IMG/VR virus record: IMGVR_UViG_3300024253_000006
DNA: 64,000 nt
Origin: a virus
Reading direction: 5' to 3' (one strand)
Positions within the stretch are counted from its first letter, which is position 1; each line of letters starts with the position of its first letter. The notes beneath the pieces are model-generated. The model was not told the origin of the DNA. It did not search any database and saw only the letters and a program-made list of their open reading frames with translations. The translations under genes and the position numbers were made by a program. Positions 1 through 64,000 of this stretch are shown here, one piece after another.

Positions 1-192
1 TATTTGAACATACCGGGATGGGAAGAGGTGCGTCTTGCACCCATTGAAAGGGATGCAGCGGGGACGAACTATATACAATTAGGGGCTCCGTATAATCCCA
101 TTACCGGCGACTATTATACATCGTACCTGGTGTATACATTTTTTGACCGGCAGGATGTACTGCAAAATATTCCAAAACCGAAGCCATGGTAA
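1..192 (+). CDS. 3' fragment of a hypothetical protein entering from outside the window
   Basis: Open frame from the window edge to TAA at 192, followed by an AGGAG SD for the next gene. Confidence 0.5.
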   Translation, partial: YLNIPGWEEVRLAPIERDAAGTNYIQLGAPYNPITGDYYTSYLVYTFFDRQDVLQNIPKPKPW

Positions 193-204
193 GGAGATGC
201 AAAC

Positions 205-789
205 ATGAAAAAGAAAACGAGTGCGATTTGCCTTGGAATGATTTTCTTTGTTATTACTTGTGTTGACCTATATGCCCAAAACGGCTATAAAGATTATAGC
301 TGGGGCATGACAATTACACAGGTTAAGGGGAAGTGCTCTGATCTTAAGATATATGATGATACTTACTGGCCAATACCATCATACGCGATTATGTATATCT
401 ATCATGATGAAATAGAATCAATAGTGCCCGATCCGTTGGAACAGGAACATGAAGCCGTTTCAGCATATACGTCTGAAAAGAAGGATCTAAAATTTTATTT
501 TGTCAACAAGAAACTCGTTGCTGTTGAACTGCACTTCTCTCAGGCGAATATACTAAAAGAGCTGGAAAAGGAATATGGAGAGATATCGCCTGTTGATGGT
601 GCGCATGGGGGATATAGATATAAGACCGCTGCCTGGAATAGCACAAAGCGTGTCATTGTTTGGGACAGCCCCGGATATGGCATGGAAACAGTAACCTATG
701 TAGATGGCAATTGGCTTACTCCACTAATGAACAAAACAATCTCTGCTTATCGAAAAGAAAAAGATAGTGTAACATCACGGCTTGATTGA
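205..789 (+). CDS. Secreted/periplasmic hypothetical protein
   Basis: 194 aa; SD AAGGAG; N-terminal KKK plus hydrophobic stretch and LYA-Q signal-peptidase-I-like site. Confidence 0.7.
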   Translation: MKKKTSAICLGMIFFVITCVDLYAQNGYKDYSWGMTITQVKGKCSDLKIYDDTYWPIPSYAIMYIYHDEIESIVPDPLEQEHEAVSAYTSEKKDLKFYFVNKKLVAVELHFSQANILKELEKEYGEISPVDGAHGGYRYKTAAWNSTKRVIVWDSPGYGMETVTYVDGNWLTPLMNKTISAYRKEKDSVTSRLD

Positions 790-1494
790 GCTGTCTGAGC
801 TCATAAGCCCGTGGTAAATTTCGTTGATTCTCTCAAGATACCCCGGTGTCGTGTCGTCGGGGTTTTTAATGCCCTTCTTGGAATATTCCAGCCGCGCCTG
901 CGCAACCGCCTCACCCCATGCCCTCTGCCGCCCCTCAAGCTTCGCCATCGCGGCATCATAAAGAGGAGAAGTTATATTTTCTTCATATTCTCCGTGGCAA
1001 TAGCCAATCATGTAACCCTCTAAAATAACCTCCTCGGGATCGTCATAATCAAGGAATCCGGTGTCAAGAGCATCTCTTTGGGGGAAGGTCGGGTGCCGTA
1101 TCGCTTCATCAATATCACATAGTGGAAAATCAGTACATTTCCTTTGGCATGGCATACGGCATACCGTTTTGACTTTCTTAGCTCCGAATTCTTTAAGATA
1201 TAATAGATTACATACTTGAGCGTTATAGAGGGCCTCATAAAAGTAAGCCCCATGCTCGAATAAAAATCGGGAATATTCATAATACGCCAGTCTCAGGTCT
1301 TGATAGTCTATTTGAGACGATTTGTTGATGGAATCTATCAGTACCGAGAAGACGATATTTATTTTACTGAATTCAGGGAGCCCGGAGCAAGATTTCTCAG
1401 TATTGTATAAGGCGATACCATCCCAGAAGAGCTGGCGGTCCGAAGCTAAAGACCAAGTGGCAGGTTCTGTTATGTCAAAATAATAATTCAACAT
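775..1494 (-). CDS. Hypothetical Cys-containing protein whose C-terminal ~50 aa duplicate the MuF-like protein C-terminus
   Basis: 239-aa ORF; YDAAMAKLEGRQRAWGEAVAQAR...GYLERINEIYH is shared with 21124..23454. Confidence 0.7.
   Translation of the reverse strand: MLNYYFDITEPATWSLASDRQLFWDGIALYNTEKSCSGLPEFSKINIVFSVLIDSINKSSQIDYQDLRLAYYEYSRFLFEHGAYFYEALYNAQVCNLLYLKEFGAKKVKTVCRMPCQRKCTDFPLCDIDEAIRHPTFPQRDALDTGFLDYDDPEEVILEGYMIGYCHGEYEENITSPLYDAAMAKLEGRQRAWGEAVAQARLEYSKKGIKNPDDTTPGYLERINEIYHGLMSSDSSIKP
811..960 (-). repeat. 150-bp inverted repeat copy of 23293..23442
   Basis: Manual alignment gives 8 mismatches in 150 nt. Confidence 0.95.
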
Positions 1495-1637
1495 TTATCT
1501 ATCGTTCTTTATTTCTTTCCGATTTGTCGGGAATGGGATTATTTTATTTGAATTCGCCCCAGTACTAATCCTTTCTTTGCCAAGAACCACTGATTTATTC
1601 AAGATGTGCAGATGAAATGATAAATCAAGTCTTGGCA

Positions 1638-1859
1638 TTATAACCCCGAAGCCAATGCCTCCGGTGCGTTGGCGGTTATCTTTAATTCTTCAGTTCTGAG
1701 CCGAATGCCTTCTTCAACCAACATTTCCAAATAATAATTCAATGGTAAATTTGCGCACATACGATCCTGCGTCTTAAGCTTTTCTATTCTTTCTTTCAGG
1801 TCAGCCGTGCAACGAATAGTTATATTCTCAGCCTTCCCTTGATTAACCATCTTTGACAT
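1638..1859 (-). CDS. Ribbon-helix-helix (Arc/CopG-like) regulator, putative repressor
   Basis: NITIRCTADLKERIEKL strand-then-helix pattern; SD GGAGGGA upstream; divergent from the early operon. Confidence 0.65.
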   Translation of the reverse strand: MSKMVNQGKAENITIRCTADLKERIEKLKTQDRMCANLPLNYYLEMLVEEGIRLRTEELKITANAPEALASGL

Positions 1860-1930
1860 TCCTTCCCTCCTGTCAATTCATTGTAATCGAGAAAATGAAA
1901 AAAAGAAAATAAAAAGTTGCATTTTTTGTA

Positions 1931-1959
1931 TTGACAAGTGAGTCAAAGTAAGTTAATGT
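1931..1959 (+). promoter_or_regulatory. Sigma70-type early promoter with overlapping inverted-repeat operator candidate
   Basis: TTGACA (1931-36), 17-nt spacer, TAATGT (1954-59); TTGAC-N6-GTCAA palindrome at 1931-1946. Confidence 0.6.
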
Positions 1960-1966
1960 AAGTTCT

Positions 1967-2140
1967 ATGAAACAAAGAAGAGTAGTGGCAAGGATCAAAG
2001 ATCAAACAATTACTATCCGTATAGATTCAGAAACTAAGTCTAAAGTCGTGGAAATGGCACAAAAAGAACATAGAACATATTCGCAGCAACTTCTTTATTT
2101 GGTTGATATTGCACTGAAAGCAAAGGAGAACGCCTCATGA
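1967..2140 (+). CDS. Ribbon-helix-helix (Arc-like) regulator, Cro-equivalent position; not in the ORF track (57 aa)
   Basis: MKQRRVVARIKDQTITIRIDSETKSKVVEMAQKEHRTYSQQLLYLVDIALKAKENAS; stop overlaps the next ATG (ATGA). Confidence 0.7.
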   Translation: MKQRRVVARIKDQTITIRIDSETKSKVVEMAQKEHRTYSQQLLYLVDIALKAKENAS

Positions 2141-2457
2141 TTATTGAAATTGACTCAGAAGTTTTGTCCTCCGTCTTTTCAGCAATTGACCGCAACCATG
2201 ACAAATGGTGGTTCTCGATAGACGACTGTGCGCTCGCGTGGGGGTTCGAAAGGACCTATTTCTATCGCCGTAGGTTTCTGCTGCCGAACTTCGGTGTCTT
2301 TGATGATCCCGATCATCACGCCTTCAGTCGGGAATCCTTTATGAAATGGGTCACGGTTCCCCTAACAAAACACGCCCAGGAATGGACGGCGTTGTCGGCG
2401 GATGAACGCAGAAAGATAGAAAAACATCAGGTGCCGAAAGGAATCACCGTAAAATGA
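2137..2457 (+). CDS. Hypothetical protein, possibly DNA-binding
   Basis: 106 aa, SD AAGGAG, translationally coupled on both sides. Confidence 0.6.
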   Translation: MIIEIDSEVLSSVFSAIDRNHDKWWFSIDDCALAWGFERTYFYRRRFLLPNFGVFDDPDHHAFSRESFMKWVTVPLTKHAQEWTALSADERRKIEKHQVPKGITVK

Positions 2458-2681
2458 TTACATGTCCCTACAAAAATTGTGGTTTTTCCTTCGATCTTGA
2501 AGGAAAGAAACTCGTCTACGAAAAATACGGCTATTCATGCTTTTGCCCGAAATGCGGGCGACCGATCCTTTTGACCCGACAAGCACAACTGAAGCACGGG
2601 AAAATACATATGTCGAAGAAAGAACGTCTCAAACTGCGTAAGGAGGAGCGTGGAAGAGCTGAAAAACCGCTTGGTGCTTAA
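2454..2681 (+). CDS. Small Zn-finger protein
   Basis: CPYKNC...CPKC and basic C-terminus; ATGA overlap. Confidence 0.6.
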   Translation: MITCPYKNCGFSFDLEGKKLVYEKYGYSCFCPKCGRPILLTRQAQLKHGKIHMSKKERLKLRKEERGRAEKPLGA

Positions 2682-2699
2682 AGCATTGAGCGATTTGCC

Positions 2700-3170
2700 T
2701 TGCGGCCCACGGTGTTTCGGCCCGGAGCCCCAGGGTTTTGTTATCGTGGTTGGACAGGAAAGGAGCTTTCCTTTGAAAACATATTCCGGTGTCGGCGATG
2801 CAGACGGAGTCTTAAAAACAAAAAGTCCATTGAACGTGGATATGGGCCTGAATGCTGGAGCATGGTGAAAGAGCAGCCCTTGCTTATCCCGGAAGTCGAA
2901 ATAGTCGATTCGAAAGGACATGGTATGACACGTCATATTTCAGTATTGGTTACCTATCATAACATTTCGTTTGAAGTCACCGGAGAATACGAAAAATATC
3001 AACCAGGTGTTCCCTATTTACAAAATGGGGATCCCGGGAATGCGCCAGAAGGCGGCTCAATCGAAGATATGGATATTCTGTACGACGGGCTCTCCTTCTA
3101 TGATGTCCTGTCCGATTTTGCGATAGCCGAGATTAGAGAGGCCGCCGAAAAGGAAGCCCAAAATGCTTAA
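2700..3170 (+). CDS. Phage protein with DUF6011-like Zn motif
   Basis: CRRCRRSLKNKKSIERGYGPECW; exact start uncertain. Confidence 0.55.
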   Translation: MRPTVFRPGAPGFCYRGWTGKELSFENIFRCRRCRRSLKNKKSIERGYGPECWSMVKEQPLLIPEVEIVDSKGHGMTRHISVLVTYHNISFEVTGEYEKYQPGVPYLQNGDPGNAPEGGSIEDMDILYDGLSFYDVLSDFAIAEIREAAEKEAQNA

Positions 3171-3348
3171 GTGTATGGGATTGGTCCATGGCAGCCCTGG
3201 TACGAAACAGTGTGAGGAATGCACCAAATTAGTAATGACCACGAAAACCGAAAACAATGAAAAGACAAGGTGGATCGTAAAGCCCGTATATCCCTGCGCT
3301 GAGTTCAGTCGGCGCGGAAAATTCAGTAAAAGGAGAGTCGTCATATGA
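3163..3348 (+). CDS. Small Cys-containing hypothetical protein
   Basis: 61 aa, overlaps neighbours, CEEC motif. Confidence 0.5.
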   Translation: MLKCMGLVHGSPGTKQCEECTKLVMTTKTENNEKTRWIVKPVYPCAEFSRRGKFSKRRVVI

Positions 3349-4244
3349 AGAATGAGGCTGATTTCCTGGAGAATATGTTACAGGAACAGGCAGAAGAATT
3401 GGGCGCGACAGTATTATTCGACGATCATGGAGCTCCGATTCTGGCAATTGCTGTGCCACGTTTTAATCTTGAGGATTTTGACCCCATGCTTGGATCAGGG
3501 CCTCATCCTGCTTTCATCCGTGCCGATGGCAGTCTGCGTGATAAATTTTATGCTGCTTATGACGTAGCTTCGACAAACAGGGATTATGTTTTCAACATGC
3601 CAGGTTTGCCTGCCAGAGGCGATGTCACCTTTGATGAGGCTCGCGCGCTGTGCAGTGCCATGGGTCCCGGCTGGCACCTGACGAACGCCTGGGAGTGGTC
3701 CGCGATGGTGATGTGGATACTGATGCAAGGGAGAAATCCATTTAAATACAGCCTAATTGAATGGATTGATGGCATGAAGATGGTGGATGGCGCTCCCTAT
3801 TACCCTAATGTAAATGATATCGGTTTGCCTGAATCGGAATGGCCACTCCAGGGAATTTACATTGACGCCGACAGGGATGAACACGCCGTACTTTCAGACA
3901 CAGTAGAGCATTACTTGGGGCCGAAGGGCTCCGATGCCCACGATAATTATGGCTCAGTGGTTTGGTCTGATATGGGAATCCATCATAAAGGCTATGATGC
4001 CCTCCCTGAGACAACCAAGTTGCGTGTAATGCAAATAATGTTGGCACCGTCAAAAAGGCTGGCAGAAGAAACATCGGGAATATTTTATTTTCGTAACTAT
4101 GGCGAGCGTTTCCCGCTCCGCGGTGGCGACTGGAGCCATGGCGCGAATGCTGGTCTGGCTTATCTGGCTCTGAGTAATCGCCGCGCGAACTCGGACTACA
4201 ACATCGGGTTCCGTCCCGCTTTTGTTGAGGACTCTGGTGTCTGA
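3345..4244 (+). CDS. DGR target protein 1 (FGE-sulfatase/C-type-lectin fold, Mtd-like paralogue), remote
   Basis: PRFNLED..GPHPAF, GWHLTNAWEWSA, C-terminal RNYGERFPLRGGDW...IGFRPAF; contains VR1. Confidence 0.9.
   Translation: MKNEADFLENMLQEQAEELGATVLFDDHGAPILAIAVPRFNLEDFDPMLGSGPHPAFIRADGSLRDKFYAAYDVASTNRDYVFNMPGLPARGDVTFDEARALCSAMGPGWHLTNAWEWSAMVMWILMQGRNPFKYSLIEWIDGMKMVDGAPYYPNVNDIGLPESEWPLQGIYIDADRDEHAVLSDTVEHYLGPKGSDAHDNYGSVVWSDMGIHHKGYDALPETTKLRVMQIMLAPSKRLAEETSGIFYFRNYGERFPLRGGDWSHGANAGLAYLALSNRRANSDYNIGFRPAFVEDSGV
4106..4220 (+). repeat. DGR variable repeat VR1
   Basis: Versus TR 59033..59147: 9 mismatches at TR adenines, 4 elsewhere (all synonymous). Confidence 0.9.
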
Positions 4245-4288
4245 TTATCCAGAATCTGAAAAAGGGCTGCCCAAAAAGGAGCTGTAAC

Positions 4289-4597
4289 ATGATTATAGCA
4301 AGGAATAATATAGACGGGCAAGCGTCTTTAGCGAGCCTGCCCGCAGCATGGGAGCGGCGTTTTCCGCTATGCGAGAATCCACGGAGTATCCTTCGCCACG
4401 AAGCTGAGTACATATTTTCGAAAATCAAACCGAAAATCACTTGGGCGTGGACAGGATGTGAGTATCAGATTATTTGGATTGGAAACCCAAAAGCTACAAT
4501 CATTCCCTACCGGGCAGATCCCGCGACATTCAGGCCCGTCTCCTTCAATGATTATCTGCATTGGTATGGCTTGCAAATTAAAGAGGTAAAACGATGA
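4289..4597 (+). CDS. Hypothetical protein
   Basis: 102 aa, SD AAGGAG, ATGA-coupled to the next gene. Confidence 0.6.
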   Translation: MIIARNNIDGQASLASLPAAWERRFPLCENPRSILRHEAEYIFSKIKPKITWAWTGCEYQIIWIGNPKATIIPYRADPATFRPVSFNDYLHWYGLQIKEVKR

Positions 4598-5616
4598 GCG
4601 AGCCTATTCTAAAACTCGAAGGTGATGCCTTTGAGGCAATTGCCGATACCCGAGAATTGACCCACGAGCAATGGTTAGACCTGCGCCGAACCGGTCTTGG
4701 TGGGGCCGATTCTGGCGCAGTCATGAATATGAACCCCTACTCCAGCCGGTTCATGGTTGCGCTTGATAAATACGGCAAGATCCCACCCAAAGAGGAAACC
4801 GATGCCATGAGGCATGGCAAACGTATGGAGCCAATACTCCGGAGAGAGTTCGTCGATGTTTTTAAAGAGGCAACGGGATGTACCGTGGAGGTTTCAGGGT
4901 CTCCCTGGATGTACCGCTCGAAGCTGTATCCGTGGATGCTTGCTGACATCGATGGTGTTATAAAATTGCCTCCTGAAGGGTACACAACACCCGATGGGAT
5001 TCACCTCGAAGGCATTGGGGGGATGGAATGCAAAGCCGTTTCGTTTGGGAAAGAGTGGAAAGATGACAGCGTGCCCGACAACTACTATTGCCAAGACACA
5101 CACTATATGACCGTTCTCGGGTTCAAGTGGATCATGATGCCTGTCCTCATTATAAATAGGATCGAATTCCGCGTGGTACCGTTGAATTATGAATTTCAGG
5201 CAAAGCTGATTGAGACCGAGCGAGAGTTTTGGAACGATATCATCCTCAAAGGCGAAATCCCGTCACCTGACGGAGTGGATGATGAGGATACATATATCTC
5301 CATGCTGTACCCAGCCCAAACGGAGACTATCGCGCAGCTGCCCGCCGACCTGGAGCACTTGGGACACAGGTATTTGGAACTCATAGAGGCCGAAAACTCA
5401 ATAAAAGGAGAGAAAGAACAGATAAAATCAAAATACAAGCTTGCCATGGGTAATTCGAAGATTGGAATGACTGGAGTAATAGAGGCTGTTTGGAATCGGT
5501 ATCAGAAAAGACAATTCAATAAAGACGCATTTAACCGCTCATATCCCGGGGTCTATGAGACATTTTCCACGCTCGTTCCGGCGGATCGCTTCACAATCAA
5601 AAGGAGATCGGTATGA
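4594..5616 (+). CDS. YqaJ-like viral recombinase-associated exonuclease
   Basis: WLDLRRTGLGGADSGAVM, HGKRMEP, PWMLADIDG, ECK, YYCQDTHYM. Confidence 0.9.
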   Translation: MSEPILKLEGDAFEAIADTRELTHEQWLDLRRTGLGGADSGAVMNMNPYSSRFMVALDKYGKIPPKEETDAMRHGKRMEPILRREFVDVFKEATGCTVEVSGSPWMYRSKLYPWMLADIDGVIKLPPEGYTTPDGIHLEGIGGMECKAVSFGKEWKDDSVPDNYYCQDTHYMTVLGFKWIMMPVLIINRIEFRVVPLNYEFQAKLIETEREFWNDIILKGEIPSPDGVDDEDTYISMLYPAQTETIAQLPADLEHLGHRYLELIEAENSIKGEKEQIKSKYKLAMGNSKIGMTGVIEAVWNRYQKRQFNKDAFNRSYPGVYETFSTLVPADRFTIKRRSV

Positions 5617-6860
5617 AATTAATTGGATTGTCCATTAACGGACTGCGGAAAATCAGGGCCGCTGAATTGGATTTTGATGGACGGGCATTAGTGCAGATAA
5701 AAGGCCGGAATGGCGCTGGAAAGTCTACCATCATCGATGCAATTAAATATCTGCTAAGGGGGAGCAGGGAAATTCCTGCCGGCGTGGTAAGCCACGGCAT
5801 AGCTGACGAATCAGTCATTATCGGAAGAATCAATGACTATACCGTTCGGCGCGTTATCAAAGACGATGGGAAAAGCCTCCTGTCGATCGAGAAGGATGGG
5901 AATAAGATGGGCCGTCCACAGGAATTTCTCGACGCAATCAGCGGTCAATTTTTGGATCCTGAGTATTTTATGAATCTATCACCAGCAGAGAAGCGAGCAA
6001 TGGTTGTGAGGATGGCCGGCCTAGATTTTAGCGAGATCGATTCCCAAATTACTACTGCCGAACAGGACAGGCTGGTAAAAGGGCGGGCCCTAAAGGCTAT
6101 TGGAATACCGGAAGCCGTGGAAAGGGTTGATGCTGTTTCGCTTTCCGACCTCGTAAAAGAACGCAACAAAATTGAAGCCTACAATGCGACGCAACGTGAT
6201 TTACAAGCGGCTTATGGTGCTTTTGTTGGCAATCTAATACATAGGATTATCAAGGAATTTGACGGCGTTACCTCCATGGATGCCATAGGGCTCGCCCTTG
6301 GCCGCGGTATGGATATTTACGAAAGAGGCAAGCTGGGGACGCCGCCTATGGCGCAGCCTGAGAAGTCCTATGCCGAAATTGATGAGCGCATCGCGAACGC
6401 GGAAGCTTTGAACGAGCAAGCCAGACAGTACGAGGCGTACCTCGCGAAGGTTAAACAGAGGGAGAGCGCTGAGGAAGCCTACAATGCCGCACAGTCCACC
6501 GTAGAACATCTTCGGGGAGTGCGGGACGACATGATGAACACCGCTCATGTGCCGATCAAAGGGTTGAAAATCACAGAGACTGGACTGGAATACAAGGGTG
6601 CCTCCTGTGAAAACTGGTCAACATCGGAGAGCCTTAAAATATCCCTCATGCTTGCCGTCGCATACTCAGGGGATTTGAGGACCGTCTATATCAAACGTGG
6701 TGAAGCGTTTGACAGGAATTCCTTGGCATCCATAAAGGAATTTGCTGAAAAGCATGATGTCCAAATCATTATGGAAATTGTCGATGACAGCTATTCTGAC
6801 GACGAAGATGGGATAATTTGGCTCGAAGAAGGCCAAATCGTGAAAGCGAAAAAGGAATAA
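5613..6860 (+). CDS. SMC/Rad50-like AAA ATPase
   Basis: Walker A GRNGAGKST near the N-terminus, coiled coil, C-terminal WSTSESLK signature-like motif. Confidence 0.8.
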   Translation: MKLIGLSINGLRKIRAAELDFDGRALVQIKGRNGAGKSTIIDAIKYLLRGSREIPAGVVSHGIADESVIIGRINDYTVRRVIKDDGKSLLSIEKDGNKMGRPQEFLDAISGQFLDPEYFMNLSPAEKRAMVVRMAGLDFSEIDSQITTAEQDRLVKGRALKAIGIPEAVERVDAVSLSDLVKERNKIEAYNATQRDLQAAYGAFVGNLIHRIIKEFDGVTSMDAIGLALGRGMDIYERGKLGTPPMAQPEKSYAEIDERIANAEALNEQARQYEAYLAKVKQRESAEEAYNAAQSTVEHLRGVRDDMMNTAHVPIKGLKITETGLEYKGASCENWSTSESLKISLMLAVAYSGDLRTVYIKRGEAFDRNSLASIKEFAEKHDVQIIMEIVDDSYSDDEDGIIWLEEGQIVKAKKE

Positions 6861-6862
6861 CT

Positions 6863-7438
6863 ATGAAAGTCGCATGGATCGATGTTGAAACAACCGGACT
6901 CGATTGTACACGGCACGGGATTATTCAGGTCGCCTTCATTGTAGAAATCGACCACAAAATTATCACTAGAGCTGATTTTCGTATGAACCCCGTCGGGAAA
7001 GAGATAGATCCCGGAGCAATGGAGATACACGGTATTTCGTCTGACGAGCTGGAGGCATATCCTCCCTGTGCGTCCGTTAAAGCGAAAATTGAAAGCTTTT
7101 TGGGACAATTCGTCAACAAGTTTGATCGACAGGATAAACTTGTGCCCGCTGGTTACAATGTAGATTTTGATCTGGGATTTATGGAACACTTGTGGCTTGA
7201 TAATGGGGATAAATATTTTTATTCCTGGTTTGAGCGTGTTCCACTGGATGTCTATAGGGATCACAGATTGATGGAGTACGCCGGCCTCGTGCGCGTCCCC
7301 GCCAATAGAAAGCTTGAGACAATGGCTGAAATGTATGGAATTGCAATGCCGAACGCGCACGACGCTGCGGTGGATATCGACACTACATACAAGATTGCAG
7401 AGATCATGCTGAAAAAGATCAAAGGAGAAGCCGTATGA
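6863..7438 (+). CDS. DEDDh 3'-5' exonuclease (DnaQ-like)
   Basis: WIDVETTG, AGYNVDFD, AHDAAVD. Confidence 0.9.
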   Translation: MKVAWIDVETTGLDCTRHGIIQVAFIVEIDHKIITRADFRMNPVGKEIDPGAMEIHGISSDELEAYPPCASVKAKIESFLGQFVNKFDRQDKLVPAGYNVDFDLGFMEHLWLDNGDKYFYSWFERVPLDVYRDHRLMEYAGLVRVPANRKLETMAEMYGIAMPNAHDAAVDIDTTYKIAEIMLKKIKGEAV

Positions 7439-8445
7439 AAGCAAATGGGACAGATGCTGTTGTAGCAATCAATAAAACAGCCGAACCTCAGAGACCAAAA
7501 ACGTTGAAGCAATTCCTTCTGGATAACAAATCATCCTTTGAGGCCGCGCTGCCTAAAAACACTATCAACGTCGAACGGTTTATCACTGCGGCGGCGATGG
7601 AAATTACGAACAACCCAAAGCTCATGCAGTGCGACCATACCTCCATCATCTTATCTCTGGGTCAGGCGGCGCGTTATGGGCTTGAGACTGGTCCACTCTT
7701 GGGTCAAGCGTGGTTAATTCCGTACAATGAGAATAGGTATATCGATGGGAAGTGGCTGAAGCAGATGGTGTGTCACTTCCAGATCGGATACCGCGGCTTG
7801 ATTGTACTTGCTCGACGCTCGCAGACCATTAAAACAATCAGCGCGGAAATTGTCTACGAGAATGATTTTATCGAGGTTGAGCTGGGCCTGAAGCACTCTT
7901 TGACCCATAAGATAGACATCAGGAAAGAGCGGGGGGAACCTATCGCCTATTACTGTATTGTTGAGCTCGTGAACGGTGGAGTACAGTTTGGTATCATCTC
8001 AAAAGTAGATGCTGAAAAACACAGAGATAAATACAGTAAATCGTATGCGAAAAAGAAGGAAGGCGAAGAATCGGTATGGGACACAAACTTTGACGAGATG
8101 GCTCTGAAAACCATCGTCATTAAAGTTTTGAAGCTGTGCCCGCTCAGCATTGAAGCCCTAGAGGCCGTATCGAGGGCTGAGCGCGAGGACATGATAGATG
8201 TCACCAATGATGACTATACGATAGGAGTTAAACAGGAGCCTAAAAATACTACACCAAAACCTTCAGAACTACCAAAGAACTCTCCGACACCTCCCGAAAA
8301 TAATATCAACAAAGAGCCAAAGGAGGAGGACAATGAAATCATTCCAGGCGTCACAATAATAACAGAAAGGCCCGACGATCAGAATGACATAAATGATACT
8401 GACCCGGCACCGCAAGACGTGCCGGATGAATTGGATATATTCTGA
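7435..8445 (+). CDS. recT: RecT-family single-strand annealing protein
   Basis: AWLIPY, FQIGYRGLIVLARRS, VYEND, W..NFDEMALKTIV; in the same cluster as the YqaJ exonuclease. Confidence 0.9.
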   Translation: MKANGTDAVVAINKTAEPQRPKTLKQFLLDNKSSFEAALPKNTINVERFITAAAMEITNNPKLMQCDHTSIILSLGQAARYGLETGPLLGQAWLIPYNENRYIDGKWLKQMVCHFQIGYRGLIVLARRSQTIKTISAEIVYENDFIEVELGLKHSLTHKIDIRKERGEPIAYYCIVELVNGGVQFGIISKVDAEKHRDKYSKSYAKKKEGEESVWDTNFDEMALKTIVIKVLKLCPLSIEALEAVSRAEREDMIDVTNDDYTIGVKQEPKNTTPKPSELPKNSPTPPENNINKEPKEEDNEIIPGVTIITERPDDQNDINDTDPAPQDVPDELDIF

Positions 8446-9257
8446 TGAAAGCGACAGGGCCCTGCAAAACAGCGTGGATGCCGGAAAAGCATGTGGCGTG
8501 GATACGCCCCAACAAGGAAGATGAGCTGGCTTTCGTGGCTGTGTTCAACGCAATAGCGAAGCGGCATGAAAAGACTGGCACAGACGTTTTCCCTGTAATC
8601 ACCATCCACTTGCCTGAGCGAGAGCGAACCTACAAGCAAAATGATACGCTCTGGGCCTTGATCACTGTTATTTTCCAATCGATGAATGGGCGTAAGCCTA
8701 CGCAGACGGAGAAATACGATCTCTATCTGGATATCCTCGAAGAACACGCAGAAAGAATCCCTACTAGGTTTTCGGGTCGTCTGCGCCCCATCCATATTTC
8801 AGAAAGCGACACCGTGCATGCGGCACAGCTTATTCAGGCGTGTTTCGACATCATTGTTGAATACTGCGACCTAAATGTGGATCTACAATCGGACGTTCGA
8901 AGCCTGTTCTACAAGTGGCATGCGTGGCGCGGTGGCCTCGACAAGGATCCGCTCGACTACGACGAATCCGAAGAGATGAGTGAGAAGGAATGGCGAGAAA
9001 ATCACAAAGTATCCGACGCTTCCGGTATCGGGGGATACCTTGAGAAGGCTCATATTATCTCGCGTGGCGCCGCACCTGGGGCGATTGAATGCCCGTGGAA
9101 TTGGCTTGTACTGACGCATGAGGAACATCAATATCAACATCAATTTGGCTGGAAGGCATTCCTAGAGAAGTATCCACACTTGGCCGGGAGAGTTGAAAGA
9201 GCTCGTTTACTGGTAGGGAAAATGTCATCCGAATGTTCGGAGAGACAACATGCATGA
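8445..9257 (+). CDS. Phage protein with C-terminal HNH-like (DUF968-type) nuclease motif
   Basis: EKAHIISRGA...LVLTHEEHQYQHQFGWKAF; typical position after recombinases. Confidence 0.55.
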   Translation: MKATGPCKTAWMPEKHVAWIRPNKEDELAFVAVFNAIAKRHEKTGTDVFPVITIHLPERERTYKQNDTLWALITVIFQSMNGRKPTQTEKYDLYLDILEEHAERIPTRFSGRLRPIHISESDTVHAAQLIQACFDIIVEYCDLNVDLQSDVRSLFYKWHAWRGGLDKDPLDYDESEEMSEKEWRENHKVSDASGIGGYLEKAHIISRGAAPGAIECPWNWLVLTHEEHQYQHQFGWKAFLEKYPHLAGRVERARLLVGKMSSECSERQHA

Positions 9258-9426
9258 AAATTGTGTTGTGGAGGAGTGTGGTATGCATAGGATTAAATGG
9301 ATAAAGAGTAAGCTTGATAGATGGCTCACACGACATCCCGTAATGATGATTCTTGTGCAAATAGTTTTATCGGCCATATTTGTGTGGTTATTTTGCTTTC
9401 TGTTTTTCTCGACAACAAGGGGGTAG
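9250..9426 (+). CDS. Small membrane protein (58 aa, not in the ORF track)
   Basis: Manual translation gives the hydrophobic stretch VMMILVQIVLSAIFVWLFCFLFF; fills the gap between genes. Confidence 0.4.
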   Translation: MHENCVVEECGMHRIKWIKSKLDRWLTRHPVMMILVQIVLSAIFVWLFCFLFFSTTRG

Positions 9427-9429
9427 ATA

Positions 9430-10347
9430 ATGTACGGTTTATGGCTTCGACTTTATACGGATGTGGTAAATAGCCGCAAAATACAAACCTTGCCGGATTC
9501 AGCCTTCAAATTCTGGGTTAATTTATTGTGCTTGGTGAAAGAAAGTGGATCGGAAGGGCTGATACCATCGATAGATGATATTGCCTTCGGGATGAGAATG
9601 GATTCCGACAATGACAAGTTAAAGAAAAAGAATCAGCTCAGGATAAAAGAACACCTCGACACGCTCAAAAAGCATGAATTGATCGATACCTCTCCGGCGG
9701 GGGACATGATACATGACTGGCTCGACGCCCAACCTAAGTCTGACGATGATCCCACTAATGCCATCCGGCAAAAACGATACCGACAGAACCGTAACGCGTT
9801 ACGTAACGGAGATGGTAACGGCACTGATAACGGAGAGAGTAACGATAGTAACGCGTTACGTAACGAAAGCAGTAACGATACTGATAACGGAGAAGACTTA
9901 CCAACAAGCAATAGAGACGATGCGTTACGTAACGGAGACAGTAACGCGTTACGTAACGCGTCTAGAGAAGAGAAGAGAAGAGAAGAGAAAAGAAAAGAAG
10001 AGAAGAGTGGCGAATCCATCAAACTTGCTACCTTACTTTATTCACTTCACCGAGACCTTATTGATTCCAAGTACAACGTTTCCGAGGTAAGGCTTTCTTC
10101 TTGGGCTGATGAAATCGAAAAATTGCATAGGATAGATGGACGGGACTGGGGGGAGATTGAGAGCGTCGTTACTTGGGTGAAGCATGACAGCTTTTGGGCG
10201 TCAGTTATCCTATCTGGTAAGAAATTGCGCGAGAAGTATCCAACGCTCTTTACTCAGATGAAACGTAAACCATCGGCTCCACGTGGAAATGATGTACCGA
10301 AGGTGCTTAGTCGCAGCGAATCCCTTGGGGATATTAAGGAGATCTAA
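9430..10347 (+). CDS. Phage replication initiator (lambda O / replisome-organiser-like)
   Basis: WLRLYTD..KIQTL..FKFWVNLLCL N-domain, low-complexity centre containing iterons, C-terminal FWASVILSGKKLREKY; upstream of the DnaC-like gene. Confidence 0.85.
   Translation: MYGLWLRLYTDVVNSRKIQTLPDSAFKFWVNLLCLVKESGSEGLIPSIDDIAFGMRMDSDNDKLKKKNQLRIKEHLDTLKKHELIDTSPAGDMIHDWLDAQPKSDDDPTNAIRQKRYRQNRNALRNGDGNGTDNGESNDSNALRNESSNDTDNGEDLPTSNRDDALRNGDSNALRNASREEKRREEKRKEEKSGESIKLATLLYSLHRDLIDSKYNVSEVRLSSWADEIEKLHRIDGRDWGEIESVVTWVKHDSFWASVILSGKKLREKYPTLFTQMKRKPSAPRGNDVPKVLSRSESLGDIKEI
9791..10006. repeat. Putative replication origin: 4 palindromic iterons plus purine tract
   Basis: (GTAAC)GCGTTACGTAACG at 9791, 9848, 9922 (partial) and 9941, followed by an AGAGAAG-type tract at ~9963-10006. 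Confidence 0.75.
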
Positions 10348-11103
10348 ATGTTGGTGACATGTGAAAAACACAACATCCAATATGAAAGCGAAGAGAATGT
10401 AAGCGGGATTACGTTTTATAAGCAATGCCCGAAATGCTTTGAAGAATTCATGCAAAAGCAGGAAGCTGAAAATAGAAAATCTGAAGAAATGAAGCGAATA
10501 AATAATTTCAGGAAAATGAATATCGAGCCTGAATTTTATGAGGCTACACTTGATAATTTTAATGCAAACACGCCCGACCTGAAAAAGGCCGTAGAGGCAA
10601 TTAAAAAGCTACTAAGTGGAGAAATCCAGCAGATTATTATGGTTGGCAGGAATGGCACCGGCAAAACGCATCTAGCTGTCGCTGCAGTGAAAAAGCTGCA
10701 TGGCGCGATTTATTCGATGTACGAAATTATTACGAGAATCAGGGCAACCTATATGCCGCATGCCGAGGAGACCGAATTGGATGTTGTGGATGAGTTGGCG
10801 AGACTCCCATTACTAGCGATCGATGAGCTCGGCAGGACGGGCGGAAGCAACTCTGAAAATAATTGGCTGTCCTACATAATTGACAAGCGACACGTGCGTA
10901 ATCTACCGACCATTATCATCTCGAATAAGCATATTCTCAAAGATTGTCCGGTTGGGGGGTGTCGGGATTGTCTGGAGAATTATATCTCCGAAGATATCAT
11001 GTCACGGCTCATTCAGCGAGGACTTTTGTTGAGATTCAACGGCGAAGATTGGAGAAGGAGAGATGCAAAACAGGAGCGGAAAAGTGAAAAAGGCAGTACG
11101 TGA
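10348..11103 (+). CDS. DnaC/IstB-like ATPase (helicase loader)
   Basis: GRNGTGKTHLA, LLAIDELG, IIDKRH..LPTIIISN. Confidence 0.9.
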   Translation: MLVTCEKHNIQYESEENVSGITFYKQCPKCFEEFMQKQEAENRKSEEMKRINNFRKMNIEPEFYEATLDNFNANTPDLKKAVEAIKKLLSGEIQQIIMVGRNGTGKTHLAVAAVKKLHGAIYSMYEIITRIRATYMPHAEETELDVVDELARLPLLAIDELGRTGGSNSENNWLSYIIDKRHVRNLPTIIISNKHILKDCPVGGCRDCLENYISEDIMSRLIQRGLLLRFNGEDWRRRDAKQERKSEKGST

Positions 11104-11197
11104 ATTTTTAGCTGGAATGATCCTTGTGCCGTTTATTTTGTTTGTAATTTTATATGAATTGTTGATGATTCATAGATAACCATGAAAAGGAGAATAT

Positions 11198-11563
11198 ATG
11201 AATGAATTTAGCGAAGCTCAGATAAGGCAGGAATGTGCAGAGAGCGCAGAAGCGATATTGAGAACATCATTAAAAAAGCTGATTGGTAAAGACTTGAAAA
11301 GAATGCATGGGAATATTGTGGCTGATTTAATAATACAGCACGTAAAAGATGCAATTACTAGAAACAATATAAAATACAAAACACTTGAGTCAGAAGTGGA
11401 GCTAACTGCTGATGCAGAATATGGTTTTATTGCACGGTATAAGTACCTTACCGCAGATGGAGAAACCCCAGACAAAGCCATGCAGGAATTAGCACGGGTT
11501 ATACTGGACGCTTTTAGTACTGATGGAACAGCTGCCTCTACCGGCCCAGAAAATAACAAATAA
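11198..11563 (+). CDS. Hypothetical protein
   Basis: 121 aa, SD AAGGAG. Confidence 0.6.
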   Translation: MNEFSEAQIRQECAESAEAILRTSLKKLIGKDLKRMHGNIVADLIIQHVKDAITRNNIKYKTLESEVELTADAEYGFIARYKYLTADGETPDKAMQELARVILDAFSTDGTAASTGPENNK

Positions 11564-11589
11564 GGGCTGCATTATGGTTAGGAAAGCAT

Positions 11590-12504
11590 ATGAAGAATCG
11601 AGGGGAAGGAGGAGATAAAAATATGAATCAGGATGCGGTGAAGGCGAAACTTTTATCGTTGGAGATCCCGTGTGAAGATTTTGTGGTGATTTTTTCTGGA
11701 AAAAATTCAAAAAAAGTGAACGGAATTTACAAACCAGGAACCAAAACAATCGTCATTCACAATAAAAATTTTGAAAATTCGAACGCACTTATGTATACCG
11801 CATTGCATGAATTCGCTCATCATATTGCATTCACTCGACAACTTGTGAGAGGTCACACAGCACACACAACTGTTTTCTGGGCGATTTTTCATTCATTGAT
11901 TTCTGTTGCGATCGAGAAAAAAATCTATGAAGATCCGTACCTGAGTTATGATGAACTCAAGGCAAAGCGAAAAGAAATTTTGGACATTTTGAAAGAGCAG
12001 GACGAGCTCAATAAAAAACTGGGCGTATCATTCGCGGAAATGGAAAAGCTATCAGCGAAGGAAGGTGCTCGATTTGAGGACTTTTTAGACCGTCATGCAA
12101 GGATGCCCCGAAAGCAAGCTATCAATTTGATCAAAGCGCAACTTGAATTCGATCTCGATGATATTTCTTCAACAGGGTCCCCGTCGTTGATTGATGTAGT
12201 GATAAGCCAAGGCGATGACGTGGCACAGGCTGCCGATATGGCGGCCAAGGGGTGCTCCATTCAGCAAATAAAAGTAGCATGCGGCAAGAAGGGGGGAGTG
12301 ATTGATTTGTTTGCGGATCCCGAGAATATAGAAACACAGGAAGACCGTCTGAGAGAGATGAGAAAAAAGCTCGATGCCAAACTCAGGCGAAAACGCAGAT
12401 GTGAAATACGAATCGGTGAGCTTTCTTCGAACATTCAGGCTATAGAGCATCAGTTGTCTTTTAGTTTTGATGAAGATGCAGACCGCAGGGCTATAGGCGG
12501 ATGA
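11590..12504 (+). CDS. SprT-like zinc metallopeptidase-domain protein
   Basis: YTALHEFAHHI (HExxH) plus downstream GHTAHT; likely start ATG 11623. Confidence 0.65.
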   Translation: MKNRGEGGDKNMNQDAVKAKLLSLEIPCEDFVVIFSGKNSKKVNGIYKPGTKTIVIHNKNFENSNALMYTALHEFAHHIAFTRQLVRGHTAHTTVFWAIFHSLISVAIEKKIYEDPYLSYDELKAKRKEILDILKEQDELNKKLGVSFAEMEKLSAKEGARFEDFLDRHARMPRKQAINLIKAQLEFDLDDISSTGSPSLIDVVISQGDDVAQAADMAAKGCSIQQIKVACGKKGGVIDLFADPENIETQEDRLREMRKKLDAKLRRKRRCEIRIGELSSNIQAIEHQLSFSFDEDADRRAIGG

Positions 12505-13178
12505 AAATGAAAGAACATCCGATAATCTTCAGTGCTCCAATGGTCCGCGCTATTCTTGGTGGCCGAAAGACACAAACAAGGCGGGTGATAAGGGCGCAGC
12601 CGAATGTCGGTCCCGGTGCCGAAGAAATAAATTGGCTTGAAAGCCTTTATGGTCAGCCAGGTGATAGGCTTTGGGTGCGCGAGGGATGGCGCATAGGGGC
12701 TTGGGACGAGGATACTGGCCGTGTCGCTGTCGACTATAGAGCTGATGGATATTGCCGTAGGGAATGGCTTGAGATTGCTAACGACGATAATGGCGAAATT
12801 TTTAATCGCCTGTGGATAGAAAGCACTGATGATGCAGAGAAGGCACTCGGGGTCCAAGAATTTTATCACTGGGAGCCGGGCAAATCTCCTTGCCGCTGGC
12901 GCCCGTCGATTTTCATGCCGCGCTGGGCGGCGCGTATTCTTCTTGAGGTTGCTTCTATAAGAGCTGAAAGACTCCAGGATATAAGCGCGTCTGACTGCCT
13001 TGCCGAGGGAATGGACGGATTGACTACATTGTTCTCCAATTCAGACGAGCCGTGTGATGACAGAGGTATATCCGTACATGAACAATTTTTTGAACTATGG
13101 GATTCTCTCAACGCCCGACGAGGCTATGATTGGCATTCAAGCCCACGGGTTTGTGTGATTGAGTTTAAAATAATTTAG
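12501..13178 (+). CDS. ASCH/PUA-like phage protein
   Basis: PIIFSAPMVRAILGGRKTQTRR, PGDRLWVRE, WRPSIFMPRWAARILLEV..ERLQDIS. Confidence 0.75.
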   Translation: MKMKEHPIIFSAPMVRAILGGRKTQTRRVIRAQPNVGPGAEEINWLESLYGQPGDRLWVREGWRIGAWDEDTGRVAVDYRADGYCRREWLEIANDDNGEIFNRLWIESTDDAEKALGVQEFYHWEPGKSPCRWRPSIFMPRWAARILLEVASIRAERLQDISASDCLAEGMDGLTTLFSNSDEPCDDRGISVHEQFFELWDSLNARRGYDWHSSPRVCVIEFKII

Positions 13179-13367
13179 ATAGAAGAAAAATATGCCAGAT
13201 TATTGAAGCTCTTTCGGCGAACGTTGGACAGGTAGAGTACGCCGAGCGGCGTGCTAAGGAGTTGTTTGATCGTTGGAATGATGCCACCGGGGTGTTTACG
13301 CCAGGGAGTGGCTACTATGAGGAGATGTGTGCCTGAAAGATACTGCAGCGGGCGGGGAGGCTCATTT

Positions 13368-13604
13368 ATGATTGGATATCTTTATTGGGGGATGGCAATT
13401 GGGTGGTTTTTGGGTTTTGTATTTTGCGCATTTATAAGCGGGGGGAGACGGACTGATATGGAAGGTTGGGTTCAGCGGGCAGAACCGTTTCTTCGATATG
13501 ATAGGCGAGCACTAATGATCCGTGAGGGGCGGGGCACATTAACCTCAAAAGAAGCTGAGGATTTAGCTGAGCTCACAGAGTTGCTGGAGGAGATTGAAGG
13601 ATGA
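13368..13604 (+). CDS. Small membrane protein
   Basis: Hydrophobic YLYWGMAIGWFLGFVFCAFI; SD GGAGG before ATG 13368. Confidence 0.45.
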   Translation: MIGYLYWGMAIGWFLGFVFCAFISGGRRTDMEGWVQRAEPFLRYDRRALMIREGRGTLTSKEAEDLAELTELLEEIEG

Positions 13605-13777
13605 AAAGAACATGTAGAAGATGTATGACAACGAAAGCGAGACCGGAAATTGAAATATCCAGGAGCCAGTTTGGGGGGCTTAAAGCAATCTATGATCTCA
13701 AAGGGTTGGGGGCCAATCTTCCGGGGAGTAAATTGACTCCATCAGATTTTGTTATTAAGCAGAGGGAGAAGTTTTAG

Positions 13778-14233
13778 ATGCATAAAATGATACTTGCTAT
13801 CATTTTGTGCTGCCTCTTTCCCGTGCTGATGTATTCTTCATCAAGGCCGCGGGAGGAGAAAAGTCCACCACCCAAGAATAAAACGATCTATGAAATCGCG
13901 GAGGAAATTACTGGGGCACCGGCCCATATTCTGCGCGGAATCGCTATCGCCGAATCGGGGGAGAACGACACCGCGATTGGTGACGATGGGATCAGTAAAG
14001 GAAGGATGCAGCTGAATGAGAATTATCATGCCGAACGTGCAAAAAAATACGGCGAATATAATCCGTTCAACCCTCTGGATTCCGTCGTAATTTCAGGGTA
14101 TATATACATGGATAACCTCAAAAGACTCGGGAATCCAGACCTTGCTATTGCTGCTCATAGGCAAGGTGTCGATGGAGTACGGAAGTATGGCGCTACAAAA
14201 TGGTATATCAATAGGGTGAGGGGTGATCCATGA
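13778..14233 (+). CDS. Lytic transglycosylase (SLT-domain) protein with signal peptide
   Basis: ILRGIAIAESG (catalytic Glu), GRMQL, AIAAH..G; hydrophobic N-terminus. Confidence 0.8.
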   Translation: MHKMILAIILCCLFPVLMYSSSRPREEKSPPPKNKTIYEIAEEITGAPAHILRGIAIAESGENDTAIGDDGISKGRMQLNENYHAERAKKYGEYNPFNPLDSVVISGYIYMDNLKRLGNPDLAIAAHRQGVDGVRKYGATKWYINRVRGDP

Positions 14234-14541
14234 GCCTATTTACACCAAGTGAAGCAGTTATATGTGTCGATGCGGCCGATATCCCTTCCCCACCGTGGAC
14301 ACCGATTCAGGCTGGGCATTTATATGTAATTCGCGCTGTAGATCCAATACCCATACAAGATGGCAATTATGACAAGAATATTCATAAACATGCGCGGCTT
14401 CAGGTTCGGCTATGGGGAGTTTCGAACCCGATTCATCCGATCTTTGGCATTGAAATGGGGTATGCGGAAACTCGATTTGAGCGAATCGAACCCGAAAATG
14501 AAACGGTAACAACTGAAGAAAAAGTGAAGGACTCTGCATGA
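14230..14541 (+). CDS. Hypothetical protein
   Basis: 103 aa, ATGA overlap. Confidence 0.55.
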   Translation: MSLFTPSEAVICVDAADIPSPPWTPIQAGHLYVIRAVDPIPIQDGNYDKNIHKHARLQVRLWGVSNPIHPIFGIEMGYAETRFERIEPENETVTTEEKVKDSA

Positions 14542-14559
14542 TAACCAATCCCAAATAAA

Positions 14560-14934
14560 ATGATGCAAGACTTAATCAAGGAAGGCCAGATGGTGAAAAA
14601 AACAAACCCATCCGAACGTTCGGACAATAACCCTTACAAGAATCGCGTCTATGTCGCAGGGCCTGTGACGGGGAAGCCGGAAGGGAACCGACATGCCTTT
14701 AAGGTTGAAGCAATGCGACTTCGAGCTCTTGGGTATACAGTTTTCATTCCTACGGAGTTCATTTCGCCCGATAGTGGATGGGATGATGCCATGCGTCGAT
14801 GCATTCAAAGACTGGTCCTGGTTAATGATGTTGTATTTCTTCCCGGATGGATATGGTCGCGCGGCGCCAGAAGGGAGTGGATTATTGCGAAGCTTTTGAA
14901 AATAAAAACTCATAGAAGAGGGTGGACCGGATGA
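14560..14934 (+). CDS. DUF4406 / nucleoside 2-deoxyribosyltransferase-like protein
   Basis: VYVAGPVTGKPEGNRHAF, LPGW..SRGARREW..AK. Confidence 0.8.
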   Translation: MMQDLIKEGQMVKKTNPSERSDNNPYKNRVYVAGPVTGKPEGNRHAFKVEAMRLRALGYTVFIPTEFISPDSGWDDAMRRCIQRLVLVNDVVFLPGWIWSRGARREWIIAKLLKIKTHRRGWTG

Positions 14935-15320
14935 GGCTGTATCACTTCACATCGCTGGAGCTTTCTCGGCGGATCGACAAGGAAGGGCTTATTATCGGCG
15001 GAGTCTACATACCTGCCCGTCCGATAGACAGGGTATATCCCGGGTTCATTTGGCTTACGGACGATCCGATATTCAAGGCTCAAAACTGGGCGACAAATCA
15101 TACTGGCCTGGTGGGAAACAGGACCGAAGTACGCTATACTGTCGAAGTAACGGATGCTATCCCATGGAATGAGGCTGCGCAGAAAATATTCAACCTGTCA
15201 CGGACGTTTTTGTTGCAATACAATCTCATGGGAGGATCGGACGGAACGCATTGGTATCTCTACAAAGGCGGAATACCCGTATCGCAGATTATTGAGAAGA
15301 TAGCGCGAGGAACGGAATGA
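14922..15320 (+). CDS. Hypothetical protein, possible ADP-ribosyltransferase-like fold
   Basis: LYHFTS..I.KEGL and FIWLT.DP motifs. Confidence 0.4.
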   Translation: MDRMRLYHFTSLELSRRIDKEGLIIGGVYIPARPIDRVYPGFIWLTDDPIFKAQNWATNHTGLVGNRTEVRYTVEVTDAIPWNEAAQKIFNLSRTFLLQYNLMGGSDGTHWYLYKGGIPVSQIIEKIARGTE

Positions 15321-16027
15321 CGCACACGGAACTATGCCTGGCGACAGCCGAACACTTCCTCAAAGACGCGACGGTGGCCTTGTATGAATATCAATCGTAT
15401 GCCACTGGTGAATTTCCTGATGTTTTTGTGTTTAAGGCCGGGGAAAGCACGCTCTATGAGATCAAGATGAGCCATTCTGATTTTCTGGCTGATTCGCATA
15501 AAGATGCTCGCAAAAAGTGGAAACCTAAAGGATATTTAGATGTCAAACATTTTATAAGACAGCGATCATGTGGGGAAACTTGTCTAAGGTTTCGTAAGAT
15601 TATTACACCAGAATTATGTACACGATGCGGGGAATTCTGTGGGGAAACAAAAAAGTACGATTCAATTAAACATACTCAGGTCAATGCCATTCGTTGTACA
15701 TTTGATGGTGGCGCACGCCTGCGCTGGATACAAGAAAATCCTGAGCTTTATTTTATCGAAAAACCCCACTTAGGGATGAAAAGATATTTTGTATGTGAAA
15801 GCCGGATAATTATGCCGGAAGAGCTCCCTGCGGGCTGGGGACTCTTTTGGTATAGCAGCGGCAGATTCTATCTGAAACAAGAAAGCGGTCGCTTTCGAGC
15901 CAATCTCTACGAGGAACGAAACATTGTAACCCATGCCCTTCGGAGGTGGGCGAGCGGAGACAGAAGTAGAATTATGGTGAATACATATAAAACGGCGCCG
16001 GAAACGCCGGAAGGAGCAGGAGTATGA
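15317..16027 (+). CDS. MmcB-like PD-(D/E)xK nuclease-fold protein with Cys-rich insert
   Basis: EFPDV..YEIKMSHSDFLAD, RYFVC..PEELPAGWGL. Confidence 0.65.
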   Translation: MTHTELCLATAEHFLKDATVALYEYQSYATGEFPDVFVFKAGESTLYEIKMSHSDFLADSHKDARKKWKPKGYLDVKHFIRQRSCGETCLRFRKIITPELCTRCGEFCGETKKYDSIKHTQVNAIRCTFDGGARLRWIQENPELYFIEKPHLGMKRYFVCESRIIMPEELPAGWGLFWYSSGRFYLKQESGRFRANLYEERNIVTHALRRWASGDRSRIMVNTYKTAPETPEGAGV

Positions 16028-16884
16028 AGAAGGCTGTGGTTGATATGGTCGACGGTAGTGGTGCGAAGCAAAAAATGATTCGCATTCCGAAATTCAACTT
16101 GGAGGACGTGGATCCCGCTTTGGGATCTGGTCCGCATCCTGCATTCATCACGAAAAACGGAGTCAGGGACGCAATCTATCTCGGGGCGCACCAGGCGGCT
16201 GTCGTGAATGGCAAGGTAAGAGTCATTTCACAGGTGAAGAATACACAGAATGTCACCTTTGATGAGGCTCGCGCGCTGTGCAGTGCCATGGGTCCCGGCT
16301 GGCACCTGACGAACGCCTGGGAGTGGTCCGCGATGGTGATGTGGATACTGATGCAAGGGAAGAACCCCTTCTCCATCGCATGGTGGGAGTGGACCGACGG
16401 GCTCAAGATCGTCGATGGAAAGCTTTTCTTCCCAGAGAGCAACACTCTCGTGGCAGAAGCGGATTGGCCGGAACATGGTGTATTTTTCGATGTGGATAAC
16501 GAGGAACAGCCACTACTTGCCACGGAAGTGAAAAAGTATCAGGGACCTCTCGGCTCCAATGATTACATGGATTATGCATATCAGAGGTTGTGGGCTTCTC
16601 TCGGAACGACGGAAGGATATGACAACCTACCGGAAGCAACGAAGAAACTCATGATGCAGCTCTTGATCGCTCCCGTAGAAGGATACGCAAAGAAAATCGA
16701 TGCTCCTATATGGGTTCGTAATTATGGCGAGCGTTTTCCGCTCCGCGGTGGCCGCTGGACCTATGGCGCGAGTGCTGGCTTGGCATATCTGATTCTGGAT
16801 CTTCGCCGCGCGCACTCGAACTACTACATCGGGTTCCGTCCCGCTTTTGTTAATGACCATGTAGAGATTAGCTCGGTGGGCTGA
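16024..16884 (+). CDS. DGR target protein 2 (FGE-sulfatase/C-type-lectin fold), remote
   Basis: IPKFNLED..GPHPAF, GWHLTNAWEWSA, RNYGERFPLRGGRW...IGFRPAF; contains VR2. Confidence 0.9.
   Translation: MKKAVVDMVDGSGAKQKMIRIPKFNLEDVDPALGSGPHPAFITKNGVRDAIYLGAHQAAVVNGKVRVISQVKNTQNVTFDEARALCSAMGPGWHLTNAWEWSAMVMWILMQGKNPFSIAWWEWTDGLKIVDGKLFFPESNTLVAEADWPEHGVFFDVDNEEQPLLATEVKKYQGPLGSNDYMDYAYQRLWASLGTTEGYDNLPEATKKLMMQLLIAPVEGYAKKIDAPIWVRNYGERFPLRGGRWTYGASAGLAYLILDLRRAHSNYYIGFRPAFVNDHVEISSVG
16731..16845 (+). repeat. DGR variable repeat VR2
   Basis: Versus TR: 12 mismatches at TR adenines, 1 elsewhere (3' CCT/CCC). Confidence 0.95.
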
Positions 16885-16928
16885 TTATCTGGAGTCTGAG
16901 GTACGACTATTCCGAATAGGGTGAGGAT

Positions 16929-17144
16929 ATGGTACAATATACGGGAACAACAGCGAAATGCCCCAAGTGTGGAAGTATTATTCTGTGGATAGCAACGAAA
17001 GACGGTCCCGTAATGACAGAGCGCGAGGAAATCGAGATTCTGACCGAAACAGGGCGACGTGTGCGAGGGCACAGGGAACATAAGTGCCAGGAGAGTGTCG
17101 ATGGCGGAACCAGCAGCGAAACCGGAATATCATGCGTTTCTTGA
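16929..17144 (+). CDS. Small Zn-ribbon protein
   Basis: CPKC...HKC; SD GAGG. Confidence 0.55.
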   Translation: MVQYTGTTAKCPKCGSIILWIATKDGPVMTEREEIEILTETGRRVRGHREHKCQESVDGGTSSETGISCVS

Positions 17145-17370
17145 TGAGCTGTGCAGGCAGAATGTATATGGCAGCGTGACGTTCTTTTTTAAGAACGGCG
17201 ATATTGTACTCGTGAAAGACCAGCTTGAATACAATACTCGACAGATTCTTGAAGCTTTTTCAGGTTCACATCCGCGCCATATACTTGTGATTCAAAAAAA
17301 GCAAGCCGCTATTTCCGCTACATCGTCTGAGAAAAGCGGTGTGGATAAAGGCGAAAATGAGGGTGAATAA
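17101..17370 (+). CDS. Hypothetical protein (YezD/DUF2292-like motif)
   Basis: VYGSVTFFFKNGDIVLV. Confidence 0.4.
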   Translation: MAEPAAKPEYHAFLDELCRQNVYGSVTFFFKNGDIVLVKDQLEYNTRQILEAFSGSHPRHILVIQKKQAAISATSSEKSGVDKGENEGE

Positions 17371-17438
17371 AATATGCAAAAATACATATATTATGAACCT
17401 ATCAGCTTCGAACACGCCACGCACGCGCGTAGGATATA

Positions 17439-18029
17439 GTGATGGGAGTCTTGGCAATGTCGGCACCGAAAGTTGATACAAACATTAAGAAACTCATCAT
17501 AGAACAAGCAATAGCGGGAAAGACATCATTTCAGATCGCCAAGAAAATATTTGAAACCTACAACGTTGAAATTCCAGCTGCCTCGGTCCGGCGGTATAGG
17601 CTGAAGTATAAAAACAAAATTGTAGAAAAACAGCAAGAGCTGATAAACCAGGCCTATGCTACCGAACCTTTGGCACGCCCGGAATACCGTCTCAAGCTCT
17701 ACCACCAAAACATCAAGCTGGAAATGAGTCGGAAAAACAGAAATGGGAAGCATATCGGGGATGGCGGGGTAATAAATGACGCGCTGCGATATGCCGCCGA
17801 AGACCTTAAAAATCTTGAAATGATCCAGATAAAGGAAAAGGAGCTGGAGCTTCGCAAGGAGCTTGGAAACAAGATCGAGAATGTAGACGAACTCATAATG
17901 ACTGTCGAGAAGAGGATCACGTTTACCCGACAAAGAAGTGTCACCAATGAGTCTATCGCGGAAGGCGTCCAGTGGGCAATCGTAGATGAAGAGAAAGCCC
18001 GGGAGAAGGGGGATGGGCGGAAGGAGTAG
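17439..18029 (+). CDS. Putative terminase small subunit
   Basis: HTH-like N-terminus; directly upstream of TerL. Confidence 0.6.
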   Translation: MMGVLAMSAPKVDTNIKKLIIEQAIAGKTSFQIAKKIFETYNVEIPAASVRRYRLKYKNKIVEKQQELINQAYATEPLARPEYRLKLYHQNIKLEMSRKNRNGKHIGDGGVINDALRYAAEDLKNLEMIQIKEKELELRKELGNKIENVDELIMTVEKRITFTRQRSVTNESIAEGVQWAIVDEEKAREKGDGRKE

Positions 18030-19626
18030 CAATCCGAAACATGCCATTTCTCCTGAGTTTTCCCGTCTGTTGGATCTGTTGAAGACGGGCGGCTGGAGCG
18101 GTGCCGACAAAATCCTAATCAGTACATCCGTGATGAACTTCGATGAAGGAGATATATTCAAACTCGATTGGTGGCAAGAGTGGTATCTAAAGAGCAATTA
18201 TCGATTTTTGGCAGCGAATAAGTCACGTCGCATTGGTTGGTCATTTGCAACCGCGCTTAGTGGTGTCCTGAATGCGTTGGATCCCGCCGTTTATAACTAC
18301 ACAAAGCAGTTTGTGTCGTATTCCATGGAGGATGCAAAGGAGAAAATCGCCATAGCACGCGCGTTCTACCTGTCAATGCCAGAAGGGATGGGGCAGAAAA
18401 GACTTATCTCGGATTCTAAAACATCACTTGAATGGGAAGATAAAAATAGGCGCACGCGTTCCAGGCTTGTCTCGTGGCCCTGCAAAGAGCCACGCGGGAA
18501 GGGTGGCGACATATCACTCGACGAGTTTGCGTTCCATGCCAAGGACTACAATATTTACACGGCAGCACTGCCGGTTATCTCCCGAGGAGGAAACCTCGAA
18601 ATAGGATCAACTTCGTTCGGCAATAAGGGCAAGTTCTATGAAATCATTACCAACACATTACAATTCCCGCAATTCAAACGAATTGAAGTCTATTGGTACA
18701 TGTCGCCGGCGCTATGCCGTGACGTACCTGGAGCGATAAAAGCCGCGCCGGCGCTTACCACCGAGCAATTGGTGCAAAAATACGGCACCGAAATCCTGCA
18801 GGAAATTTTCTCCAATATGTCGCTAGAGGACTTCCAACAGGAATATGAATGCAGATTCCGTGATGAGCTCGCCGCATTTATTACCTTGGAGATGATTCAG
18901 AAATGCACGCCATTACCAAGTGATGATGGCAATCCTGAAACCACAGACGAAATCGAGGCGTTTAAGACCATCGATGATTTGATTCTTGGATATAATCCCG
19001 AGAAGCACGGGTATTTATATGCCGGCTACGACGTGGGCCGCACTAATGACGCAAGTGAACTGACTGTGATCGGCTATCGGCCAAGCCTAGAACTCAGCCA
19101 GGTAATCGCAACAATATCTTTCAAGAAAGTATCCTTTCAGGAACAGCGCGATAATCTCAAACACTTTATGAAGGAGCTGCCAGTCTACCGCCTTGCGATT
19201 GATGCGACGGGGCTGGGCATGAATCTCGCTGAAGATATGGTGATTGCGTTTCCTCGCAAGGTAGAGGGCGTTACCTTTACGAACCCTGTCAAGGAAGCCT
19301 TGGCGAATGATACATGGCTTGTGTTCGACAAGTCCAAGATCGCGCTTCCGCCTGACCGTGATTTACAGCAACAGATACATGCGATCAAAAAAACAGTGAC
19401 GGCTGCTAAAAACGCACGATTTGATTGTGATAGCAATTCTAAAAACCATTCGGACAAGTTCTGGGCGCTTGCATTGGCCGTCCACGCCGTTGGAGTACAT
19501 ATCAACACATCCGGAGGATTTTATCAGCAGTACGCGAAAGGCAGAAACAAGGCTACAGACACACGTAGGCCGAAGACGACCGCCGCAGTGCTTACCGCCA
19601 TGAGAAGGAGGACGAGAGGATTATGA
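17986..19626 (+). CDS. terL: Terminase large subunit
   Basis: NKSRRIGWS, ISLDEFA, STSFG, FQQEYEC, AGYDVGRTND, HSDKFWALALA. Confidence 0.95.
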   Translation: MKRKPGRRGMGGRSSNPKHAISPEFSRLLDLLKTGGWSGADKILISTSVMNFDEGDIFKLDWWQEWYLKSNYRFLAANKSRRIGWSFATALSGVLNALDPAVYNYTKQFVSYSMEDAKEKIAIARAFYLSMPEGMGQKRLISDSKTSLEWEDKNRRTRSRLVSWPCKEPRGKGGDISLDEFAFHAKDYNIYTAALPVISRGGNLEIGSTSFGNKGKFYEIITNTLQFPQFKRIEVYWYMSPALCRDVPGAIKAAPALTTEQLVQKYGTEILQEIFSNMSLEDFQQEYECRFRDELAAFITLEMIQKCTPLPSDDGNPETTDEIEAFKTIDDLILGYNPEKHGYLYAGYDVGRTNDASELTVIGYRPSLELSQVIATISFKKVSFQEQRDNLKHFMKELPVYRLAIDATGLGMNLAEDMVIAFPRKVEGVTFTNPVKEALANDTWLVFDKSKIALPPDRDLQQQIHAIKKTVTAAKNARFDCDSNSKNHSDKFWALALAVHAVGVHINTSGGFYQQYAKGRNKATDTRRPKTTAAVLTAMRRRTRGL

Positions 19627-21107
19627 CATACGACATTCCTAGGATGCTACAGCGCGCGAGAGTATTAAAGCCCACCAAAGGTGGTGCTGGTCCATTGAAA
19701 TCAACATTCATCAATCCGATGAATCGGTATATCTATCACAGCTCCCGGGGGGTTGTAGAAACCAACAAAGGTATTACGTATAAGATTTTGAGAACTGTCG
19801 CCGAACGCGCGTGGATCATCAACGCGATCATAGATCACTACATCCGCAACGTGAGGCCGTTTCTCAAGCCCTCCACGGATAGAAATATCCGCGGATTCAA
19901 TGTCACTTTGAAGGACATGGAACACTCCATGACCAATGAGGAAAAGAAGCTGGCCAAGATATACGAGCAGTTCTTTCTCAGGACCGGCTTTGGCGACGAT
20001 CCGGAACGAGAGGATGACCTAGGGCAATACTGCAGCAAGGTGATTCGCGATGCGCTTACCCTTGACCAAGTGGCAGCCGAGCTACAACGAACCGTCGCAA
20101 AAAAGATTTATGCATTCTGGGCGGTCGATGGCGCCACGATATTGCGCGCGGCTGAAGATGGTTACGACGGGAATGATCAGATTCGATTTGTCCAGGAAAT
20201 TGATACCATTACTACCGCTTACTATACGAGAGACGACCTGATTTTTGAGTTCATGAATCCACGGACCGATATCGATCACGCAGGGTATGGGTACTCGATG
20301 GTAGAACAGGCCGTGGACCTGGTAACTGGGCTTATCAACTCCTACATGTATAATATGGGTTTCTTCACAGAAGACAAGCTTCCGAGGGGCATGCTGCTCC
20401 TGCAGGGCGATGCCGATACGGAAGAGGTGGAGATGATAGAAGACTACCTTGTGGATATCATGTCCGGCGGACCGGTAGCGAAGTGGCATATTCCTATCGT
20501 TCCCGCCGGCAGGGGTTCGAGCAACGGAGAAGGGAACGAAAGCAGAAGATTCGAATGGGTATCTCTCCAGGGCTCGAATAAAGATATGGAATTTTCTCAG
20601 TGGACAGAATTTCTTTGGTCCAGCATCACGGCGATTTTTGGTGTAGACCTCGAAGAAATGGGAATCCGTACATCAAAGTCGGCGTCCGTCATTGGGCAGA
20701 ATACGGCGCCGCGGCTCGAAGTGTCCAAGTCGCGCGGCTTAGGTTTCATGCTTGGGTTTTTGCAGGGACATTTGCAGAGGATTCTTGACAAGGTAGACCC
20801 GCGCTATCAGTTTGAGTTTGTCGGATATGAAAAAGACGATCTGGTTCAGAAAGGGCAGATTCGGGAGTCACAACTTCGAACATCAAAAACCATCGACGAT
20901 CTCAGAAAAGAGGATGGAGACAAACCGTTCAATCAGCCATGGTCCACCATCCCCCTCAATCCCTATGTCGTGCAGCTGCTCCAGGGCTCTCAATTCTCGC
21001 ATGCCGGAGTGGAAGGGCAGCAGGAAATAACGAGCCCCTACGAGAACGAAGAAGAGGAAGAGATGAGTAAATCCATCAAGGATGATATAATTAAGATCAC
21101 CGTATGA
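19623..21107 (+). CDS. Portal protein
   Basis: DALTLDQ, WAVDGATI, GYGYSMVEQ, LPRGML, KDMEFSQW; follows TerL. Confidence 0.9.
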   Translation: MTYDIPRMLQRARVLKPTKGGAGPLKSTFINPMNRYIYHSSRGVVETNKGITYKILRTVAERAWIINAIIDHYIRNVRPFLKPSTDRNIRGFNVTLKDMEHSMTNEEKKLAKIYEQFFLRTGFGDDPEREDDLGQYCSKVIRDALTLDQVAAELQRTVAKKIYAFWAVDGATILRAAEDGYDGNDQIRFVQEIDTITTAYYTRDDLIFEFMNPRTDIDHAGYGYSMVEQAVDLVTGLINSYMYNMGFFTEDKLPRGMLLLQGDADTEEVEMIEDYLVDIMSGGPVAKWHIPIVPAGRGSSNGEGNESRRFEWVSLQGSNKDMEFSQWTEFLWSSITAIFGVDLEEMGIRTSKSASVIGQNTAPRLEVSKSRGLGFMLGFLQGHLQRILDKVDPRYQFEFVGYEKDDLVQKGQIRESQLRTSKTIDDLRKEDGDKPFNQPWSTIPLNPYVVQLLQGSQFSHAGVEGQQEITSPYENEEEEEMSKSIKDDIIKITV

Positions 21108-21123
21108 GATAGCAGGCGCTACC

Positions 21124-23454
21124 ATGAAAGATATACAACTGACGGTTACGAATATTACCGAGGAGAACCGCAAGGAAAAGTACATTGCCGCAAGCCAGGC
21201 ACTGGCGAAGGCGATGAAACTCCCCATCACGTTGCACCGACGCATCGACGAGACGCATGCAGAAGGCTTCCCGTACCAGGCTTATATGGAATTGGTGCGA
21301 AAATGGAATCTCTTCTATGCGGCGCTCCTTGACAGTATCTACATGACGACCTGTGCAGCGTTTGATCTCCCGGTGATCTCGACATTCTCAAAAGCAGTTG
21401 ATGATGTTGAACCGCTTATTTACAAAGGCCAGATTCTCTACTCTCCCGAGACAGGGAAACCGATATCACGCCGTCAGTGGCGACAATTCGTGCTGGCCAT
21501 AGAGCGATTTCTGAATTGGGAATTACCCAAGGCGGAAAAGGGGATTGTGCTCGAATCATCAGCATTGGGGCGAATTCTTGAGCGCATGCTGAAGTACAAC
21601 ACATGGGAAGCAATCGAAAAGATGCGTCTCGATGAAATCAAATACAAGCGACACAGCTTCGATTGGCTTTCCGATAAATGGAATATGGAGCGCACTTTTG
21701 GTATGGATAATTTCCAGGCGGCGCGCCTCCAGGTGGCAAACGATACCGCGGCTCAATATATCCGATCGATGGCGGAAAAGAGCAAATCTGCCGTGAGTCA
21801 GGCGCTTCTCAATGGTATCAAAGAAAGGAAGCCGAAAACAAAAATCGCCCAAGAATTGTTTGATACAATGGGCAGCCTAAACCGCGATTGGGAGCGGATC
21901 GTCGAAACCGAAATGGGCGACAATATCAACACCGCATTCCTTCTTGCCCAGAAATCTGAAGCTGACCCTGGGGAGAAAGTCTATTTTCAGCGATACGAGA
22001 TAAAGGATACTGCAATATGCAAACATTGTGATAAAATACGAGGTCTCATAGCTCTTTGGTCCGACGTGGCGCTCGACGACGAAAAGATAAACGATCCGTA
22101 TGCCAAGGTGGCGATATGGGAGGGGAAAACAAGAGTTGGAAGGAAAGCATCCGATGATTGGGTGGCCGCGGGGACGCAACACCCTTGGTGTTACTCAGAC
22201 GACACCGAAGTATTGACTAATGCAGGGTGGATGCTTATTAAAGACCTCTCTGGCGGAGAAAAGATTATGTCGATCAATCCTGATACTCGAGAGGTAGGGT
22301 ATGCAAGGTATATCAATAAGATTGCATATCACTATAAAGGGGATATGATACATTTTAACGGTTTGAATTATGATATGTTGGTTACTCCTAATCATAATAT
22401 GCTATTTTCGACTCCTAAGCTTTGGAAACAGAAACTATTGAAAGCTGAAAGTGCACAAGAAGTTATAAAGCGCTGTACTTACTATCTTCCTATGGCAATT
22501 GGTGAATGGAAAGGCGCGGAGCCGCCAAAGACGATTGAAATTGCAGGGGTGAAGGTATCCTATAGGGACTATGTACGGCTGTGGGCGTGGTTTCTCTCGG
22601 AGGGTAGCACAAGACGGCATCAGGTTGCCCTAGCACAAAAAATTCCTGACAAAATCGTGAACGACCTGCCCTCCATGCAATCGTTTCTTCGCAAAGCTAA
22701 GAGCGCTGTTTATCTATATGGGGAAGCTTCAGATCATTTCAGTGCATATATTGGCGTTCATGCCGAACAGAAGTATATCCCTACTTTTATCAAAAGTCTT
22801 TCGCCTGAATATATTCGAGAGTTCTTGGATGCCTTCAGTCTAGGAGATGGTTCCAGAGATGGCCAACATCATGCAAAATCATACCCGGGAGATTCCCATC
22901 AAGTGATAGTAAGGACCTCTTCGCCGCGCATGATGGCAGACCTTTGCGAACTGGTCGTCAAAGCAGGATGGATGCCGTCTGTATGGGAAGATAAGCAAAA
23001 GAGAATGGTCACGTCATTCAGCAATGGAGACTACATATTGAAGACCAATTGTTTCAACATCAATATCAAAAAATCTAAATTTAGGCATTATTTTGGCAGG
23101 CCGAGACCATCTAAAAATGGGGGGGCGTCCCACGCGCCACAAACAATGCCCTATGATGGCATGGTCTATGATGTCGAGCTCGAAAAGTGGCACTTTTTGC
23201 TCGTAAAGAGGAATGGCAAGGTGGGATGGTCTGGGAATTGTCGTGGATCGTGGTCTAGGTGGTACCCACCGACAGAAAAAACTACCAGCATGTATGATGC
23301 CGCGATGGCGAAGCTTGAGGGGCGGCAGAGGGCCTGGGGCGAAGCAGTTGCGCAGGCGCGGCAGGAATATTTCAAGAAGGGCATTAAAAACCCCGACGAC
23401 ACGACACCGGGGTATCTTGAGAGAATCAACGAAATTTATCATGCGGCAACATGA
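21124..23454 (+). CDS. MuF-like minor head protein containing an intein
   Basis: WERIVETE, CKHC, and QHPW-[intein]-CRGSW reconstituting an HPxCR motif. Confidence 0.85.
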   Translation: MKDIQLTVTNITEENRKEKYIAASQALAKAMKLPITLHRRIDETHAEGFPYQAYMELVRKWNLFYAALLDSIYMTTCAAFDLPVISTFSKAVDDVEPLIYKGQILYSPETGKPISRRQWRQFVLAIERFLNWELPKAEKGIVLESSALGRILERMLKYNTWEAIEKMRLDEIKYKRHSFDWLSDKWNMERTFGMDNFQAARLQVANDTAAQYIRSMAEKSKSAVSQALLNGIKERKPKTKIAQELFDTMGSLNRDWERIVETEMGDNINTAFLLAQKSEADPGEKVYFQRYEIKDTAICKHCDKIRGLIALWSDVALDDEKINDPYAKVAIWEGKTRVGRKASDDWVAAGTQHPWCYSDDTEVLTNAGWMLIKDLSGGEKIMSINPDTREVGYARYINKIAYHYKGDMIHFNGLNYDMLVTPNHNMLFSTPKLWKQKLLKAESAQEVIKRCTYYLPMAIGEWKGAEPPKTIEIAGVKVSYRDYVRLWAWFLSEGSTRRHQVALAQKIPDKIVNDLPSMQSFLRKAKSAVYLYGEASDHFSAYIGVHAEQKYIPTFIKSLSPEYIREFLDAFSLGDGSRDGQHHAKSYPGDSHQVIVRTSSPRMMADLCELVVKAGWMPSVWEDKQKRMVTSFSNGDYILKTNCFNINIKKSKFRHYFGRPRPSKNGGASHAPQTMPYDGMVYDVELEKWHFLLVKRNGKVGWSGNCRGSWSRWYPPTEKTTSMYDAAMAKLEGRQRAWGEAVAQARQEYFKKGIKNPDDTTPGYLERINEIYHAAT
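22189..23238 (+). mobile_element. Intein (350 aa) with LAGLIDADG homing endonuclease
   Basis: N-terminal CYSDDTEVLT, VTPNHNM, LWAWFLSEGS, FLDAFSLGDGS, VYDVE...WSGN followed by +1 Cys. Confidence 0.92.
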
Positions 23455-23469
23455 AGGGCGATAAAAGCA

Positions 23470-23853
23470 ATGTACTATGACGATTTTTTTGTTGACTGCC
23501 TTGTGAAAGAAACCCCAGAAAGTATAAATGAGCAATATACCCAACAGGCGATAAACGAAATATGCCCGTTGCTTATTGAAAATCCAAGTATCTATAAGAC
23601 TTTTGGAGTCTATTGGTGGGCAGTGAAAGACGCCCTACAGAAATACGTGAACACTCCGGGCGCGTGGTTCATGGGGCACGCCAACGATCCTGTCATGCAA
23701 GAGCGCGCGTGGCACGGAAGCGAGTGCAGGACGATACTTGCAGCCATGTACTTTCATAAAAGGCACTCCGCTTGTTCATCTCGACACAGGTGGACGGACG
23801 TTTACGGAGTAGAACACAGCTATACGCTTTTCGATCCTGATGCAGGATGTTAA
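23470..23853 (+). CDS. Hypothetical protein
   Basis: 127 aa in operon orientation. Confidence 0.6.
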   Translation: MYYDDFFVDCLVKETPESINEQYTQQAINEICPLLIENPSIYKTFGVYWWAVKDALQKYVNTPGAWFMGHANDPVMQERAWHGSECRTILAAMYFHKRHSACSSRHRWTDVYGVEHSYTLFDPDAGC

Positions 23854-23865
23854 CGGAGGCATTCT

Positions 23866-26800
23866 ATGGGGAAACCGATACCGGGCATAAAGATCAATTC
23901 GACACTCTTAGAATCGGCCACTTTTGATATAGAAGATTGTAACATAAAGGAGTTAATAATCCCTATTGAAAAAGCCCTTGATACTTCAAAATTGGTGAAA
24001 AAACTTGTTAGCGTTACCCATAATGGCAAAACATATCAAGCGATGAGGTGGATGCGACCGAGTGAAGCGGCTTCACGAACATCACGGGAGCCCAGAGATA
24101 GTGAGGGATATTTCCTTGCGCCAAACGGTGAACCTTCATATTTGAATGAAAAGCAGTGGCACCAGGTACGAACACCTGAGTTTAAAAAGTGGTTTGGGGA
24201 TTGGGAGATTGCAGATCTCAAAGACAATATGCGCCGTATACGCGGGTCTGAGCAGGTTAAGGCCCTAAAGAAAGAACTTGTGGGTAGACCGCTAAAAAAC
24301 AGAGATACCGGAATTATGGCAACAATATCAGGAGAATCGTTCAGGAAGATGATGAGCTATGAGAATGTCAAACGATCTGTTTCCCCCCAGGCCCATTATC
24401 AGGCATTAGGGAACCTCGATAAGCTATTCCCGTTAGCCGTACTCAGCGAATCAAGGAGCGGAAAAAAAGAAAATGATGCGATGAGCATAAACTCTATCCA
24501 TCATTTTGAAATTCCGATGCCATTTGATGATGATGTTTATATGGTTAAAATAATGGCAAAAGAGTTTTTAAGAAAAGAACAAGGGACAAGACTTTATTTG
24601 GTTGAAGCGGTAGAAATAAAAGAGCCAGCGTCTTTAACGGGGCTTCCGGTAAACCGGTCAGCACACCGACCCGCTGGCTATAAAAATAAAATAGCACACA
24701 TGATTTCTGCTGTCAATCCCAATTCCGTCTCAAAAATCGTCGATGAGAACGGGGAGCCATTGGTCGTGTACAAGGGAATGATGAAAAACGACTGGAGAAC
24801 CGGGAAAGAGATAGAGTCGATAGATTCTCCAAATGGCCAGTGGGCCGGGTTTTTCACAGACAGGAAAGATGTTGCTGAAAAGTTTCAGCGGGTATTCTCT
24901 ACCATGGGCGAGGCTGTTCTTCATTCTGTGTATCTCTCTATCCAGAATCCTTATGTCTACGATGCCAATGGCGCACTCGCGCGTGATGTGATGTTTGATG
25001 ATAAGGTGTTCGGCAAAAATCCAACGAACTCCGACGCTCTTGCGGCGTTCAATAAGGAATACGATGGAGTAATAATCAAAAACACAGAAGACGAAGGAAC
25101 GATATATGTTCCCAAGAATCCTAACCAAATAAAATCTATCAATGCAAACGAGTTTGATCCAAGCAGCCCGAATTTCAATAAATCTCTTGAGGGGAGGGTG
25201 TGGATGAAAGAAAATTTTGCGGTTCCAATTGAAAAGTCGCTCACCTTCTCTGGTTGGAAGCTTCAAGGACGCCGTAAGGTGCAGGGTATGAACATTTCAA
25301 TTGAGAACAAGAAGGGTTCGGTTCGGCATGACGTTGATAAGGACGGTCATAAATGGGCTTCCAAGATGCATGCCGATTATGGCTATATTCGTGAAACCGT
25401 AGGAAAAGACAAAGACCATTTAGATGTATATTGTGGCCCCAACCCCGAAAGCACAAAAGTATTCATCATCCATCAGAATGATCCGACGACAGGGCGCTAT
25501 GATGAAGACAAGATAATGCTCGGATTTGACTCCGCAGAGGAAGCCAAGGCCCTTTACATGAAGCAGTACGACCGTCCCGGATTTTTCGGGAGCATGGATG
25601 AAACGGACATTGAGACATTCAAGAAAAGAGCATTCGCGGATAGTGCAAAGGGTAAGAAGCTTGTCATTAAGTCTCACATGAATGAATTGATGCGCCACGT
25701 CAAGGATGTAGTGAACTCGACACTTGGATCGTATACCGATCTCGGGCTTTCTTCTTCTGAACGTCACGTATTTGATGGGGTAGTACAGCAGGAATTAGCT
25801 GAGGATCTTGAACAGGCCGATGGTAAAAAGGTGCGCAACGGGACAAGAGAAGAACTGAGTCCGCGGCGCCTTGGGGTGAAATTTTACACTGAAGAGGGCT
25901 TGCATGCCGGGAAGCCGAAAGCGAAAGAGGCTATTGGAGGACTTAGGGAGCCTTCGCGTCAACTAGAAGATGAAATTGAAAGAAAATACCCCAAGGAGCT
26001 AGGGATAGGAATACAAGTTGAAAAAGAGCATACCGATGATCCAGAAACTGCAAAAATCATTGCTATGGCACATATAAAAGAAACACCCGATTATTACACT
26101 AAACTGATCGCAGCAGGCTTGGTTGATGAGCCGGAGGCAATTAAAATGGCAAAAAAGATAGGTATTGTAAAAGCACTTCCGAAAGCAGGAGATGTCGAGA
26201 ATTCGCACCAGTCGGCTCCAAAGGGCTATCCCAAGGAGAAAAAAGAGTATGCGGATCCCAACAATTATAAGTACCCCCTTGATACCGCTGAGCACGTCCG
26301 GGCTGCAATTTCCTACTTCTCAAAGCCAACAAATTTCTCCGTGTACTCGCCCAGTGAGCGGCGCGCCATGTGGACTCGGATCGTCCGTGCAGCCCAAAGG
26401 CATGGAATTGAGGTTGGCGAGAAGGACAAGTTCCACAAGTCGTTCTTTGCAATCTCGTTTTTGGCTAAGGCGCGCGATTTTTCTCACTTGGTCAAACGTC
26501 CCGTGTACGTGCACCGACAAGACGGGACTGTCATCACGCAGATGCGTTACGTGCGATCGGGAGACGACAAGGCAGCCCCTCAGCAGCCGAAGGCGGGCGA
26601 GAACACCTCGGATCCGCATCATCGCGCGGAGCAGGTGGCCCGCCTGCTCAATCCCGACTATCAAAAGAGGATTGACAAGAAGAACCTCGTGCAGCCTTCT
26701 AGGGACATGAACGAGCTTTATCGCTTAGCCGAGGACGCGAGGGCCGGATTCAGGGATTACGTCAATGCAGCCGCGAAGAAACTTGGAGCGATAGAAGTAC

Positions 26801-29800
26801 AATCAAGAAAGGACCTGAAGGACCGAGACCGCGTTGAGGAGAAAATGCGCAATGACCGAGCCATGGACGCTTCGCAGATATACGACTTCGACGGCCATAC
26901 CTTAATATTCGACGGGCTTGATTCGCTAGCGGCTGCCGTAGAGTTCTTCATGGCCGATCCACGAGTAATGAGGCTGAAGAACAACTTCGCTATGCCTTCG
27001 TCGGTCGGCTATCGGGACATTAACATGAATGTGAAATTGCCGAACGGGATGATATCCGAAGTCCAGCTCACCACGAGGGCGATGGCTGAGGCCAAGAGCG
27101 AGGGGCACGTGTTCTATGAGGTGTGGCGGGAACTGCAGGACAAGCCTGAGAACGACAAGATCACTCGATTAATCGAACGTGCACAGATAGCCTTGTATCA
27201 GGAAGCGTGGGCGGCAAGCAAGTCGCCGGAGGCATTCGCTAGCCGCAGAGCTTCGTCCTTTGAGATCGCACGGCCTTTTACCATTAAATCGGCAAGAGTT
27301 ATTGGGGATTCTCTCAGCGAGCTGTCAGAGAAGACGCGGAAGCACTTTCGGGAAGCCTTATCGCGGGCGAATGGAACGTCATCGCGCTCAAAAAAATCTA
27401 TTTCTTTGGAATCGATGTTGGGCATTTCCAAACCCTCCATTTATAAGTATACCGCTGTTACTGGTGATATGCAAGGGGCATCACAAAAAAAGATCTTTGG
27501 TGCGCCGCGCGAGGAGAACAAATCCGAAAAGAGTATCCACTATGTATTACCCTTTGTTATAAGGGATCGCGGCCTCCAAAAAGCAAAGAAGTCCTCCAGG
27601 CTTGTGCCGGTCAAAAAAACTGTCGTGCGAAATGGGCACACGTATTCAGCTACCTATTGGATCCTTCCCGAGCAGGTTTCCGAGTTTCAGCATACGAATC
27701 TCTTCGAGGAGCGCAAGCCAATAAGCGCCCAGCTCGACTTGTTCGACCAGCCGTTAGAAAGTGAGAAAAAGGACAATCCAAATGCAACCCAGGGGCCTAA
27801 ATTGAATAAAGACCATATATGGATCAATGCAGACGAAAAGAAACTTGTAATTAAAACACCGCTAAAAACCGATTCTAATGATGATCTTGACCCGAGCTCT
27901 CCTAACTATAAATATCGGGATACGGGATATATCGCGGGAAGCAGAAAAGAACTTGCGGCCGAGAGGATAAAAATGTCTTCGAGGGAAGGAAAACTGGTAC
28001 GTTTTACCGATATAGACTGGGGGAACCTTGAAGAGAATCCGAGAAAGGCGCATGAAATTATTACGAAATCAAACTTATTCGGGCAAGTGAATTGGGATGA
28101 ACTGAAAGCCGAAGGCATGGAGCCTGGGGCGGGATATCTTATTGATCGAGTATATGCCTCTATCGGTAAAGAGCCTGAAAATTCGCCCGAATCAAGAAAG
28201 GACTATTCTAACGGTATTGAATCAATCAGGAATAGGCTGGAAACCTGTAAAACGGTTGATGACGTAATAAAAGCCGTAGATGATATTGACGGAGAAATGC
28301 GCGGGGAAATGCTGAACGCTACTGAATCCAAGGAATATCAGGAATTAAGCGAGAAGACGCATGCCCGATGGCTTGCAATCCGGGAAAAAAAGGATAAGGC
28401 CGACGCGATGGCAAATGAAGTTCAGAAGATAGAGAGACAAAAATATCCCCTTCAATCGGAAATTTCTAAAAGGAAGAATCATGGCTGGAAGGTTGACCCC
28501 GCAATGGTTCAAAGGGTGGTGGAAATAGAGCAAGAGGCGCAGGAAAAACGGGATGAATATATAAAATTTAGAGATAAATATCCTGCATATTTTAAGACTG
28601 TAACCAGAGACCGTGGAAATGGAAGAACCGGATATACTACCGATGAAGAAGAAGCACTCCATATCATGAATGATAAATTGCAGGAGATAAAAAAAACAGC
28701 AACGGCGAGAAATTTACTTACCAACCCCATTACTCGCGCATGGCTTTCGCTGGGGCCACGGTTCCAGAGTGCAATCAACTATAAACATTACAATGGCTCA
28801 GATTCTTTCGGAAATCATATTGCCACTGCACGATCTGGGAGAATAAAGGATTGGTCATGGGCAGAAAGGGAGCACATATTGGTAAAAAAAGCAACCAAAC
28901 AGTCCGTAAATTTTCAGCTTAGGGTTGCGGATAAGTTTGAACGTAAGGGCGGAAGGAATCTAGGGGTTGATTCGACCGAGACACTCAAACAGGCGTTTGG
29001 CTTGCGCGATGTCCAGTCGGGGAACTGGGTTCTCGAGGACGTAAACTCGGCGAAATTCCACACCGAAAGCGCTGCTGCTGCTTTTGCTGATCTTGCTGAT
29101 ATCCTTGGGATTGCCGACACTAAAATATCTCTTAATGGGAGGCTTGCATTGGCATTTGGTGCCCGTGGAAATGGCGCAAAAGGATGGGCGGGTGGTGCTC
29201 CACGAGCCCATTATGAGCCTATAGAGCGGATTATCAATATTACGAAAATGGGTGGAGGCGGGTGTCTTGCTCATGAATGGTGGCATTCTTTCGACAATAT
29301 GATAGCGGAGGCAGCGGGGATTGATACATCGAAAGAAAAGACATTCTTCTCAACCGAAAACCCCGAAAGATTGAAAAACCAGCCAGAATTACAAAAGGCG
29401 GTTCAGGTGTTATCTTCTGCTATTACACAGGGGGCGCATAGAGCGACAACTACTTTTGCCTATACTGATATGGATTATAAGATAGCGCAATATAATATCG
29501 AAGGGAAATCATTATACAATTCTTCATCGACTGCCGCAAAAATAAAAAATGCGGGGTCTGCGCAGAATGCTATCGATATCGTAATGAAAATGTATAGCAG
29601 TGATCCTTCACGCAGAGAAAAGAAAAATCGTGATACTTGGATAAGAATTGCGGCTGCGTGGTATGGCGGCAATGCGAATGGAGGAGAGGTTGAAGTGGAG
29701 CATGGTCCTTCTATGTCATCGTTCATGCTTGAGGCAAAGGACATCGATGGAGAACGGAAAAACGCATATTGGTCAACAACCCACGAAATGGCGGCGCGGG

Positions 29801-30063
29801 CTTTTCAGTCATGGTGTGAAGACAGACTCGCCAGCATGGACCGGCGGAATGATTACCTCTCCATCTATGCAGATAACAAATATTACCACAATCCAATTTT
29901 TGGGGATAGAAAACCATTCCCTGAAGGCGAGGAACGTAAACGGATCGATGCAGCTTTTGACCGTCTTTTTGATGTCATAAGATCACAGGACCTGATTCAA
30001 AAAGCCATCACTTTTGAAAATAGAAGACGATTCAGAAAAATCAGATTGTGGACTATTAGCTAA
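23866..30063 (+). CDS. Large polyvalent protein: ART-PolyVal-like, LPD3-like, pyrophosphatase, DUF5661-like, DUF6582-like, RelA/SpoT-like nucleotidyltransferase and LPD1-like zincin domains
   Basis: VRTPEFKKWFGDW/VDENGEPLVVY; IENKKG..YGYI..DKDHLDVY..DEDKIMLGF; QVEKEHT..PDYYTKL; YADP..KYPLDT.EHVRAA..YF; GYRDINMNVKLPNGMISEVQL; LAFGARG..AHYEP..LAHEWWH..EMAARAF. Confidence 0.85.
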   Translation: MGKPIPGIKINSTLLESATFDIEDCNIKELIIPIEKALDTSKLVKKLVSVTHNGKTYQAMRWMRPSEAASRTSREPRDSEGYFLAPNGEPSYLNEKQWHQVRTPEFKKWFGDWEIADLKDNMRRIRGSEQVKALKKELVGRPLKNRDTGIMATISGESFRKMMSYENVKRSVSPQAHYQALGNLDKLFPLAVLSESRSGKKENDAMSINSIHHFEIPMPFDDDVYMVKIMAKEFLRKEQGTRLYLVEAVEIKEPASLTGLPVNRSAHRPAGYKNKIAHMISAVNPNSVSKIVDENGEPLVVYKGMMKNDWRTGKEIESIDSPNGQWAGFFTDRKDVAEKFQRVFSTMGEAVLHSVYLSIQNPYVYDANGALARDVMFDDKVFGKNPTNSDALAAFNKEYDGVIIKNTEDEGTIYVPKNPNQIKSINANEFDPSSPNFNKSLEGRVWMKENFAVPIEKSLTFSGWKLQGRRKVQGMNISIENKKGSVRHDVDKDGHKWASKMHADYGYIRETVGKDKDHLDVYCGPNPESTKVFIIHQNDPTTGRYDEDKIMLGFDSAEEAKALYMKQYDRPGFFGSMDETDIETFKKRAFADSAKGKKLVIKSHMNELMRHVKDVVNSTLGSYTDLGLSSSERHVFDGVVQQELAEDLEQADGKKVRNGTREELSPRRLGVKFYTEEGLHAGKPKAKEAIGGLREPSRQLEDEIERKYPKELGIGIQVEKEHTDDPETAKIIAMAHIKETPDYYTKLIAAGLVDEPEAIKMAKKIGIVKALPKAGDVENSHQSAPKGYPKEKKEYADPNNYKYPLDTAEHVRAAISYFSKPTNFSVYSPSERRAMWTRIVRAAQRHGIEVGEKDKFHKSFFAISFLAKARDFSHLVKRPVYVHRQDGTVITQMRYVRSGDDKAAPQQPKAGENTSDPHHRAEQVARLLNPDYQKRIDKKNLVQPSRDMNELYRLAEDARAGFRDYVNAAAKKLGAIEVQSRKDLKDRDRVEEKMRNDRAMDASQIYDFDGHTLIFDGLDSLAAAVEFFMADPRVMRLKNNFAMPSSVGYRDINMNVKLPNGMISEVQLTTRAMAEAKSEGHVFYEVWRELQDKPENDKITRLIERAQIALYQEAWAASKSPEAFASRRASSFEIARPFTIKSARVIGDSLSELSEKTRKHFREALSRANGTSSRSKKSISLESMLGISKPSIYKYTAVTGDMQGASQKKIFGAPREENKSEKSIHYVLPFVIRDRGLQKAKKSSRLVPVKKTVVRNGHTYSATYWILPEQVSEFQHTNLFEERKPISAQLDLFDQPLESEKKDNPNATQGPKLNKDHIWINADEKKLVIKTPLKTDSNDDLDPSSPNYKYRDTGYIAGSRKELAAERIKMSSREGKLVRFTDIDWGNLEENPRKAHEIITKSNLFGQVNWDELKAEGMEPGAGYLIDRVYASIGKEPENSPESRKDYSNGIESIRNRLETCKTVDDVIKAVDDIDGEMRGEMLNATESKEYQELSEKTHARWLAIREKKDKADAMANEVQKIERQKYPLQSEISKRKNHGWKVDPAMVQRVVEIEQEAQEKRDEYIKFRDKYPAYFKTVTRDRGNGRTGYTTDEEEALHIMNDKLQEIKKTATARNLLTNPITRAWLSLGPRFQSAINYKHYNGSDSFGNHIATARSGRIKDWSWAEREHILVKKATKQSVNFQLRVADKFERKGGRNLGVDSTETLKQAFGLRDVQSGNWVLEDVNSAKFHTESAAAAFADLADILGIADTKISLNGRLALAFGARGNGAKGWAGGAPRAHYEPIERIINITKMGGGGCLAHEWWHSFDNMIAEAAGIDTSKEKTFFSTENPERLKNQPELQKAVQVLSSAITQGAHRATTTFAYTDMDYKIAQYNIEGKSLYNSSSTAAKIKNAGSAQNAIDIVMKMYSSDPSRREKKNRDTWIRIAAAWYGGNANGGEVEVEHGPSMSSFMLEAKDIDGERKNAYWSTTHEMAARAFQSWCEDRLASMDRRNDYLSIYADNKYYHNPIFGDRKPFPEGEERKRIDAAFDRLFDVIRSQDLIQKAITFENRRRFRKIRLWTIS

Positions 30064-30084
30064 GAGGCCATATGATGGCGAGGG

Positions 30085-33000
30085 GTGATACAAATGTTTT
30101 GCAAGCTTGAAGCGTATTCGTATATTCCAGAGAGTCTAGAGACTCTTAAAAAATCTGGTATTCTCAGCATCGAACCGAGCCACTATGTCGATTTGACATT
30201 CCGAGAATATGTCGCCATGCAAAAATCAATCCACATGGCGAAACGGCTTTTGAAAGCGAAAATGGCAATACCTGCATCGGCTCGATGGATCACTGTGCAC
30301 CCCAATGGAGATGAGAGCAGTGGGCAGCCAGTACTCATTCAGGATACCGGAAACGGTACCGCACATGTGATAGCTGGCGCCAGTGGGCGGTTGAACGGCC
30401 TCAAGCTCAACAAAATTCGCAGCAAAGAAGAGTATAGACAGGCCGTCGAGAATAAGCGTGAAAAGGAAAAGCTTGAAAAATTGCAGAAACAGACGGAGGA
30501 GCAGCAGGCGATATCCCAAATGAGCCCCGATGAGCGACGCGCTTATAAAGATAGCAAAAAGGCTGCAAAAGAAATCCAAGCAGAACGCGAAATCGAAGCA
30601 AAGAAGAAAAAGGCAGCAGCTGAGTCTGAATTTATCGGCTATATGGCGGGCCAACTGGGATGGGATATGGTCGATTATGACGAAGAGACAAAGGACCAGA
30701 TCAACAAGATAAGAAAACAGATTGACGAAGCGAAAGTCAAGGGCGACAAGGATGAGGAGAAGTGGTTTCGTGGAGAGCTCGGAATTGCCATAAAAGCACG
30801 GGAGCGCGCAAAAAAATCTCAGAGGGCGAACCTCCTTGCGGCGGCCAAGGAGCAGGTGAGAAATATTCAGCGTGAATTGATTACCGACCCGAGCTTGAAT
30901 GAACAGATTCACGCGATACTTGGAGAGGACAGCGGCGCTCGGCAGCTCATCAGAAAAGAGAACCCCGATACTTCCGTCGGATTCAAGAAGGATTATGAAA
31001 ACATTGCAAAAGAAAAAGGACTGTCCCCCGAGGAGCTGGAGCGCGAAAGGAAGAAACTTTTCAGCGAGAGAATCAATGAAATTGCAGCTGAGAATCCCGG
31101 ACTCGCGCAAATGATTACCAAAGGCATTGAAACCAACAAGCGCATCAACGATGCGAAAAATCAAATCTATATCGAGGAAGAGGCACCCACGAAACCCATA
31201 CAAGAGATTGATCAAAAGGCCGGCATGCTGAAGAAGTATCTCGATATGAAGAAAGTCCTTGCCGACTTTGAAGAGAAAAAGCCAACACAGATCAATCTCG
31301 ACGGTACCGAGGATGATGCAGCCGAATCCGCAGATGATATTGTGTATGGGCGCGGGGTGTCGCTTGCCTATACTGAAATACTCGATGCGGACATACAGGA
31401 TGAAGTGGAGAAAATCACTACGGAAAGGCAGGCTGCGCTCCATTCGTCGCTCCTGCAGACCATCAATGACAACCCTGGCGGATCGGGAAAGTGGATTGCG
31501 AATGGCAACTATGCGGGGCTGAACTCCATATCATTGGCGGCAATGAGGGCGGAAGGGCTTGACCGCGACGTGGTGGATATTCTGGGTGTAGGAGCAAGCG
31601 CGAAACTATTGGCCATGACGGCACGCAAAAACATGTCGCCTGAAGCATATCAGGATTTTGTGGAGGCTATGGAGAAATACCACCAGGCAACAAATGAGAC
31701 GATTGCGCGAGACGCATTGGAGCGAGGGAAAGAATTGCTCGCACGTGCAGAATCAATCCAGGCAGAAATCGACGCGAACCCCAACGATTTGGCCGTGCTC
31801 TCTGAATTGAATGCAACCCGACTTTCATATCTCGACGAGGCGAATCGAATTGTCGGGCAAGCCCTGGGGAGTCTTGAGGCGGCAGCGGCTATGGTGGTGG
31901 AACTAAAGAACAAAAATGAACCAGGCGCCATTGATGTGTCCCTTGGTGATATATTCTCCGAAGAAGCAATCATACGGATGCACGCCTTGGGATTGTCGGA
32001 AGAAGACTACAAAATAAGCACCATCAATACAACGAAAGTGGTGACGATCATAAAGCCTGAAAAATTGCTGGCGTATGGCGACCCTGAAGATTTACGGATG
32101 GAACAGGAAGTAGAAAGCATAAAGGCGGGTCTGAAGGATGAGCCAGGATGGTTGCCTTCAGGAATAGTTCGACGGACAACAGAGAGCTTCGAGGATCCGG
32201 GACCGAATACGGAGTATGCCGCAGATAGCGTGGAGAATCAAAGCCTCGGGGATACTGCGGAAGAAATCACCCAGACAGAAGAAGCGGTACATAGAGCCCT
32301 TGGTGAACTTCCTGAAGGTTCTTTTGCTTTCAAAAATGTCGCCGACTTGAGCCCGGAAGAGCAGACCGACCTTCGACGCTACTGGGAGAATCATCTGTAC
32401 CAGGGCTCCTATGCTGAACGGTTCTCCACCCGCGACATGCAGAATGGAAAGCCAATTTCTCGACAAGCCGCATGGATGCAGTACGTCAACGGCTCTTTCG
32501 GGGGAAATAAGGTTGCGGCGTTCGAAGCGATACGCCAAGACCTGATAGAGAATCATTCCACTGAAGACATGTTTGGCATGACAGAAACTCCTCCGCTGGC
32601 AAAAGTCATTCCAGGAAAGTGGGAAACGTACCGAGTGCTCGATGGAGCCCGAGCGCTTTTCCAGGAAATTGAGGATATTCGCAACCCTGAAACCGTGATA
32701 GACCAGGAGGCGGCTGCAAAAGAGGCTGACAAGCTTGAGAAGCAGCTGCCAGAAAAGCTGACCGAGCTCTATGAATCCCAAATGCGGGATCATTATCTAT
32801 CGTTTATGTCAGGGATCAGTGAATCTCAGTTTGACTCGGGCGCAGAACGGCAAGAGCAGACACCATGGGCGGAATATGTGCGGATGCACGGCGACGTAAA
32901 GCGCGCCCAGGCATCAGTGCTCGACAGCATCCGGGGAGATTTTTCTAACCGATTCGTGAAAAACTATGGACGTGTTGCCCAAAAGAAGCTTCGCGTGAAG

Positions 33001-34986
33001 ACCGAAAAGATACGAAATTGGCAGGATCATGTGTTGGGCATGCTGGACAAGGATACCCGCGATTCCGTGATAAACAAGGTGCAAGCTGAACTCGCAAGCG
33101 CCGGCGCGAAAGTAGCAAACAGGGTCAATGGGAAATTCGCTACTGGCGCATGGAAAGAAAAAGCCTTGCAGTACCTGGAGGAAAAGAAACTCGCGGATAA
33201 GGCTCAGGGGAATCTCTTTGGTGAAACCGAGACGAAGCAGGACGACAAGACAGAAATTCCTTCGCTTGGTGAACGTGTGAATACGCAGCTGGCATCGATA
33301 ATCCCACAGATTGCGATCAATCAGCACAGAGGTCAAAAATACGTAGTATCCCGAGGCATGAATACCGCGGGTGAACGGCAACGGGCTGTGAAGATGTTCG
33401 AGACAGTGAAGCGGATGAATCTCACGTTCGGCACGGGAAAGGGGAAAACCATTCTTTCGATCGCCTCTTTCACTGACCTTAAGTCGAAGGGCAAAGTGAA
33501 AAGAGGACTCTATGCCGTGCCGTCCGTCGTGCAGGAGCAGTTCGGCAATGAGATCAATGTGTTCTGCGAACCGGGCAAGTATCATGTGGAATCAGATTCC
33601 ACATTAAATCAGGCAGAACGCATTCGAGCACTGAAAAATAACAATTATGATATGGTTGTCTACACCCATCAAGGCTTGAGAGATGATCTTGTGCACATCA
33701 TGGCTACACAAAACGGCCTCAATGACAATGTGATGAGGGACAAGTTCAATGCCATGTCACCCAGGGAGCGGCGCGACGCCCTGAAAAACGCGCTCGATAG
33801 TGAGGGAATTCATTTTGATATGCTTACGGTCGATGAAAGTCACTACACCACAAACCGGAAAGGCAAAGAGGATACAACCCTTTCGAATGTCATGGATGCG
33901 CTGAATCAGAATGTTGAGTATTTCATGAACCAATCCGCGACGCCCGTGAAAAATGACGCCTCTGAGGCGTTCGACATGTTGCGCAAGGTGGCGCCCGAAA
34001 GGTTCAACAATAGGGCGGCATACCTCAAAAAGTACGGCGTCGATTCTCAATTTTCCAGAAGATCGTTGCAGCGGCTTATCAATCGATATAACTACGCAAG
34101 CCCTACTGTGACGGGAACGCAGAAGACATACAATCGGGACAATGTATCGCTTTCGCCCGAACAACAGACCGCATACGATCGGGTGAATGCCATGTTCAAG
34201 CGGGCTTCGCTGGCACAGAGAGAGGGGCGCGTCGATGTGGAGGCCATGGAGTATCTTTCGCCGAATTCGTTTAAGAATATTCCAAGTGGTAAGCGCGAAG
34301 CGACGGCGAAACAACTCCAGGATTCGGTCGGCGTGATAAAGGAAGAGGCCCTAAACCGTGTGGTGAATCAATTCGATTGGCACCACAATGCCAAGATAGA
34401 CAAGGTTTTTGACATTGTGGCATCACAAGTTTACACTGTTGACAATCCAAAAACAGCATCGAAGGCAGGCGATAAGAAGCCTGGGGTCATTTTCGCCCAC
34501 AACCTCTCAACGATAGAGAACCTGCGCAAGGGTCTTACTGAGAAAGGGCTGCGCGTGGGGATTATTCAGGGAGCCATGAACGGTGCCGAAAAAGAAAAGG
34601 TGAAAGTGGGATTCAATCCACCCAACCCATCGGACCGTATCTATGATGTCCTCCTTTGTTCCGATGCGGGCGCCACCGGGCTGAATCTGCAGAATGCCGG
34701 ATACCTGATTAACTTCGACCTCCCGCAAACTTCTTGGGTAAAACAACAGCGAGAGGGGCGCATAGACAGACCAGGCCAGGCCCACGACGCAATCGAATAC
34801 CATGATATCGTGTCCGAAACCGATACGGAGCGCGCGCGCTGGAATCGGATACAAAGAAAGAAGGCACTGGGGAGCATCTTTGAAGAAGACCCCGGCGACC
34901 TTGATGACACCGGACTTGCCTCGATGATCGCGAATGTGAGGCAGGATAGATACAATCAAGGAATCGAAAAGGAGAGGGCGGCATGA
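30085..34986 (+). CDS. Large protein with C-terminal SNF2/SF2 helicase domain
   Basis: TFGTGKGKT, VDESH, SATPVKN, DAGATGLNLQ, QREGRIDRPGQ. Confidence 0.88.
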   Translation: MIQMFCKLEAYSYIPESLETLKKSGILSIEPSHYVDLTFREYVAMQKSIHMAKRLLKAKMAIPASARWITVHPNGDESSGQPVLIQDTGNGTAHVIAGASGRLNGLKLNKIRSKEEYRQAVENKREKEKLEKLQKQTEEQQAISQMSPDERRAYKDSKKAAKEIQAEREIEAKKKKAAAESEFIGYMAGQLGWDMVDYDEETKDQINKIRKQIDEAKVKGDKDEEKWFRGELGIAIKARERAKKSQRANLLAAAKEQVRNIQRELITDPSLNEQIHAILGEDSGARQLIRKENPDTSVGFKKDYENIAKEKGLSPEELERERKKLFSERINEIAAENPGLAQMITKGIETNKRINDAKNQIYIEEEAPTKPIQEIDQKAGMLKKYLDMKKVLADFEEKKPTQINLDGTEDDAAESADDIVYGRGVSLAYTEILDADIQDEVEKITTERQAALHSSLLQTINDNPGGSGKWIANGNYAGLNSISLAAMRAEGLDRDVVDILGVGASAKLLAMTARKNMSPEAYQDFVEAMEKYHQATNETIARDALERGKELLARAESIQAEIDANPNDLAVLSELNATRLSYLDEANRIVGQALGSLEAAAAMVVELKNKNEPGAIDVSLGDIFSEEAIIRMHALGLSEEDYKISTINTTKVVTIIKPEKLLAYGDPEDLRMEQEVESIKAGLKDEPGWLPSGIVRRTTESFEDPGPNTEYAADSVENQSLGDTAEEITQTEEAVHRALGELPEGSFAFKNVADLSPEEQTDLRRYWENHLYQGSYAERFSTRDMQNGKPISRQAAWMQYVNGSFGGNKVAAFEAIRQDLIENHSTEDMFGMTETPPLAKVIPGKWETYRVLDGARALFQEIEDIRNPETVIDQEAAAKEADKLEKQLPEKLTELYESQMRDHYLSFMSGISESQFDSGAERQEQTPWAEYVRMHGDVKRAQASVLDSIRGDFSNRFVKNYGRVAQKKLRVKTEKIRNWQDHVLGMLDKDTRDSVINKVQAELASAGAKVANRVNGKFATGAWKEKALQYLEEKKLADKAQGNLFGETETKQDDKTEIPSLGERVNTQLASIIPQIAINQHRGQKYVVSRGMNTAGERQRAVKMFETVKRMNLTFGTGKGKTILSIASFTDLKSKGKVKRGLYAVPSVVQEQFGNEINVFCEPGKYHVESDSTLNQAERIRALKNNNYDMVVYTHQGLRDDLVHIMATQNGLNDNVMRDKFNAMSPRERRDALKNALDSEGIHFDMLTVDESHYTTNRKGKEDTTLSNVMDALNQNVEYFMNQSATPVKNDASEAFDMLRKVAPERFNNRAAYLKKYGVDSQFSRRSLQRLINRYNYASPTVTGTQKTYNRDNVSLSPEQQTAYDRVNAMFKRASLAQREGRVDVEAMEYLSPNSFKNIPSGKREATAKQLQDSVGVIKEEALNRVVNQFDWHHNAKIDKVFDIVASQVYTVDNPKTASKAGDKKPGVIFAHNLSTIENLRKGLTEKGLRVGIIQGAMNGAEKEKVKVGFNPPNPSDRIYDVLLCSDAGATGLNLQNAGYLINFDLPQTSWVKQQREGRIDRPGQAHDAIEYHDIVSETDTERARWNRIQRKKALGSIFEEDPGDLDDTGLASMIANVRQDRYNQGIEKERAA

Positions 34987-35216
34987 ACGACATACAGGGA
35001 GAATTGCATGGACTTCTAGCTAAAATTTTGCACAGAAAGAACGAAACGACGCAGGCAGATAAGGAAATCGAGGCGCGCGCCAATGAGGTTTTTAACGACC
35101 AACAGATGAACATTGAAAAATTTAGATCAAAGGCAATGCATGGGGACCCCAAAGCTCAGGCCGCCTATATGAGTCTGTTGCGTGGCAGAAAGGTTCTCCC
35201 ACGCAATCCCGGGTGA
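34983..35216 (+). CDS. Hypothetical protein
   Basis: 77 aa, ATGA overlap. Confidence 0.55.
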   Translation: MNDIQGELHGLLAKILHRKNETTQADKEIEARANEVFNDQQMNIEKFRSKAMHGDPKAQAAYMSLLRGRKVLPRNPG

Positions 35217-35242
35217 AATCCCGAACGCAGAAATATAGGGTA

Positions 35243-35271
35243 TTGCATTCTGATTTTTTTTATATTACAAT
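35243..35271 (+). promoter_or_regulatory. Sigma70-type promoter upstream of the head operon
   Basis: TTGCAT-N17-TACAAT. Confidence 0.6.
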
Positions 35272-35293
35272 TTATATTGTACTGAGATAAAAG

Positions 35294-35360
35294 CGGTGCC
35301 GATTGGAGAATTGGGCCGGTTCCCTACCAGGGGAGCCGGCCTTTTTTGTTTTTCGGCCCA
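35294..35360 (+). terminator. Leader hairpin/terminator-like element, copy A
   Basis: CGGTGCCGATTGGAGAATT-GGGCCGGTTCCC..GGGAGCCGGCC followed by a T-tract. Confidence 0.7.
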
Positions 35361-36860
35361 GGAGTTTTTTTGAGCCCGAATCGCGTGTACCTTGAATTGC
35401 TTCTCTCAAAAGCGATAAAGACCGATGAGAACGGAAACTGGATTATCGAAGCTGAGGCCTCAAATGAGGACCTTGATTTTGACGGCCAGAAAGTTCTTCA
35501 GCGCGCCCTTTTGGACTCAAAAGACTATTTTCTCCAGCATGGAATCATATCCTATGATCATCGCCATTTACGTGCGGATCCCGACGATCCCAATTGGAGC
35601 CCCGAGAAGTACATCATTGGAGAGCCCATCGGCGTTACGAAGCAGGGCAAAAAGACATTCGTCAAAGCAAAATTATATAAATCGAGCCCAATTGCTCGGC
35701 AGATCGTGGCCAAGCTGAAAGACGGGTCCACCCGAATTAAAACATCAATTGGCGGCAGGAATCCTCAAATTGCATCAACATGGGACCAAAAGCTGGGCCG
35801 TCGCATTCAGAAAGTTGTGAAGGTTCTTTGGGATGAGCTCGCAATTACTTTCAAGCCAGTGAATCAGACATTGGCGCCCGTCGAGCTTTCTTCGGCTGCG
35901 TTCGTGAAGTCGCTCCAGGCTGGGTTCGCGACCGATGCATCTGCGAAAACAGGCGGCGGCGCCATGATTACCGAAGACCTTGAGGGCACAAAAAAACCAA
36001 AGATATGGGCGGTCGTCATGGGCATGATAAATGGAGACATCCCAGGCGAAGAAGAAGCGAAGCAGCTTCTTAAAGATCGTGGCTGTAGCGCCGAAGAGGC
36101 GGATGAAATACTCCGGTCGCTCATTGCTGATCGGGGAAAGATCAGGCAGGAGGTAGAAAAGATGGATTCCGAGCTGCTAAAAGCATTCGATGAGTCGATG
36201 GAAACTCTCGAAAAATCAATCAAGACCGGCAATGGCAAGAAAGATACAAAAACAGATGCTGTTGCCGAAAAAGGCTATGCCGACGAGCCCCCGGAGGAAA
36301 CTGTTTCGTCTGATTCTGATGAGGATGAATACGAAGAGGGCGAAGATGGCGATGAGGATGAAGAGATGGAAGAGGAGAACGAGGAAGAGGAGGAAGAGAA
36401 AAAGGCCGTTCCTTCTAAGCCTTCGAAAAAAAAGAAGATCATGAAATCCCTCTACGAGGAAGTGCAGGATAACAACAAGGACTTCCTCGATGTTACGCCG
36501 TTTCTGCAGAACCTGACAAAATCTCTTTCCAAGAGGCTGGATGCCATCAACGAGAGAATTTCGTCTATGGAACAGGTACAGAAGTCAATTGGCAATGGAG
36601 TGCTGAATACCGGCCATGTGCTGAAGTCAATCGCCGACACCCCCGCCCCCCGCCAGGCTGTACTGAGCAGACAGCAGAGAACGTTCCTGGACTCCAACGG
36701 CAAAGAGGCCATCATGACCCGTGGGGAGATTATCACGAAGGCACAGCTCGCTGTGCAGGATGGAAAGATGTCCATCGATGATGCTGGCGTTCTTGAGGAG
36801 CGCCTTAATAAAGGGCTACCCATCAGTGACGCGAACCTGCGCCTGCTGAAATCCATGTAA
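35346..36860 (+). CDS. Prohead protease fused to an acidic scaffold-like region
   Basis: IEAEASNEDLDFDGQKV, YDH, SIGG, ELAIT..PVN; poly-acidic tract; likely TTG start at 35370. Confidence 0.8.
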   Translation: MFFGPGVFLSPNRVYLELLLSKAIKTDENGNWIIEAEASNEDLDFDGQKVLQRALLDSKDYFLQHGIISYDHRHLRADPDDPNWSPEKYIIGEPIGVTKQGKKTFVKAKLYKSSPIARQIVAKLKDGSTRIKTSIGGRNPQIASTWDQKLGRRIQKVVKVLWDELAITFKPVNQTLAPVELSSAAFVKSLQAGFATDASAKTGGGAMITEDLEGTKKPKIWAVVMGMINGDIPGEEEAKQLLKDRGCSAEEADEILRSLIADRGKIRQEVEKMDSELLKAFDESMETLEKSIKTGNGKKDTKTDAVAEKGYADEPPEETVSSDSDEDEYEEGEDGDEDEEMEEENEEEEEEKKAVPSKPSKKKKIMKSLYEEVQDNNKDFLDVTPFLQNLTKSLSKRLDAINERISSMEQVQKSIGNGVLNTGHVLKSIADTPAPRQAVLSRQQRTFLDSNGKEAIMTRGEIITKAQLAVQDGKMSIDDAGVLEERLNKGLPISDANLRLLKSM

Positions 36861-36874
36861 GGAGGTATCGAGAG

Positions 36875-38287
36875 ATGAATCTATTCGAACAGACTGGAAT
36901 TGATGAATATGTGCCAGGTTCTGCTTCCCAGGACGCCCTTCTGAAGGCTCTTTCGGCAGGCTCCGGCACTGACTCTGCGTCAATGACCGGCGGTCGTTCA
37001 CTCATTCCGCAGGATATCGAAATGACCATGGTGAATGCCCTGGCCGTCAAACCGCAGGATTTCAAGGTGATGAATCTCCTCAAAAAGCAGAAGATTGAAT
37101 CAACGATCCATGAATACACTCGACGTAACGATGCTGGAGGATATGAGAATGTCTTCGTAGCGGAGGGTGGCGAGTCTAGTGAGTCAGACCAGGACCTGGA
37201 GAGGGTCGCAAAGCCGATGAAGTTCCTCCAGACCTATAGAGAGGTCACGCTGCAGATGCAGGTATCTCGGACCATCGAGGGCGCGGTAGCAAGTGAAAAG
37301 ACTGCCGGGACCCTCGTGATCCTCAAGGGCGCCGAATATTCCATGTTCCATGGTAACTCTGCCGTGGTTCCTGAACAGTTTGACTCCCTACAGAAGCAGA
37401 TTCTTACTAATGCCAGCCGTAGGAACCTGCTTGATCTCCGCGGAAAGAAAATGACGGATGCGGGTGGCGAGGAATCCATTTCTACCATCGCGCAGATGGT
37501 CTATGACAACGGCGGTTACCTTTCTCATTGCTATATGCCGTCCGTGATCGCCCAGGACTTCCAGGCGCTTGCCCGCGACAGGCTGAGACTAAATCCTGCA
37601 GACCGCAAGGGTGCAGCGGTGATAGAGGAGTACCCAACCCCGTTCTCCGACCCCATCAAAATCGCGGGGAAAGAGGCTGGCCCCGACAAGATGTTCCGGG
37701 TCAAGGGACCAGTCAGCCCGAATGGTGATACCTCCAAGAGGCCGTCAGCACCTACCTTTGCGCTCGCTGCCCAAAATTTGACCAGTGGTGGAGGCCCTGG
37801 TTTTGTTTCCGATAACGCAGGGACCTATTACTACACTGTATTTGCGGTGAACAAATATGGCATTTCCGCCGGAGCAACCGCAGCTTCAGTTGCAGCTGCA
37901 GCGGGAAAAGAGGTGAAGATCACCATCACTCCAGGAGAAACCAAGGGGACTGGCTATATTATTTGCCGCAGTAAAAAAGACGCCGCCGATGGAAGCGATT
38001 GTCGCGAAATGGTCCGCGTTGCCGATTCCGGCTCCGCCACCACGGTCATACTCGATCAGAACTCGGATCTGCCCGGCACTGGTGAACTCGTGTATCTGTC
38101 TCATGATATCGTTGAGCCGTCTATCCAGTGGGATCAGCTGCTTCCGCTCATGAAATTTGATCTCTTCCCCTCAAAGAGTGCGGTGACTCCATTCTTAGTC
38201 ATCCTCTTCGGCACTCCCGACGTGAAAGTGCCGTGGTTCCACGGTGTCGTAAAAAACGTCGGCTATACCGGTCTTGGCTGGTATTGA
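36875..38287 (+). CDS. Major capsid protein
   Basis: LLKALSAG..GGRSLIPQDIE, HEY, EYSMFHGN..QFDSL, DLRG; follows the protease. Confidence 0.85.
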   Translation: MNLFEQTGIDEYVPGSASQDALLKALSAGSGTDSASMTGGRSLIPQDIEMTMVNALAVKPQDFKVMNLLKKQKIESTIHEYTRRNDAGGYENVFVAEGGESSESDQDLERVAKPMKFLQTYREVTLQMQVSRTIEGAVASEKTAGTLVILKGAEYSMFHGNSAVVPEQFDSLQKQILTNASRRNLLDLRGKKMTDAGGEESISTIAQMVYDNGGYLSHCYMPSVIAQDFQALARDRLRLNPADRKGAAVIEEYPTPFSDPIKIAGKEAGPDKMFRVKGPVSPNGDTSKRPSAPTFALAAQNLTSGGGPGFVSDNAGTYYYTVFAVNKYGISAGATAASVAAAAGKEVKITITPGETKGTGYIICRSKKDAADGSDCREMVRVADSGSATTVILDQNSDLPGTGELVYLSHDIVEPSIQWDQLLPLMKFDLFPSKSAVTPFLVILFGTPDVKVPWFHGVVKNVGYTGLGWY

Positions 38288-38300
38288 TTGATTGCTACAT

Positions 38301-38323
38301 GGGCGGGATGTACTATCCCGCCC
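38301..38323 (+). terminator. Stem-loop after the major capsid gene
   Basis: GGGCGGGAT-GTACT-ATCCCGCCC, perfect 9-bp stem; weak U-tract. Confidence 0.45.
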
Positions 38324-38345
38324 AAATCTTTAAGAGGGAGATAAA

Positions 38346-38648
38346 ATGGCTGAAACAAAAGAAAGGATGAAAAAGGCTTGCCCAACATTGCATGAGCTTG
38401 CTGATCGTACTGAAGACGCAATTACTTTACTGAACGAGCTTCGGGAAGACTACAATAAGCATGTGGCGGATGTCACTGCAAAGATGAATGACGTGATAGC
38501 CAGAATTGAGGATCTTGCGACAAAGTATGCCGCGCACATTGCAGTGACAAGTCACCCCGATGCAGCCAACGTTCTCACGGCAACGGCTGTGACCGATATC
38601 CCGGAAGACAATAATCTGGTTACGTCGCCGGCTGTTAAAGAAGTGTAA
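38346..38648 (+). CDS. Head-region hypothetical protein
   Basis: 100 aa, SD GAGGGAG. Confidence 0.6.
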   Translation: MAETKERMKKACPTLHELADRTEDAITLLNELREDYNKHVADVTAKMNDVIARIEDLATKYAAHIAVTSHPDAANVLTATAVTDIPEDNNLVTSPAVKEV

Positions 38649-38659
38649 GGAGTGACGAA

Positions 38660-38875
38660 GTGGCACGCAAAAAAGCAACCGATACGATTGATGATCCCGT
38701 TGTGGACGAAGCGACAACGAAAGAGATAACAAAAGTGAAAAATATCGCGCGGGCCAATCAGACGGTTTTTGCCGTTACCGGCAAACCCATTGTTTTTGAT
38801 GCGGATGGTATTGCAGAACCTGACAAAGAAGACCTCGACTACATGCTGACAATACCTGGGTACAAGGGCATATAA
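38660..38875 (+). CDS. Small head/neck-region protein
   Basis: 71 aa, SD AAGGAG. Confidence 0.6.
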   Translation: MARKKATDTIDDPVVDEATTKEITKVKNIARANQTVFAVTGKPIVFDADGIAEPDKEDLDYMLTIPGYKGI

Positions 38876-38878
38876 ATC

Positions 38879-40000
38879 ATGGCAGAAATTAGCGCTGTCT
38901 CCGCTGGCCATGATATTCTTCTTACTCTATTTCCCTCTTTGGAGCCAGCAAACAAAGTCGGCTACCAAATCGAGCGGAAAAGGGAAGACGATGCTTGGCT
39001 TGTGTGGGACGGCGCTGCTTTTTCGAATGGCACTCCGGCGCTTATTACTGGGCTCCGGTTTACGGATTACGACGTTCCTAACGGCATCTACCAATACCGG
39101 TTCGCCGTTGTTTCCACCGATAGCGTATCTGAATACAAATATTCAGATTGGGTACGGATAGAGACTGGCTATGTCGGCTGGACGTTCGGGAATTACACCA
39201 TTCCTGACGACAGGTTCGGGGATATTCTTACCGTGGACGATCTGAGAAGAACCTACTTGTGGGGTATCAACTTTCAGGCACAAAACGGAGAGCTCTTTTC
39301 CGATGCTCAAATAGTAAATTCTATTCAATCAGCTACGAGCGAAATGGCGCGAGCCTTGAAGATCACGATTAACAAGACAAGAATTGTGTGCCAGCCAGGC
39401 GGCAGTCTTGTGCGCGGCGTGGATTATGATGAAGCTGAAGACCCTTATTTCTACCGACACGACAAATGGAATCGGTATGGTCGTATCGTCTTGCGGAAAC
39501 GTCCAATCATTTCCGTATCAAGATTTGACTTCTACGGCATTGCCGATCAGAAAATATTAAACTTGCTCGGCTGGGCGCGTATTGATCACCGTAAGGGCGT
39601 GATAAGCTTTTTCCCGCGGGCCGGTTCTGACAATTCTTTCAGGATTATCCCTGCTGCAATGACATTGGGATACAACATTTTCGCAGGGGATTACCCCCAC
39701 GGATACAAGGTTGATTATGTAGCGGGCTTCGAGGACGCCTCCCAGGTCCCGAGCGACTTGAGAGAAATTATTGGGAAAGTAGCCGCTTGTAAACTCCTGA
39801 ATATTATCGGGGATGGCCTTATTGCCGGCTTTTCCTCGTCTTCAATTTCGATCGACGGGCTGTCTGAATCGTTCAGCTCTACCCAGAGCGCAACGAATGC
39901 CTTCTTCGGTGCCAGGATTCAGGTTTACTTGAAGGATATCGAGAAATATCTGAAGGAGAACCGTGACAAGTTTGGCGTACAGATTATGGGCAGCATATAA
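38879..40000 (+). CDS. Head-tail adaptor / neck protein
   Basis: Position; YKVDYVAGF..VPSDL, SISIDGLSES. Confidence 0.7.
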   Translation: MAEISAVSAGHDILLTLFPSLEPANKVGYQIERKREDDAWLVWDGAAFSNGTPALITGLRFTDYDVPNGIYQYRFAVVSTDSVSEYKYSDWVRIETGYVGWTFGNYTIPDDRFGDILTVDDLRRTYLWGINFQAQNGELFSDAQIVNSIQSATSEMARALKITINKTRIVCQPGGSLVRGVDYDEAEDPYFYRHDKWNRYGRIVLRKRPIISVSRFDFYGIADQKILNLLGWARIDHRKGVISFFPRAGSDNSFRIIPAAMTLGYNIFAGDYPHGYKVDYVAGFEDASQVPSDLREIIGKVAACKLLNIIGDGLIAGFSSSSISIDGLSESFSSTQSATNAFFGARIQVYLKDIEKYLKENRDKFGVQIMGSI

Positions 40001-40010
40001 GGGATGAGCG

Positions 40011-41150
40011 ATGAAGGGATATGGTTTAACTAAGAATTCTCCGGTCAAATTAAGCCTTACCCGCGAGAACTATGAAGCTCTAATTACTCGCCACGGCCAA
40101 TGGGTTCGGTGGTTGCGCGCCTCGAAATGTACATGCGTTTCGGCCAACGGAAGGCCTGATTTGAATTGTACAAAATGTGGAGGAGAGGGGTATCTTTACG
40201 GCTTCCAGGAAAGGGCAACTGAAACCGTAACTCTTTATTATCTTGAGGGTGGGGTTGTAGAGTTGCCGTATTCCGATGCGATTGTAATCGGCGTCTATGA
40301 CTATATGGGGCTGTCGTATACATCAACGGCACGTTTCGGAAAATTTTGCAAAATCGGTGGTGACAGGATCCCTGATATCGGAGAGCAGATACAGGTTGTC
40401 CTGGACCGCCCCATAGTAAAGACGGTGCTTGAGACCTCGCTGACATACCTTGGCGCCGGGTGTTTTGAAGCGAAAGAACTGCGTACAAGCGGAGAAGCAG
40501 GGATCGCGTCCGAGCGCTCAACTCGGGACGATATTCTCTCAGCAGTCTCAATCTACAACATCACAAAAAATGTTTCATACACTCCCACAGATTATAGGCG
40601 GAATTTCATTTTCGCCAACAATGTTGATGCTGATGTCGGAGACGCTATAGTGGCGCACCAGGTCGCATACCTGGAACCCTTCCTATTTGCCGTCACAGGA
40701 CAACAGCATTCCGAACCAGATTGGAAATTTTTGGAGACAGTGGGCGGTGAAGCGTCGATGACCTTCCCCGCGTGGGCGGGCGTAGGAGAGGGGGATGTCA
40801 TCACTGTACTGGCTGACAGCCAAGTTGGAAAGGTGATTATCGATAAGCACGTCTCGGGCGTTGACATAATTCCGGCGTTCTATGTTGAGTCGATCGAGTA
40901 TATAGAATCAGGCTCTACAAAATATTATCCCTCCGAGCATTTTGATTTCTGGGGCGTCAACAAGATCAAGTGGCGCTCTGTTTTAGGATTGCCAGCGGAC
41001 AACGCCCCTCTCTTTGTAATGTATCGTTATTTCCCTACGTATCGGGTAATACGCGAGTTTCCTAATGTGCGTTCGAGCGAGAACCAGAATTTGCCACGCC
41101 GAGTTGCTTTGAAGTTGCTTTCGACATACGCAGAGAGGAAAGGGATATGA
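40011..41150 (+). CDS. Neck / head-completion protein
   Basis: WLRASKCTC..PDLNCTKCGGEGY motif; position. Confidence 0.65.
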   Translation: MKGYGLTKNSPVKLSLTRENYEALITRHGQWVRWLRASKCTCVSANGRPDLNCTKCGGEGYLYGFQERATETVTLYYLEGGVVELPYSDAIVIGVYDYMGLSYTSTARFGKFCKIGGDRIPDIGEQIQVVLDRPIVKTVLETSLTYLGAGCFEAKELRTSGEAGIASERSTRDDILSAVSIYNITKNVSYTPTDYRRNFIFANNVDADVGDAIVAHQVAYLEPFLFAVTGQQHSEPDWKFLETVGGEASMTFPAWAGVGEGDVITVLADSQVGKVIIDKHVSGVDIIPAFYVESIEYIESGSTKYYPSEHFDFWGVNKIKWRSVLGLPADNAPLFVMYRYFPTYRVIREFPNVRSSENQNLPRRVALKLLSTYAERKGI

Positions 41151-41989
41151 TAAGTATTAAAATTATCCCGGAGAATGATTTTCTCGGTATGTTGCAAGCG
41201 CGATTGAAATTCATTGGCGCCAATAGCATGCCGTCAACAAGTGCGTCATTCAAAGCAGCGGTGAATATCGTACAGGCTACATGGAAGAGTTATGCCATGG
41301 GGGCTCAGATTCCCGGCTCTTCGGATCGGCTGAAGCATCCGACAGGGGGATATGCTGCGCATGTACAAGTACGGAGCGACGGCCCTTTCGACTATACGGT
41401 GTACAACGATTCAAAAGTGGCGCGAATGATCGAAGACGGAACAAAGCAATTGGACATGAAGACCACGCACCCGTATGGCAAGAAAAGCCGCGTGGCGAAC
41501 CATGGTACAAAAGAAAATCCACGGTGGGTTCCCTATTTGATCGTACCTTTCAGGTGGGGGACGCCAGGAACAGTGCATTTCAGAAACATAATTCCTGAGC
41601 AGATTTACGCCATGCTGCGAATGCAGATAAAAGCAGGGGAATTTGTGAGAACCCGTGTACTTCCCTCGACTCACTCCGAACTGAACTATGCGGGCGAAGC
41701 CATTCAGCGCGCCGAATACGAAGGAGAGCAGGGCCAAGATGCGTGGGGCTCCATGCTTCGAGGTGCAGGAGGGGACACGGAGGGAATGTCCCTAATGGTC
41801 GCTGACACGGAAAAGAAGCGGTCTTCGGCGTATTTCACCTTCCGCGTCATATCGGCTGAGTCGCCAGCCTCGTCATGGATAAAGCCTGCGACGCCCGCTC
41901 TGCACATATCACAGCACGTTGCGGACAACGTTCGGGATATCGTCAATGAGATGATCCAGGCTGGGCTTCGTAAGGATTTGGGGCTGTAG
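41147..41989 (+). CDS. Neck/tail-completion protein
   Basis: IEDGT..DMK, YFTFRVIS..S.ASSWI.P; position. Confidence 0.6.
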   Translation: MISIKIIPENDFLGMLQARLKFIGANSMPSTSASFKAAVNIVQATWKSYAMGAQIPGSSDRLKHPTGGYAAHVQVRSDGPFDYTVYNDSKVARMIEDGTKQLDMKTTHPYGKKSRVANHGTKENPRWVPYLIVPFRWGTPGTVHFRNIIPEQIYAMLRMQIKAGEFVRTRVLPSTHSELNYAGEAIQRAEYEGEQGQDAWGSMLRGAGGDTEGMSLMVADTEKKRSSAYFTFRVISAESPASSWIKPATPALHISQHVADNVRDIVNEMIQAGLRKDLGL

Positions 41990-41991
41990 AC

Positions 41992-42687
41992 ATGATTATC
42001 ATTATCAATCAGGGCGTTGATATTGAGGATGTATTCGTAAAAAGCCTTAAGAGCTATTTTACAAACGTCCGATTTTCCGATTTGTATCCCGTCATGAATC
42101 AGGTTCATATAGGTCAGGAGCATCCCTTTGCGGCGCTGCTCGATCAAAACAACCACAGGGACACGCGCATGCTCTTTCCCTCCATAACGATTGTTTCTTC
42201 ATCCGACGAAAAAGTTCCTCAATTAGCCGAGCTACAGGCATTCGAGCCATGCGAAATTGTAAAGGACGACCTCGCGGATATAGGATCGGGAAAGTATCAA
42301 ATCGCACCGGGCGCGCTGGAATGGTTAACTTCCTATTTTGAGACGACCGAAAAGCTGTATGGGGTTTCTGGCACTTCTCACCGACGGGACCATATTTCTT
42401 TTGAGGTATGGTCGGAAAATATTCAGATGAAGAACGAAATTTATAGCCTGCTTGAATTGTTTTTAGCTGGACCTTTGAGAATCGAAATGGAAAAGGCTTC
42501 CAATCTCCATCTATTTGATGATACAATACATGGGCAGAGAAGCGGGAATTATAATTTAGATTTCGGTCAAACTCTTTATGGCGGGCAAATCAGCTTTGAT
42601 GCTGATTATATAGTGCAACAGACTATTTTTGATTCTGAGATCATTGAGCTCGACAAAACCGTATGGGCGGAGGTGTTACATGGCTAA
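41992..42687 (+). CDS. Tail terminator/completion protein
   Basis: Position immediately before the sheath operon. Confidence 0.55.
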   Translation: MIIIINQGVDIEDVFVKSLKSYFTNVRFSDLYPVMNQVHIGQEHPFAALLDQNNHRDTRMLFPSITIVSSSDEKVPQLAELQAFEPCEIVKDDLADIGSGKYQIAPGALEWLTSYFETTEKLYGVSGTSHRRDHISFEVWSENIQMKNEIYSLLELFLAGPLRIEMEKASNLHLFDDTIHGQRSGNYNLDFGQTLYGGQISFDADYIVQQTIFDSEIIELDKTVWAEVLHG

Positions 42688-42883
42688 GAAGGAGGACTCT
42701 GTAGTTACTACAGAGAGTAAAGGGCAGGTAGTTGATCCAGGAATTGATATAAAAAAATATCTGGATTCTCATTCCATTTCGGCAAATATTGACAAGATGT
42801 TGCTGTCCCTATTCAAAGGGTTGATTAAAACAGTAACTGAATGGGAAGCGACCATAAAGGAAGTTCTGAGCCGAAAAGCTTAA
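42680..42883 (+). CDS. Small hypothetical protein
   Basis: SD GGAGG, 67 aa. Confidence 0.55.
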   Translation: MAKKEDSVVTTESKGQVVDPGIDIKKYLDSHSISANIDKMLLSLFKGLIKTVTEWEATIKEVLSRKA

Positions 42884-42896
42884 ATAGGAGGTACCT

Positions 42897-44639
42897 ATGG
42901 GTGTAAACAGTGTTGCATTTGAGTCTGCCGGCCAAAGAACTGAGCATTATATCCCCGGTTCGTATAGCCGGACAAATTATGTGAACGGAGAGGGCGGAGG
43001 GACTTCGGCGAATCGTGCGGTATTTATTGGTGAATCAGATGGCGGAAAGCCGAATACGCTCTATTTTTTCTATAGTCCTTCCGACGCAATCGACAAACTT
43101 CGCGGCGGACCGCTTCTGGAGGCCGTCCTTTGCGCGTTCAGCCCGGGTGGAGACCTTATACCCCAATATGTGGGCGCCATGCGTGTGAACCCCGGTACAC
43201 AGGCCTCGCGTACCATGCTGAACTCGGCGATACCCGTGCTTTCGATCAAAGCCAAGGACTACGGACTGCACACCAATCAAGTCAAGATGAAGCTCATTGC
43301 CGGAACCACGTCTGGCTCAAAAAAGGTGATGCTCAGTTTTGCTGGTAATGAGTATTCTGTCGATAATATCATACGGCAATCATTCACGGTTCAATATGTT
43401 GGCACTGGAAGCGCCGCGACAATGACCATCACCAAAACTGGACTCACCACGACAGTCACCGATGTTTCGGCTGATAATCTCAGTGTAGATTTTACAAGCT
43501 TCGACACAATTGAAGATATAGTAAACTACATCAATGATAAATCGGCATATACATGTGTGGCTATAACCGCCAACGCATCATCCGAACGTTCGGATGAGCT
43601 CGACAGTATTTCGGCAGTGGATATCAAGACGGCGGCCTATACCGCGAACAGCAACCTGCAGGCGCTCATTGATACACTGGAGAATGCTCCATGGATTGGC
43701 TCTGCCGAATTCATCACAGACGCGACTTCGAGGGTATTGCCCGATAACGATTCCGATTGGATTTATTTCAGCGGTGGTACTCATGGAGCCTGTACGGTGA
43801 CGGAGTATTCCGACACGCTTGAGAAGTTGGAAACCGAAGAGGTGTCCATCATTGGCACTGCCTCGACAGATGAGGCGGTGCATGTCCTTATCAAAAATCA
43901 TTGTGTACTCATGTCCAGCACAGAGGGCAGGAAGGAGCGGATGTTCCTTGTTGGAGGCGCTACGGGTGAAACGGTAGACGAAACCATTGCGAGAGCAAAA
44001 GCGCTTGCGAGTGATACCGGAAGTGTGGCATACCCAGGATATAGAAACTATGGCGTACTGACAGCAGAGGCCTCATCGGTAAAGCTTTATTCTCCGGCAA
44101 TGTATGCTGCGAAGTTGATTGGCCAGGAAGTGGCGCTCGCGGTGAATGAGCCGATGACCAACAAATCGGTCGATGTTCTCGCGTGGGAGGTCGATCTGAA
44201 GAAGAGCGATCTCGTAAAGCTTATCCAGGGTGGCGTCATTGCTGGTGGCAAGTCTCAGGACAACAGGTTCGCGACCATTCGCACGGTGACAACGTATCAA
44301 GGGAACGAGCTGCAGCGCTGCGAGCGGTCCATGAAGCGCGAATCGAACTATATGGCTCGCGATCTACGCGATGGTGTTGCTCAATATGTTGGCAAGCCTG
44401 GTGTTACATCCTCTATGGGCGCCGTTGAGGCAACATTCTGGGCACGAGTCGCCGATTGGTTTAGGCAGGGGCTGATCGTGAAGGATGACAAGGGCAGAAC
44501 AGCATGGGGACTTGTGATCAGGCGAGTAGGTAGCGCAACATTCATCGAGTTCCATACTAACCTCACCGCGCCTCAGAATTTCTTCTTTATTACCGCGAAC
44601 CAGCACTATTATGGGTCACAGGAATCTGTTGCCGTATAA
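42897..44639 (+). CDS. Contractile tail sheath protein
   Basis: HYIPGSYSR, FIGESDGGKP, RGGPLLEA, EPMTNK, TIRTVTTY. Confidence 0.9.
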   Translation: MGVNSVAFESAGQRTEHYIPGSYSRTNYVNGEGGGTSANRAVFIGESDGGKPNTLYFFYSPSDAIDKLRGGPLLEAVLCAFSPGGDLIPQYVGAMRVNPGTQASRTMLNSAIPVLSIKAKDYGLHTNQVKMKLIAGTTSGSKKVMLSFAGNEYSVDNIIRQSFTVQYVGTGSAATMTITKTGLTTTVTDVSADNLSVDFTSFDTIEDIVNYINDKSAYTCVAITANASSERSDELDSISAVDIKTAAYTANSNLQALIDTLENAPWIGSAEFITDATSRVLPDNDSDWIYFSGGTHGACTVTEYSDTLEKLETEEVSIIGTASTDEAVHVLIKNHCVLMSSTEGRKERMFLVGGATGETVDETIARAKALASDTGSVAYPGYRNYGVLTAEASSVKLYSPAMYAAKLIGQEVALAVNEPMTNKSVDVLAWEVDLKKSDLVKLIQGGVIAGGKSQDNRFATIRTVTTYQGNELQRCERSMKRESNYMARDLRDGVAQYVGKPGVTSSMGAVEATFWARVADWFRQGLIVKDDKGRTAWGLVIRRVGSATFIEFHTNLTAPQNFFFITANQHYYGSQESVAV

Positions 44640-44653
44640 GGCAGGAGTAAACA

Positions 44654-45190
44654 ATGTCGATGAACAATGTTACGAAGCAGATAATCGCTTCCGGCGCGAA
44701 TGTGGTAGTTCGTGTCGGTAAATCAAGCGATAGCGCCGAAATTGAAATAGGTCTTGCGTCGAATGTTGGCTTTACCGAGAATTTCCAACTCCAAAAAGCG
44801 AACGTGATTGGCTACCTTGGCCCGCTTTCGATCGATCCCGCGGACTATTCGTGCGAAATTACCCTTGGCTCGTTTGTGCCTGCAAAGAGAAAGATGGACA
44901 CCAATGACGCCCCTGGGGGAACCCAGGCATTTTCTGAAATAGTCCCTACGCGGCAGACGGCGCTCGATGATGGTGCCAAGTTTCAGTATCTCGAATTCTA
45001 CAACAAAAAGACGGATACTGTCCTTGAAGCTTTTTCGGGTGTCGTAGTGGCATCTTCCGGTGTGACCATCGAGGGGAATCAATACGCAAAGGGAAATATT
45101 CAGCTGTGGGCCCTGGAAAGGATTCCGCTGGACGAAGGGGGTGGCTCAACGAATTCTACTGGCCCGACATTCACAAATGTTGTGGCCTAA
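44654..45190 (+). CDS. Tail tube protein
   Basis: Follows the sheath; IGLASNV.F.ENF, VIG.LGP. Confidence 0.75.
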   Translation: MSMNNVTKQIIASGANVVVRVGKSSDSAEIEIGLASNVGFTENFQLQKANVIGYLGPLSIDPADYSCEITLGSFVPAKRKMDTNDAPGGTQAFSEIVPTRQTALDDGAKFQYLEFYNKKTDTVLEAFSGVVVASSGVTIEGNQYAKGNIQLWALERIPLDEGGGSTNSTGPTFTNVVA

Positions 45191-45205
45191 TTTAAGGATT
45201 GAATT

Positions 45206-45733
45206 ATGAGCGATTTTGATGTTGAAGATGTTCCTCGCGAAAGGAAGACAAAAAGAAACATCCCCCAGGAAGAGATTGATCTTTTTACCACGATGCTTGA
45301 GGGCAGGGCAATTACAAAAACGTTCGATACTTCACGAGGAACATTCAAGGTTAAGTATCCGATGGGACGTGATCGAATCCGCATCGATCAGATCAAGGCG
45401 ATTCGAAGAAGTGGATTGCCTGCGTCGACATTCGATGTATCAGCAATGTATAACAATGAGGTGTTTTCCACTCTCGATGTCGTGGTAATCGATGGCCCCG
45501 ACTGGTGGAAGAATGCCCGCGCTAAGGATCCTGACTGGTCCTGGGAGGATTGCCCAGACGAAGAGCTCATCATAGAACTCTATCGTCTGGTTGACACCTT
45601 TCGTGGCGACATACAGGGCAGACTTCGCCAATCTCGACCTGCAGGAAAGGCTGAACTCGGCAAAGCCGGAGACACTGCAACGTCTATGGATGATGGAGCA
45701 TTTTCGGGTATTGCCAACGGATCCCCGTCTTAA
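45206..45733 (+). CDS. Tail assembly chaperone
   Basis: Position between tube and tape measure. Confidence 0.6.
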   Translation: MSDFDVEDVPRERKTKRNIPQEEIDLFTTMLEGRAITKTFDTSRGTFKVKYPMGRDRIRIDQIKAIRRSGLPASTFDVSAMYNNEVFSTLDVVVIDGPDWWKNARAKDPDWSWEDCPDEELIIELYRLVDTFRGDIQGRLRQSRPAGKAELGKAGDTATSMDDGAFSGIANGSPS

Positions 45734-45917
45734 AGAGGCAACTGACGAACAGGCTTCCATCTTGTTCCAGTATTGGGTCTCATATGATGAGGACGTGATA
45801 CGGAAACTGTGGCGCGAGCGTGCGAATAAGCCACAATTCAGCATCGACGAATTGCGTGATCTCGGGTATACAGACGAAGAAGCTGCGGGGATAAGAGAGG
45901 CATTTGAGAAAGCATGA
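45591..45917 (+). CDS. Second tail assembly chaperone-like protein (real start probably ~45690)
   Basis: MMEHFRVLPTDPRLKE; stop overlaps the tape-measure ATG. Confidence 0.55.
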   Translation: MTPFVATYRADFANLDLQERLNSAKPETLQRLWMMEHFRVLPTDPRLKEATDEQASILFQYWVSYDEDVIRKLWRERANKPQFSIDELRDLGYTDEEAAGIREAFEKA

Positions 45918-48718
45918 GCACGCAGGAAGTAGGAGTCCGACTAAAACTCGAGACCGGTGAGGCAGTTGCCAATGCCAATCAGGCGACACAGGCGGTAGAC
46001 TCATTGGTGAATGCTTTGCAGAAAGCCGCCATTGCGGGGAATTCCTCGGGCGTCTTGGATTACGCACGAGCACTGACCGCCTATAATAAGGCGACCGGAA
46101 TTGAAGAAGAACGGAATGATAAAGGCCAGCAGCAGAGCGTATTACGCGTCGTGGAAAATGCGACAAAAGTGATAAGCCGGGCGCCGGGGTACATAGGAGC
46201 AATAGGGAGCGGCAACGCCGCCGGTGCGGCGCTTGGCATGGCATCTGACGTTGCCGCCGGCGCCAAGGCTGGAGGACTTTTTGCAGGATTAGGAACCGGC
46301 GCGACGGTGGGCTTGGGGGTGGGTGCCGCGCTTGTGGGCGTCGGCTTGGCCGCGAATAAGCTCTCCGAACAGTGGGAAAAACAGGTTCCACAAGCGATGG
46401 AGCTGACCGCTGTTTTGGGGAACCTAACCGGGAATTATAGGACGAATTCAGAAGCCTTCCGGAAAGCATTCAATCTCGCGGGCGAATCAGCCGCGAAATT
46501 TGGCTACTCGCTCGAAGAGGGGATGTCTGTTGTTGAGCAGCTTGCCAAGATCGGAGTATCGAGTAATGGGTTGACACCCTATAACGCCGCCCAACAAGTC
46601 TTTAGGTTTGAACGAGGCACGGGGGCCGACCGTGAAAGCTTGATGCGAGCAGAAGGGTATGCAGCGCGATACGGTGCTGGCCCGAACGCTTTGGGATATA
46701 CCTATGGCGGCACCATGGCGCAGGGGCTTGCAAGCGCACAATACCAGGAATATCTGAACGCCACATTGAGCATTTTTGAAGAGGGGTTGAATCGCGGCAT
46801 CATCAAGGGATTCGATGAAATAACAAGGACGCAAAACTTTATCGCACTGCTTGGCAATGGAAATCCCGCCTGGAAAGGAGAGCAGGGCCTACAGCGCTAT
46901 CAGACGATGAATGAAGGTTTTAAATCCACCTCATTCGAGAGCGAATATGATGTTGTACGATATAAAGCCGTTGAAAATACTCTGCGCGAAGCAGCCAGGC
47001 GCGGATTTAAGGATGACGCGGAAGGGAAATGGAGCGTCTACGAGCGATATGGAAACATCAATGAGAATGGATACCTCGCCGTGCAGCGTGCGCGAGAGCA
47101 AGGGCTTACTCCAGAAATCTTTACAGAAACCATGAAAATTCTACAGACACAGATCGCCGGTGGTTCCTATGCGAATTTGACTGAAGCCGTAGTGAAGGCC
47201 TTTGGTGTAAATTACACTGCCGCGAAAGAAATCATCGATTCGTTCAACAGCGGAGCATACAAGCATGCTACCGCCGTCATAGCCGAGCCAACGAGCGCAG
47301 CTTCCCCTGAAATGACATTAAAAACCGCCACAGAAGAGATAAAATTGGAGCTGGCAAACGCTGGCGCAAATGTACTTCCCACGAAGACCGAAGTGATGTC
47401 CGTATTGCGCGGAATTCTCATGGGTATCACAGGGAACAAGGTGGCGGAAGGATACCAGAAAGCAATCTCGACAGCCTTGGGTGGCATTTACGGCAGCAAG
47501 TCAGAAGAGATGGTAAAGGGGAAAGCTGAGAGCTTACTCACTAAAGGGCTGAACGATAAGACGGGGAAAGATACCGATCAGAATGGCATTTCCGATAATT
47601 CGGAAGCTGCGATGAATATCATAAGCTATCTGGAAAATTTACCCGATGATGTCCGTCGCTATCTCTCGGCGTCGGGAACGCTCGACTCTCTTTGGACCGG
47701 CAAGAATGTAAATGACCTTCCTGGTATCGCCGATTTTTTGGCGAAGAATCAGTACAAGACGAAGGATTGGGAAAAAGGATTCAATGCCTTCACGGACAAA
47801 ACACCGCCCTCCTTGAATGAAATATCCTCTCTGTTTGATAAATTTGGACAGTACAATCCAAAATGGATGAGCGAATATCCAAAGATCGGGATATTCAAGG
47901 GTGCCGCCGTCGATAACGACCCCGGTGCCGGCGGTCTTTTCAGGGAGATATCGCTCCGTATAAAAACCCTGGAATCTTCGTGGGATGAGAAGATTGCGAA
48001 GGCTACAAAAGATGCCAAAGCCGATGGCTCTGTTACCAAGAAAGAGCAGTCGTACATTGATCAGTTGGAGGCTGGAAAGAAGAAGGAGCTTTCCGCGCTC
48101 ATTGACAGCATTCTTGGTCCACTGAATACGCTCATCGATTCCGCTGGACGAAATGGTGGAGGGATTACCCAAGATGAATGGGAGAAGATGTGGAAGATGA
48201 TAGCGCCCGGCGTCCAGAGCGGGGCTCCTCCCGTATCACAAAGCAATTACGAGCCGTCGGGCGTTGGGCCTGCGGAAGCGGCCATGGCAAAGCTCCCCGT
48301 GAGTCTTTCGCTCGCGGGCTCCTCGTTCGCCGATATGTTGACAGGGAAGTTCAGGGGCTGGGCGCCACGGATGGAGACCGCTGCGCTTACTCCGAGTTTC
48401 GACTCCGCCGGATTTGTTCAGCCGACAGGAAACGGAGAAAACAACGGTGAGCAAGCTACCACCCTGGATAAACCCCAGATCGATTATCGCGGATTCAGTG
48501 CGCTTTTTATGTCAGCGCAACAAAAATCGCTTAGCAGTAATGAAGTGGCTCAGTCCTCTGTCGATTGGCATGATTTCTTTCTCAGCTTCGCGCGCATTTT
48601 GAATGATTTTACTGTTAACAATAATGCCGCCGCAGAAAAAATAGCAAAGGCCGCCGATAAAATTGCTGAACCTACTGAAGTGATCATTGGCTCCGGTAAT
48701 GCGTTTGAGAGGGCATGA
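45914..48718 (+). CDS. Tape measure protein
   Basis: 934 aa, Ala/Gly-rich helical with a hydrophobic segment; canonical position. Confidence 0.8.
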   Translation: MSTQEVGVRLKLETGEAVANANQATQAVDSLVNALQKAAIAGNSSGVLDYARALTAYNKATGIEEERNDKGQQQSVLRVVENATKVISRAPGYIGAIGSGNAAGAALGMASDVAAGAKAGGLFAGLGTGATVGLGVGAALVGVGLAANKLSEQWEKQVPQAMELTAVLGNLTGNYRTNSEAFRKAFNLAGESAAKFGYSLEEGMSVVEQLAKIGVSSNGLTPYNAAQQVFRFERGTGADRESLMRAEGYAARYGAGPNALGYTYGGTMAQGLASAQYQEYLNATLSIFEEGLNRGIIKGFDEITRTQNFIALLGNGNPAWKGEQGLQRYQTMNEGFKSTSFESEYDVVRYKAVENTLREAARRGFKDDAEGKWSVYERYGNINENGYLAVQRAREQGLTPEIFTETMKILQTQIAGGSYANLTEAVVKAFGVNYTAAKEIIDSFNSGAYKHATAVIAEPTSAASPEMTLKTATEEIKLELANAGANVLPTKTEVMSVLRGILMGITGNKVAEGYQKAISTALGGIYGSKSEEMVKGKAESLLTKGLNDKTGKDTDQNGISDNSEAAMNIISYLENLPDDVRRYLSASGTLDSLWTGKNVNDLPGIADFLAKNQYKTKDWEKGFNAFTDKTPPSLNEISSLFDKFGQYNPKWMSEYPKIGIFKGAAVDNDPGAGGLFREISLRIKTLESSWDEKIAKATKDAKADGSVTKKEQSYIDQLEAGKKKELSALIDSILGPLNTLIDSAGRNGGGITQDEWEKMWKMIAPGVQSGAPPVSQSNYEPSGVGPAEAAMAKLPVSLSLAGSSFADMLTGKFRGWAPRMETAALTPSFDSAGFVQPTGNGENNGEQATTLDKPQIDYRGFSALFMSAQQKSLSSNEVAQSSVDWHDFFLSFARILNDFTVNNNAAAEKIAKAADKIAEPTEVIIGSGNAFERA

Positions 48719-50079
48719 TGAAGAGTGTAGTGCGGCGCTTTGAAACCTCGGTTACGATCATTCGTCCGGACTACGCCTCGAACGCCACGGAATCGACGAT
48801 TGTGAAGTTCGTCTCGTCGCCTACAACGCAAAAGGGCGAATCGATCGACATGATAGGGTATTCGTTTGAAGAGGCAATCGAAAATCCCGACTCTCCGTTT
48901 TCGATTACTCTTTTACCGACTGCTGACAACGATGGAAAGACTTGGGTGGACAAGATAGCGCCGATGGACCTTGTATTTTTTGATGAGTTTGGCAAAACAA
49001 GGTATTGTGGGATCGTGCGCGGCGTGCGCTATATCGCACAAATGGGCGACACGGGACCGTCGCGGAATATTGTGGTGCAAGGGTATGGATTCGGGAAGCT
49101 GCTATCGATTTTTATTCTTCCCCTTGATTATCATCTGTGGCCAGGTCTCCCTAAAGATATAGCAGACAATATTCTGACACGCGAACTTGAGGCTTCGGGG
49201 AAGAAGCTCAGGGCCGCACTGCGCACCATATATAAAAATTTCATAACGCTCACTACGGTGAACGACAGCGGCGTGGCAGCTGGAATTAAGGCCCTCATCG
49301 ATAAGTATATCGATATCGATACTGGCATCTCAAGCGATCTTGAGGCATGGTACGATCTGGCGATGGGGCTTTATCAGACCGGAGAAAATGATATCTGGGG
49401 AATCTGGAAAAGTCTTATTCCGGCTCCCATCTATGAACTGTTCGGGCGGTGGGATCAGGACACCAAAAAATATAAAATTATCGCACGGCTGGCCCCATTT
49501 GACGCAAGTGACTGGAAATCGCTTCCAACCATTCAGGCAAAATCGATTGTCTTAACCGATTATTCAGTAGGGCGAGACAATTCAGAGGTCAAGACATTTT
49601 TCTACGGGAGTATGCCGGGAAGTGAGCTGGATAGGCTTGAAACTCTCACGATCGATCAATACAGGACGACACGGAAAATAAACAATGAAAAATGGCCGAT
49701 CTATGGCTATCGGCCAATGGAGATAGTATTCCGCTATTTCAAACGGGATATAACCACCACAAATTCAGAGCGGGTGCTCGCAAAAGCAGCCGAGACAATG
49801 TATAATTGGTATGGCAAAAATGATGAATTGCTTAACGGCCAAATAACCACCATCGATGTGGATGATGAAAAGATAATGAAGTATCCGAGGATCGGAGAAA
49901 AATTATCTTTTCTCGGGGGTGAGTGGTATATCGAGCGCACCATGCGAAGCTGGATGTATGGGAAATCCCCAAAGGTGACATTGGATATTACCCGCGGGTA
50001 TGTGTATCAGGATGGCGCCATGCAATCGCCAATTCCTAATGTGGGGAAGCAATTGCTTGAGCTGGAGGATAAGTCGTGA
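48715..50079 (+). CDS. Baseplate hub / tail protein
   Basis: Position; C-terminal RIGEKL..EWYIE...TLDITRG. Confidence 0.65.
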   Translation: MMKSVVRRFETSVTIIRPDYASNATESTIVKFVSSPTTQKGESIDMIGYSFEEAIENPDSPFSITLLPTADNDGKTWVDKIAPMDLVFFDEFGKTRYCGIVRGVRYIAQMGDTGPSRNIVVQGYGFGKLLSIFILPLDYHLWPGLPKDIADNILTRELEASGKKLRAALRTIYKNFITLTTVNDSGVAAGIKALIDKYIDIDTGISSDLEAWYDLAMGLYQTGENDIWGIWKSLIPAPIYELFGRWDQDTKKYKIIARLAPFDASDWKSLPTIQAKSIVLTDYSVGRDNSEVKTFFYGSMPGSELDRLETLTIDQYRTTRKINNEKWPIYGYRPMEIVFRYFKRDITTTNSERVLAKAAETMYNWYGKNDELLNGQITTIDVDDEKIMKYPRIGEKLSFLGGEWYIERTMRSWMYGKSPKVTLDITRGYVYQDGAMQSPIPNVGKQLLELEDKS

Positions 50080-50918
50080 AAAAAATCACGATCAAATCAA
50101 CCCCTCATGGATCTTCTCAGGTCGAACTAAAGAATGCCGGTTACAATTCCCCCCAGGGGATCTTCGGTATGTGGGGGAAGGTGATTGCACGGCATTCCGA
50201 AGACCATACCGTAGATATGTTGACCGACAGGGGATTCGAAATCAGAAGGATCCCTGTAGCCTCCAGAGATTGGGTAACGAAAGATGATCTACCCACCGGC
50301 GGCCGCGATTTACCGCCGGAGGACACATATGTATTCATGATCATGCCTACCGGCCAAATCGAAAGCGCCTTCATCATTGCTTCCGGGTTCCCTCACAACC
50401 TCGATGCGCTCAAAGACGATTTTCTGGTGAAAGATAAAGAATCTGAAGCGTTCAGCCGAAAAGAGGGCGGATGGCAAAAAACGTATGATAAATCAAAAGG
50501 CGATTTACTGATTGAAGATAAAGATGGTTTTAGTTTATCGGTCAAGAAGAGCGACAAGGCAATGGTGCTGACAGACTGGAACAATAATAAAGCGATCATC
50601 GACCAGGATGGAATCGTGATTGAGGATGCGAATTCAAACAAAGCTACCCTCAATTCGGACGGTGTAAAGGTTGAGGATAAAAATGGGAATGTGATAACCA
50701 CTGATGCTTCAGGAATCAATATTAAGGACAAATCGAGCAATGAAGTACAGTTAACGGCGGAGGGCGCCACGATCAAGACAATAAATGGAAAAATCACTGG
50801 CGGATCGTTCAAGATGACTGGTGTTGTAGCAGCAAAGGGCACTGGTCCATTTTGCGCGATACTGTTTTGTCCTATTACGGGTTTGCCACACTGTGGCGAT
50901 AGTGTGGTAGGAACTTGA
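50076..50918 (+). CDS. Baseplate spike (gpV/gp5-like)
   Basis: N-terminal OB-like region, repeated I.D..GN.I...DG beta-helix units, C-terminal C..TG..H. Confidence 0.75.
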   Translation: MKKITIKSTPHGSSQVELKNAGYNSPQGIFGMWGKVIARHSEDHTVDMLTDRGFEIRRIPVASRDWVTKDDLPTGGRDLPPEDTYVFMIMPTGQIESAFIIASGFPHNLDALKDDFLVKDKESEAFSRKEGGWQKTYDKSKGDLLIEDKDGFSLSVKKSDKAMVLTDWNNNKAIIDQDGIVIEDANSNKATLNSDGVKVEDKNGNVITTDASGINIKDKSSNEVQLTAEGATIKTINGKITGGSFKMTGVVAAKGTGPFCAILFCPITGLPHCGDSVVGT

Positions 50919-50919
50919 T

Positions 50920-51201
50920 ATGGCAATGGATAAAGCAGTTTTAGGGCAGGCGATCGCTGACAGGATCCTTGCTATGGTGCCATTTGGGATTATAGTACCC
51001 AATGATACTAAAGCAAGCATGAGGGAGTTTTGGACGGCAATTGCAGATGAAATAATAACGCATATTACTGAGAACGCAGTCATACCGATTATGGTTGAAA
51101 CAACTGCAACTGGCGTGGTCTTGGATGCTACGGGGACCCCTATTCCGAATCAAACATGTCAAACTACTGGTACGGGATCGGGAACGGCAACGATCGAATA
51201 A
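50920..51201 (+). CDS. Small baseplate-region protein
   Basis: 93 aa in operon. Confidence 0.55.
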   Translation: MAMDKAVLGQAIADRILAMVPFGIIVPNDTKASMREFWTAIADEIITHITENAVIPIMVETTATGVVLDATGTPIPNQTCQTTGTGSGTATIE

Positions 51202-51212
51202 AGAGGGAAAGT

Positions 51213-53222
51213 ATGGCGAAATTTGCTTATCCCGAGATTTGGAAAAAATCTTTCCTCCTCGAAATCGTCATGCCTGGATCGCAGCCCTCCGAGCTCTTTA
51301 CATTCTCCCTGCCTCCCCAAAATATAGAGACAATCTATCCGCAGCGTGTCTCGGAAACAAAAACATTTGGCGGATTATTCGTGGATGATTACGGGTCCGA
51401 TGTCGCGAAAATTACGCTGTCAGGCAATACAGGCAATTCCGAAATAAAGCGCATCTATCGGGGGATGCGCGGAGATTTATGGCTAACCGGAAAGGAAGAG
51501 ATTTATTACATTCGTGACCATATCATTCGTTACAAGGAAAACAATAAAAACTACGGCGATGCGAAGCTTTATCTTTATAATCTCGCGACGGTCGCGGATG
51601 ATCAAATCTCCAGTGGAAATTATGATTCCGCCACTGATTCTTGGGAAGTCATATTGAAAGACTTCAAGGTCTCTCAATCAAAAGACAGGCCTTTCTGGTA
51701 TGCATATACCGTCGAATTTACCGGTTTGCGGATTTTGGGCAAAGAGAAAGAGGCATCGAGAGCGACAACAGGGGCTGCGGGGACAACGGATTCCATTACA
51801 CTTCTGGATGACGCAGACGCTGCGATGGCACCCCTTGAAAACCCTGCAGAAATTATGATGATAAGCGACAATTTAGTGTCGTCGGATGATTTGGCTGGTA
51901 TGCATGCCATAGAAACCAGATATCTCCCAACAACGTATTACCCAGATCAACCCGTTGAAGAACGATTGAAGCTGGCAATGGCAGACGGTACGTTATCGTC
52001 TGCAACAGTTAGCAAACTAAAAACATCTACCATCAATGGGACGGGGTATTTGGCGCAGCTTACCGCCCTCACAAAAGCAAGGGCCACCGTGGAAGAGAAG
52101 ATACGGAATAATATAGATCCACTTATGGCCACTTATACATGGAGTACAAAGATAGCTGATCCCGTGAAAAACGTGCGCAAACAGATATCAAAATTGAAAT
52201 CAAAAATGCAAACCTACAAGGCGCTTGTTTCCGGTATCATCAATAATACACTGTTCTCTGTTCCAATCCAACTTGTTGGATTAGCAAAAGATATTAGTGA
52301 TTTAGGTTTGGGCGTTGTCACCGCGCCTGCCGATATTGCAAATGATGCCATTGCTCAATGTAAGCAGATCCGCAAGGGTATATCATCACTTGTTGATGAT
52401 ATGAATGATATACCTGATTATACAAAAGCCAAGTATGGAAGTGTCGTCGAAGCATTTCAGTCTGAAATTGAAGCATGCATTTATACCGCTGAAAATAAAA
52501 TAAATACCGTTGCGGCACAAGCTGCGCTATCATCAGATAATCCAGATGTCTATCTGCTCCCCGCGGAATCAGACAATGATAGTCCGACGGTAATTCATGC
52601 TGAAACACAGACAACAATTGCCGGAACTACCACAAATACTAATGCAATATTGGTGTATGGCTATCAATATGTTACTGCAACCGCAGGAATAAGTATTGAT
52701 GCATTAGCTCAGCAATATCTCGACGACCCGGATGATGGCATTCTTATAGCTCTGGCAAATGGTATATCCGAAGAGACCGAAATTGACCCAGGAACGATTA
52801 TTAGGATCCCTGTCCTTAAGAACACAGAAAGCATTGCCGGCAATGAAGTATATTCCAGAACGGATAACCATGGTGTTGATATTGCGCTTACGGATTCGGG
52901 GGCAATCGAGATTGCGTCGCACGGGGGGCTCGCTATTATATCCGGAACAAAAAATATTACTCAGGCCATAAAATCCAGGCTCGCGGAGTCAATCGGGAAT
53001 AGGATACGGCTCACTGTATATGGAATAAAATCGGGTATCGGCAAACCGATGCTTACCGCATCGGCATATGTAACAACGTCCATAAAGGATACCATCATCC
53101 ACGATCCCAGGATTGGGCGCATCGAAAATTTTATTTTTCGTGGTTTTGCAGACCGCATATATATTCAATTTGACTATATTACTGTTGATGGCAGCCGCGG
53201 AACATATGAGGGCATTACATGA
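51213..53222 (+). CDS. Baseplate protein with LysM-like and C-terminal gp25-like regions
   Basis: P..ETIYPQR..TFGG..VDDYG..ITLSGNTG; ISIDALAQQYL..IALAN; NITQAIKSRL..IIHDPRIGRI. Confidence 0.7.
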   Translation: MAKFAYPEIWKKSFLLEIVMPGSQPSELFTFSLPPQNIETIYPQRVSETKTFGGLFVDDYGSDVAKITLSGNTGNSEIKRIYRGMRGDLWLTGKEEIYYIRDHIIRYKENNKNYGDAKLYLYNLATVADDQISSGNYDSATDSWEVILKDFKVSQSKDRPFWYAYTVEFTGLRILGKEKEASRATTGAAGTTDSITLLDDADAAMAPLENPAEIMMISDNLVSSDDLAGMHAIETRYLPTTYYPDQPVEERLKLAMADGTLSSATVSKLKTSTINGTGYLAQLTALTKARATVEEKIRNNIDPLMATYTWSTKIADPVKNVRKQISKLKSKMQTYKALVSGIINNTLFSVPIQLVGLAKDISDLGLGVVTAPADIANDAIAQCKQIRKGISSLVDDMNDIPDYTKAKYGSVVEAFQSEIEACIYTAENKINTVAAQAALSSDNPDVYLLPAESDNDSPTVIHAETQTTIAGTTTNTNAILVYGYQYVTATAGISIDALAQQYLDDPDDGILIALANGISEETEIDPGTIIRIPVLKNTESIAGNEVYSRTDNHGVDIALTDSGAIEIASHGGLAIISGTKNITQAIKSRLAESIGNRIRLTVYGIKSGIGKPMLTASAYVTTSIKDTIIHDPRIGRIENFIFRGFADRIYIQFDYITVDGSRGTYEGIT

Positions 53223-54280
53223 AAACATATGATCAAATTATGAACGCGATGAAGGCATATATCGTTGCTCATCAAACCATAATAACTGATCTAAATGAGG
53301 GTTCGGTAATTGCATCGATTCTTGAGGCCGTAGCGCGTGAAATATCTGCAGAATATATTGCTATCGTAAGCAATATAGATACATATCAGAAAAAGATTGC
53401 TTTTGCTCAGTTTGATTTCCGAAAAAAGGCCGGAGTAGCTGCTACGGGATCGATTGTGTTTAGCCGTGATTCTGCCCATCGAAACGATCTTTACATTCCG
53501 GTCAGGACTGAAGTGGCCACATCAGATGGTATAAAATTCACTACTGTTGAAGATGTACTTATTACGGCAGGCACCACAGAAAGCTCGTCGGCTGAGGTGG
53601 TGTGTGAAACACTTGGCACGGCAGGAAATGTGGCGGCAGGAGCTATAAGTATAATTAATTCTACTATTACCGGCTTGTCTTCAGTGACAAATGCTGTGGC
53701 TTGTTCCGGTGGCGTAGACGAAGAAACTGACGATGAATACGACAGCCGATTTAGAGAGTTCATCCAGGGCCTCGGGCAATCGAGCGTACCTGGCATAAAA
53801 GCAGCCGTGCTTGCCATTAATGGCGTTAAATCCTGCTCTATCGTGGAGCATTTTCCCCCAGTTTCCGGGATTAACATTACAGTGTATGCGGAGGACGGGA
53901 GTGGCACACTTCCTGATGATTTGTTGACCGAAGTGGATAATGTGGTGAATGGTGGCGGTGATAAGACGGGGATTCGCGCGGCGGGAATACGAGCACAGAT
54001 ATCAGCGCCTGTTATGGATAAGATTACTGTTACTGTAGAGGCGGCAATAGATTGGAGCGTCCCGCGGCAATATATCGAGGATGAAATGAACACAAAGATT
54101 GCGGGGTACATTGCCAGTCTGGGGATAGGAGCAGAGCCTGATTTGAAAGTCCTGGAAAATTTTGTAAAAGGGCAATATGGAATATCATCAGTCTCCAATG
54201 TCACTATATCAGGGCTTCCCGAGGTTTTTGACGATAGCATGATTGTGCGCCTGGATAGCGTGGTCGCGGAGTTTTCATGA
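53219..54280 (+). CDS. Baseplate J/gp47-family protein
   Basis: EGSVI..ILEA, ATG.I.F, GTAGNV, GGVDEETDDE..SRF. Confidence 0.9.
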   Translation: MKTYDQIMNAMKAYIVAHQTIITDLNEGSVIASILEAVAREISAEYIAIVSNIDTYQKKIAFAQFDFRKKAGVAATGSIVFSRDSAHRNDLYIPVRTEVATSDGIKFTTVEDVLITAGTTESSSAEVVCETLGTAGNVAAGAISIINSTITGLSSVTNAVACSGGVDEETDDEYDSRFREFIQGLGQSSVPGIKAAVLAINGVKSCSIVEHFPPVSGINITVYAEDGSGTLPDDLLTEVDNVVNGGGDKTGIRAAGIRAQISAPVMDKITVTVEAAIDWSVPRQYIEDEMNTKIAGYIASLGIGAEPDLKVLENFVKGQYGISSVSNVTISGLPEVFDDSMIVRLDSVVAEFS

Positions 54281-55698
54281 ATAGCATACAGGATAAGCTG
54301 AATAGCCTAATGCCAGCTATTTTTGATACAAGTAGCGAGGCATACAAATTATTAATCTCTGATAGCGAAAACAATGGCGGCGCGATTGCCCAGGCATTGG
54401 TCGATTTGATGGAATTCCGTGATTATTATACAAAAACAACCAATGTTGATGAAGCAAATGATATCTTACTAGATAAGATAGTCTCGCGTTTTTCTGGTTT
54501 GACACGGAATTATGCCGAACCCGATGATTATTTCCGCTTGCGCTATAAAGCGCTGGTTGAACGTTGCGGATTTGGCTCTTGGACGGTGGCAGAAGCGCTT
54601 CGAAAAAGTTATAGCTATTTTTTCAAGGATGAGGATATTTTCATTATTGAAAGTCATCCCACAACAAACCTTCTTTTGAATGGCAGTTTCGATACCCTCG
54701 CTGGCTGGGTTTCTTCCGGAAATGCTGAAGCGAAAATCATCTATTCAAAATCATTTGAAAAGGGATCTGCGCTTCAGGTAAAGCCAAATACCGCTGCTGA
54801 TACTGGAACTGTCTATCAGGATGTCGTATCGGGAGGTGGATGGTATTCCTTAGTCTTCTTCTTCTCGAGCACAAAGAAGGGCGCCGGAATTGTCGATTTG
54901 AATATCCGGCACCTGGGCAATGGTAATTACTGGAATCCAACAACGAAAGCGTGGAGCTCGTTAAAAGTGACCCCTCGGTACACTGTTAGCGACGCAACCG
55001 CTGGAAAGTATACACTGGTCCAACTTTTCCTTCCGGTGAACGCCGGCACGGTCCGTGTGAGCTTCTCAACGGCCGCAATTGCAGGCTTCCTCCTCGATGC
55101 GGTAGCATTTGGCCCGGTTGAATATCCCAACGTGCGCGCGATGCTCATCTCTGATCCCGAAGTATTTTATGACAGCTCTATTCTGCATGACAATACGATA
55201 AGCCATAATGGCTTCCTGCAATATTACATCCTCGATGGCCTCGAAGCGATTATGGAAAAGACTCGCGCTGCGGGAGTGCGGGGGGAAACATATCTACTTT
55301 CGAGCCGTTTGAGCATTCCTTGGGACCGTGTTACGATTCAGCTTTCCTCTGCGATTGATATGACTCCATTTAAGCATGATTCCCAGGCCAGATTTAACTC
55401 CCGATATGCCTATGGAGTAAAAGATACTCGCACAAGGCATTTTGTTCGAAGGTTTAACGAATGGTCGGAATTCTCGATTCTGCATGACAGCAAGGTACAG
55501 TATAATAGTCAATTCACCCATTCTGGGAAAAACCGGGGAGCTGAAATAGGCTTGTCAAGGTTGCGAGCTTCGGAATATGTGACCGTCATAACCGTGAATC
55601 ATGCACAGTATAACAGCGCAAAATTACATAATGAATCGATATTGCATGATGGTGCGTACTCGGTTTCCAGTCGGCAACTGACGCAATATTATCTATAG
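54277..55698 (+). CDS. Baseplate wedge / tail protein
   Basis: LLDKI..F.GLTR..EPDDYFRLR, EKTRAAGV; internal carbohydrate-binding-like NLLLNGSF insert. Confidence 0.65.
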   Translation: MNSIQDKLNSLMPAIFDTSSEAYKLLISDSENNGGAIAQALVDLMEFRDYYTKTTNVDEANDILLDKIVSRFSGLTRNYAEPDDYFRLRYKALVERCGFGSWTVAEALRKSYSYFFKDEDIFIIESHPTTNLLLNGSFDTLAGWVSSGNAEAKIIYSKSFEKGSALQVKPNTAADTGTVYQDVVSGGGWYSLVFFFSSTKKGAGIVDLNIRHLGNGNYWNPTTKAWSSLKVTPRYTVSDATAGKYTLVQLFLPVNAGTVRVSFSTAAIAGFLLDAVAFGPVEYPNVRAMLISDPEVFYDSSILHDNTISHNGFLQYYILDGLEAIMEKTRAAGVRGETYLLSSRLSIPWDRVTIQLSSAIDMTPFKHDSQARFNSRYAYGVKDTRTRHFVRRFNEWSEFSILHDSKVQYNSQFTHSGKNRGAEIGLSRLRASEYVTVITVNHAQYNSAKLHNESILHDGAYSVSSRQLTQYYL

Positions 55699-55703
55699 GG
55701 GGA

Positions 55704-56054
55704 TTGGATATGCAGACAAAAGCTTTGAAATCGATATTGGCAACGATGCTCATTTCTCCATCTTCGGCGAAAGCCATTACTCGTATAGGCTTTGGCGAGG
55801 GAAGCGTAGCGGCAACGCCGGACGATACTGCGCTCACGAATGCCTATATGAAGAATATCAACTCATCGCGAGTTATCGATGGCTCTTCAGTTGAGTTTAC
55901 TTACTCGCTCGGGTTCGGAGAGGCGAATGGCAAAATCATTCGTGAAATCGGTCTTTTCGCGACAGATGGAACATTGGTCGCGCGCGAAGTACGCGACGTT
56001 ATAGAGAAGGATTCCGACGCATCATACGATGGTGTTATAACGATCCTTCTGTAA
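55704..56054 (+). CDS. Tail collar/fibre-attachment protein
   Basis: ITRIGFGEG..DTAL, EANGKIIREIGLFATDGTLVAR. Confidence 0.7.
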   Translation: MDMQTKALKSILATMLISPSSAKAITRIGFGEGSVAATPDDTALTNAYMKNINSSRVIDGSSVEFTYSLGFGEANGKIIREIGLFATDGTLVAREVRDVIEKDSDASYDGVITILL

Positions 56055-56061
56055 GAGTTCA

Positions 56062-56090
56062 TTGACGGCGGCCCTCATGAGGGCTACAAT
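56062..56090 (+). promoter_or_regulatory. Internal sigma70-type promoter for the fibre-DGR segment, with a 14-bp palindrome in the spacer
   Basis: TTGACG-N17-TACAAT; GCCCTCATGAGGGC at 56071-56084. Confidence 0.65.
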
Positions 56091-56100
56091 ATTTTAACGA

Positions 56101-56170
56101 CGGTGCCGAGTGAAGACGAGGGCCGGTTACTCCTCTAAGAAAGGAGTAGCCGGCCCTTTTTCTTTTTCGG
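56101..56170 (+). terminator. Leader hairpin/terminator-like element, copy B
   Basis: CGGTGCCGA..GGGCCGGTTACTCCT-loop-AGGAGTAGCCGGCCC followed by a T-tract. Confidence 0.7.
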
Positions 56171-56187
56171 ACCCAACCGGAGGGGAA

Positions 56188-57111
56188 ATGGCTAACGTAA
56201 CTGAAGGCTCGAGCTGGGAGAGTGGGATATACCGCATAGAAACCACAGACCCAGTAGGCGGCGGTGAAAGCGGAATCGACAATCTACCGCATAAGCAATT
56301 GGCTGCACGAACGCAGTTTTTGAAGGCGTTTGCGGATGAGGTATTGGCGGCACGAGGTGGTTTAGCATCGCTCGATGCTCGCCTTGATCTCTTTGAACCC
56401 CTGGAAGCTTCTACTACGAATGCAATCATTTCGCTCGCGATGGCCGCGATGAGCCAGGCGGGCCTTGCACAGCGGGAACTTGAAAAGCTTCAGAATAAGC
56501 GCATGCAGACCGGGCTCATCACGATCAAGAATCGGGGTGTCATATCCGGGTGCGCAGTCACAAAATCGGGAACCGCAAGCCGAAACCTTGCTATCGCCGC
56601 AGGTGCCATATTCTTGGGCGGGCGAATTTTTCCCGTGTTCGCTGAATCGGCCGGGGCGGCCGTACCTCCAAACGCTGGGCTTGTATCGGCGATCTGCTAT
56701 GGATATCTGTATGTCACAACTGGCGGAGCGATAGCCTTTGCCTGCACAGGGCTTGGCGAGGCTGTTCCCGAAGACGGGCTTTCGCTTTACCAGATCACGG
56801 TTCCTGCAAACAACACCGACGTGACGGACCCGACCCTGACACTGGTGACGCTCACCGATATCAGGAGGATGGAGCCCAATTATCCCACCTGGTTCGCTAC
56901 ATCATCTTATGCGGCCGTTGCGCTCGCCTATCCTCTCCTCGATGCTGAATACACGGTGGCTTTCGATGTCGTTTCGATCAAGGGCGCTGGACTTCTTCAG
57001 GGCGGCGATCTGTACGTCGGTCCGCGAAATGTGAACGGATTCAACGTCTACTACAACGGTATAGCAGACACGGTAAAAGTGCGGTGGTCGATTCGCCGTG
57101 CTGGATTGTAA
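56188..57111 (+). CDS. Tail fibre protein
   Basis: MANVTE..W..GIYRIETTDPV.GG..GIDN..KQLA.RT.FLK; SD GGAGG. Confidence 0.8.
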   Translation: MANVTEGSSWESGIYRIETTDPVGGGESGIDNLPHKQLAARTQFLKAFADEVLAARGGLASLDARLDLFEPLEASTTNAIISLAMAAMSQAGLAQRELEKLQNKRMQTGLITIKNRGVISGCAVTKSGTASRNLAIAAGAIFLGGRIFPVFAESAGAAVPPNAGLVSAICYGYLYVTTGGAIAFACTGLGEAVPEDGLSLYQITVPANNTDVTDPTLTLVTLTDIRRMEPNYPTWFATSSYAAVALAYPLLDAEYTVAFDVVSIKGAGLLQGGDLYVGPRNVNGFNVYYNGIADTVKVRWSIRRAGL

Positions 57112-57120
57112 GGAGGTCCC

Positions 57121-57474
57121 ATGAGGATACAGATTTTGGGTACGCCTGTCGCCGAATACACACTGGACGAGGCGACGAAGGTGCTGACGGTGGCGGGGCT
57201 CGACGTGAACCTTCCCGATTACGAGAGAGATACGCAGAACATCGTCACGATTTCCGCCGGAGAAGCCGGGCCGGAATTGGGCATTGAAGGAAAGAAAGGT
57301 TTCATTGCCGACATCGACATTCCTCCACGGCGATACGTGGACGAGGAAGGTTTAAATGAGGCTGGTGATCCTGTCACGAACCATATCCCTGTGCCGCTCG
57401 ATACCGGCAGGATAATTTTGAAACTGTGGCCCCTGCCTAATCAGGTGGCCGAAATCGAAGAGGAGGTGCAGTAA
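57121..57474 (+). CDS. Tail-fibre-associated protein
   Basis: Between fibre and DGR target; SD AAGGAGG. Confidence 0.6.
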   Translation: MRIQILGTPVAEYTLDEATKVLTVAGLDVNLPDYERDTQNIVTISAGEAGPELGIEGKKGFIADIDIPPRRYVDEEGLNEAGDPVTNHIPVPLDTGRIILKLWPLPNQVAEIEEEVQ

Positions 57475-58607
57475 TGCCCGCTACTTTCACGAAAGATAGT
57501 ATGAGCGCCGCCGTTGAAGCGGCCTCCGGTGGAAAGATCAAGATTCTGTATGACGATCTTGGCAATCCCAGCCATATGGTTCGCATACCGAAATTCAATC
57601 TCGAGGATATAAGCGCGGATCTTGGTACCGGCCCCCATCCTGCCTTCATCGTCAATGGCGTTGCTAAGTCGGAAATTTGGATCGGTGCTTATCAGGCCTC
57701 GGTAATCGATGGTCGTGCCTATTCGCTTCCCGGCCAAGATCCGAAAATTGCCATCGACTTCGATACCGCCAAGGCTGCCTGCGTCAACAAAGGCCAGGGC
57801 TGGCATATGATGACGGCCTGGGAGTGGGCGGCGATCGCGCTCTGGTGCCTCAAGAACAAGTTCCAGCCGCGCGGCAATACGAACTATGGCCGCTCGCATG
57901 CACTTACCTATGAAACGGGTACCCGTGTCGATGGTGGCACTCCTGGTGTGTCGTCTGGAACGCCTCGCATTCTCACCGGGTCCGGCCCGATCTCGTGGCG
58001 CCATGAGAATACCTACGCTGGCATCTCCGATCTCGTGGGCAATGTCTCCGAGTGGAACGATGGATTCAAGATCATCGATGGCAAGATGTATTTCCCGGAT
58101 GACAACAATTTCGCGCTCGCCGAGGCGTCCTGGCCTGCCCGTGAAGCTTATTTCGACGCAACGGTAGGCCCTGGCGACAGAACGGGTGCGGCTGATAGCG
58201 GTGATCCTGTACTTTCGAATGTCGTGCCGGCGAATTATACCGAGACCCCGACTCCTGCTGGTGGGGCCGATGTAGGAGATTTCGACTATGCTTACATGGC
58301 CGCAGAAAACGGCTGGAGAAGCATGACGTACAAGTCAACCTACGACTCCATGGAACTCGCGCTTCGCCAAAAGCTGGCTGCCCTTATGATCGCCCCCAAG
58401 GTGAGCAAAGACGGCGCTCTTATCTTCGCCACTTCCGGTGAAGAAGCGAAGGGCGGTGTCTATGTTCGCAACTACGGCGAGCGTTTCCCGATCCGCGGCG
58501 GCGTTTGGAGCGATGGCGCGATTGCAGGCGTGGCGTGCCTGAACCTGGCCAGCCGTCGTGCGTTCTCGTACAGCAATATCGGGTTCCGTCCCGCTTTTAT
58601 ATTGTAA
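57474..58607 (+). CDS. DGR-adjacent target protein 3, Mtd-like receptor-binding protein (FGE-sulfatase/CLec fold)
   Basis: AVEAASGG..IPKFNLED..GPHPAF, GWHMMTAWEW, PRGNT.YG, DLVGNVSEW, RNYGERFP.RGG...IGFRPAF. Confidence 0.88.
   Translation: MPATFTKDSMSAAVEAASGGKIKILYDDLGNPSHMVRIPKFNLEDISADLGTGPHPAFIVNGVAKSEIWIGAYQASVIDGRAYSLPGQDPKIAIDFDTAKAACVNKGQGWHMMTAWEWAAIALWCLKNKFQPRGNTNYGRSHALTYETGTRVDGGTPGVSSGTPRILTGSGPISWRHENTYAGISDLVGNVSEWNDGFKIIDGKMYFPDDNNFALAEASWPAREAYFDATVGPGDRTGAADSGDPVLSNVVPANYTETPTPAGGADVGDFDYAYMAAENGWRSMTYKSTYDSMELALRQKLAALMIAPKVSKDGALIFATSGEEAKGGVYVRNYGERFPIRGGVWSDGAIAGVACLNLASRRAFSYSNIGFRPAFIL
58481..58595 (+). repeat. DGR variable repeat VR3 (diverged)
   Basis: Versus TR: 14 mismatches at TR adenines and 14 at non-adenines. 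Confidence 0.8.
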
Positions 58608-58666
58608 TCTGGGTATCTGATTCTCTGGATTCTGATGTCTTGGAGTTCTTCTGATGGAGTTTTGCC

Positions 58667-59011
58667 TTGGAAGTTATGAAAATTGCCCAGAAATGGGAAG
58701 ATATGGCAATTTACTTGTACATCGCCATGAAGCAGTATCCGAAGACGGAACGGCATACGCTCGTGGCCGATACCACAAACGCCCTATGGAATATAGGAAC
58801 TTATATCACAAGGGCGAATGCGGTTCGGTCACCATCGGAGCGCCGCCATCTTATCGAGGATGCCGACATGGAACTTGCGAGGCTAAAAGTGCTCGTGCGA
58901 ATGGGCATGCTCTTAAAGTTTATGGACATGAAGAAATACGGAGCCCTTTCGGGTCAGATGGTAGAAGTTGGAAAAATGCTGGGCGGGTGGTTACGCTCGC
59001 CTGGCGTTTAG
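58667..59011 (+). CDS. avd: DGR accessory variability determinant
   Basis: 114-aa basic helical protein: YPKTER..L, ELARLK..VR, EVGKMLGGW; lies between target and TR. Confidence 0.9.
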   Translation: MEVMKIAQKWEDMAIYLYIAMKQYPKTERHTLVADTTNALWNIGTYITRANAVRSPSERRHLIEDADMELARLKVLVRMGMLLKFMDMKKYGALSGQMVEVGKMLGGWLRSPGV

Positions 59012-59032
59012 GGGCATGGCTGTAATCTTGTG

Positions 59033-59147
59033 GCGTTTTCCGCTCCGCGGTGGCAACTGGAACAATGGCGCGAATGCTGGCTTGGCATATCTGAATCTGA
59101 ATAATCGCCGCGCGAACTCGAACAACAACATCGGGTTCCGTCCTGCT
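59033..59147 (+). ncRNA. DGR template repeat (TR), followed by a structured spacer to ~59320
   Basis: 11 AAC/AAT codons (GGNWNNGANAGLAYLNLNNRRANSNNNIGFRPA), 25 adenines; downstream CCATGA..TCATGG and GGAGC..GCTCC hairpins. Confidence 0.95.
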
Positions 59148-59320
59148 CTCTCTCGATGCCGGAAGCCATGATCCTACGGGCTCATGGACAGTGCATAGAG
59201 AAAAAGGAGCCTTGCTCCTTCCCAGGGATATGTGAGGGAGAATATATATAGGCGCGGACGACCAGTAGAGACCATGCGGCCCGAACGCGGTCTGCGCTAT
59301 TTTTTATCGAGGCGGCAACC

Positions 59321-60370
59321 GTGAAGACATATAATAACCTTTTCGATATGGTAGTTGAGTTTGAAAATTTGTATAAAGCATATGATAAAGCCAAAAGAGG
59401 TAAACGATACCGTATTCAAGCGCTTCATTTCAAGAAAAATCTGGAGGAGAATCTAATAGAAATACAAAATGAGCTGATCTGGCATATGTATAAACCATTG
59501 TCATACAGGCAGTTTTGGGTGTACGATCCTAAAAAGAGGCTTATTTCTGCGCCTGCATTCCGCGATAGGGTAGTGCATCATGCTCTTATTCAGGTTATAG
59601 AACCCATTTTTGAAAAAAAATTCATACCAGATTCCTTTGCATGCAGAAAAGGCATGGGAACACATTCTGCGGTTGCCCGCACACAACATTTTGAAAGGGT
59701 TGTCTATCGAAATTATGGAGACTTTTATGTGCTGAAGCTGGATGTGCGGAAGTTTTTCCCTTCGGTAAACCATGATATCCTGAAAAGAGAATTTACGAGA
59801 ATAATATCAGATAAAAGGTTGCATGAGATTTACAGCACTATAATAGATAGTTTCGAGCCGAATGGGCGCGGGCTTCCAATTGGAGCATTGACAAGCCAAC
59901 TATCAGCAAATATGTATCTGAATCCATTGGACCATTACATAAAAGATATCTGTGGTGAACGGTATTATGTTCGCTATATGGACGACATGGTAATCATTCA
60001 TCCATCGAAGAACCACCTGAGATATCTATGGAAGATGATCGAAAGGTATCTCAATGAGTACCTTGATCTACAATTGAATCCGAAATCGAAAATCTTTCAT
60101 TGGACCCAGGGAATCGATTTCTGCGGATATAGAATTTGGCCTACTCATATCAAGCCAAGGAAAACAACATTGAAAAGGGCTCGAAGACGTCTCAAAAAAT
60201 ATTCAGAAATGTATCAAAACAATCCTGAAATTTTGGTAAAAGCTCGCCAGAGTATTATGTCGTTTCTTGGCTATGTAAAGCATTGCCAATGCTATAACAC
60301 GACAAGATCAACGTTAGATAGTATTGTTTTTAAAGCCTCGAATGTTGACTTTAGGGATAGGATGAAGTAG
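59321..60370 (+). CDS. DGR reverse transcriptase
   Basis: FRDRVVHHAL, SFACRKG.G.H, LPIGALTSQLSAN, YVRYMDD, GIDFCGY. Confidence 0.95.
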   Translation: MKTYNNLFDMVVEFENLYKAYDKAKRGKRYRIQALHFKKNLEENLIEIQNELIWHMYKPLSYRQFWVYDPKKRLISAPAFRDRVVHHALIQVIEPIFEKKFIPDSFACRKGMGTHSAVARTQHFERVVYRNYGDFYVLKLDVRKFFPSVNHDILKREFTRIISDKRLHEIYSTIIDSFEPNGRGLPIGALTSQLSANMYLNPLDHYIKDICGERYYVRYMDDMVIIHPSKNHLRYLWKMIERYLNEYLDLQLNPKSKIFHWTQGIDFCGYRIWPTHIKPRKTTLKRARRRLKKYSEMYQNNPEILVKARQSIMSFLGYVKHCQCYNTTRSTLDSIVFKASNVDFRDRMK

Positions 60371-60383
60371 AATTCTTTCAGCG

Positions 60384-60445
60384 CGCCAATTGGAGAATTG
60401 GGCCGGTACTCTCTCAGAGAGATGCCGGCCCTTTTTCTTTTTACG
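60384..60445 (+). terminator. Leader hairpin/terminator-like element, copy C
   Basis: GCCAATTGGAGAATT-GGGCCGGTACTCTCT-CAG-AGAGATGCCGGCCC followed by a T-tract. Confidence 0.7.
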
Positions 60446-60460
60446 GTGCCGGGGGCACGG

Positions 60461-60844
60461 ATGTCAGGCGAAGAAGATAAACAACATGTCATAAAAGATC
60501 ATGAGCGACGATTTACAGAGATAAAAGAGGCGCAAAGAGATCACGAGAAACGCCTCAAATCTCTGGAAGAGGTTTTTGCAAGACAAGACGAAAAACAAAA
60601 ACAGATATTTATGACGCTTGGAGAAATAAAGCAATTGCTGACATCATCAATGGAAGACATGAAAAAAGACAATGAGAAAACAATAGCTGATATGAAAAAC
60701 ATTATTGCCCCTCTATCAGAGGATGTCGAAAGTCTTAAAAGTAAGCCCGGCAAAACATGGGAGAGGATCAAATATGCATTGATCTCCGCCATTATTTCCG
60801 GCATTGTCGGCGTGTTGATAGGTCTTGCTTTTGGCGGTAAATAG
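60461..60844 (+). CDS. Coiled-coil protein with C-terminal membrane anchor (lysis-cassette associated)
   Basis: Coiled coil then YALISAIISGIVGVLIGLAF; upstream of the endolysin. Confidence 0.65.
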   Translation: MSGEEDKQHVIKDHERRFTEIKEAQRDHEKRLKSLEEVFARQDEKQKQIFMTLGEIKQLLTSSMEDMKKDNEKTIADMKNIIAPLSEDVESLKSKPGKTWERIKYALISAIISGIVGVLIGLAFGGK

Positions 60845-60859
60845 AGGCCGCCGGAGGAA

Positions 60860-61459
60860 TTGATATTGAAACCAAGGGAATTATCGCATGAAGACTATAG
60901 GAGTGCAGCAGAATTACTTGGGTGCGACATCGCAATAATTCAGGCTTTCTCCAAAGTAGAATCGAGCGGCTACGGTTTTTGGCAATTTGGTACTGACGAA
61001 TGGCGCCCTGTCATTTTGTTTGAAGCGCATTATTTTTCCCGTTTGACAAACCATGTGTACGATGAATCCCACCCCAAAATATCCTCGCGAACCTATGATG
61101 GCACACTCTATCTTTATGGGAAACATGAATATGACAGGCTTGATGAAGCGTGCTCCTTGGATCGCAGCGCGGGCCTACAGTCCGCGTCTTGGGGGCGCTT
61201 CCAAATAATGGGCGCGAATTGGGAACGCGCCGGCGCCGAATCACTGCAAGATTTTATCAACAAGATGTATAGTATAAAGAATAACTCAGAGGCCGATCAT
61301 CTTGATGCGTTTTGCCATTTTATCCTTTCGAATTCGGATCTCCATAACGCCTTGATACAACATGATTTTATCACCATGGCGCGTCTCTACAATGGCTCAG
61401 GGGCGGTTCAAGGTTACTCTCAAAAACTCAAAAAAGCCTATGATGAGATGAATATATGA
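60860..61459 (+). CDS. Endolysin, N-acetylmuramidase (DUF3380) family
   Basis: AFSKVESSG, ILFEAHYF, SASWGRFQIMG.N, FITMARLYNG. Confidence 0.9.
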   Translation: MILKPRELSHEDYRSAAELLGCDIAIIQAFSKVESSGYGFWQFGTDEWRPVILFEAHYFSRLTNHVYDESHPKISSRTYDGTLYLYGKHEYDRLDEACSLDRSAGLQSASWGRFQIMGANWERAGAESLQDFINKMYSIKNNSEADHLDAFCHFILSNSDLHNALIQHDFITMARLYNGSGAVQGYSQKLKKAYDEMNI

Positions 61460-61758
61460 AAACGAGGAAAGCGACCGCCTTTTGGGCGACATTCTGGGCT
61501 CTTTTGGGGATATATGGATTCACCGCACTGGTGGTTCCATCGGCTCTCTCTGTTGTGGGGACTACTATCATTGGCGCTCTAGCATTCGCAGGTTTTGGAT
61601 ATCAGGCTGCTCAGGTGGGGGACGCCTGGCAAAAATCAGCAAACTATCGCCCGGAGCTTGATCGAGAAAAAGATAGGCAGAAGAGACAATATACCGACCA
61701 AGAGGCTCGGTCTACGCGCATTCCTAAAGTTTCCGATGGCGAGGATATAAATGGCTGA
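61456..61758 (+). CDS. Putative holin
   Basis: Two predicted TM segments and a charged C-terminal tail; next to the endolysin. Confidence 0.65.
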   Translation: MKTRKATAFWATFWALLGIYGFTALVVPSALSVVGTTIIGALAFAGFGYQAAQVGDAWQKSANYRPELDREKDRQKRQYTDQEARSTRIPKVSDGEDING

Positions 61759-62038
61759 ATTGTTGAAAATGGTTCGCGGTTCAAAAGGAAAAATGTATTA
61801 TATGTTTTTCTGCCCCGCATGCAATCATTGCCATGTAATTGATGACACATGGGCAATTTCAGATATGCCAGACAGCCCCACGGTCAGACCTTCGGTTTTG
61901 GTCAATACTAAAAATTCGCCATATTATGAATCCCGTCTTCCAACTTGCCATTTATTTATCATGGACGGAAAGCTGCAATATCTGTCAGATTGTACGCATG
62001 CGTTCTCAGGGAAGACGGTTTCGATGCAGCCTATATAA
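61751..62038 (+). CDS. DUF6527-like Zn-binding protein
   Basis: FFCPACNHCH, PTVRPSVL, CHLFI.DG.LQYLSDCTH. Confidence 0.75.
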   Translation: MAELLKMVRGSKGKMYYMFFCPACNHCHVIDDTWAISDMPDSPTVRPSVLVNTKNSPYYESRLPTCHLFIMDGKLQYLSDCTHAFSGKTVSMQPI

Positions 62039-62050
62039 ACGGAGGTGGGA

Positions 62051-62950
62051 ATGTGTTATTTAAAATTGCCTCATATCTTGCGAAAGTTCCTATTGGGATA
62101 CGCTATTTTGTTCTTGGCCTTCTCTGTGCCTTTATTGTCAGCGCAGTCATTGGAGTCAGCGCAAATAACCACATTAAAAACGAACTTGAGCGAAGCCTTG
62201 ACGATAATACGACAATTAAAACAGAACTTGAAAGACAGAGAGGACTTAATATCGCGGAGAGAGCAAGCATTAGCGCAGAGCGAAACGGAATTGCAGACGA
62301 GAGAAAACAACTGGATAGAGAGAGACAAAGCAATACAGAAGAGAGAGCAAGAAATACAAGCGACAGAGACGCGAATCAACGAGAGAATGAGCGCCTTGCA
62401 AGCGAACGAGAGCGATTATCAAGAGAGACTGCAAGCATTGATGAAGGAAAACGAAGCCTTGATGCAAGAGAAGCAAGCATTGGAGATAGAGAAACAGCAA
62501 TTAGTCAGCGAGAGACAGACATTGGAGCAAGAGAAGGCAGACTTACAGAAAGAGAAAGACGAAATAGTGAAACAGAAAGTCGACTTAACGCAGAGAGAGA
62601 CCGATTATCAGGAGAGAATGGCCGAATTATCGCAGAGGGAAAGCGACTTGCGAACGAGAGAGGCCAACTCGACAGCGAGAGAGCAAGCCTTGAATCAGAG
62701 AGACAGCGACTTGCAAATGAAGGAACAGACATTGAATCAGAGAAGCAACGACTTGCAGATGAGAGAGCAGAACTTGAGCGAGAGAGAGACCTCGCAAGCA
62801 TCGCTGGAGACGGCTTTGACCGACTTGAACAACTCATTAAAGAAAGCATTAACATCCTTGAAATGGGAGAAGGCGAGCAAAATAGCCCTTGAAATAGTTA
62901 TAGGAATTTTGGCCATAGGCTGGGGGCTTGATGCTATTGGCGTTTACTAA
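62051..62950 (+). CDS. Signal-peptide + long coiled coil + C-terminal hydrophobic segment protein (spanin-like candidate, frame B)
   Basis: FLLGYAILFLAFSVPLLSA-QS, heptad repeats, IALEIVIGILAIGWGLDAIGVY. Confidence 0.7.
   Translation: MCYLKLPHILRKFLLGYAILFLAFSVPLLSAQSLESAQITTLKTNLSEALTIIRQLKQNLKDREDLISRREQALAQSETELQTRENNWIERDKAIQKREQEIQATETRINERMSALQANESDYQERLQALMKENEALMQEKQALEIEKQQLVSERQTLEQEKADLQKEKDEIVKQKVDLTQRETDYQERMAELSQRESDLRTREANSTAREQALNQRDSDLQMKEQTLNQRSNDLQMREQNLSERETSQASLETALTDLNNSLKKALTSLKWEKASKIALEIVIGILAIGWGLDAIGVY
62053..62892 (+). CDS. Overlapping N-terminally anchored coiled-coil protein (i-spanin-like candidate, frame A)
   Basis: GTG start 7 nt after GGAGG; YFVLGLLCAFIVSAVIGV TM segment then ~240 aa of heptads, no stop for 279 codons. 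Confidence 0.6.
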   Translation: MLFKIASYLAKVPIGIRYFVLGLLCAFIVSAVIGVSANNHIKNELERSLDDNTTIKTELERQRGLNIAERASISAERNGIADERKQLDRERQSNTEERARNTSDRDANQRENERLASERERLSRETASIDEGKRSLDAREASIGDRETAISQRETDIGAREGRLTERERRNSETESRLNAERDRLSGENGRIIAEGKRLANERGQLDSERASLESERQRLANEGTDIESEKQRLADERAELERERDLASIAGDGFDRLEQLIKESINILEMGEGEQNSP

Positions 62951-62980
62951 ATCTCATGGAGAATACGTGATAAAACAGCG

Positions 62981-64000
62981 ATGCAAAAACCCAAAGAATG
63001 CCCATTTTGTCATTCACTTCGAATTGGACTAAAACAGACCTTCTCTGACCGAGTGCGTTGGAAATGTGGAGATTGTAAAAAGTCTTGGTCCACTCCTAAC
63101 ACAGAAAAGGATGCTCCCAAGATATTTACGCAAGAGGCTTCCGCCTTCACCTCCAATAAAAAGGTTGGAGAATTTGATTGGCGCGAATGGACTCCTCACC
63201 TTATGGAGAGGCAGCAACTTCACGAGAAAGCATCTTTCAGCCAGGACAAAGCCGAACTCCATCTTCGGACAGTGTATCGCTACATAGTATGGAAACATAT
63301 AGCAGATACGCATTTGGGAGACATAGGTTCAGATTATGGGTATTTTAAAGATGTATCGGATCAAGTCCTTTCCATTCCCTATCTCTATATCAGCCTCGGT
63401 GGAGATCCGGAGGACGATTTTATCAGTTTCAAAAATCAATTACCGATCGTGCAGCAGATTCTTTCGCCTGCAGAGCAGGATGAATTCCTTGAAAGCTGGC
63501 TAGATGAAATATACCCCAAGCTTCTTTTTGCAAACTGGGGGAATCATTGTATTACTCCTGATTATAATGTTTTAACTAAGCGCGGATGGTTGAAATATAA
63601 TGAGCTGATTGCATCTGATGAAATCCTCAGTTATGATGTTGGGAAAAATAAATGCGTATGGGATAAAATTAATCACATTATTATCAATAATATTGACGAT
63701 AATATCGTGGAATATTCAACTAGGGGATTTAAATTTTCTGGAACGACCAACCATAGGATGCTAGGGCAAAAAGCTTGGGATCGCAAAAATGGAAACTATA
63801 AATATTATTTGGCAGATGAACTGTCCAATGATATATTTTATATCAAATCTTCGGCTGCCTTTGGTAGTAGTGATTATCCGATTAGCGATAATATATTAAG
63901 ATTGTCTGGATGGATGATTACTGATGGCTGTATTTATAATTCAAGTGGAGGTATACCTGATTATCGTATATATCAATCTAAACCACATTTTAAAATAGAG
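62981..64000 (+). CDS. Zn-ribbon + calcineurin-like metallophosphoesterase with intein, truncated by the window end (not in the ORF track)
   Basis: Manual translation: CPFC..CGDC, ADTHLG, LGGD, WGNH followed by intein start; open to the end of the window. Confidence 0.8.
   Translation, partial: MQKPKECPFCHSLRIGLKQTFSDRVRWKCGDCKKSWSTPNTEKDAPKIFTQEASAFTSNKKVGEFDWREWTPHLMERQQLHEKASFSQDKAELHLRTVYRYIVWKHIADTHLGDIGSDYGYFKDVSDQVLSIPYLYISLGGDPEDDFISFKNQLPIVQQILSPAEQDEFLESWLDEIYPKLLFANWGNHCITPDYNVLTKRGWLKYNELIASDEILSYDVGKNKCVWDKINHIIINNIDDNIVEYSTRGFKFSGTTNHRMLGQKAWDRKNGNYKYYLADELSNDIFYIKSSAAFGSSDYPISDNILRLSGWMITDGCIYNSSGGIPDYRIYQSKPHFKIE
63548..64000 (+). mobile_element. Intein (N-terminal part) with LAGLIDADG motif
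   Basis: CITPDYNVLTKRGW, GTTNHRML, RLSGWMITDG; AT-rich. Confidence 0.85.

What the first reader, a model, noticed from the sequence alone, without database searches (positions are those of the whole stretch)
3345..60370. One phage DGR with three targets, two of them remote genes in the non-structural region
The single TR (59033-59147) aligns to three VRs: VR1 4106-4220, VR2 16731-16845 and VR3 58481-58595. VR2, about 42 kb from the RT, differs from the TR at 12 adenines and one non-adenine. VR1, about 55 kb away, differs at 9 adenines and 4 synonymous non-adenines. Both remote genes are coupled by ATGA overlaps into the early recombination/accessory operon, not the tail operon. Established knowledge: phage DGRs such as BPP-1 diversify an adjacent tail receptor-binding gene, and multi-target DGRs are known mainly from cellular genomes. 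Inference: this phage hypermutates ligand-binding surfaces of proteins expressed early or in the cytoplasm, possibly adaptable binders of host factors or defence proteins rather than receptor-binding proteins.
Basis: partly seen in the sequence, partly recalled or inferred. Interest (0 to 1): 0.9.

Follow-up and report, generated by a model that had tools for sequence, protein, structure and literature searches.

The report
Three-target DGR in a spirochaete phage
A temperate phage of Rectinema-like spirochaetes uses one mutagenic retroelement (DGR) to rewrite the binding tip of a tail-module protein and of two shorter paralogues encoded among its early genes; the pattern is real, but second non-structural phage DGR targets are already published and their function is still unknown.

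Summary
One avd-TR-RT cassette (58.7-60.4 kb) has a 115-nt TR that aligns without gaps to three VRs at the stated coordinates. Mismatches are strongly adenine-biased: VR2 12 A + 1 non-A, VR1 9 A + 4 synonymous non-A, VR3 14 A + 14 non-A.

Both remote genes are real. Independent assemblies of related phages carry VR1 or VR2 at the same sites.

New here: VR1 and VR2 belong to a distinct short-form clade of TaqVP-like C-type-lectin variable proteins.
- All seven short-form gene contexts examined lie in early, recombination or pre-terminase regions.
- All four long-form contexts lie after baseplate or tail-fibre genes and before avd.
- Short-form scaffolds are under purifying selection (dN/dS about 0.1), while the AAY-coded positions are hypervariable.
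- Every target carries tandem TCTGR repeats just after its VR; the TR does not.
- The tail-adjacent VR3 has drifted from the TR.

The novelty claim is overstated. Non-adjacent targets within prophages (Wu 2018), a non-structural second target in Quimbyvirus (Benler 2021) and VR2 of Roseburia phage Shimadzu are published. This scan has also noted at least 16 similar cases on other DNA.

The function (an intracellular adaptable binder versus an accessory virion adhesin) is unresolved.

Verdict: a new member of a known kind, of moderate interest.

The parts
3345..4244 (+). Short-form variable protein gene 1 (299 aa), a TaqVP-like C-type-lectin fold; fifth gene of the early rightward operon, coupled by ATGA to the upstream 61-aa ORF
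   Evidence: phrog_2889 E 1.5e-51. AF2 model pLDDT 92.5. Best PDB match is TaqVP 5vf4, E 4e-24, TM 0.8. A homologue sits at the same site in the MAG prophage L005.
4106..4220 (+). VR1
   Evidence: 13 mismatches to the window TR (9 at A, 4 synonymous non-A). Only 8 A + 1 T against the TR allele of the MAG relative.
4233..4259 (+). Tandem TCTGR repeats just after VR1 and its IMH, overlapping the stop codon
3622..3732 (+). 111-nt tract identical to 16250-16360 in the VR2 gene (gene-conversion tract between the two short-form genes)
   Evidence: The background identity between the two genes is about 50%.
4594..8445 (+). Recombination module directly downstream of VR1: RecE/YqaJ-like exonuclease, SbcC-like ATPase, DnaQ-like exonuclease, RecT
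16024..16884 (+). Short-form variable protein gene 2 (286 aa), coupled by ATGA to the upstream 236-aa ORF; it lies after the SLT/DUF4406 accessory genes and before the terminase
   Evidence: phrog_2889 E 3e-61. An 83%-identical homologue sits at the same site in L001.
16731..16845 (+). VR2, the best match to the present TR
   Evidence: 12 A mismatches and no non-A mismatch apart from the IMH position.
16880..16899 (+). TCTGR-repeat element after VR2
57474..58607 (+). Long-form variable protein gene (377 aa), a TaqVP homologue and the last gene of the baseplate/tail-fibre block
   Evidence: phmmer against 5vf4, E 1e-73 over the full length. phrog_2889 E 6.5e-124. Neighbouring genes.
58481..58595 (+). 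VR3, drifted from the TR
   Evidence: 14 A + 14 non-A mismatches, 12 of the non-A synonymous. dS inside the VR is 0.46, against 0.07-0.15 for VR1 and VR2.
58608..58635 (+). TCTGR-repeat element after VR3
58676..59011 (+). avd (111 aa). The longer ORF 58654-59025 is in the wrong frame.
   Evidence: Pfam bAvd PF22296, 75.9 bits against a cutoff of 40.
59033..59147 (+). Template repeat (TR): 25 A, 11 AAY codons. Its 3' end (IMH*) differs from the VR IMH.
59146..59299 (+). Structured spacer RNA between the TR and the RT
   Evidence: Rfam RF02921 RT-14 RNA, 55.4 bits against a gathering score of 48.1. This stretch is more conserved against the MAG relative than avd is.
59321..60370 (+). DGR reverse transcriptase (349 aa)
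   Evidence: RVT_1 E 3e-28. phrog_1423 E 1.5e-137. IGALTSQ at residues 187-193 and YMDD at 219.

Best explanation
A temperate myovirus-like phage of Rectinema-type spirochaetes carries one DGR, made of avd, a TR, a structured spacer RNA and an RT. Its adenine-mutagenised cDNA is copied in trans into three co-oriented paralogous genes. Each target ends in the same VR, the same IMH and a run of tandem TCTGR repeats.

One target is the long, TaqVP-like protein at the end of the tail module. The other two belong to a separate, older short-form clade with a truncated insert 1'. In these phages that clade is kept in the early, recombination or pre-terminase part of the genome.

Shown: the repeat relationships, the adenine bias, the DGR parts, the conserved non-tail placement, purifying selection on the scaffolds, and hypervariability at the AAY-coded positions.

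Inferred: the short forms are soluble proteins made inside the infected cell from non-tail operons. They would serve as adaptable binders in phage-host conflict or host takeover, not as tail receptor-binding proteins. Each progeny genome would carry its own variant into the next infection.

Also inferred: in this phage the most recent retrohoming went to VR2, then VR1, while the tail VR3 has not been overwritten for a long time.
For: All DGR parts are present.
- The RT has IGxxxSQ and YMDD motifs.
- bAvd scores above its Pfam cutoff.
- The TR has 11 AAY codons.
- The spacer matches Rfam RT-14.
- The IMH is exact in the three VRs and altered in the TR.

The adenine bias has p = 1e-4 to 1e-8.

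Relatives carry the same sites.
- The MAG prophage has VR1 and VR3. Against its own TR, VR1 shows 14 A of 18 mismatches, with the 4 non-A at the 5' edge. VR3 shows 18 A of 22.
- The L001 phage has VR2.
- Window and relative VRs differ at 21-28% of positions, against 8.5-14% in the rest of the gene.

Selection.
- Scaffold dN/dS is 0.083 for VR1, 0.109 for VR2 and 0.083 for VR3.
- Inside the VR, dN/dS is 4.5 for VR1 and 1.8 for VR2, with dS far below the scaffold value. That is what repeated overwriting from a conserved TR would give.

Family structure.
- In a tree of 120 homologues, 31 short and 89 long forms are split by one branch (SH-aLRT 99).
- Short forms lie in non-tail regions in all seven contexts examined. 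Four are upstream of a YqaJ/ATPase/RNase T/RecT module: the window and MAG VR1 genes, L008/L009 and L011/L012. One is after SSB (L010). Two are before the terminase: the window and L001 VR2 genes.
- Long forms lie after baseplate or tail-fibre genes and before bAvd in all four contexts examined.
- AAY-coded positions have about 3 bits of entropy in both clades, against 0-0.5 bits at scaffold positions.
- Short-form pairs only 6-15% diverged differ at 8-11 of 11 such positions.

TCTGR triple repeats occur only directly after targets, in the window and in six relatives' loci, with 0.045 expected per 64 kb.

No signal peptide or lipobox is present.

Trans action on distant co-oriented targets bearing an IMH has been shown experimentally for BPP-1 (PMC12875486). 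Published parallels are Quimbyvirus (PMC8008677) and Shimadzu VR2.
Against: There are no expression, virion-proteome or within-population read data for this phage.
- The runs found held only 5-7% of the sampled words.
- What could be laid were consensus contigs of the relative's own sample.

The short and long forms share fold, VR and TR, so they sample the same binding-site space. That would also fit a shared class of cell-surface ligands.

The long form has no obvious tail-anchoring domain either, so its absence from the short forms says little.

VR2 lies only three genes before the probable small terminase, in an unbroken + strand array, so it may be transcribed late.

Promoter and terminator scans were at chance level.

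The three non-A mismatches of VR1 fit the relative's TR allele. VR1 may therefore have arrived by recombination, not by recent homing in this genome.
Confidence: 0.5

Rival explanations
1. The short forms are virion-associated accessory adhesins or alternative receptor-binding tips that happen to be encoded outside the tail module. The DGR then diversifies three host-attachment proteins.
For: - They share fold, VR and template with the tail-module paralogue.
- phrog_5302 'tail protein' hits the C-terminal part of all three.
- BFVD structural matches are mostly C-terminal domains of proteins named tail collar fibre.
- VR2 lies close to the packaging genes.
- VR1 keeps the N-terminal helix that the long form has.
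Against: - None of the seven short-form contexts is in a tail module, while all four long-form contexts are. The split is old and clean.
- No conserved partner gene accompanies the short forms, whereas every long form follows a small conserved ORF of 106-150 aa.
- VR2 lacks the N-terminal helix.
- In Shimadzu, VR2 alleles were under weaker selection than the tail VR1 during infection.
Confidence: 0.3
2. The remote genes are passive passengers. They would be duplicated paralogues that still carry a VR and IMH, and so get overwritten without serving any function of their own.
For: - Presence varies among relatives. The MAG prophage lacks VR2 and the L001/L014 phage lacks VR1.
- A 111-nt conversion tract shows ectopic exchange between the two genes.
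Against: - Scaffold dN/dS is 0.08-0.11, the same as for the tail paralogue.
- The short forms are a deep clade with intact ORFs, conserved placement and translational coupling across phages only about 38% identical.
- The cis element after the VR is conserved.
Confidence: 0.08
3. The similarity of VR1 and VR2 to the TR reflects ordinary paralogy or an assembly chimera, not retrohoming.
For: A 12,755-bp contig (L018) joins the N-terminal part of VR2 to the C-terminal part of VR1, which shows that assemblers or recombination can cross between these repeats.
Against: - Outside the VR the short and long genes are about 50% identical at the nucleotide level. The 115-nt VRs are about 89% identical to the TR, with differences almost only at A.
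- dS inside VR1 and VR2 is far below the scaffold dS.
- Full-length VR1 and VR2 genes occur at the same sites in independent assemblies.
Confidence: 0.02

Closest known systems
Quimbyvirus ('Quimbyviridae') DGR of Bacteroides phages (Benler et al. 2021, Microbiome 9:78, PMC8008677)
   Same: One phage DGR with one target after the tail-fibre genes and a second, distal C-type-lectin target judged non-structural. Adenine-specific variation is seen among near-identical genomes, and the function of the second target is unknown.
   Different: Here there are two distal targets, on the same strand as the TR. They lie in the early/recombination operon and before the terminase, not in a defence island on the opposite strand. 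They form their own short-form clade of TaqVP-like proteins. The host is a spirochaete from non-gut habitats. The RT is a single ORF.
Roseburia phage Shimadzu DGR, VR2 in orf43 (Cornuault et al., bioRxiv 10.1101/575076)
   Same: A temperate phage with VR1 in a tail gene next to the RT and VR2 in a remote ORF of unknown function.
   Different: In Shimadzu both VRs were shown active by read variation. No such data exist here. The host phylum and the target family are different.
Non-adjacent targets of phage-associated DGRs in the survey of Wu et al. 2018 (NAR 46:11, PMC5758913)
   Same: Targets within about 50 kb of the RT, that is, within the same prophage. They are assigned by A-to-N differences from the TR.
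   Different: The survey did not analyse where in the phage these targets lie or what they are. This report places them in early operons and shows a dedicated clade.
TaqVP, variable protein of the Thermus aquaticus prophage DGR (PDB 5VF4; PMC6328139)
   Same: The long form is a full-length sequence homologue (E 1e-73). The short-form model superposes at TM about 0.8. Both have a C-terminal VR on a C-type-lectin fold with FGE-like inserts.
   Different: The short forms lack about 55 residues that fall within TaqVP insert 1', the insert reported to stabilise the VR. The genomic context of TaqVP is the canonical target-avd-TR-RT order.
Bordetella phage BPP-1 DGR (mtd-avd-TR-brt)
   Same: avd-TR-RT cassette, AAY-rich TR, IMH/IMH* asymmetry, structured spacer, and a C-terminal VR on a C-type-lectin fold. 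Trans action on separate targets has been shown experimentally (PMC12875486).
   Different: BPP-1 has a single adjacent tail-fibre target followed by a stem-loop. Here there are three targets, no convincing stem-loop, and tandem TCTGR repeats in that position.
Treponema denticola DGR with up to seven remote targets (PMC4891356; TvpA, PDB 2Y3C)
   Same: A spirochaete host lineage, FGE-type C-type-lectin variable proteins, and one TR serving several distant genes.
   Different: The T. denticola element is chromosomal with no phage association, and its targets are lipoproteins. Here the element and all targets lie inside one phage, and the targets have no lipobox.

Membership tests
Diversity-generating retroelement (DGR) | Reverse transcriptase of the DGR clade, with [I/L/V]GxxxSQ in place of the group II intron QGxxxSP motif, plus YxDD | tested here: met
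   IGALTSQ at residues 187-193 and YMDD at 219. RVT_1 E 3e-28. phrog_1423 E 1.5e-137.
Diversity-generating retroelement (DGR) | Accessory protein Avd (or HRDC) next to the TR | tested here: met
   bAvd PF22296, 75.9 bits against a cutoff of 40, for 58676-59011.
Diversity-generating retroelement (DGR) | A TR/VR pair that differs mainly at TR adenines, with AAY codons in the TR | tested here: met
   VR2 has 12 A of 13 mismatches, VR1 9 of 13, VR3 14 of 28. Fisher p = 1e-8 to 1e-4. The TR has 11 AAY codons.
Diversity-generating retroelement (DGR) | An IMH at the 3' end of each VR that differs from IMH* in the TR | tested here: met
   The 21-nt end is exact in the three VRs and has 3 mismatches in the TR. 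In the MAG relative, the TR differs from the VRs only downstream of the shared core.
Diversity-generating retroelement (DGR) | Structured spacer RNA between TR and RT | tested here: met
   Rfam RT-14 RNA above its gathering score at 59146-59299. Its role in priming is inferred from BPP-1.
Diversity-generating retroelement (DGR) | Ongoing mutagenic retrohoming, seen as within-population variation at VR adenine sites | not testable with these tools
   No run held more than 7% of the sampled words, and only consensus contigs could be laid. The indirect evidence is between-relative variation at AAY positions.
Diversity-generating retroelement (DGR) | Stem-loop or cruciform after the IMH (a BPP-1-type enhancer, not universal) | tested here: not met
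   No fold better than shuffled sequence (z -0.2 to -1.5). Tandem TCTGR repeats occupy this position. Wu 2018 state that most DGRs lack such a hairpin.
TaqVP-like C-type-lectin (FGE-type) DGR variable proteins | C-type-lectin/FGE fold with a C-terminal VR and detectable homology to TaqVP | tested here: met
   Long form: phmmer E 1e-73 to 5vf4. Short form: AF2 pLDDT 92.5 and Foldseek E 4e-24, TM 0.8 to 5vf4.
TaqVP-like C-type-lectin (FGE-type) DGR variable proteins | Complete insert 1' (TaqVP residues 129-217) | tested here: not met
   This applies to the short forms only. About 55 residues are absent, corresponding to VR3 residues about 131-192. The long form has them.
Phage DGR with a tail-module target plus a distal non-structural target (Quimbyvirus/Shimadzu type) | One TR serving a target beside the tail genes and at least one target outside the structural module of the same phage | tested here: met
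   Gene map. VR1 lies upstream of the RecE/RecT module, VR2 upstream of the terminase, and VR3 after the tail-fibre genes.
Phage DGR with a tail-module target plus a distal non-structural target (Quimbyvirus/Shimadzu type) | The distal target is absent from virions and made as a non-structural protein | not testable with these tools
   Only position, synteny and the lack of export signals are available.

The most novel reading that the evidence does not exclude
The short-form TaqVP-like proteins are a dedicated class of DGR-diversified intracellular early proteins. On this reading the phage carries an antibody-like library of binders against variable host defence or takeover targets, encoded in the Gam-like position ahead of the RecE/RecT module. 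In this lineage the DGR is now maintained mainly for them and not for the tail protein, and the tandem TCTGR repeats after each VR are the signal that marks a gene as a retrohoming recipient.
Probability: 0.2. Interest if true: 0.8.

Novelty: new member of a known kind. Interest (0 to 1): 0.45.

Why it matters
What the non-structural targets of phage DGRs do is an open question, raised by Quimbyvirus and Shimadzu. This phage group adds a clean comparative case.
- The same template serves a tail-module protein and a separately evolving short paralogue.
- That paralogue is held in the early/recombination region across diverged spirochaete phages, outside the gut.
- It is under purifying selection, and it is gained or lost as a cassette among close relatives.

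This argues that such targets have their own function, and it gives a defined protein family and a candidate cis signal (the TCTGR repeats) to test. It does not by itself show what that function is.

Tried and rejected
- Megablast of the cassette against 50,697 phage records: no match.
- No whole genome is held for the window, and the MAG record could not be searched by handle.
- Scans of viral contigs with both short-form proteins, and of metagenome contigs with VR2, found no relatives.
- Sequencing-run searches found only holders of 5-7% of the words. Laying four runs recovered only consensus contigs of the MAG relative's own sample, so within-population variation could not be tested.
- Complex prediction of the VR1 protein with the 117-aa ORF that precedes the long form gave no answer (score 0.01). 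This is not evidence either way.
- Promoter and terminator scans were at chance level.
- Folding the DNA downstream of each VR gave no stem-loop better than shuffles.
- PADLOC gave no hit for the three targets or their neighbours. Pfam and PHROGs gave nothing for most small early ORFs.
- The ORF 58654-59025, first taken as avd, is in the wrong frame. The real avd is 58676-59011.

Full report
**Observation**

The 115-nt stretch 59033-59147 lies between a bAvd gene (58676-59011; PF22296, 75.9 bits) and a reverse transcriptase (59321-60370; RVT_1). The RT carries the DGR signature IGALTSQ and YMDD. The stretch aligns without gaps to 4106-4220, 16731-16845 and 58481-58595.

| VR | Mismatches to TR | At A | At non-A |
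|---|---|---|---|
| VR2 | 13 | 12 | 1 |
| VR1 | 13 | 9 | 4, all synonymous |
| VR3 | 28 | 14 | 14, of which 12 synonymous |

- The single non-A difference of VR2 is shared by all three VRs and lies in the IMH/IMH* end.
- The TR has 25 adenines, 22 of them in 11 AAY codons. The adenine bias has Fisher p between 1e-4 and 1e-8.
- A 21-nt IMH-like end is exact in the three VRs and altered in the TR.
- The TR-RT spacer matches Rfam RT-14 RNA above its gathering score.
- The ATGA overlaps at both remote genes are there.

**Setting**

PHROG and Pfam scans give a nearly all-plus-strand temperate myovirus-like genome, in this order:
- a divergent switch region (minus-strand ORFs at 775-1859);
- an early operon from 2137;
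- the VR1 gene as its fifth ORF;
- RecE/YqaJ-like exonuclease, SbcC-like ATPase, DnaQ-like exonuclease and RecT;
- a replisome organiser and DnaC-like loader;
- accessory genes (SLT, DUF4406);
- the VR2 gene;
- three small ORFs, then terminase, portal, a 2065-aa polyvalent protein and a large helicase;
- protease, major capsid, sheath, baseplate and tail fibre;
- the VR3 gene, then avd-TR-RT, a holin-like gene and an endolysin.

No genome is held for the window. It comes from a 67.5-kb metagenome contig. A relative about 90% identical is integrated next to an integrase in a Rectinema sp. MAG of the Spirochaetota.

**Are the remote copies real targets?**

Independent assemblies say yes.
- The MAG prophage has a VR1 homologue at the same site and a VR3-avd-TR-RT cassette. 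Against its own TR, its VR1 has 14 A of 18 mismatches, with the four non-A at the 5' edge. Its VR3 has 18 A of 22.
- A 57-kb Logan contig has a VR2 homologue (83% aa identity) at the same site before the terminase.
- Between the window and these relatives, the VRs differ at 21-28% of positions, against 8.5-14% for the rest of each gene.
- Scaffold dN/dS is 0.083 (VR1), 0.109 (VR2) and 0.083 (VR3).
- Inside VR1 and VR2, dN/dS is 4.5 and 1.8, with dS (0.07, 0.15) far below the scaffold dS (0.37, 0.61). That is what repeated overwriting from a conserved template would produce.

Ordinary paralogy cannot explain this. Outside the VR the short and long genes are only about 50% identical in DNA.

**Recency of homing**

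- VR2 matches the present TR at every non-adenine position.
- The three non-A mismatches of VR1 are exactly the bases of the MAG relative's TR allele, leaving 8 A + 1 T against that TR. VR1 was therefore last written from an older or foreign TR allele, or it arrived by recombination.
- VR3 has 13 non-A differences apart from the IMH position, with dS inside the VR (0.46) close to the scaffold value. It has not been overwritten for a long time, although its IMH and downstream element are intact.
- In the MAG relative, VR3 is in step with its TR.

This agrees with a separate first-reader note on the drift of VR3.

**A distinct short-form clade**

A search with the VR2 protein found 242 relatives.
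- In a maximum-likelihood tree of 120 of them, 31 short forms are separated from 89 long forms by a single branch with SH-aLRT 99. The short forms lack about 55 residues.
- The long form is a full-length homologue of TaqVP, the Thermus aquaticus prophage variable protein (E 1e-73).
- The short-form AF2 model (pLDDT 92.5) matches TaqVP at TM about 0.8.
- The missing segment lies within TaqVP insert 1' (PMC6328139). The short forms therefore keep the core fold. This corrects another first-reader note, which said the core is missing.

Context is strikingly consistent.

| Form | Contexts examined | Position |
|---|---|---|
| Short | 7 of 7 | Non-tail regions |
| Long | 4 of 4 | After baseplate or tail-fibre genes and before bAvd |

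- Short forms upstream of a YqaJ/ATPase/RNase T/RecT module: window and MAG VR1, L008/L009, L011/L012.
- Short form after SSB and downstream of a CI-like HTH gene: L010.
- Short forms before the terminase: window and L001 VR2.
- In both clades the 11 AAY-coded positions have about 3 bits of entropy, against 0-0.5 bits for the scaffold positions between them.
- Short-form pairs only 6-15% diverged differ at 8-11 of these 11 positions.
- Neither form has a signal peptide or lipobox.
- Presence is polymorphic. The MAG prophage lacks VR2 and the L001/L014 phage lacks VR1.

**Cis element**

No stem-loop better than shuffled sequence follows the VRs. Every target is instead followed, at or just past its stop codon, by three to four TCTGR units spaced 7-8 nt apart.
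- This holds for the short and long forms in the window and in L001, L005, L010, L011, L015 and L016.
- In each of these loci they are the only such hits, with 0.045 expected per 64 kb.
- They are absent after the TR.
- L008 has a GC-rich hairpin instead.

This is a candidate recipient signal. It was also the subject of a separate first-reader note.

**Mechanism**

Established knowledge from BPP-1:
- the RT-Avd complex makes adenine-mutagenised cDNA from the TR RNA, primed from the spacer;
- the cDNA replaces the VR of a gene that carries an IMH;
- this works in trans on plasmid or chromosomal targets and prefers targets co-directional with replication (PMC12875486).

All three targets here are co-oriented with the TR. 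On the circular phage map, VR1 is only about 11 kb beyond the RT. Nothing about the distances is mechanistically unusual.

**Function**

This is inference. Several points favour a protein made inside the cell from non-tail operons, with its own function:
- the conserved early placement;
- translational coupling;
- purifying selection;
- separate evolution from the tail paralogue;
- the lack of export signals.

An adaptable binder in phage-host conflict is the most economical guess, by analogy with the Gam/Abc position ahead of phage recombination genes and with the Quimbyvirus defence-island target.

The rival, an accessory virion adhesin encoded outside the tail module, is not excluded. The fold, VR and template are shared. 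The long form lacks an anchoring domain too. VR2 sits near the packaging genes. A complex prediction of VR1 with the small ORF that precedes the long form gave no answer.

**Comparison with what is known**

- Wu et al. 2018 already report many phage-associated DGRs with non-adjacent targets within the same prophage.
- Benler et al. 2021 describe a Quimbyvirus DGR with one tail-module and one distal non-structural target.
- Shimadzu has an active VR2 in an ORF of unknown function.
- This scan's own notes list at least 16 similar cases in other genomes.

The present case is therefore a new member of a known kind. It is distinguished by two early targets, a dedicated short-form TaqVP-like clade, a spirochaete host from non-gut habitats, a drifted tail VR, and the TCTGR repeats. 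Interest is moderate.

**Seen in passing**

- The two short-form genes share a 111-nt identical tract in a background of about 50% identity.
- A 12,755-bp JGI contig is a circular path of 12,628 bp plus a 127-bp terminal overlap. It joins window 8022-16364 to 3622-8148 through that tract.
- Because the repeat is shorter than the overlap length, reads may really span the chimeric junction. That would mean recombinant circles or tandem duplications exist in the population.

Noticed in passing
window 3622-3732 and 16250-16360: A 111-nt tract is 100% identical between the VR1 and VR2 genes, whose background identity is about 50%. It is 94.6% identical to the MAG VR1 gene and 88% to the L001 VR2 gene. 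This suggests recent gene conversion, probably from VR1 to VR2, independent of the TR.
   Followed up: yes
L018 (JGI contig of 12,755 bp) against window 3622-16364: This contig is a circular path: 12,628 bp plus a 127-bp terminal overlap. It joins window 8022-16364 to 3622-8148 through the 111-nt tract and encodes a chimera of the VR2 N-terminus and the VR1 C-terminus (P0123). It could be an excised circle, a tandem duplication or an assembly cycle. The repeat is shorter than the overlap, which hints at real junction reads.
   Followed up: partly
window 4233-4259, 16880-16899, 58608-58635; also L001, L005, L010, L011, L015, L016: Three to four tandem TCTGR units with a 7-8 nt period follow the stop codon of every DGR target, short or long form, even in phages only about 38% identical in protein. 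They are absent after the TR. In L008 a GC-rich hairpin takes their place. They are a candidate recipient signal in place of the BPP-1 stem-loop.
   Followed up: partly
window 58481-58595: The tail-adjacent VR3 has 14 non-adenine mismatches to the TR, 12 of them synonymous, and scaffold-like dS. Its homologue in the MAG relative is in step with that phage's TR. A Logan contig from another run (L017) is 100% identical over 7.1 kb, VR3 included.
   Followed up: yes
window 58654-59025 against 58676-59011: The longest ATG ORF between VR3 and the TR is in the wrong frame and has no family hit. The real avd is the 111-aa ORF 58676-59011.
   Followed up: yes
L013 (MAG prophage) and L014 (Logan phage): Close relatives differ in target number. 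The MAG prophage has VR1 and VR3 but no VR2. The L001/L014 phage has VR2 but no VR1 at the RecE site. The short-form genes behave as gained or lost cassettes between conserved neighbours.
   Followed up: yes
window 23866-30063: A 2065-aa polyvalent protein lies in the head module, with PHROG hits to DarB-like antirestriction and minor head proteins. The relative's homologue carries LPD3, ART-PolyVal, InPase, DUF5661 and DUF6582 Pfam hits. It is followed by a 1633-aa helicase-like protein.
   Followed up: no
window 59146-59299: The TR-RT spacer matches Rfam RT-14 RNA (RF02921). Against the MAG relative it is better conserved than the avd coding sequence.
   Followed up: partly

What the first reader, a model, noticed from the sequence alone, without database searches (positions are those of the whole stretch)
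62041..62950. Two ~280-300-aa membrane-anchored coiled-coil ORFs overlap almost completely in different frames and share one ribosome-binding site
After GGAGG (62041-45), the sequence ATGTG gives an ATG at 62051 (frame B, 299 aa) and a GTG at 62053 (frame A, 279 aa). Frame A has an N-terminal TM helix then heptads. Frame B has a signal-peptide-like N-terminus, heptads and a C-terminal hydrophobic segment. A 21-nt DNA periodicity (purine runs punctuated by CTTG/ATTG/ATTA) puts Leu/Ile at heptad positions in both frames at once, and both frames stay open through the T-rich N-terminal region. The position after endolysin and holin recalls embedded Rz/Rz1 spanins. However, the known embedded partner is a short lipoprotein, whereas here both partners are long coiled coils and no lipobox is evident. 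This may be an undescribed dual-frame envelope-disruption pair.
Basis: partly seen in the sequence, partly recalled or inferred. Interest (0 to 1): 0.78.

Follow-up and report, generated by a model that had tools for sequence, protein, structure and literature searches.

The report
Fully overlapping phage lysis gene pair
About 0.9 kb at the end of a phage's cell-bursting genes is read in two reading frames from start codons two bases apart, giving two different membrane-anchored rod-like proteins; 18 diverged relatives keep both frames intact, so this is real and apparently undescribed double coding, probably used to finish breaking the host envelope.

Summary
After GGAGG (62041-45), ATGTG gives frame B (ATG 62051-62950, 299 aa) and frame A (GTG 62053-62892, 279 aa).

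This is not a by-product of composition:
- I found 18 distinct homologous sequences, with frame B identity to the window of 21-40%. All have 0 stops in both frames. The third sense frame has 7-31 stops.
- Synonymous-codon permutation predicts 3-7 stops in the second frame (P 0-0.024 per locus).
- 14 of 18 keep a Shine-Dalgarno site plus NTGTG.
- Each frame's protein is more conserved than the other frame imposes (z 4-7 at 24-42% identity). Flanking genes give z near 0 at or below 61% identity.

Frame A is an N-terminal membrane anchor plus a helical hairpin. Frame B is a signal peptide (conserved A|QES), one long helix and a C-terminal anchor. There is no lipobox.

The pair always sits at the end of lysis cassettes. 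Its function, a spanin-like envelope disruption, is inferred. Translation was not tested.

Unchecked notes of this scan describe the same layout in unrelated phages. I found no paper describing it.

The parts
62041..62045 (+). Shine-Dalgarno GGAGG shared by both starts
   Evidence: An AGGAGG or GGAG site lies 4-6 nt upstream of the first start codon in all homologues with the NTGTG layout.
62051..62055 (+). Dual start ATGTG: ATG for frame B, GTG for frame A two bases later
   Evidence: NTGTG is kept in 14 of 18 homologues: ATGTG in 12, GTGTG in L055, TTGTG in L065. The second residue of B varies (Cys or Trp) while the GTG is kept.
62051..62950 (+). Frame B ORF, 299 aa: signal peptide, one long heptad helix, C-terminal membrane anchor
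   Evidence: The AF2 model is a single helix over residues 12-292, with pLDDT above 90 over about residues 50-210.
62053..62892 (+). Frame A ORF, 279 aa: N-terminal membrane anchor, then a heptad-repeat helical hairpin
   Evidence: The AF2 model has helices 14-62, 66-185 and 192-275 with a turn at 186-191; mean pLDDT is 77.
62051..62143 (+). Frame B signal peptide (residues 1-31); predicted signal peptidase I site between A31 and Q32
   Evidence: Q32 is invariant and the A-Q-E-S motif is near-invariant in the 14-sequence alignment. Residues at -3 and -1 are L/V and A/S/C. Cleavage is inferred, not tested.
62104..62163 (+). Frame A transmembrane segment (residues about 18-37), encoded by the same T-rich DNA as B's signal peptide
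   Evidence: Hydropathy peak of 2.54. Present in all 18 homologues.
62170..62860 (+). Dual-coded heptad region: hydrophobic a/d positions of both frames come from the same TT dinucleotides (CTTG, ATTG, ATTA)
   Evidence: T periodicity at 10.5 nt (power 34) and 21 nt (power 33). Both proteins show 3.5-residue periodicity with power 21.
62882..62947 (+). Frame B C-terminal transmembrane anchor (residues 278-299, GWGLD motif); frame A stops 8 nt into it
   Evidence: In 17 of 18 homologues frame A stops 58-79 nt before B's stop, at the start of B's anchor.
60398..60844 (+). XhlA-like coiled-coil protein with a C-terminal membrane segment (first gene of the lysis cassette)
   Evidence: phrog_937 'hemolysin' at 1.2e-9; a weak PF10779 XhlA match.
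60860..61459 (+). Endolysin (N-acetylmuramidase)
   Evidence: PF11860 at 1.7e-49; phrog_2860 endolysin at 2e-54.
61456..61758 (+). Holin-like small membrane protein
   Evidence: Hydrophobic N-terminal half; 76% identical to the L046 counterpart. No family hit, so 'holin' is inferred from position.
61751..62038 (+). DUF6527 protein lying between the holin-like gene and the pair
   Evidence: PF20137 at 1.4e-4; phrog_3362 at 1.6e-22. Present before the pair in L048 and L065, absent in L046, L055 and L066.

Best explanation
One DNA segment (62051-62950) is a true same-strand dual-coding locus in the lysis cassette of a temperate phage. The habitat is an anaerobic digester and the host is probably a spirochaete.

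A ribosome bound at a single Shine-Dalgarno site starts either at ATG (frame B) or at the GTG two bases later (frame A).

Frame A gives a type-II membrane protein: an N-terminal anchor and an external helical hairpin of heptad repeats. Frame B gives an exported protein: a signal peptide cut at A|QES, one helix of about 245 residues, and a C-terminal membrane anchor. Both coiled coils fit on one DNA because the hydrophobic core positions of both frames use the same TT dinucleotides, spaced 10.5 nt apart.

Shown here: both frames are intact in all relatives, the start motif is conserved, and both protein sequences are conserved.

Inferred: both are translated (about 0.9). They form an inner-membrane-anchored complex. 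They carry out the last step of lysis, disruption of the outer envelope, like spanins but without a lipoprotein (about 0.45 given both are made).

The confidence given here (0.8) is for the core claim, two real lysis-cassette proteins read from one DNA. It is not for the spanin-like function.
For: Both frames are intact in every relative.
- 18 distinct homologous sequences have 0 stops in frames A and B over 525-834 nt, at GC 40-51%. They span at least 7 clades, and identity to the window is 21-40% for B and 15-33% for A.
- The third sense frame has 7-31 stops and the antisense frames 1-18.

Openness is not explained by codon choice.
- Synonymous-codon permutation with either frame fixed expects 2.9-7.2 stops in the other frame.
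- P(0 stops) is 0-0.024 in each of 14 loci (also with the window's background codon usage).

The start layout is conserved.
- A Shine-Dalgarno site plus 4-6 nt plus NTGTG occurs in 14 of 18.
- In three others the two ATGs lie 5 nt apart. In one they lie 23 nt apart.

Both proteins are conserved beyond the constraint of the other frame.
- Given the B alignment, A identity exceeds a synonymous-reshuffled null in 13 of 21 clade pairs. For example 28.6% against 15.4% (z 6.0) at 34% B identity.
- Given the A alignment, B exceeds the null in 17 of 21 pairs.
- The same test on flanking single-frame genes, including a coiled-coil XhlA-like gene, gives z between -1.6 and +1.5 once real-frame identity is at or below 61%, with one exception of 2.9.

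Pairwise rates agree in part.
- Over five independent pairs, dNN/dNS (selection on A) is 0.67 (CI 0.54-0.83) and dNN/dSN (selection on B) is 0.33 (CI 0.27-0.41).
- Mock-frame controls give 1.34 and 0.74.

Topology features are conserved in both products.
- A's anchor, B's A|QES site and B's GWGLD anchor are all kept. A stops at the start of B's anchor in 17 of 18.
- Both fold as confident long helices.

Position points to lysis.
- The pair is always the last gene of a lysis cassette, in three different cassette types. These are PF11860 muramidase with small membrane proteins, DUF261 with a small membrane protein, and the late-gene junction of a Mu-like phage.
- No lipobox ORF lies near the cassette in the window.

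The complex prediction (A with mature B) gives weak support only.
- ipSAE is 0.51, with the best of 3 controls at 0.00.
- The mark was reached by 58 of 80 solved complexes and 2 of 110 mismatched pairs. At 0.60 or under it was reached by only 7 of those 80, and by both of the mismatches that passed.
- The runs agree in at least 91% of contacts, and the partner pLDDT is at least 84.
Against: - There is no evidence of translation of either frame. No RNA run is listed and no proteomics was available.
- The pairwise rate test did not replicate in two further, more diverged pairs: dNN/dNS was 1.18 (CI 0.85-1.67). Selection on A's sequence therefore rests mainly on the cross-clade test.
- The window's own copy aligns poorly in its expanded middle. 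Its own z-scores are strong only against L048 (4.8 and 4.1) and L046 (3.4 and 1.5).
- Defining spanin features are missing: no lipobox and no periplasmic Cys. As predicted, both proteins would be anchored in the inner membrane, so how the outer membrane would be reached is unexplained.
- No family match names a function.
Confidence: 0.8

Rival explanations
1. Both proteins are made, but they are not the outer-envelope disruptor. They act elsewhere in lysis, for example by tuning holin timing or endolysin release at the inner membrane (as XhlA, antiholins, Mu releasin or LambdaSo Lcc6 do). Alternatively they serve a non-lysis membrane role such as superinfection exclusion.
For: By prediction both proteins are anchored in the inner membrane. 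There is no lipobox and no Cys. The cassette already holds another coiled-coil protein with a C-terminal anchor, the XhlA-like gene. Accessory inner-membrane lysis factors are known (bioRxiv 10.1101/2024.01.23.576932).
Against: The external helices are long, about 150-245 residues (roughly 22-37 nm if straight). That is more than an inner-membrane regulator needs and close to periplasm-spanning size. The pair holds the terminal position that spanins usually hold. No other candidate for the outer membrane was seen in the window.
Confidence: 0.35
2. Only one frame (B, or A) encodes a protein. The other stays open as a by-product of T-poor, purine-rich heptad coding and repeat expansion.
For: The window's copy is GA-rich and has weak 21-nt repeats. 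Heptad-coded DNA has few T bases. Antisense ORFs of 100-170 aa also occur. Two diverged pairs give dNN/dNS near 1.
Against: Homologues that are not GA-rich (L046, L056, L066) also keep both frames open, although 5-7 stops are expected. All 18 sequences have 0 stops in exactly these two frames, while every other frame has stops. The start layout that serves both frames is conserved. Either frame shows excess conservation when the other is held fixed; control genes do not.
Confidence: 0.07
3. The two frames are joined by programmed frameshifting or transcriptional slippage into fusion products, for example A's N-terminal anchor joined to B's C-terminal anchor. They would then not be two independent proteins.
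For: Frame A ends exactly where B's anchor begins. A-runs are present in some copies.
Against: A frameshift needs only a short overlap, not 175-280 codons open in both frames. Both frames have their own conserved start behind one Shine-Dalgarno site. I did not notice a conserved slippery site in the sequences I read, but I ran no systematic search.
Confidence: 0.02

Closest known systems
Embedded two-component spanins (lambda Rz/Rz1, T7 18.5/18.7; survey Kongari et al. 2018, PMC6139136)
   Same: Both are two out-of-frame, same-strand genes on one DNA at the end of a phage lysis cassette. One product (A here, Rz there) is a type-II inner-membrane protein with an external coiled coil. The two products are expected to form a complex.
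   Different: Known o-spanins are short lipoproteins with a lipobox Cys. About 70% of embedded ones start at 0.4-0.5 of the i-spanin's length, and in the worked example read here the o-spanin has its own Shine-Dalgarno site. Here the second protein is longer than the first and starts 2 nt from it behind the same Shine-Dalgarno site. It has a signal peptidase I-type signal, no Cys, a long helix and a C-terminal membrane anchor. There is no sequence similarity beyond coiled-coil noise.
Unimolecular spanin (phage T1 gp11)
   Same: [quoted passage not shown]
   Different: The u-spanin signal is a lipobox that puts the N-terminus in the outer membrane. B has A|QES and no Cys. B is one long helix, and it comes with a co-encoded partner.
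Dual-frame 'spanin-like' pairs noted earlier in this scan in phages of Veillonella, Megamonas, Dialister and others (unchecked AI notes e1-2636466, e1-1980275, e1-1972960, e1-4645727, e1-3450389)
   Same: These notes describe nearly complete two-frame overlap at the end of the lysis cassette, starts 2-5 nt apart behind one ribosome-binding site (ATGTG in some), and two membrane-anchored helical proteins.
   Different: Those pairs are about 345-490 nt long; this one is 525-900 nt. No shared short words were found with this family, so homology is not shown. I did not see or test those sequences.
XhlA (PBSX) type lysis proteins
   Same: They are coiled coils with a C-terminal membrane anchor in lysis cassettes. 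An XhlA-like gene heads this very cassette.
   Different: There are only weak phrog_937 matches for the L046 copies (3e-3 and 4e-4) and none for the window's copies. XhlA has no signal peptide and no overlapping partner.
Classical viral overprinting (phiX174 D/E and A/B; tymovirus nearly co-initiated overlapping ORFs). This comparison is from my own knowledge, not tested here.
   Same: Two proteins are read from one nucleic-acid stretch in different frames. In tymoviruses the two start codons lie a few bases apart.
   Different: In those cases one product is usually short or disordered and clearly younger. Here both are long, ordered, heptad-phased helices of nearly equal length in a dsDNA phage.

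Membership tests
Two-component spanin (i-spanin / o-spanin) | i-spanin: N-terminal transmembrane domain, type-II topology | tested here: met
   Frame A has one N-terminal hydrophobic segment in all 18 homologues and a helix in the AF2 model. The topology itself is inferred.
Two-component spanin (i-spanin / o-spanin) | i-spanin: periplasmic alpha-helical / coiled-coil domain | tested here: met
   3.5-residue periodicity power of 8.5-32 in frame A. The AF2 model is a helical hairpin.
Two-component spanin (i-spanin / o-spanin) | o-spanin: lipoprotein signal with a lipobox Cys | tested here: not met
   Frame B has A-Q-E-S after its hydrophobic region and no conserved Cys. A regex scan finds no lipobox ORF near the cassette.
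Two-component spanin (i-spanin / o-spanin) | o-spanin gene starts inside or after the i-spanin gene with its own ribosome-binding site | tested here: not met
   The two starts lie 2 nt apart behind one Shine-Dalgarno site. Compare 0.4-0.5 L in the survey.
Two-component spanin (i-spanin / o-spanin) | Periplasmic Cys for intermolecular disulfides | tested here: not met
   B's external parts have 0 Cys in all 18 sequences. A's external parts have 0 Cys in 15 of 18; L066, L072 and L074 have 1-2.
Two-component spanin (i-spanin / o-spanin) | Located next to the holin and endolysin genes | tested here: met
   Seen in the window, L046, L055/56/60 and L066.
Two-component spanin (i-spanin / o-spanin) | Required for outer-membrane disruption / complements Rz-Rz1 null | not testable with these tools
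   This needs genetics.
Unimolecular spanin (T1 gp11 type) | N-terminal lipoprotein signal | tested here: not met
   There is no Cys at the cleavage region and Q32 is invariant.
Unimolecular spanin (T1 gp11 type) | C-terminal transmembrane domain | tested here: met
   Frame B has a C-terminal hydrophobic segment in 17 of 18 sequences; it is weaker in L048.
Same-strand overlapping (dual-coding) genes | Both ORFs intact across diverged homologues | tested here: met
   18 of 18 have 0 stops in both frames.
Same-strand overlapping (dual-coding) genes | Second frame open beyond expectation from the first frame's protein and codon use | tested here: met
   P 0-0.024 per locus in 14 loci.
Same-strand overlapping (dual-coding) genes | Purifying selection on both frames | tested here: met
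   The cross-clade excess-conservation test holds with controls. The pairwise dNN/dNS is 0.67 in five pairs but 1.18 in two more diverged pairs, so that part is mixed.
Same-strand overlapping (dual-coding) genes | Both products detected | not testable with these tools
   No RNA holder is listed and no proteomics was available.
XhlA (PF10779 / phrog_937) | Significant profile match | tested here: not met
   There is no match for the window's A or B. Only weak matches exist for the L046 copies.

The most novel reading that the evidence does not exclude
This would be a new class of outer-envelope disruptor for phages of spirochaetes, and perhaps of other diderms. It consists of two inner-membrane-anchored coiled-coil proteins of opposite polarity. 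Both are written on the same heptad-phased DNA and co-initiated from one ribosome-binding site, so their ratio is set by start-codon choice. They would work without any lipoprotein. The same layout may have arisen independently in the Negativicutes phages noted earlier in this scan.
Probability: 0.35. Interest if true: 0.9.

Novelty: new variant of a known kind. Interest (0 to 1): 0.8.

Why it matters
- Gene callers report only one of the two frames at each locus: B on some contigs, A on others, never both. A whole protein family is therefore missing from annotations.
- It is a clean natural example of two long, ordered proteins written on one DNA over nearly their full length. It also offers a simple rule for how that is possible: coiled-coil heptads share the TT of their core codons. 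That rule bears on how overlapping genes arise and on designing entangled genes.
- The shared Shine-Dalgarno site with NTGTG suggests a hard-wired way to set the ratio of two proteins.
- If the pair is the envelope disruptor, it would fill a gap. No spanin has been described for spirochaete phages in the literature I could search, and about 15% of phages lack a recognisable spanin (bioRxiv 10.1101/515445, abstract seen).

Tried and rejected
- Searches of the 5.8-billion-protein collection with the window's own A and B gave almost nothing. There was one hit to B, covering 4% of it, and none to A. That one hit (P0003) opened the family.
- 45 loci found through DUF6527 hold no such pair. Their long overlaps are high-GC chance ORFs.
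- INPHARED phages gave no DNA or protein match.
- No genome is held for the window.
- Codon-usage comparison to decide which frame is older was uninformative: RSCU r was 0.15 and -0.02.
- Foldseek of the A model against the PDB gave nothing at or below E 0.001. The afdb_clusters library was not available.
- Pfam and PHROG hits to both frames are generic coiled-coil noise.
- Atlas look-alikes are leads only. For B they are Uroviricota and Spirochaetota hypotheticals; for A they are actinobacterial Mce-like proteins scoring below 0.9.
- Sequencing runs: no RNA holder is listed, and only a partial DNA holder from an anaerobic digester was found.
- My first claim that B-synonymous sites evolve three times slower than in neighbouring genes was withdrawn. 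It compared different pairs, and within one pair (L055-L060) the rates are alike.
- The 14-sequence alignments were too diverged for pattern scans.
- The 141-aa gene before the pair in the Mu-like L068 matches no family, so 'follows the endolysin' is unproven there.
Full report
**What is there.** After GGAGG (62041-62045) the sequence reads ATGTG.
- The ATG at 62051 opens frame B (299 aa, stop 62948-62950).
- The GTG at 62053 opens frame A (279 aa, stop 62890-62892).
- The third sense frame is full of stops, with 31 in the overlap.
- Frame A has one N-terminal hydrophobic segment (about residues 18-37). Frame B has an N-terminal one (13-31) and a C-terminal one (278-296).
- Both proteins show strong 3.5-residue hydrophobic periodicity, and T bases recur every 10.5 and 21 nt.
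- Reading the DNA shows why. In CTTG, ATTG and ATTA, frame A reads CTT or ATT (Leu/Ile) and frame B reads TTG or TTA (Leu). The core positions of both heptad patterns therefore use the same TT.
- Tandem Repeats Finder sees only weak 21-nt arrays.
- This is the longest same-strand two-frame overlap in the window: 848 nt against 519 nt for the next.

**Is it chance or composition?** I held one frame's protein fixed and permuted its synonymous codons.
- The other frame should then carry 4-5 stops in the window; it carries none (P 0.0015 and <0.00025).
- Resampling codons from the window's other genes expects 10-18 stops.
- The window's GA-rich, partly repetitive copy could inherit openness from a repeat unit, so the test had to be repeated on relatives.

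**Relatives.** Direct searches with the window's proteins almost failed. The family came out in four steps.
- Close endolysin relatives led to L046 and L047, which carry the pair after the holin.
- A two-sequence profile led to L048.
- The single weak hit P0003 proved to be a true frame-B homologue.
- A B profile then gave six more proteins. An exhaustive search with an A profile gave five A-frame proteins that gene callers had annotated. A later scan added four more loci.

The resulting set:
- After fetching the DNA there are 18 distinct sequences in at least seven clades.
- Identity to the window is 21-40% for B and 15-33% for A.
- In every one, frames A and B have 0 stops over 525-834 nt. 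The third sense frame has 7-31 and the antisense frames 1-18. GC is 40-51%.
- Copies that are not GA-rich (L046, L056, L066) expect 5-7 stops and have none. P is 0-0.024 in each of 14 loci tested.
- Gene callers had annotated B on some contigs and A on others, never both.

**Starts.**
- 14 of 18 have an AGGAGG-type Shine-Dalgarno site, 4-6 nt, then NTGTG. ATGTG occurs 12 times, GTGTG once and TTGTG once. The NTG is in frame B and the GTG in frame A.
- B's second residue changes between Cys and Trp while the GTG is kept.
- Three loci have ATGA(A/G)ATG, with B's start first and A's 5 nt later. In L068, B starts 23 nt before A.

**Selection.** The main test works at deep divergence, where synonymous sites should be saturated.
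- Given the alignment of one frame's protein, I reshuffled synonymous codons and asked whether the other frame's proteins are more alike than that null.
- They are. A exceeds the null in 13 of 21 clade pairs, and B in 17 of 21.
- z is about 4-7 in pairs among five clades (L046, L056, L061, L066, L068) with 24-42% identity in the fixed frame. It is near zero for some pairs involving the window or L048.
- The same test on flanking single-frame genes gives excess only when the real frame is at least about 70% identical. These were endolysin, XhlA-like coiled coil, DUF6527, phosphoesterase and reverse transcriptase.
- At or below 61% identity those controls give z between -1.6 and +1.5, with one value of 2.9.

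A pairwise test in the manner of OLGenie gave mixed results.
- Over five independent close pairs, dNN/dNS was 0.67 (CI 0.54-0.83) for A and dNN/dSN was 0.33 (CI 0.27-0.41) for B.
- Mock-frame controls gave 1.34 and 0.74.
- Two further, more diverged pairs gave 1.18 (CI 0.85-1.67) for A, so this second test is mixed.
- I withdrew an earlier reading that B's synonymous rate is three times lower than in neighbours. It compared different pairs.
- The window's own copy scores well only against L048 and L046, because its expanded middle aligns poorly.

**The two proteins.**
- Frame A: N-terminal anchor, a conserved ERQAAVD-like motif, heptad repeats rich in Ser, Gly and Ile in most clades (Glu and Arg in the window), and a conserved IL.GL.KI-like end. 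AF2 predicts a helical hairpin with mean pLDDT 77.
- Frame B: signal peptide ending in a near-invariant A-Q-E-S with Q32 invariant, an LSESDKQQL-like motif, a Leu/Gln-rich coiled coil, and a C-terminal anchor with GWGLD. AF2 predicts one helix over residues 12-292, with pLDDT above 90 over about 160 residues.
- Frame A stops at the start of B's anchor in 17 of 18.
- B's external parts have no Cys in any of the 18 sequences. A's have none in 15 of 18.
- If both sit in the inner membrane, A by its N-terminus and B by its C-terminus, a heteromer would be antiparallel.
- The complex prediction gives weak support only. ipSAE is 0.51, with the best of 3 controls at 0.00.
- The mark was reached by 58 of 80 solved complexes and 2 of 110 mismatched pairs. 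At 0.60 or under it was reached by only 7 of those 80, and by both mismatches that passed.
- The runs agree in at least 91% of contacts, and the partner pLDDT is at least 84.

**Context and likely role.**
- In the window the order is: XhlA-like coiled-coil gene, PF11860 muramidase, holin-like gene, DUF6527, the pair, then a phosphoesterase gene.
- Other contigs place the pair after DUF261 and a small membrane protein, or after PF11860 and two small genes.
- In a Mu-like phage it lies between the Mor region and DUF1804/terminase. That is where Mu keeps its lysis genes (my knowledge; the preceding 141-aa gene has no family).
- No lipobox ORF lies near the cassette.
- The host is probably a spirochaete. 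An earlier unchecked note says Rectinema-like. Atlas look-alikes of B include Spirochaetota. DUF261 is a family I recall as first described from Borrelia (my recollection, not checked here). The only partial DNA holder is an anaerobic-digester run.
- From position and architecture, I think the pair most likely performs the last step of lysis in place of a spanin. That is inference. A role in lysis timing or endolysin release is the main rival.

**Against what is known.**
- Embedded spanins are the nearest kind. However, about 70% of embedded o-spanins start at 0.4-0.5 of the i-spanin's length and o-spanins carry a lipobox (PMC6139136). A recent worked example, LambdaSo, also has its own Shine-Dalgarno site.
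- Frame B's two-ended layout recalls the unimolecular spanin, but it lacks the lipobox.
- I found no paper describing such a pair, nor spanins of spirochaete phages beyond predictions in Leptospira prophages.
- Isolated phage genomes hold no match.
- Unchecked notes of this scan describe the same layout in phages of Veillonella, Megamonas, Dialister and others. No sequence likeness to this family was found. Whether the two share ancestry or converged is open.

**Verdict.** Dual coding is very likely real (about 0.9). It is shown by comparative evidence, not by detection of the products. The function is inferred (about 0.45 for envelope disruption). I class it as a new variant of a known kind, overlapping phage lysis genes.

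Noticed in passing
window 62981-64000 (runs off the window): The next gene starts with a zinc ribbon. It then looks like a metallophosphoesterase / DNA-repair exonuclease (phrog_7339) interrupted by a Hint-plus-LAGLIDADG-like insert, a probable intein. The counterparts in L046 (6516-7337) and L055 (1533-2012) are uninterrupted.
   Followed up: no
L046 and L047, about 5300-7300: These two IMG/VR phages are identical from the middle of the endolysin gene through the holin, the dual pair and the phosphoesterase. Upstream they differ: XhlA-like 63% and RT 75% amino-acid identity. This suggests a recent recombination joint inside the endolysin gene.
   Followed up: partly
L055-L068 (called genes): Automatic gene calls give only one of the two frames per contig: B in L055-L063, A in L064-L068. 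JGI names for frame-A proteins include 'methyl-accepting chemotaxis protein' and 'MlaD', which look like coiled-coil misannotations.
   Followed up: partly
window 61751-62038; L048 2642-3001; L065 586-906: A DUF6527 (BubE) gene sits directly before the pair in three clades and is absent in the others. In L048 its stop codon shares a base with B's ATG. 45 other DUF6527 loci have no such pair downstream.
   Followed up: partly
L068 1-8558: A Mu-like phage (Gam, Mor, DUF1804, Portal_Mu, Mu_F) carries the most diverged copy of the pair. The module therefore moves between unrelated phage backbones.
   Followed up: no
window 62150-62860 compared with homologues: The window's copy is about 80-90 codons longer than most relatives and is Glu/Arg-rich in frame A. 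Most clades are Ser/Gly/Ile-rich instead. The middle seems to have expanded by heptad-sized steps that keep both frames and the heptad phase.
   Followed up: partly
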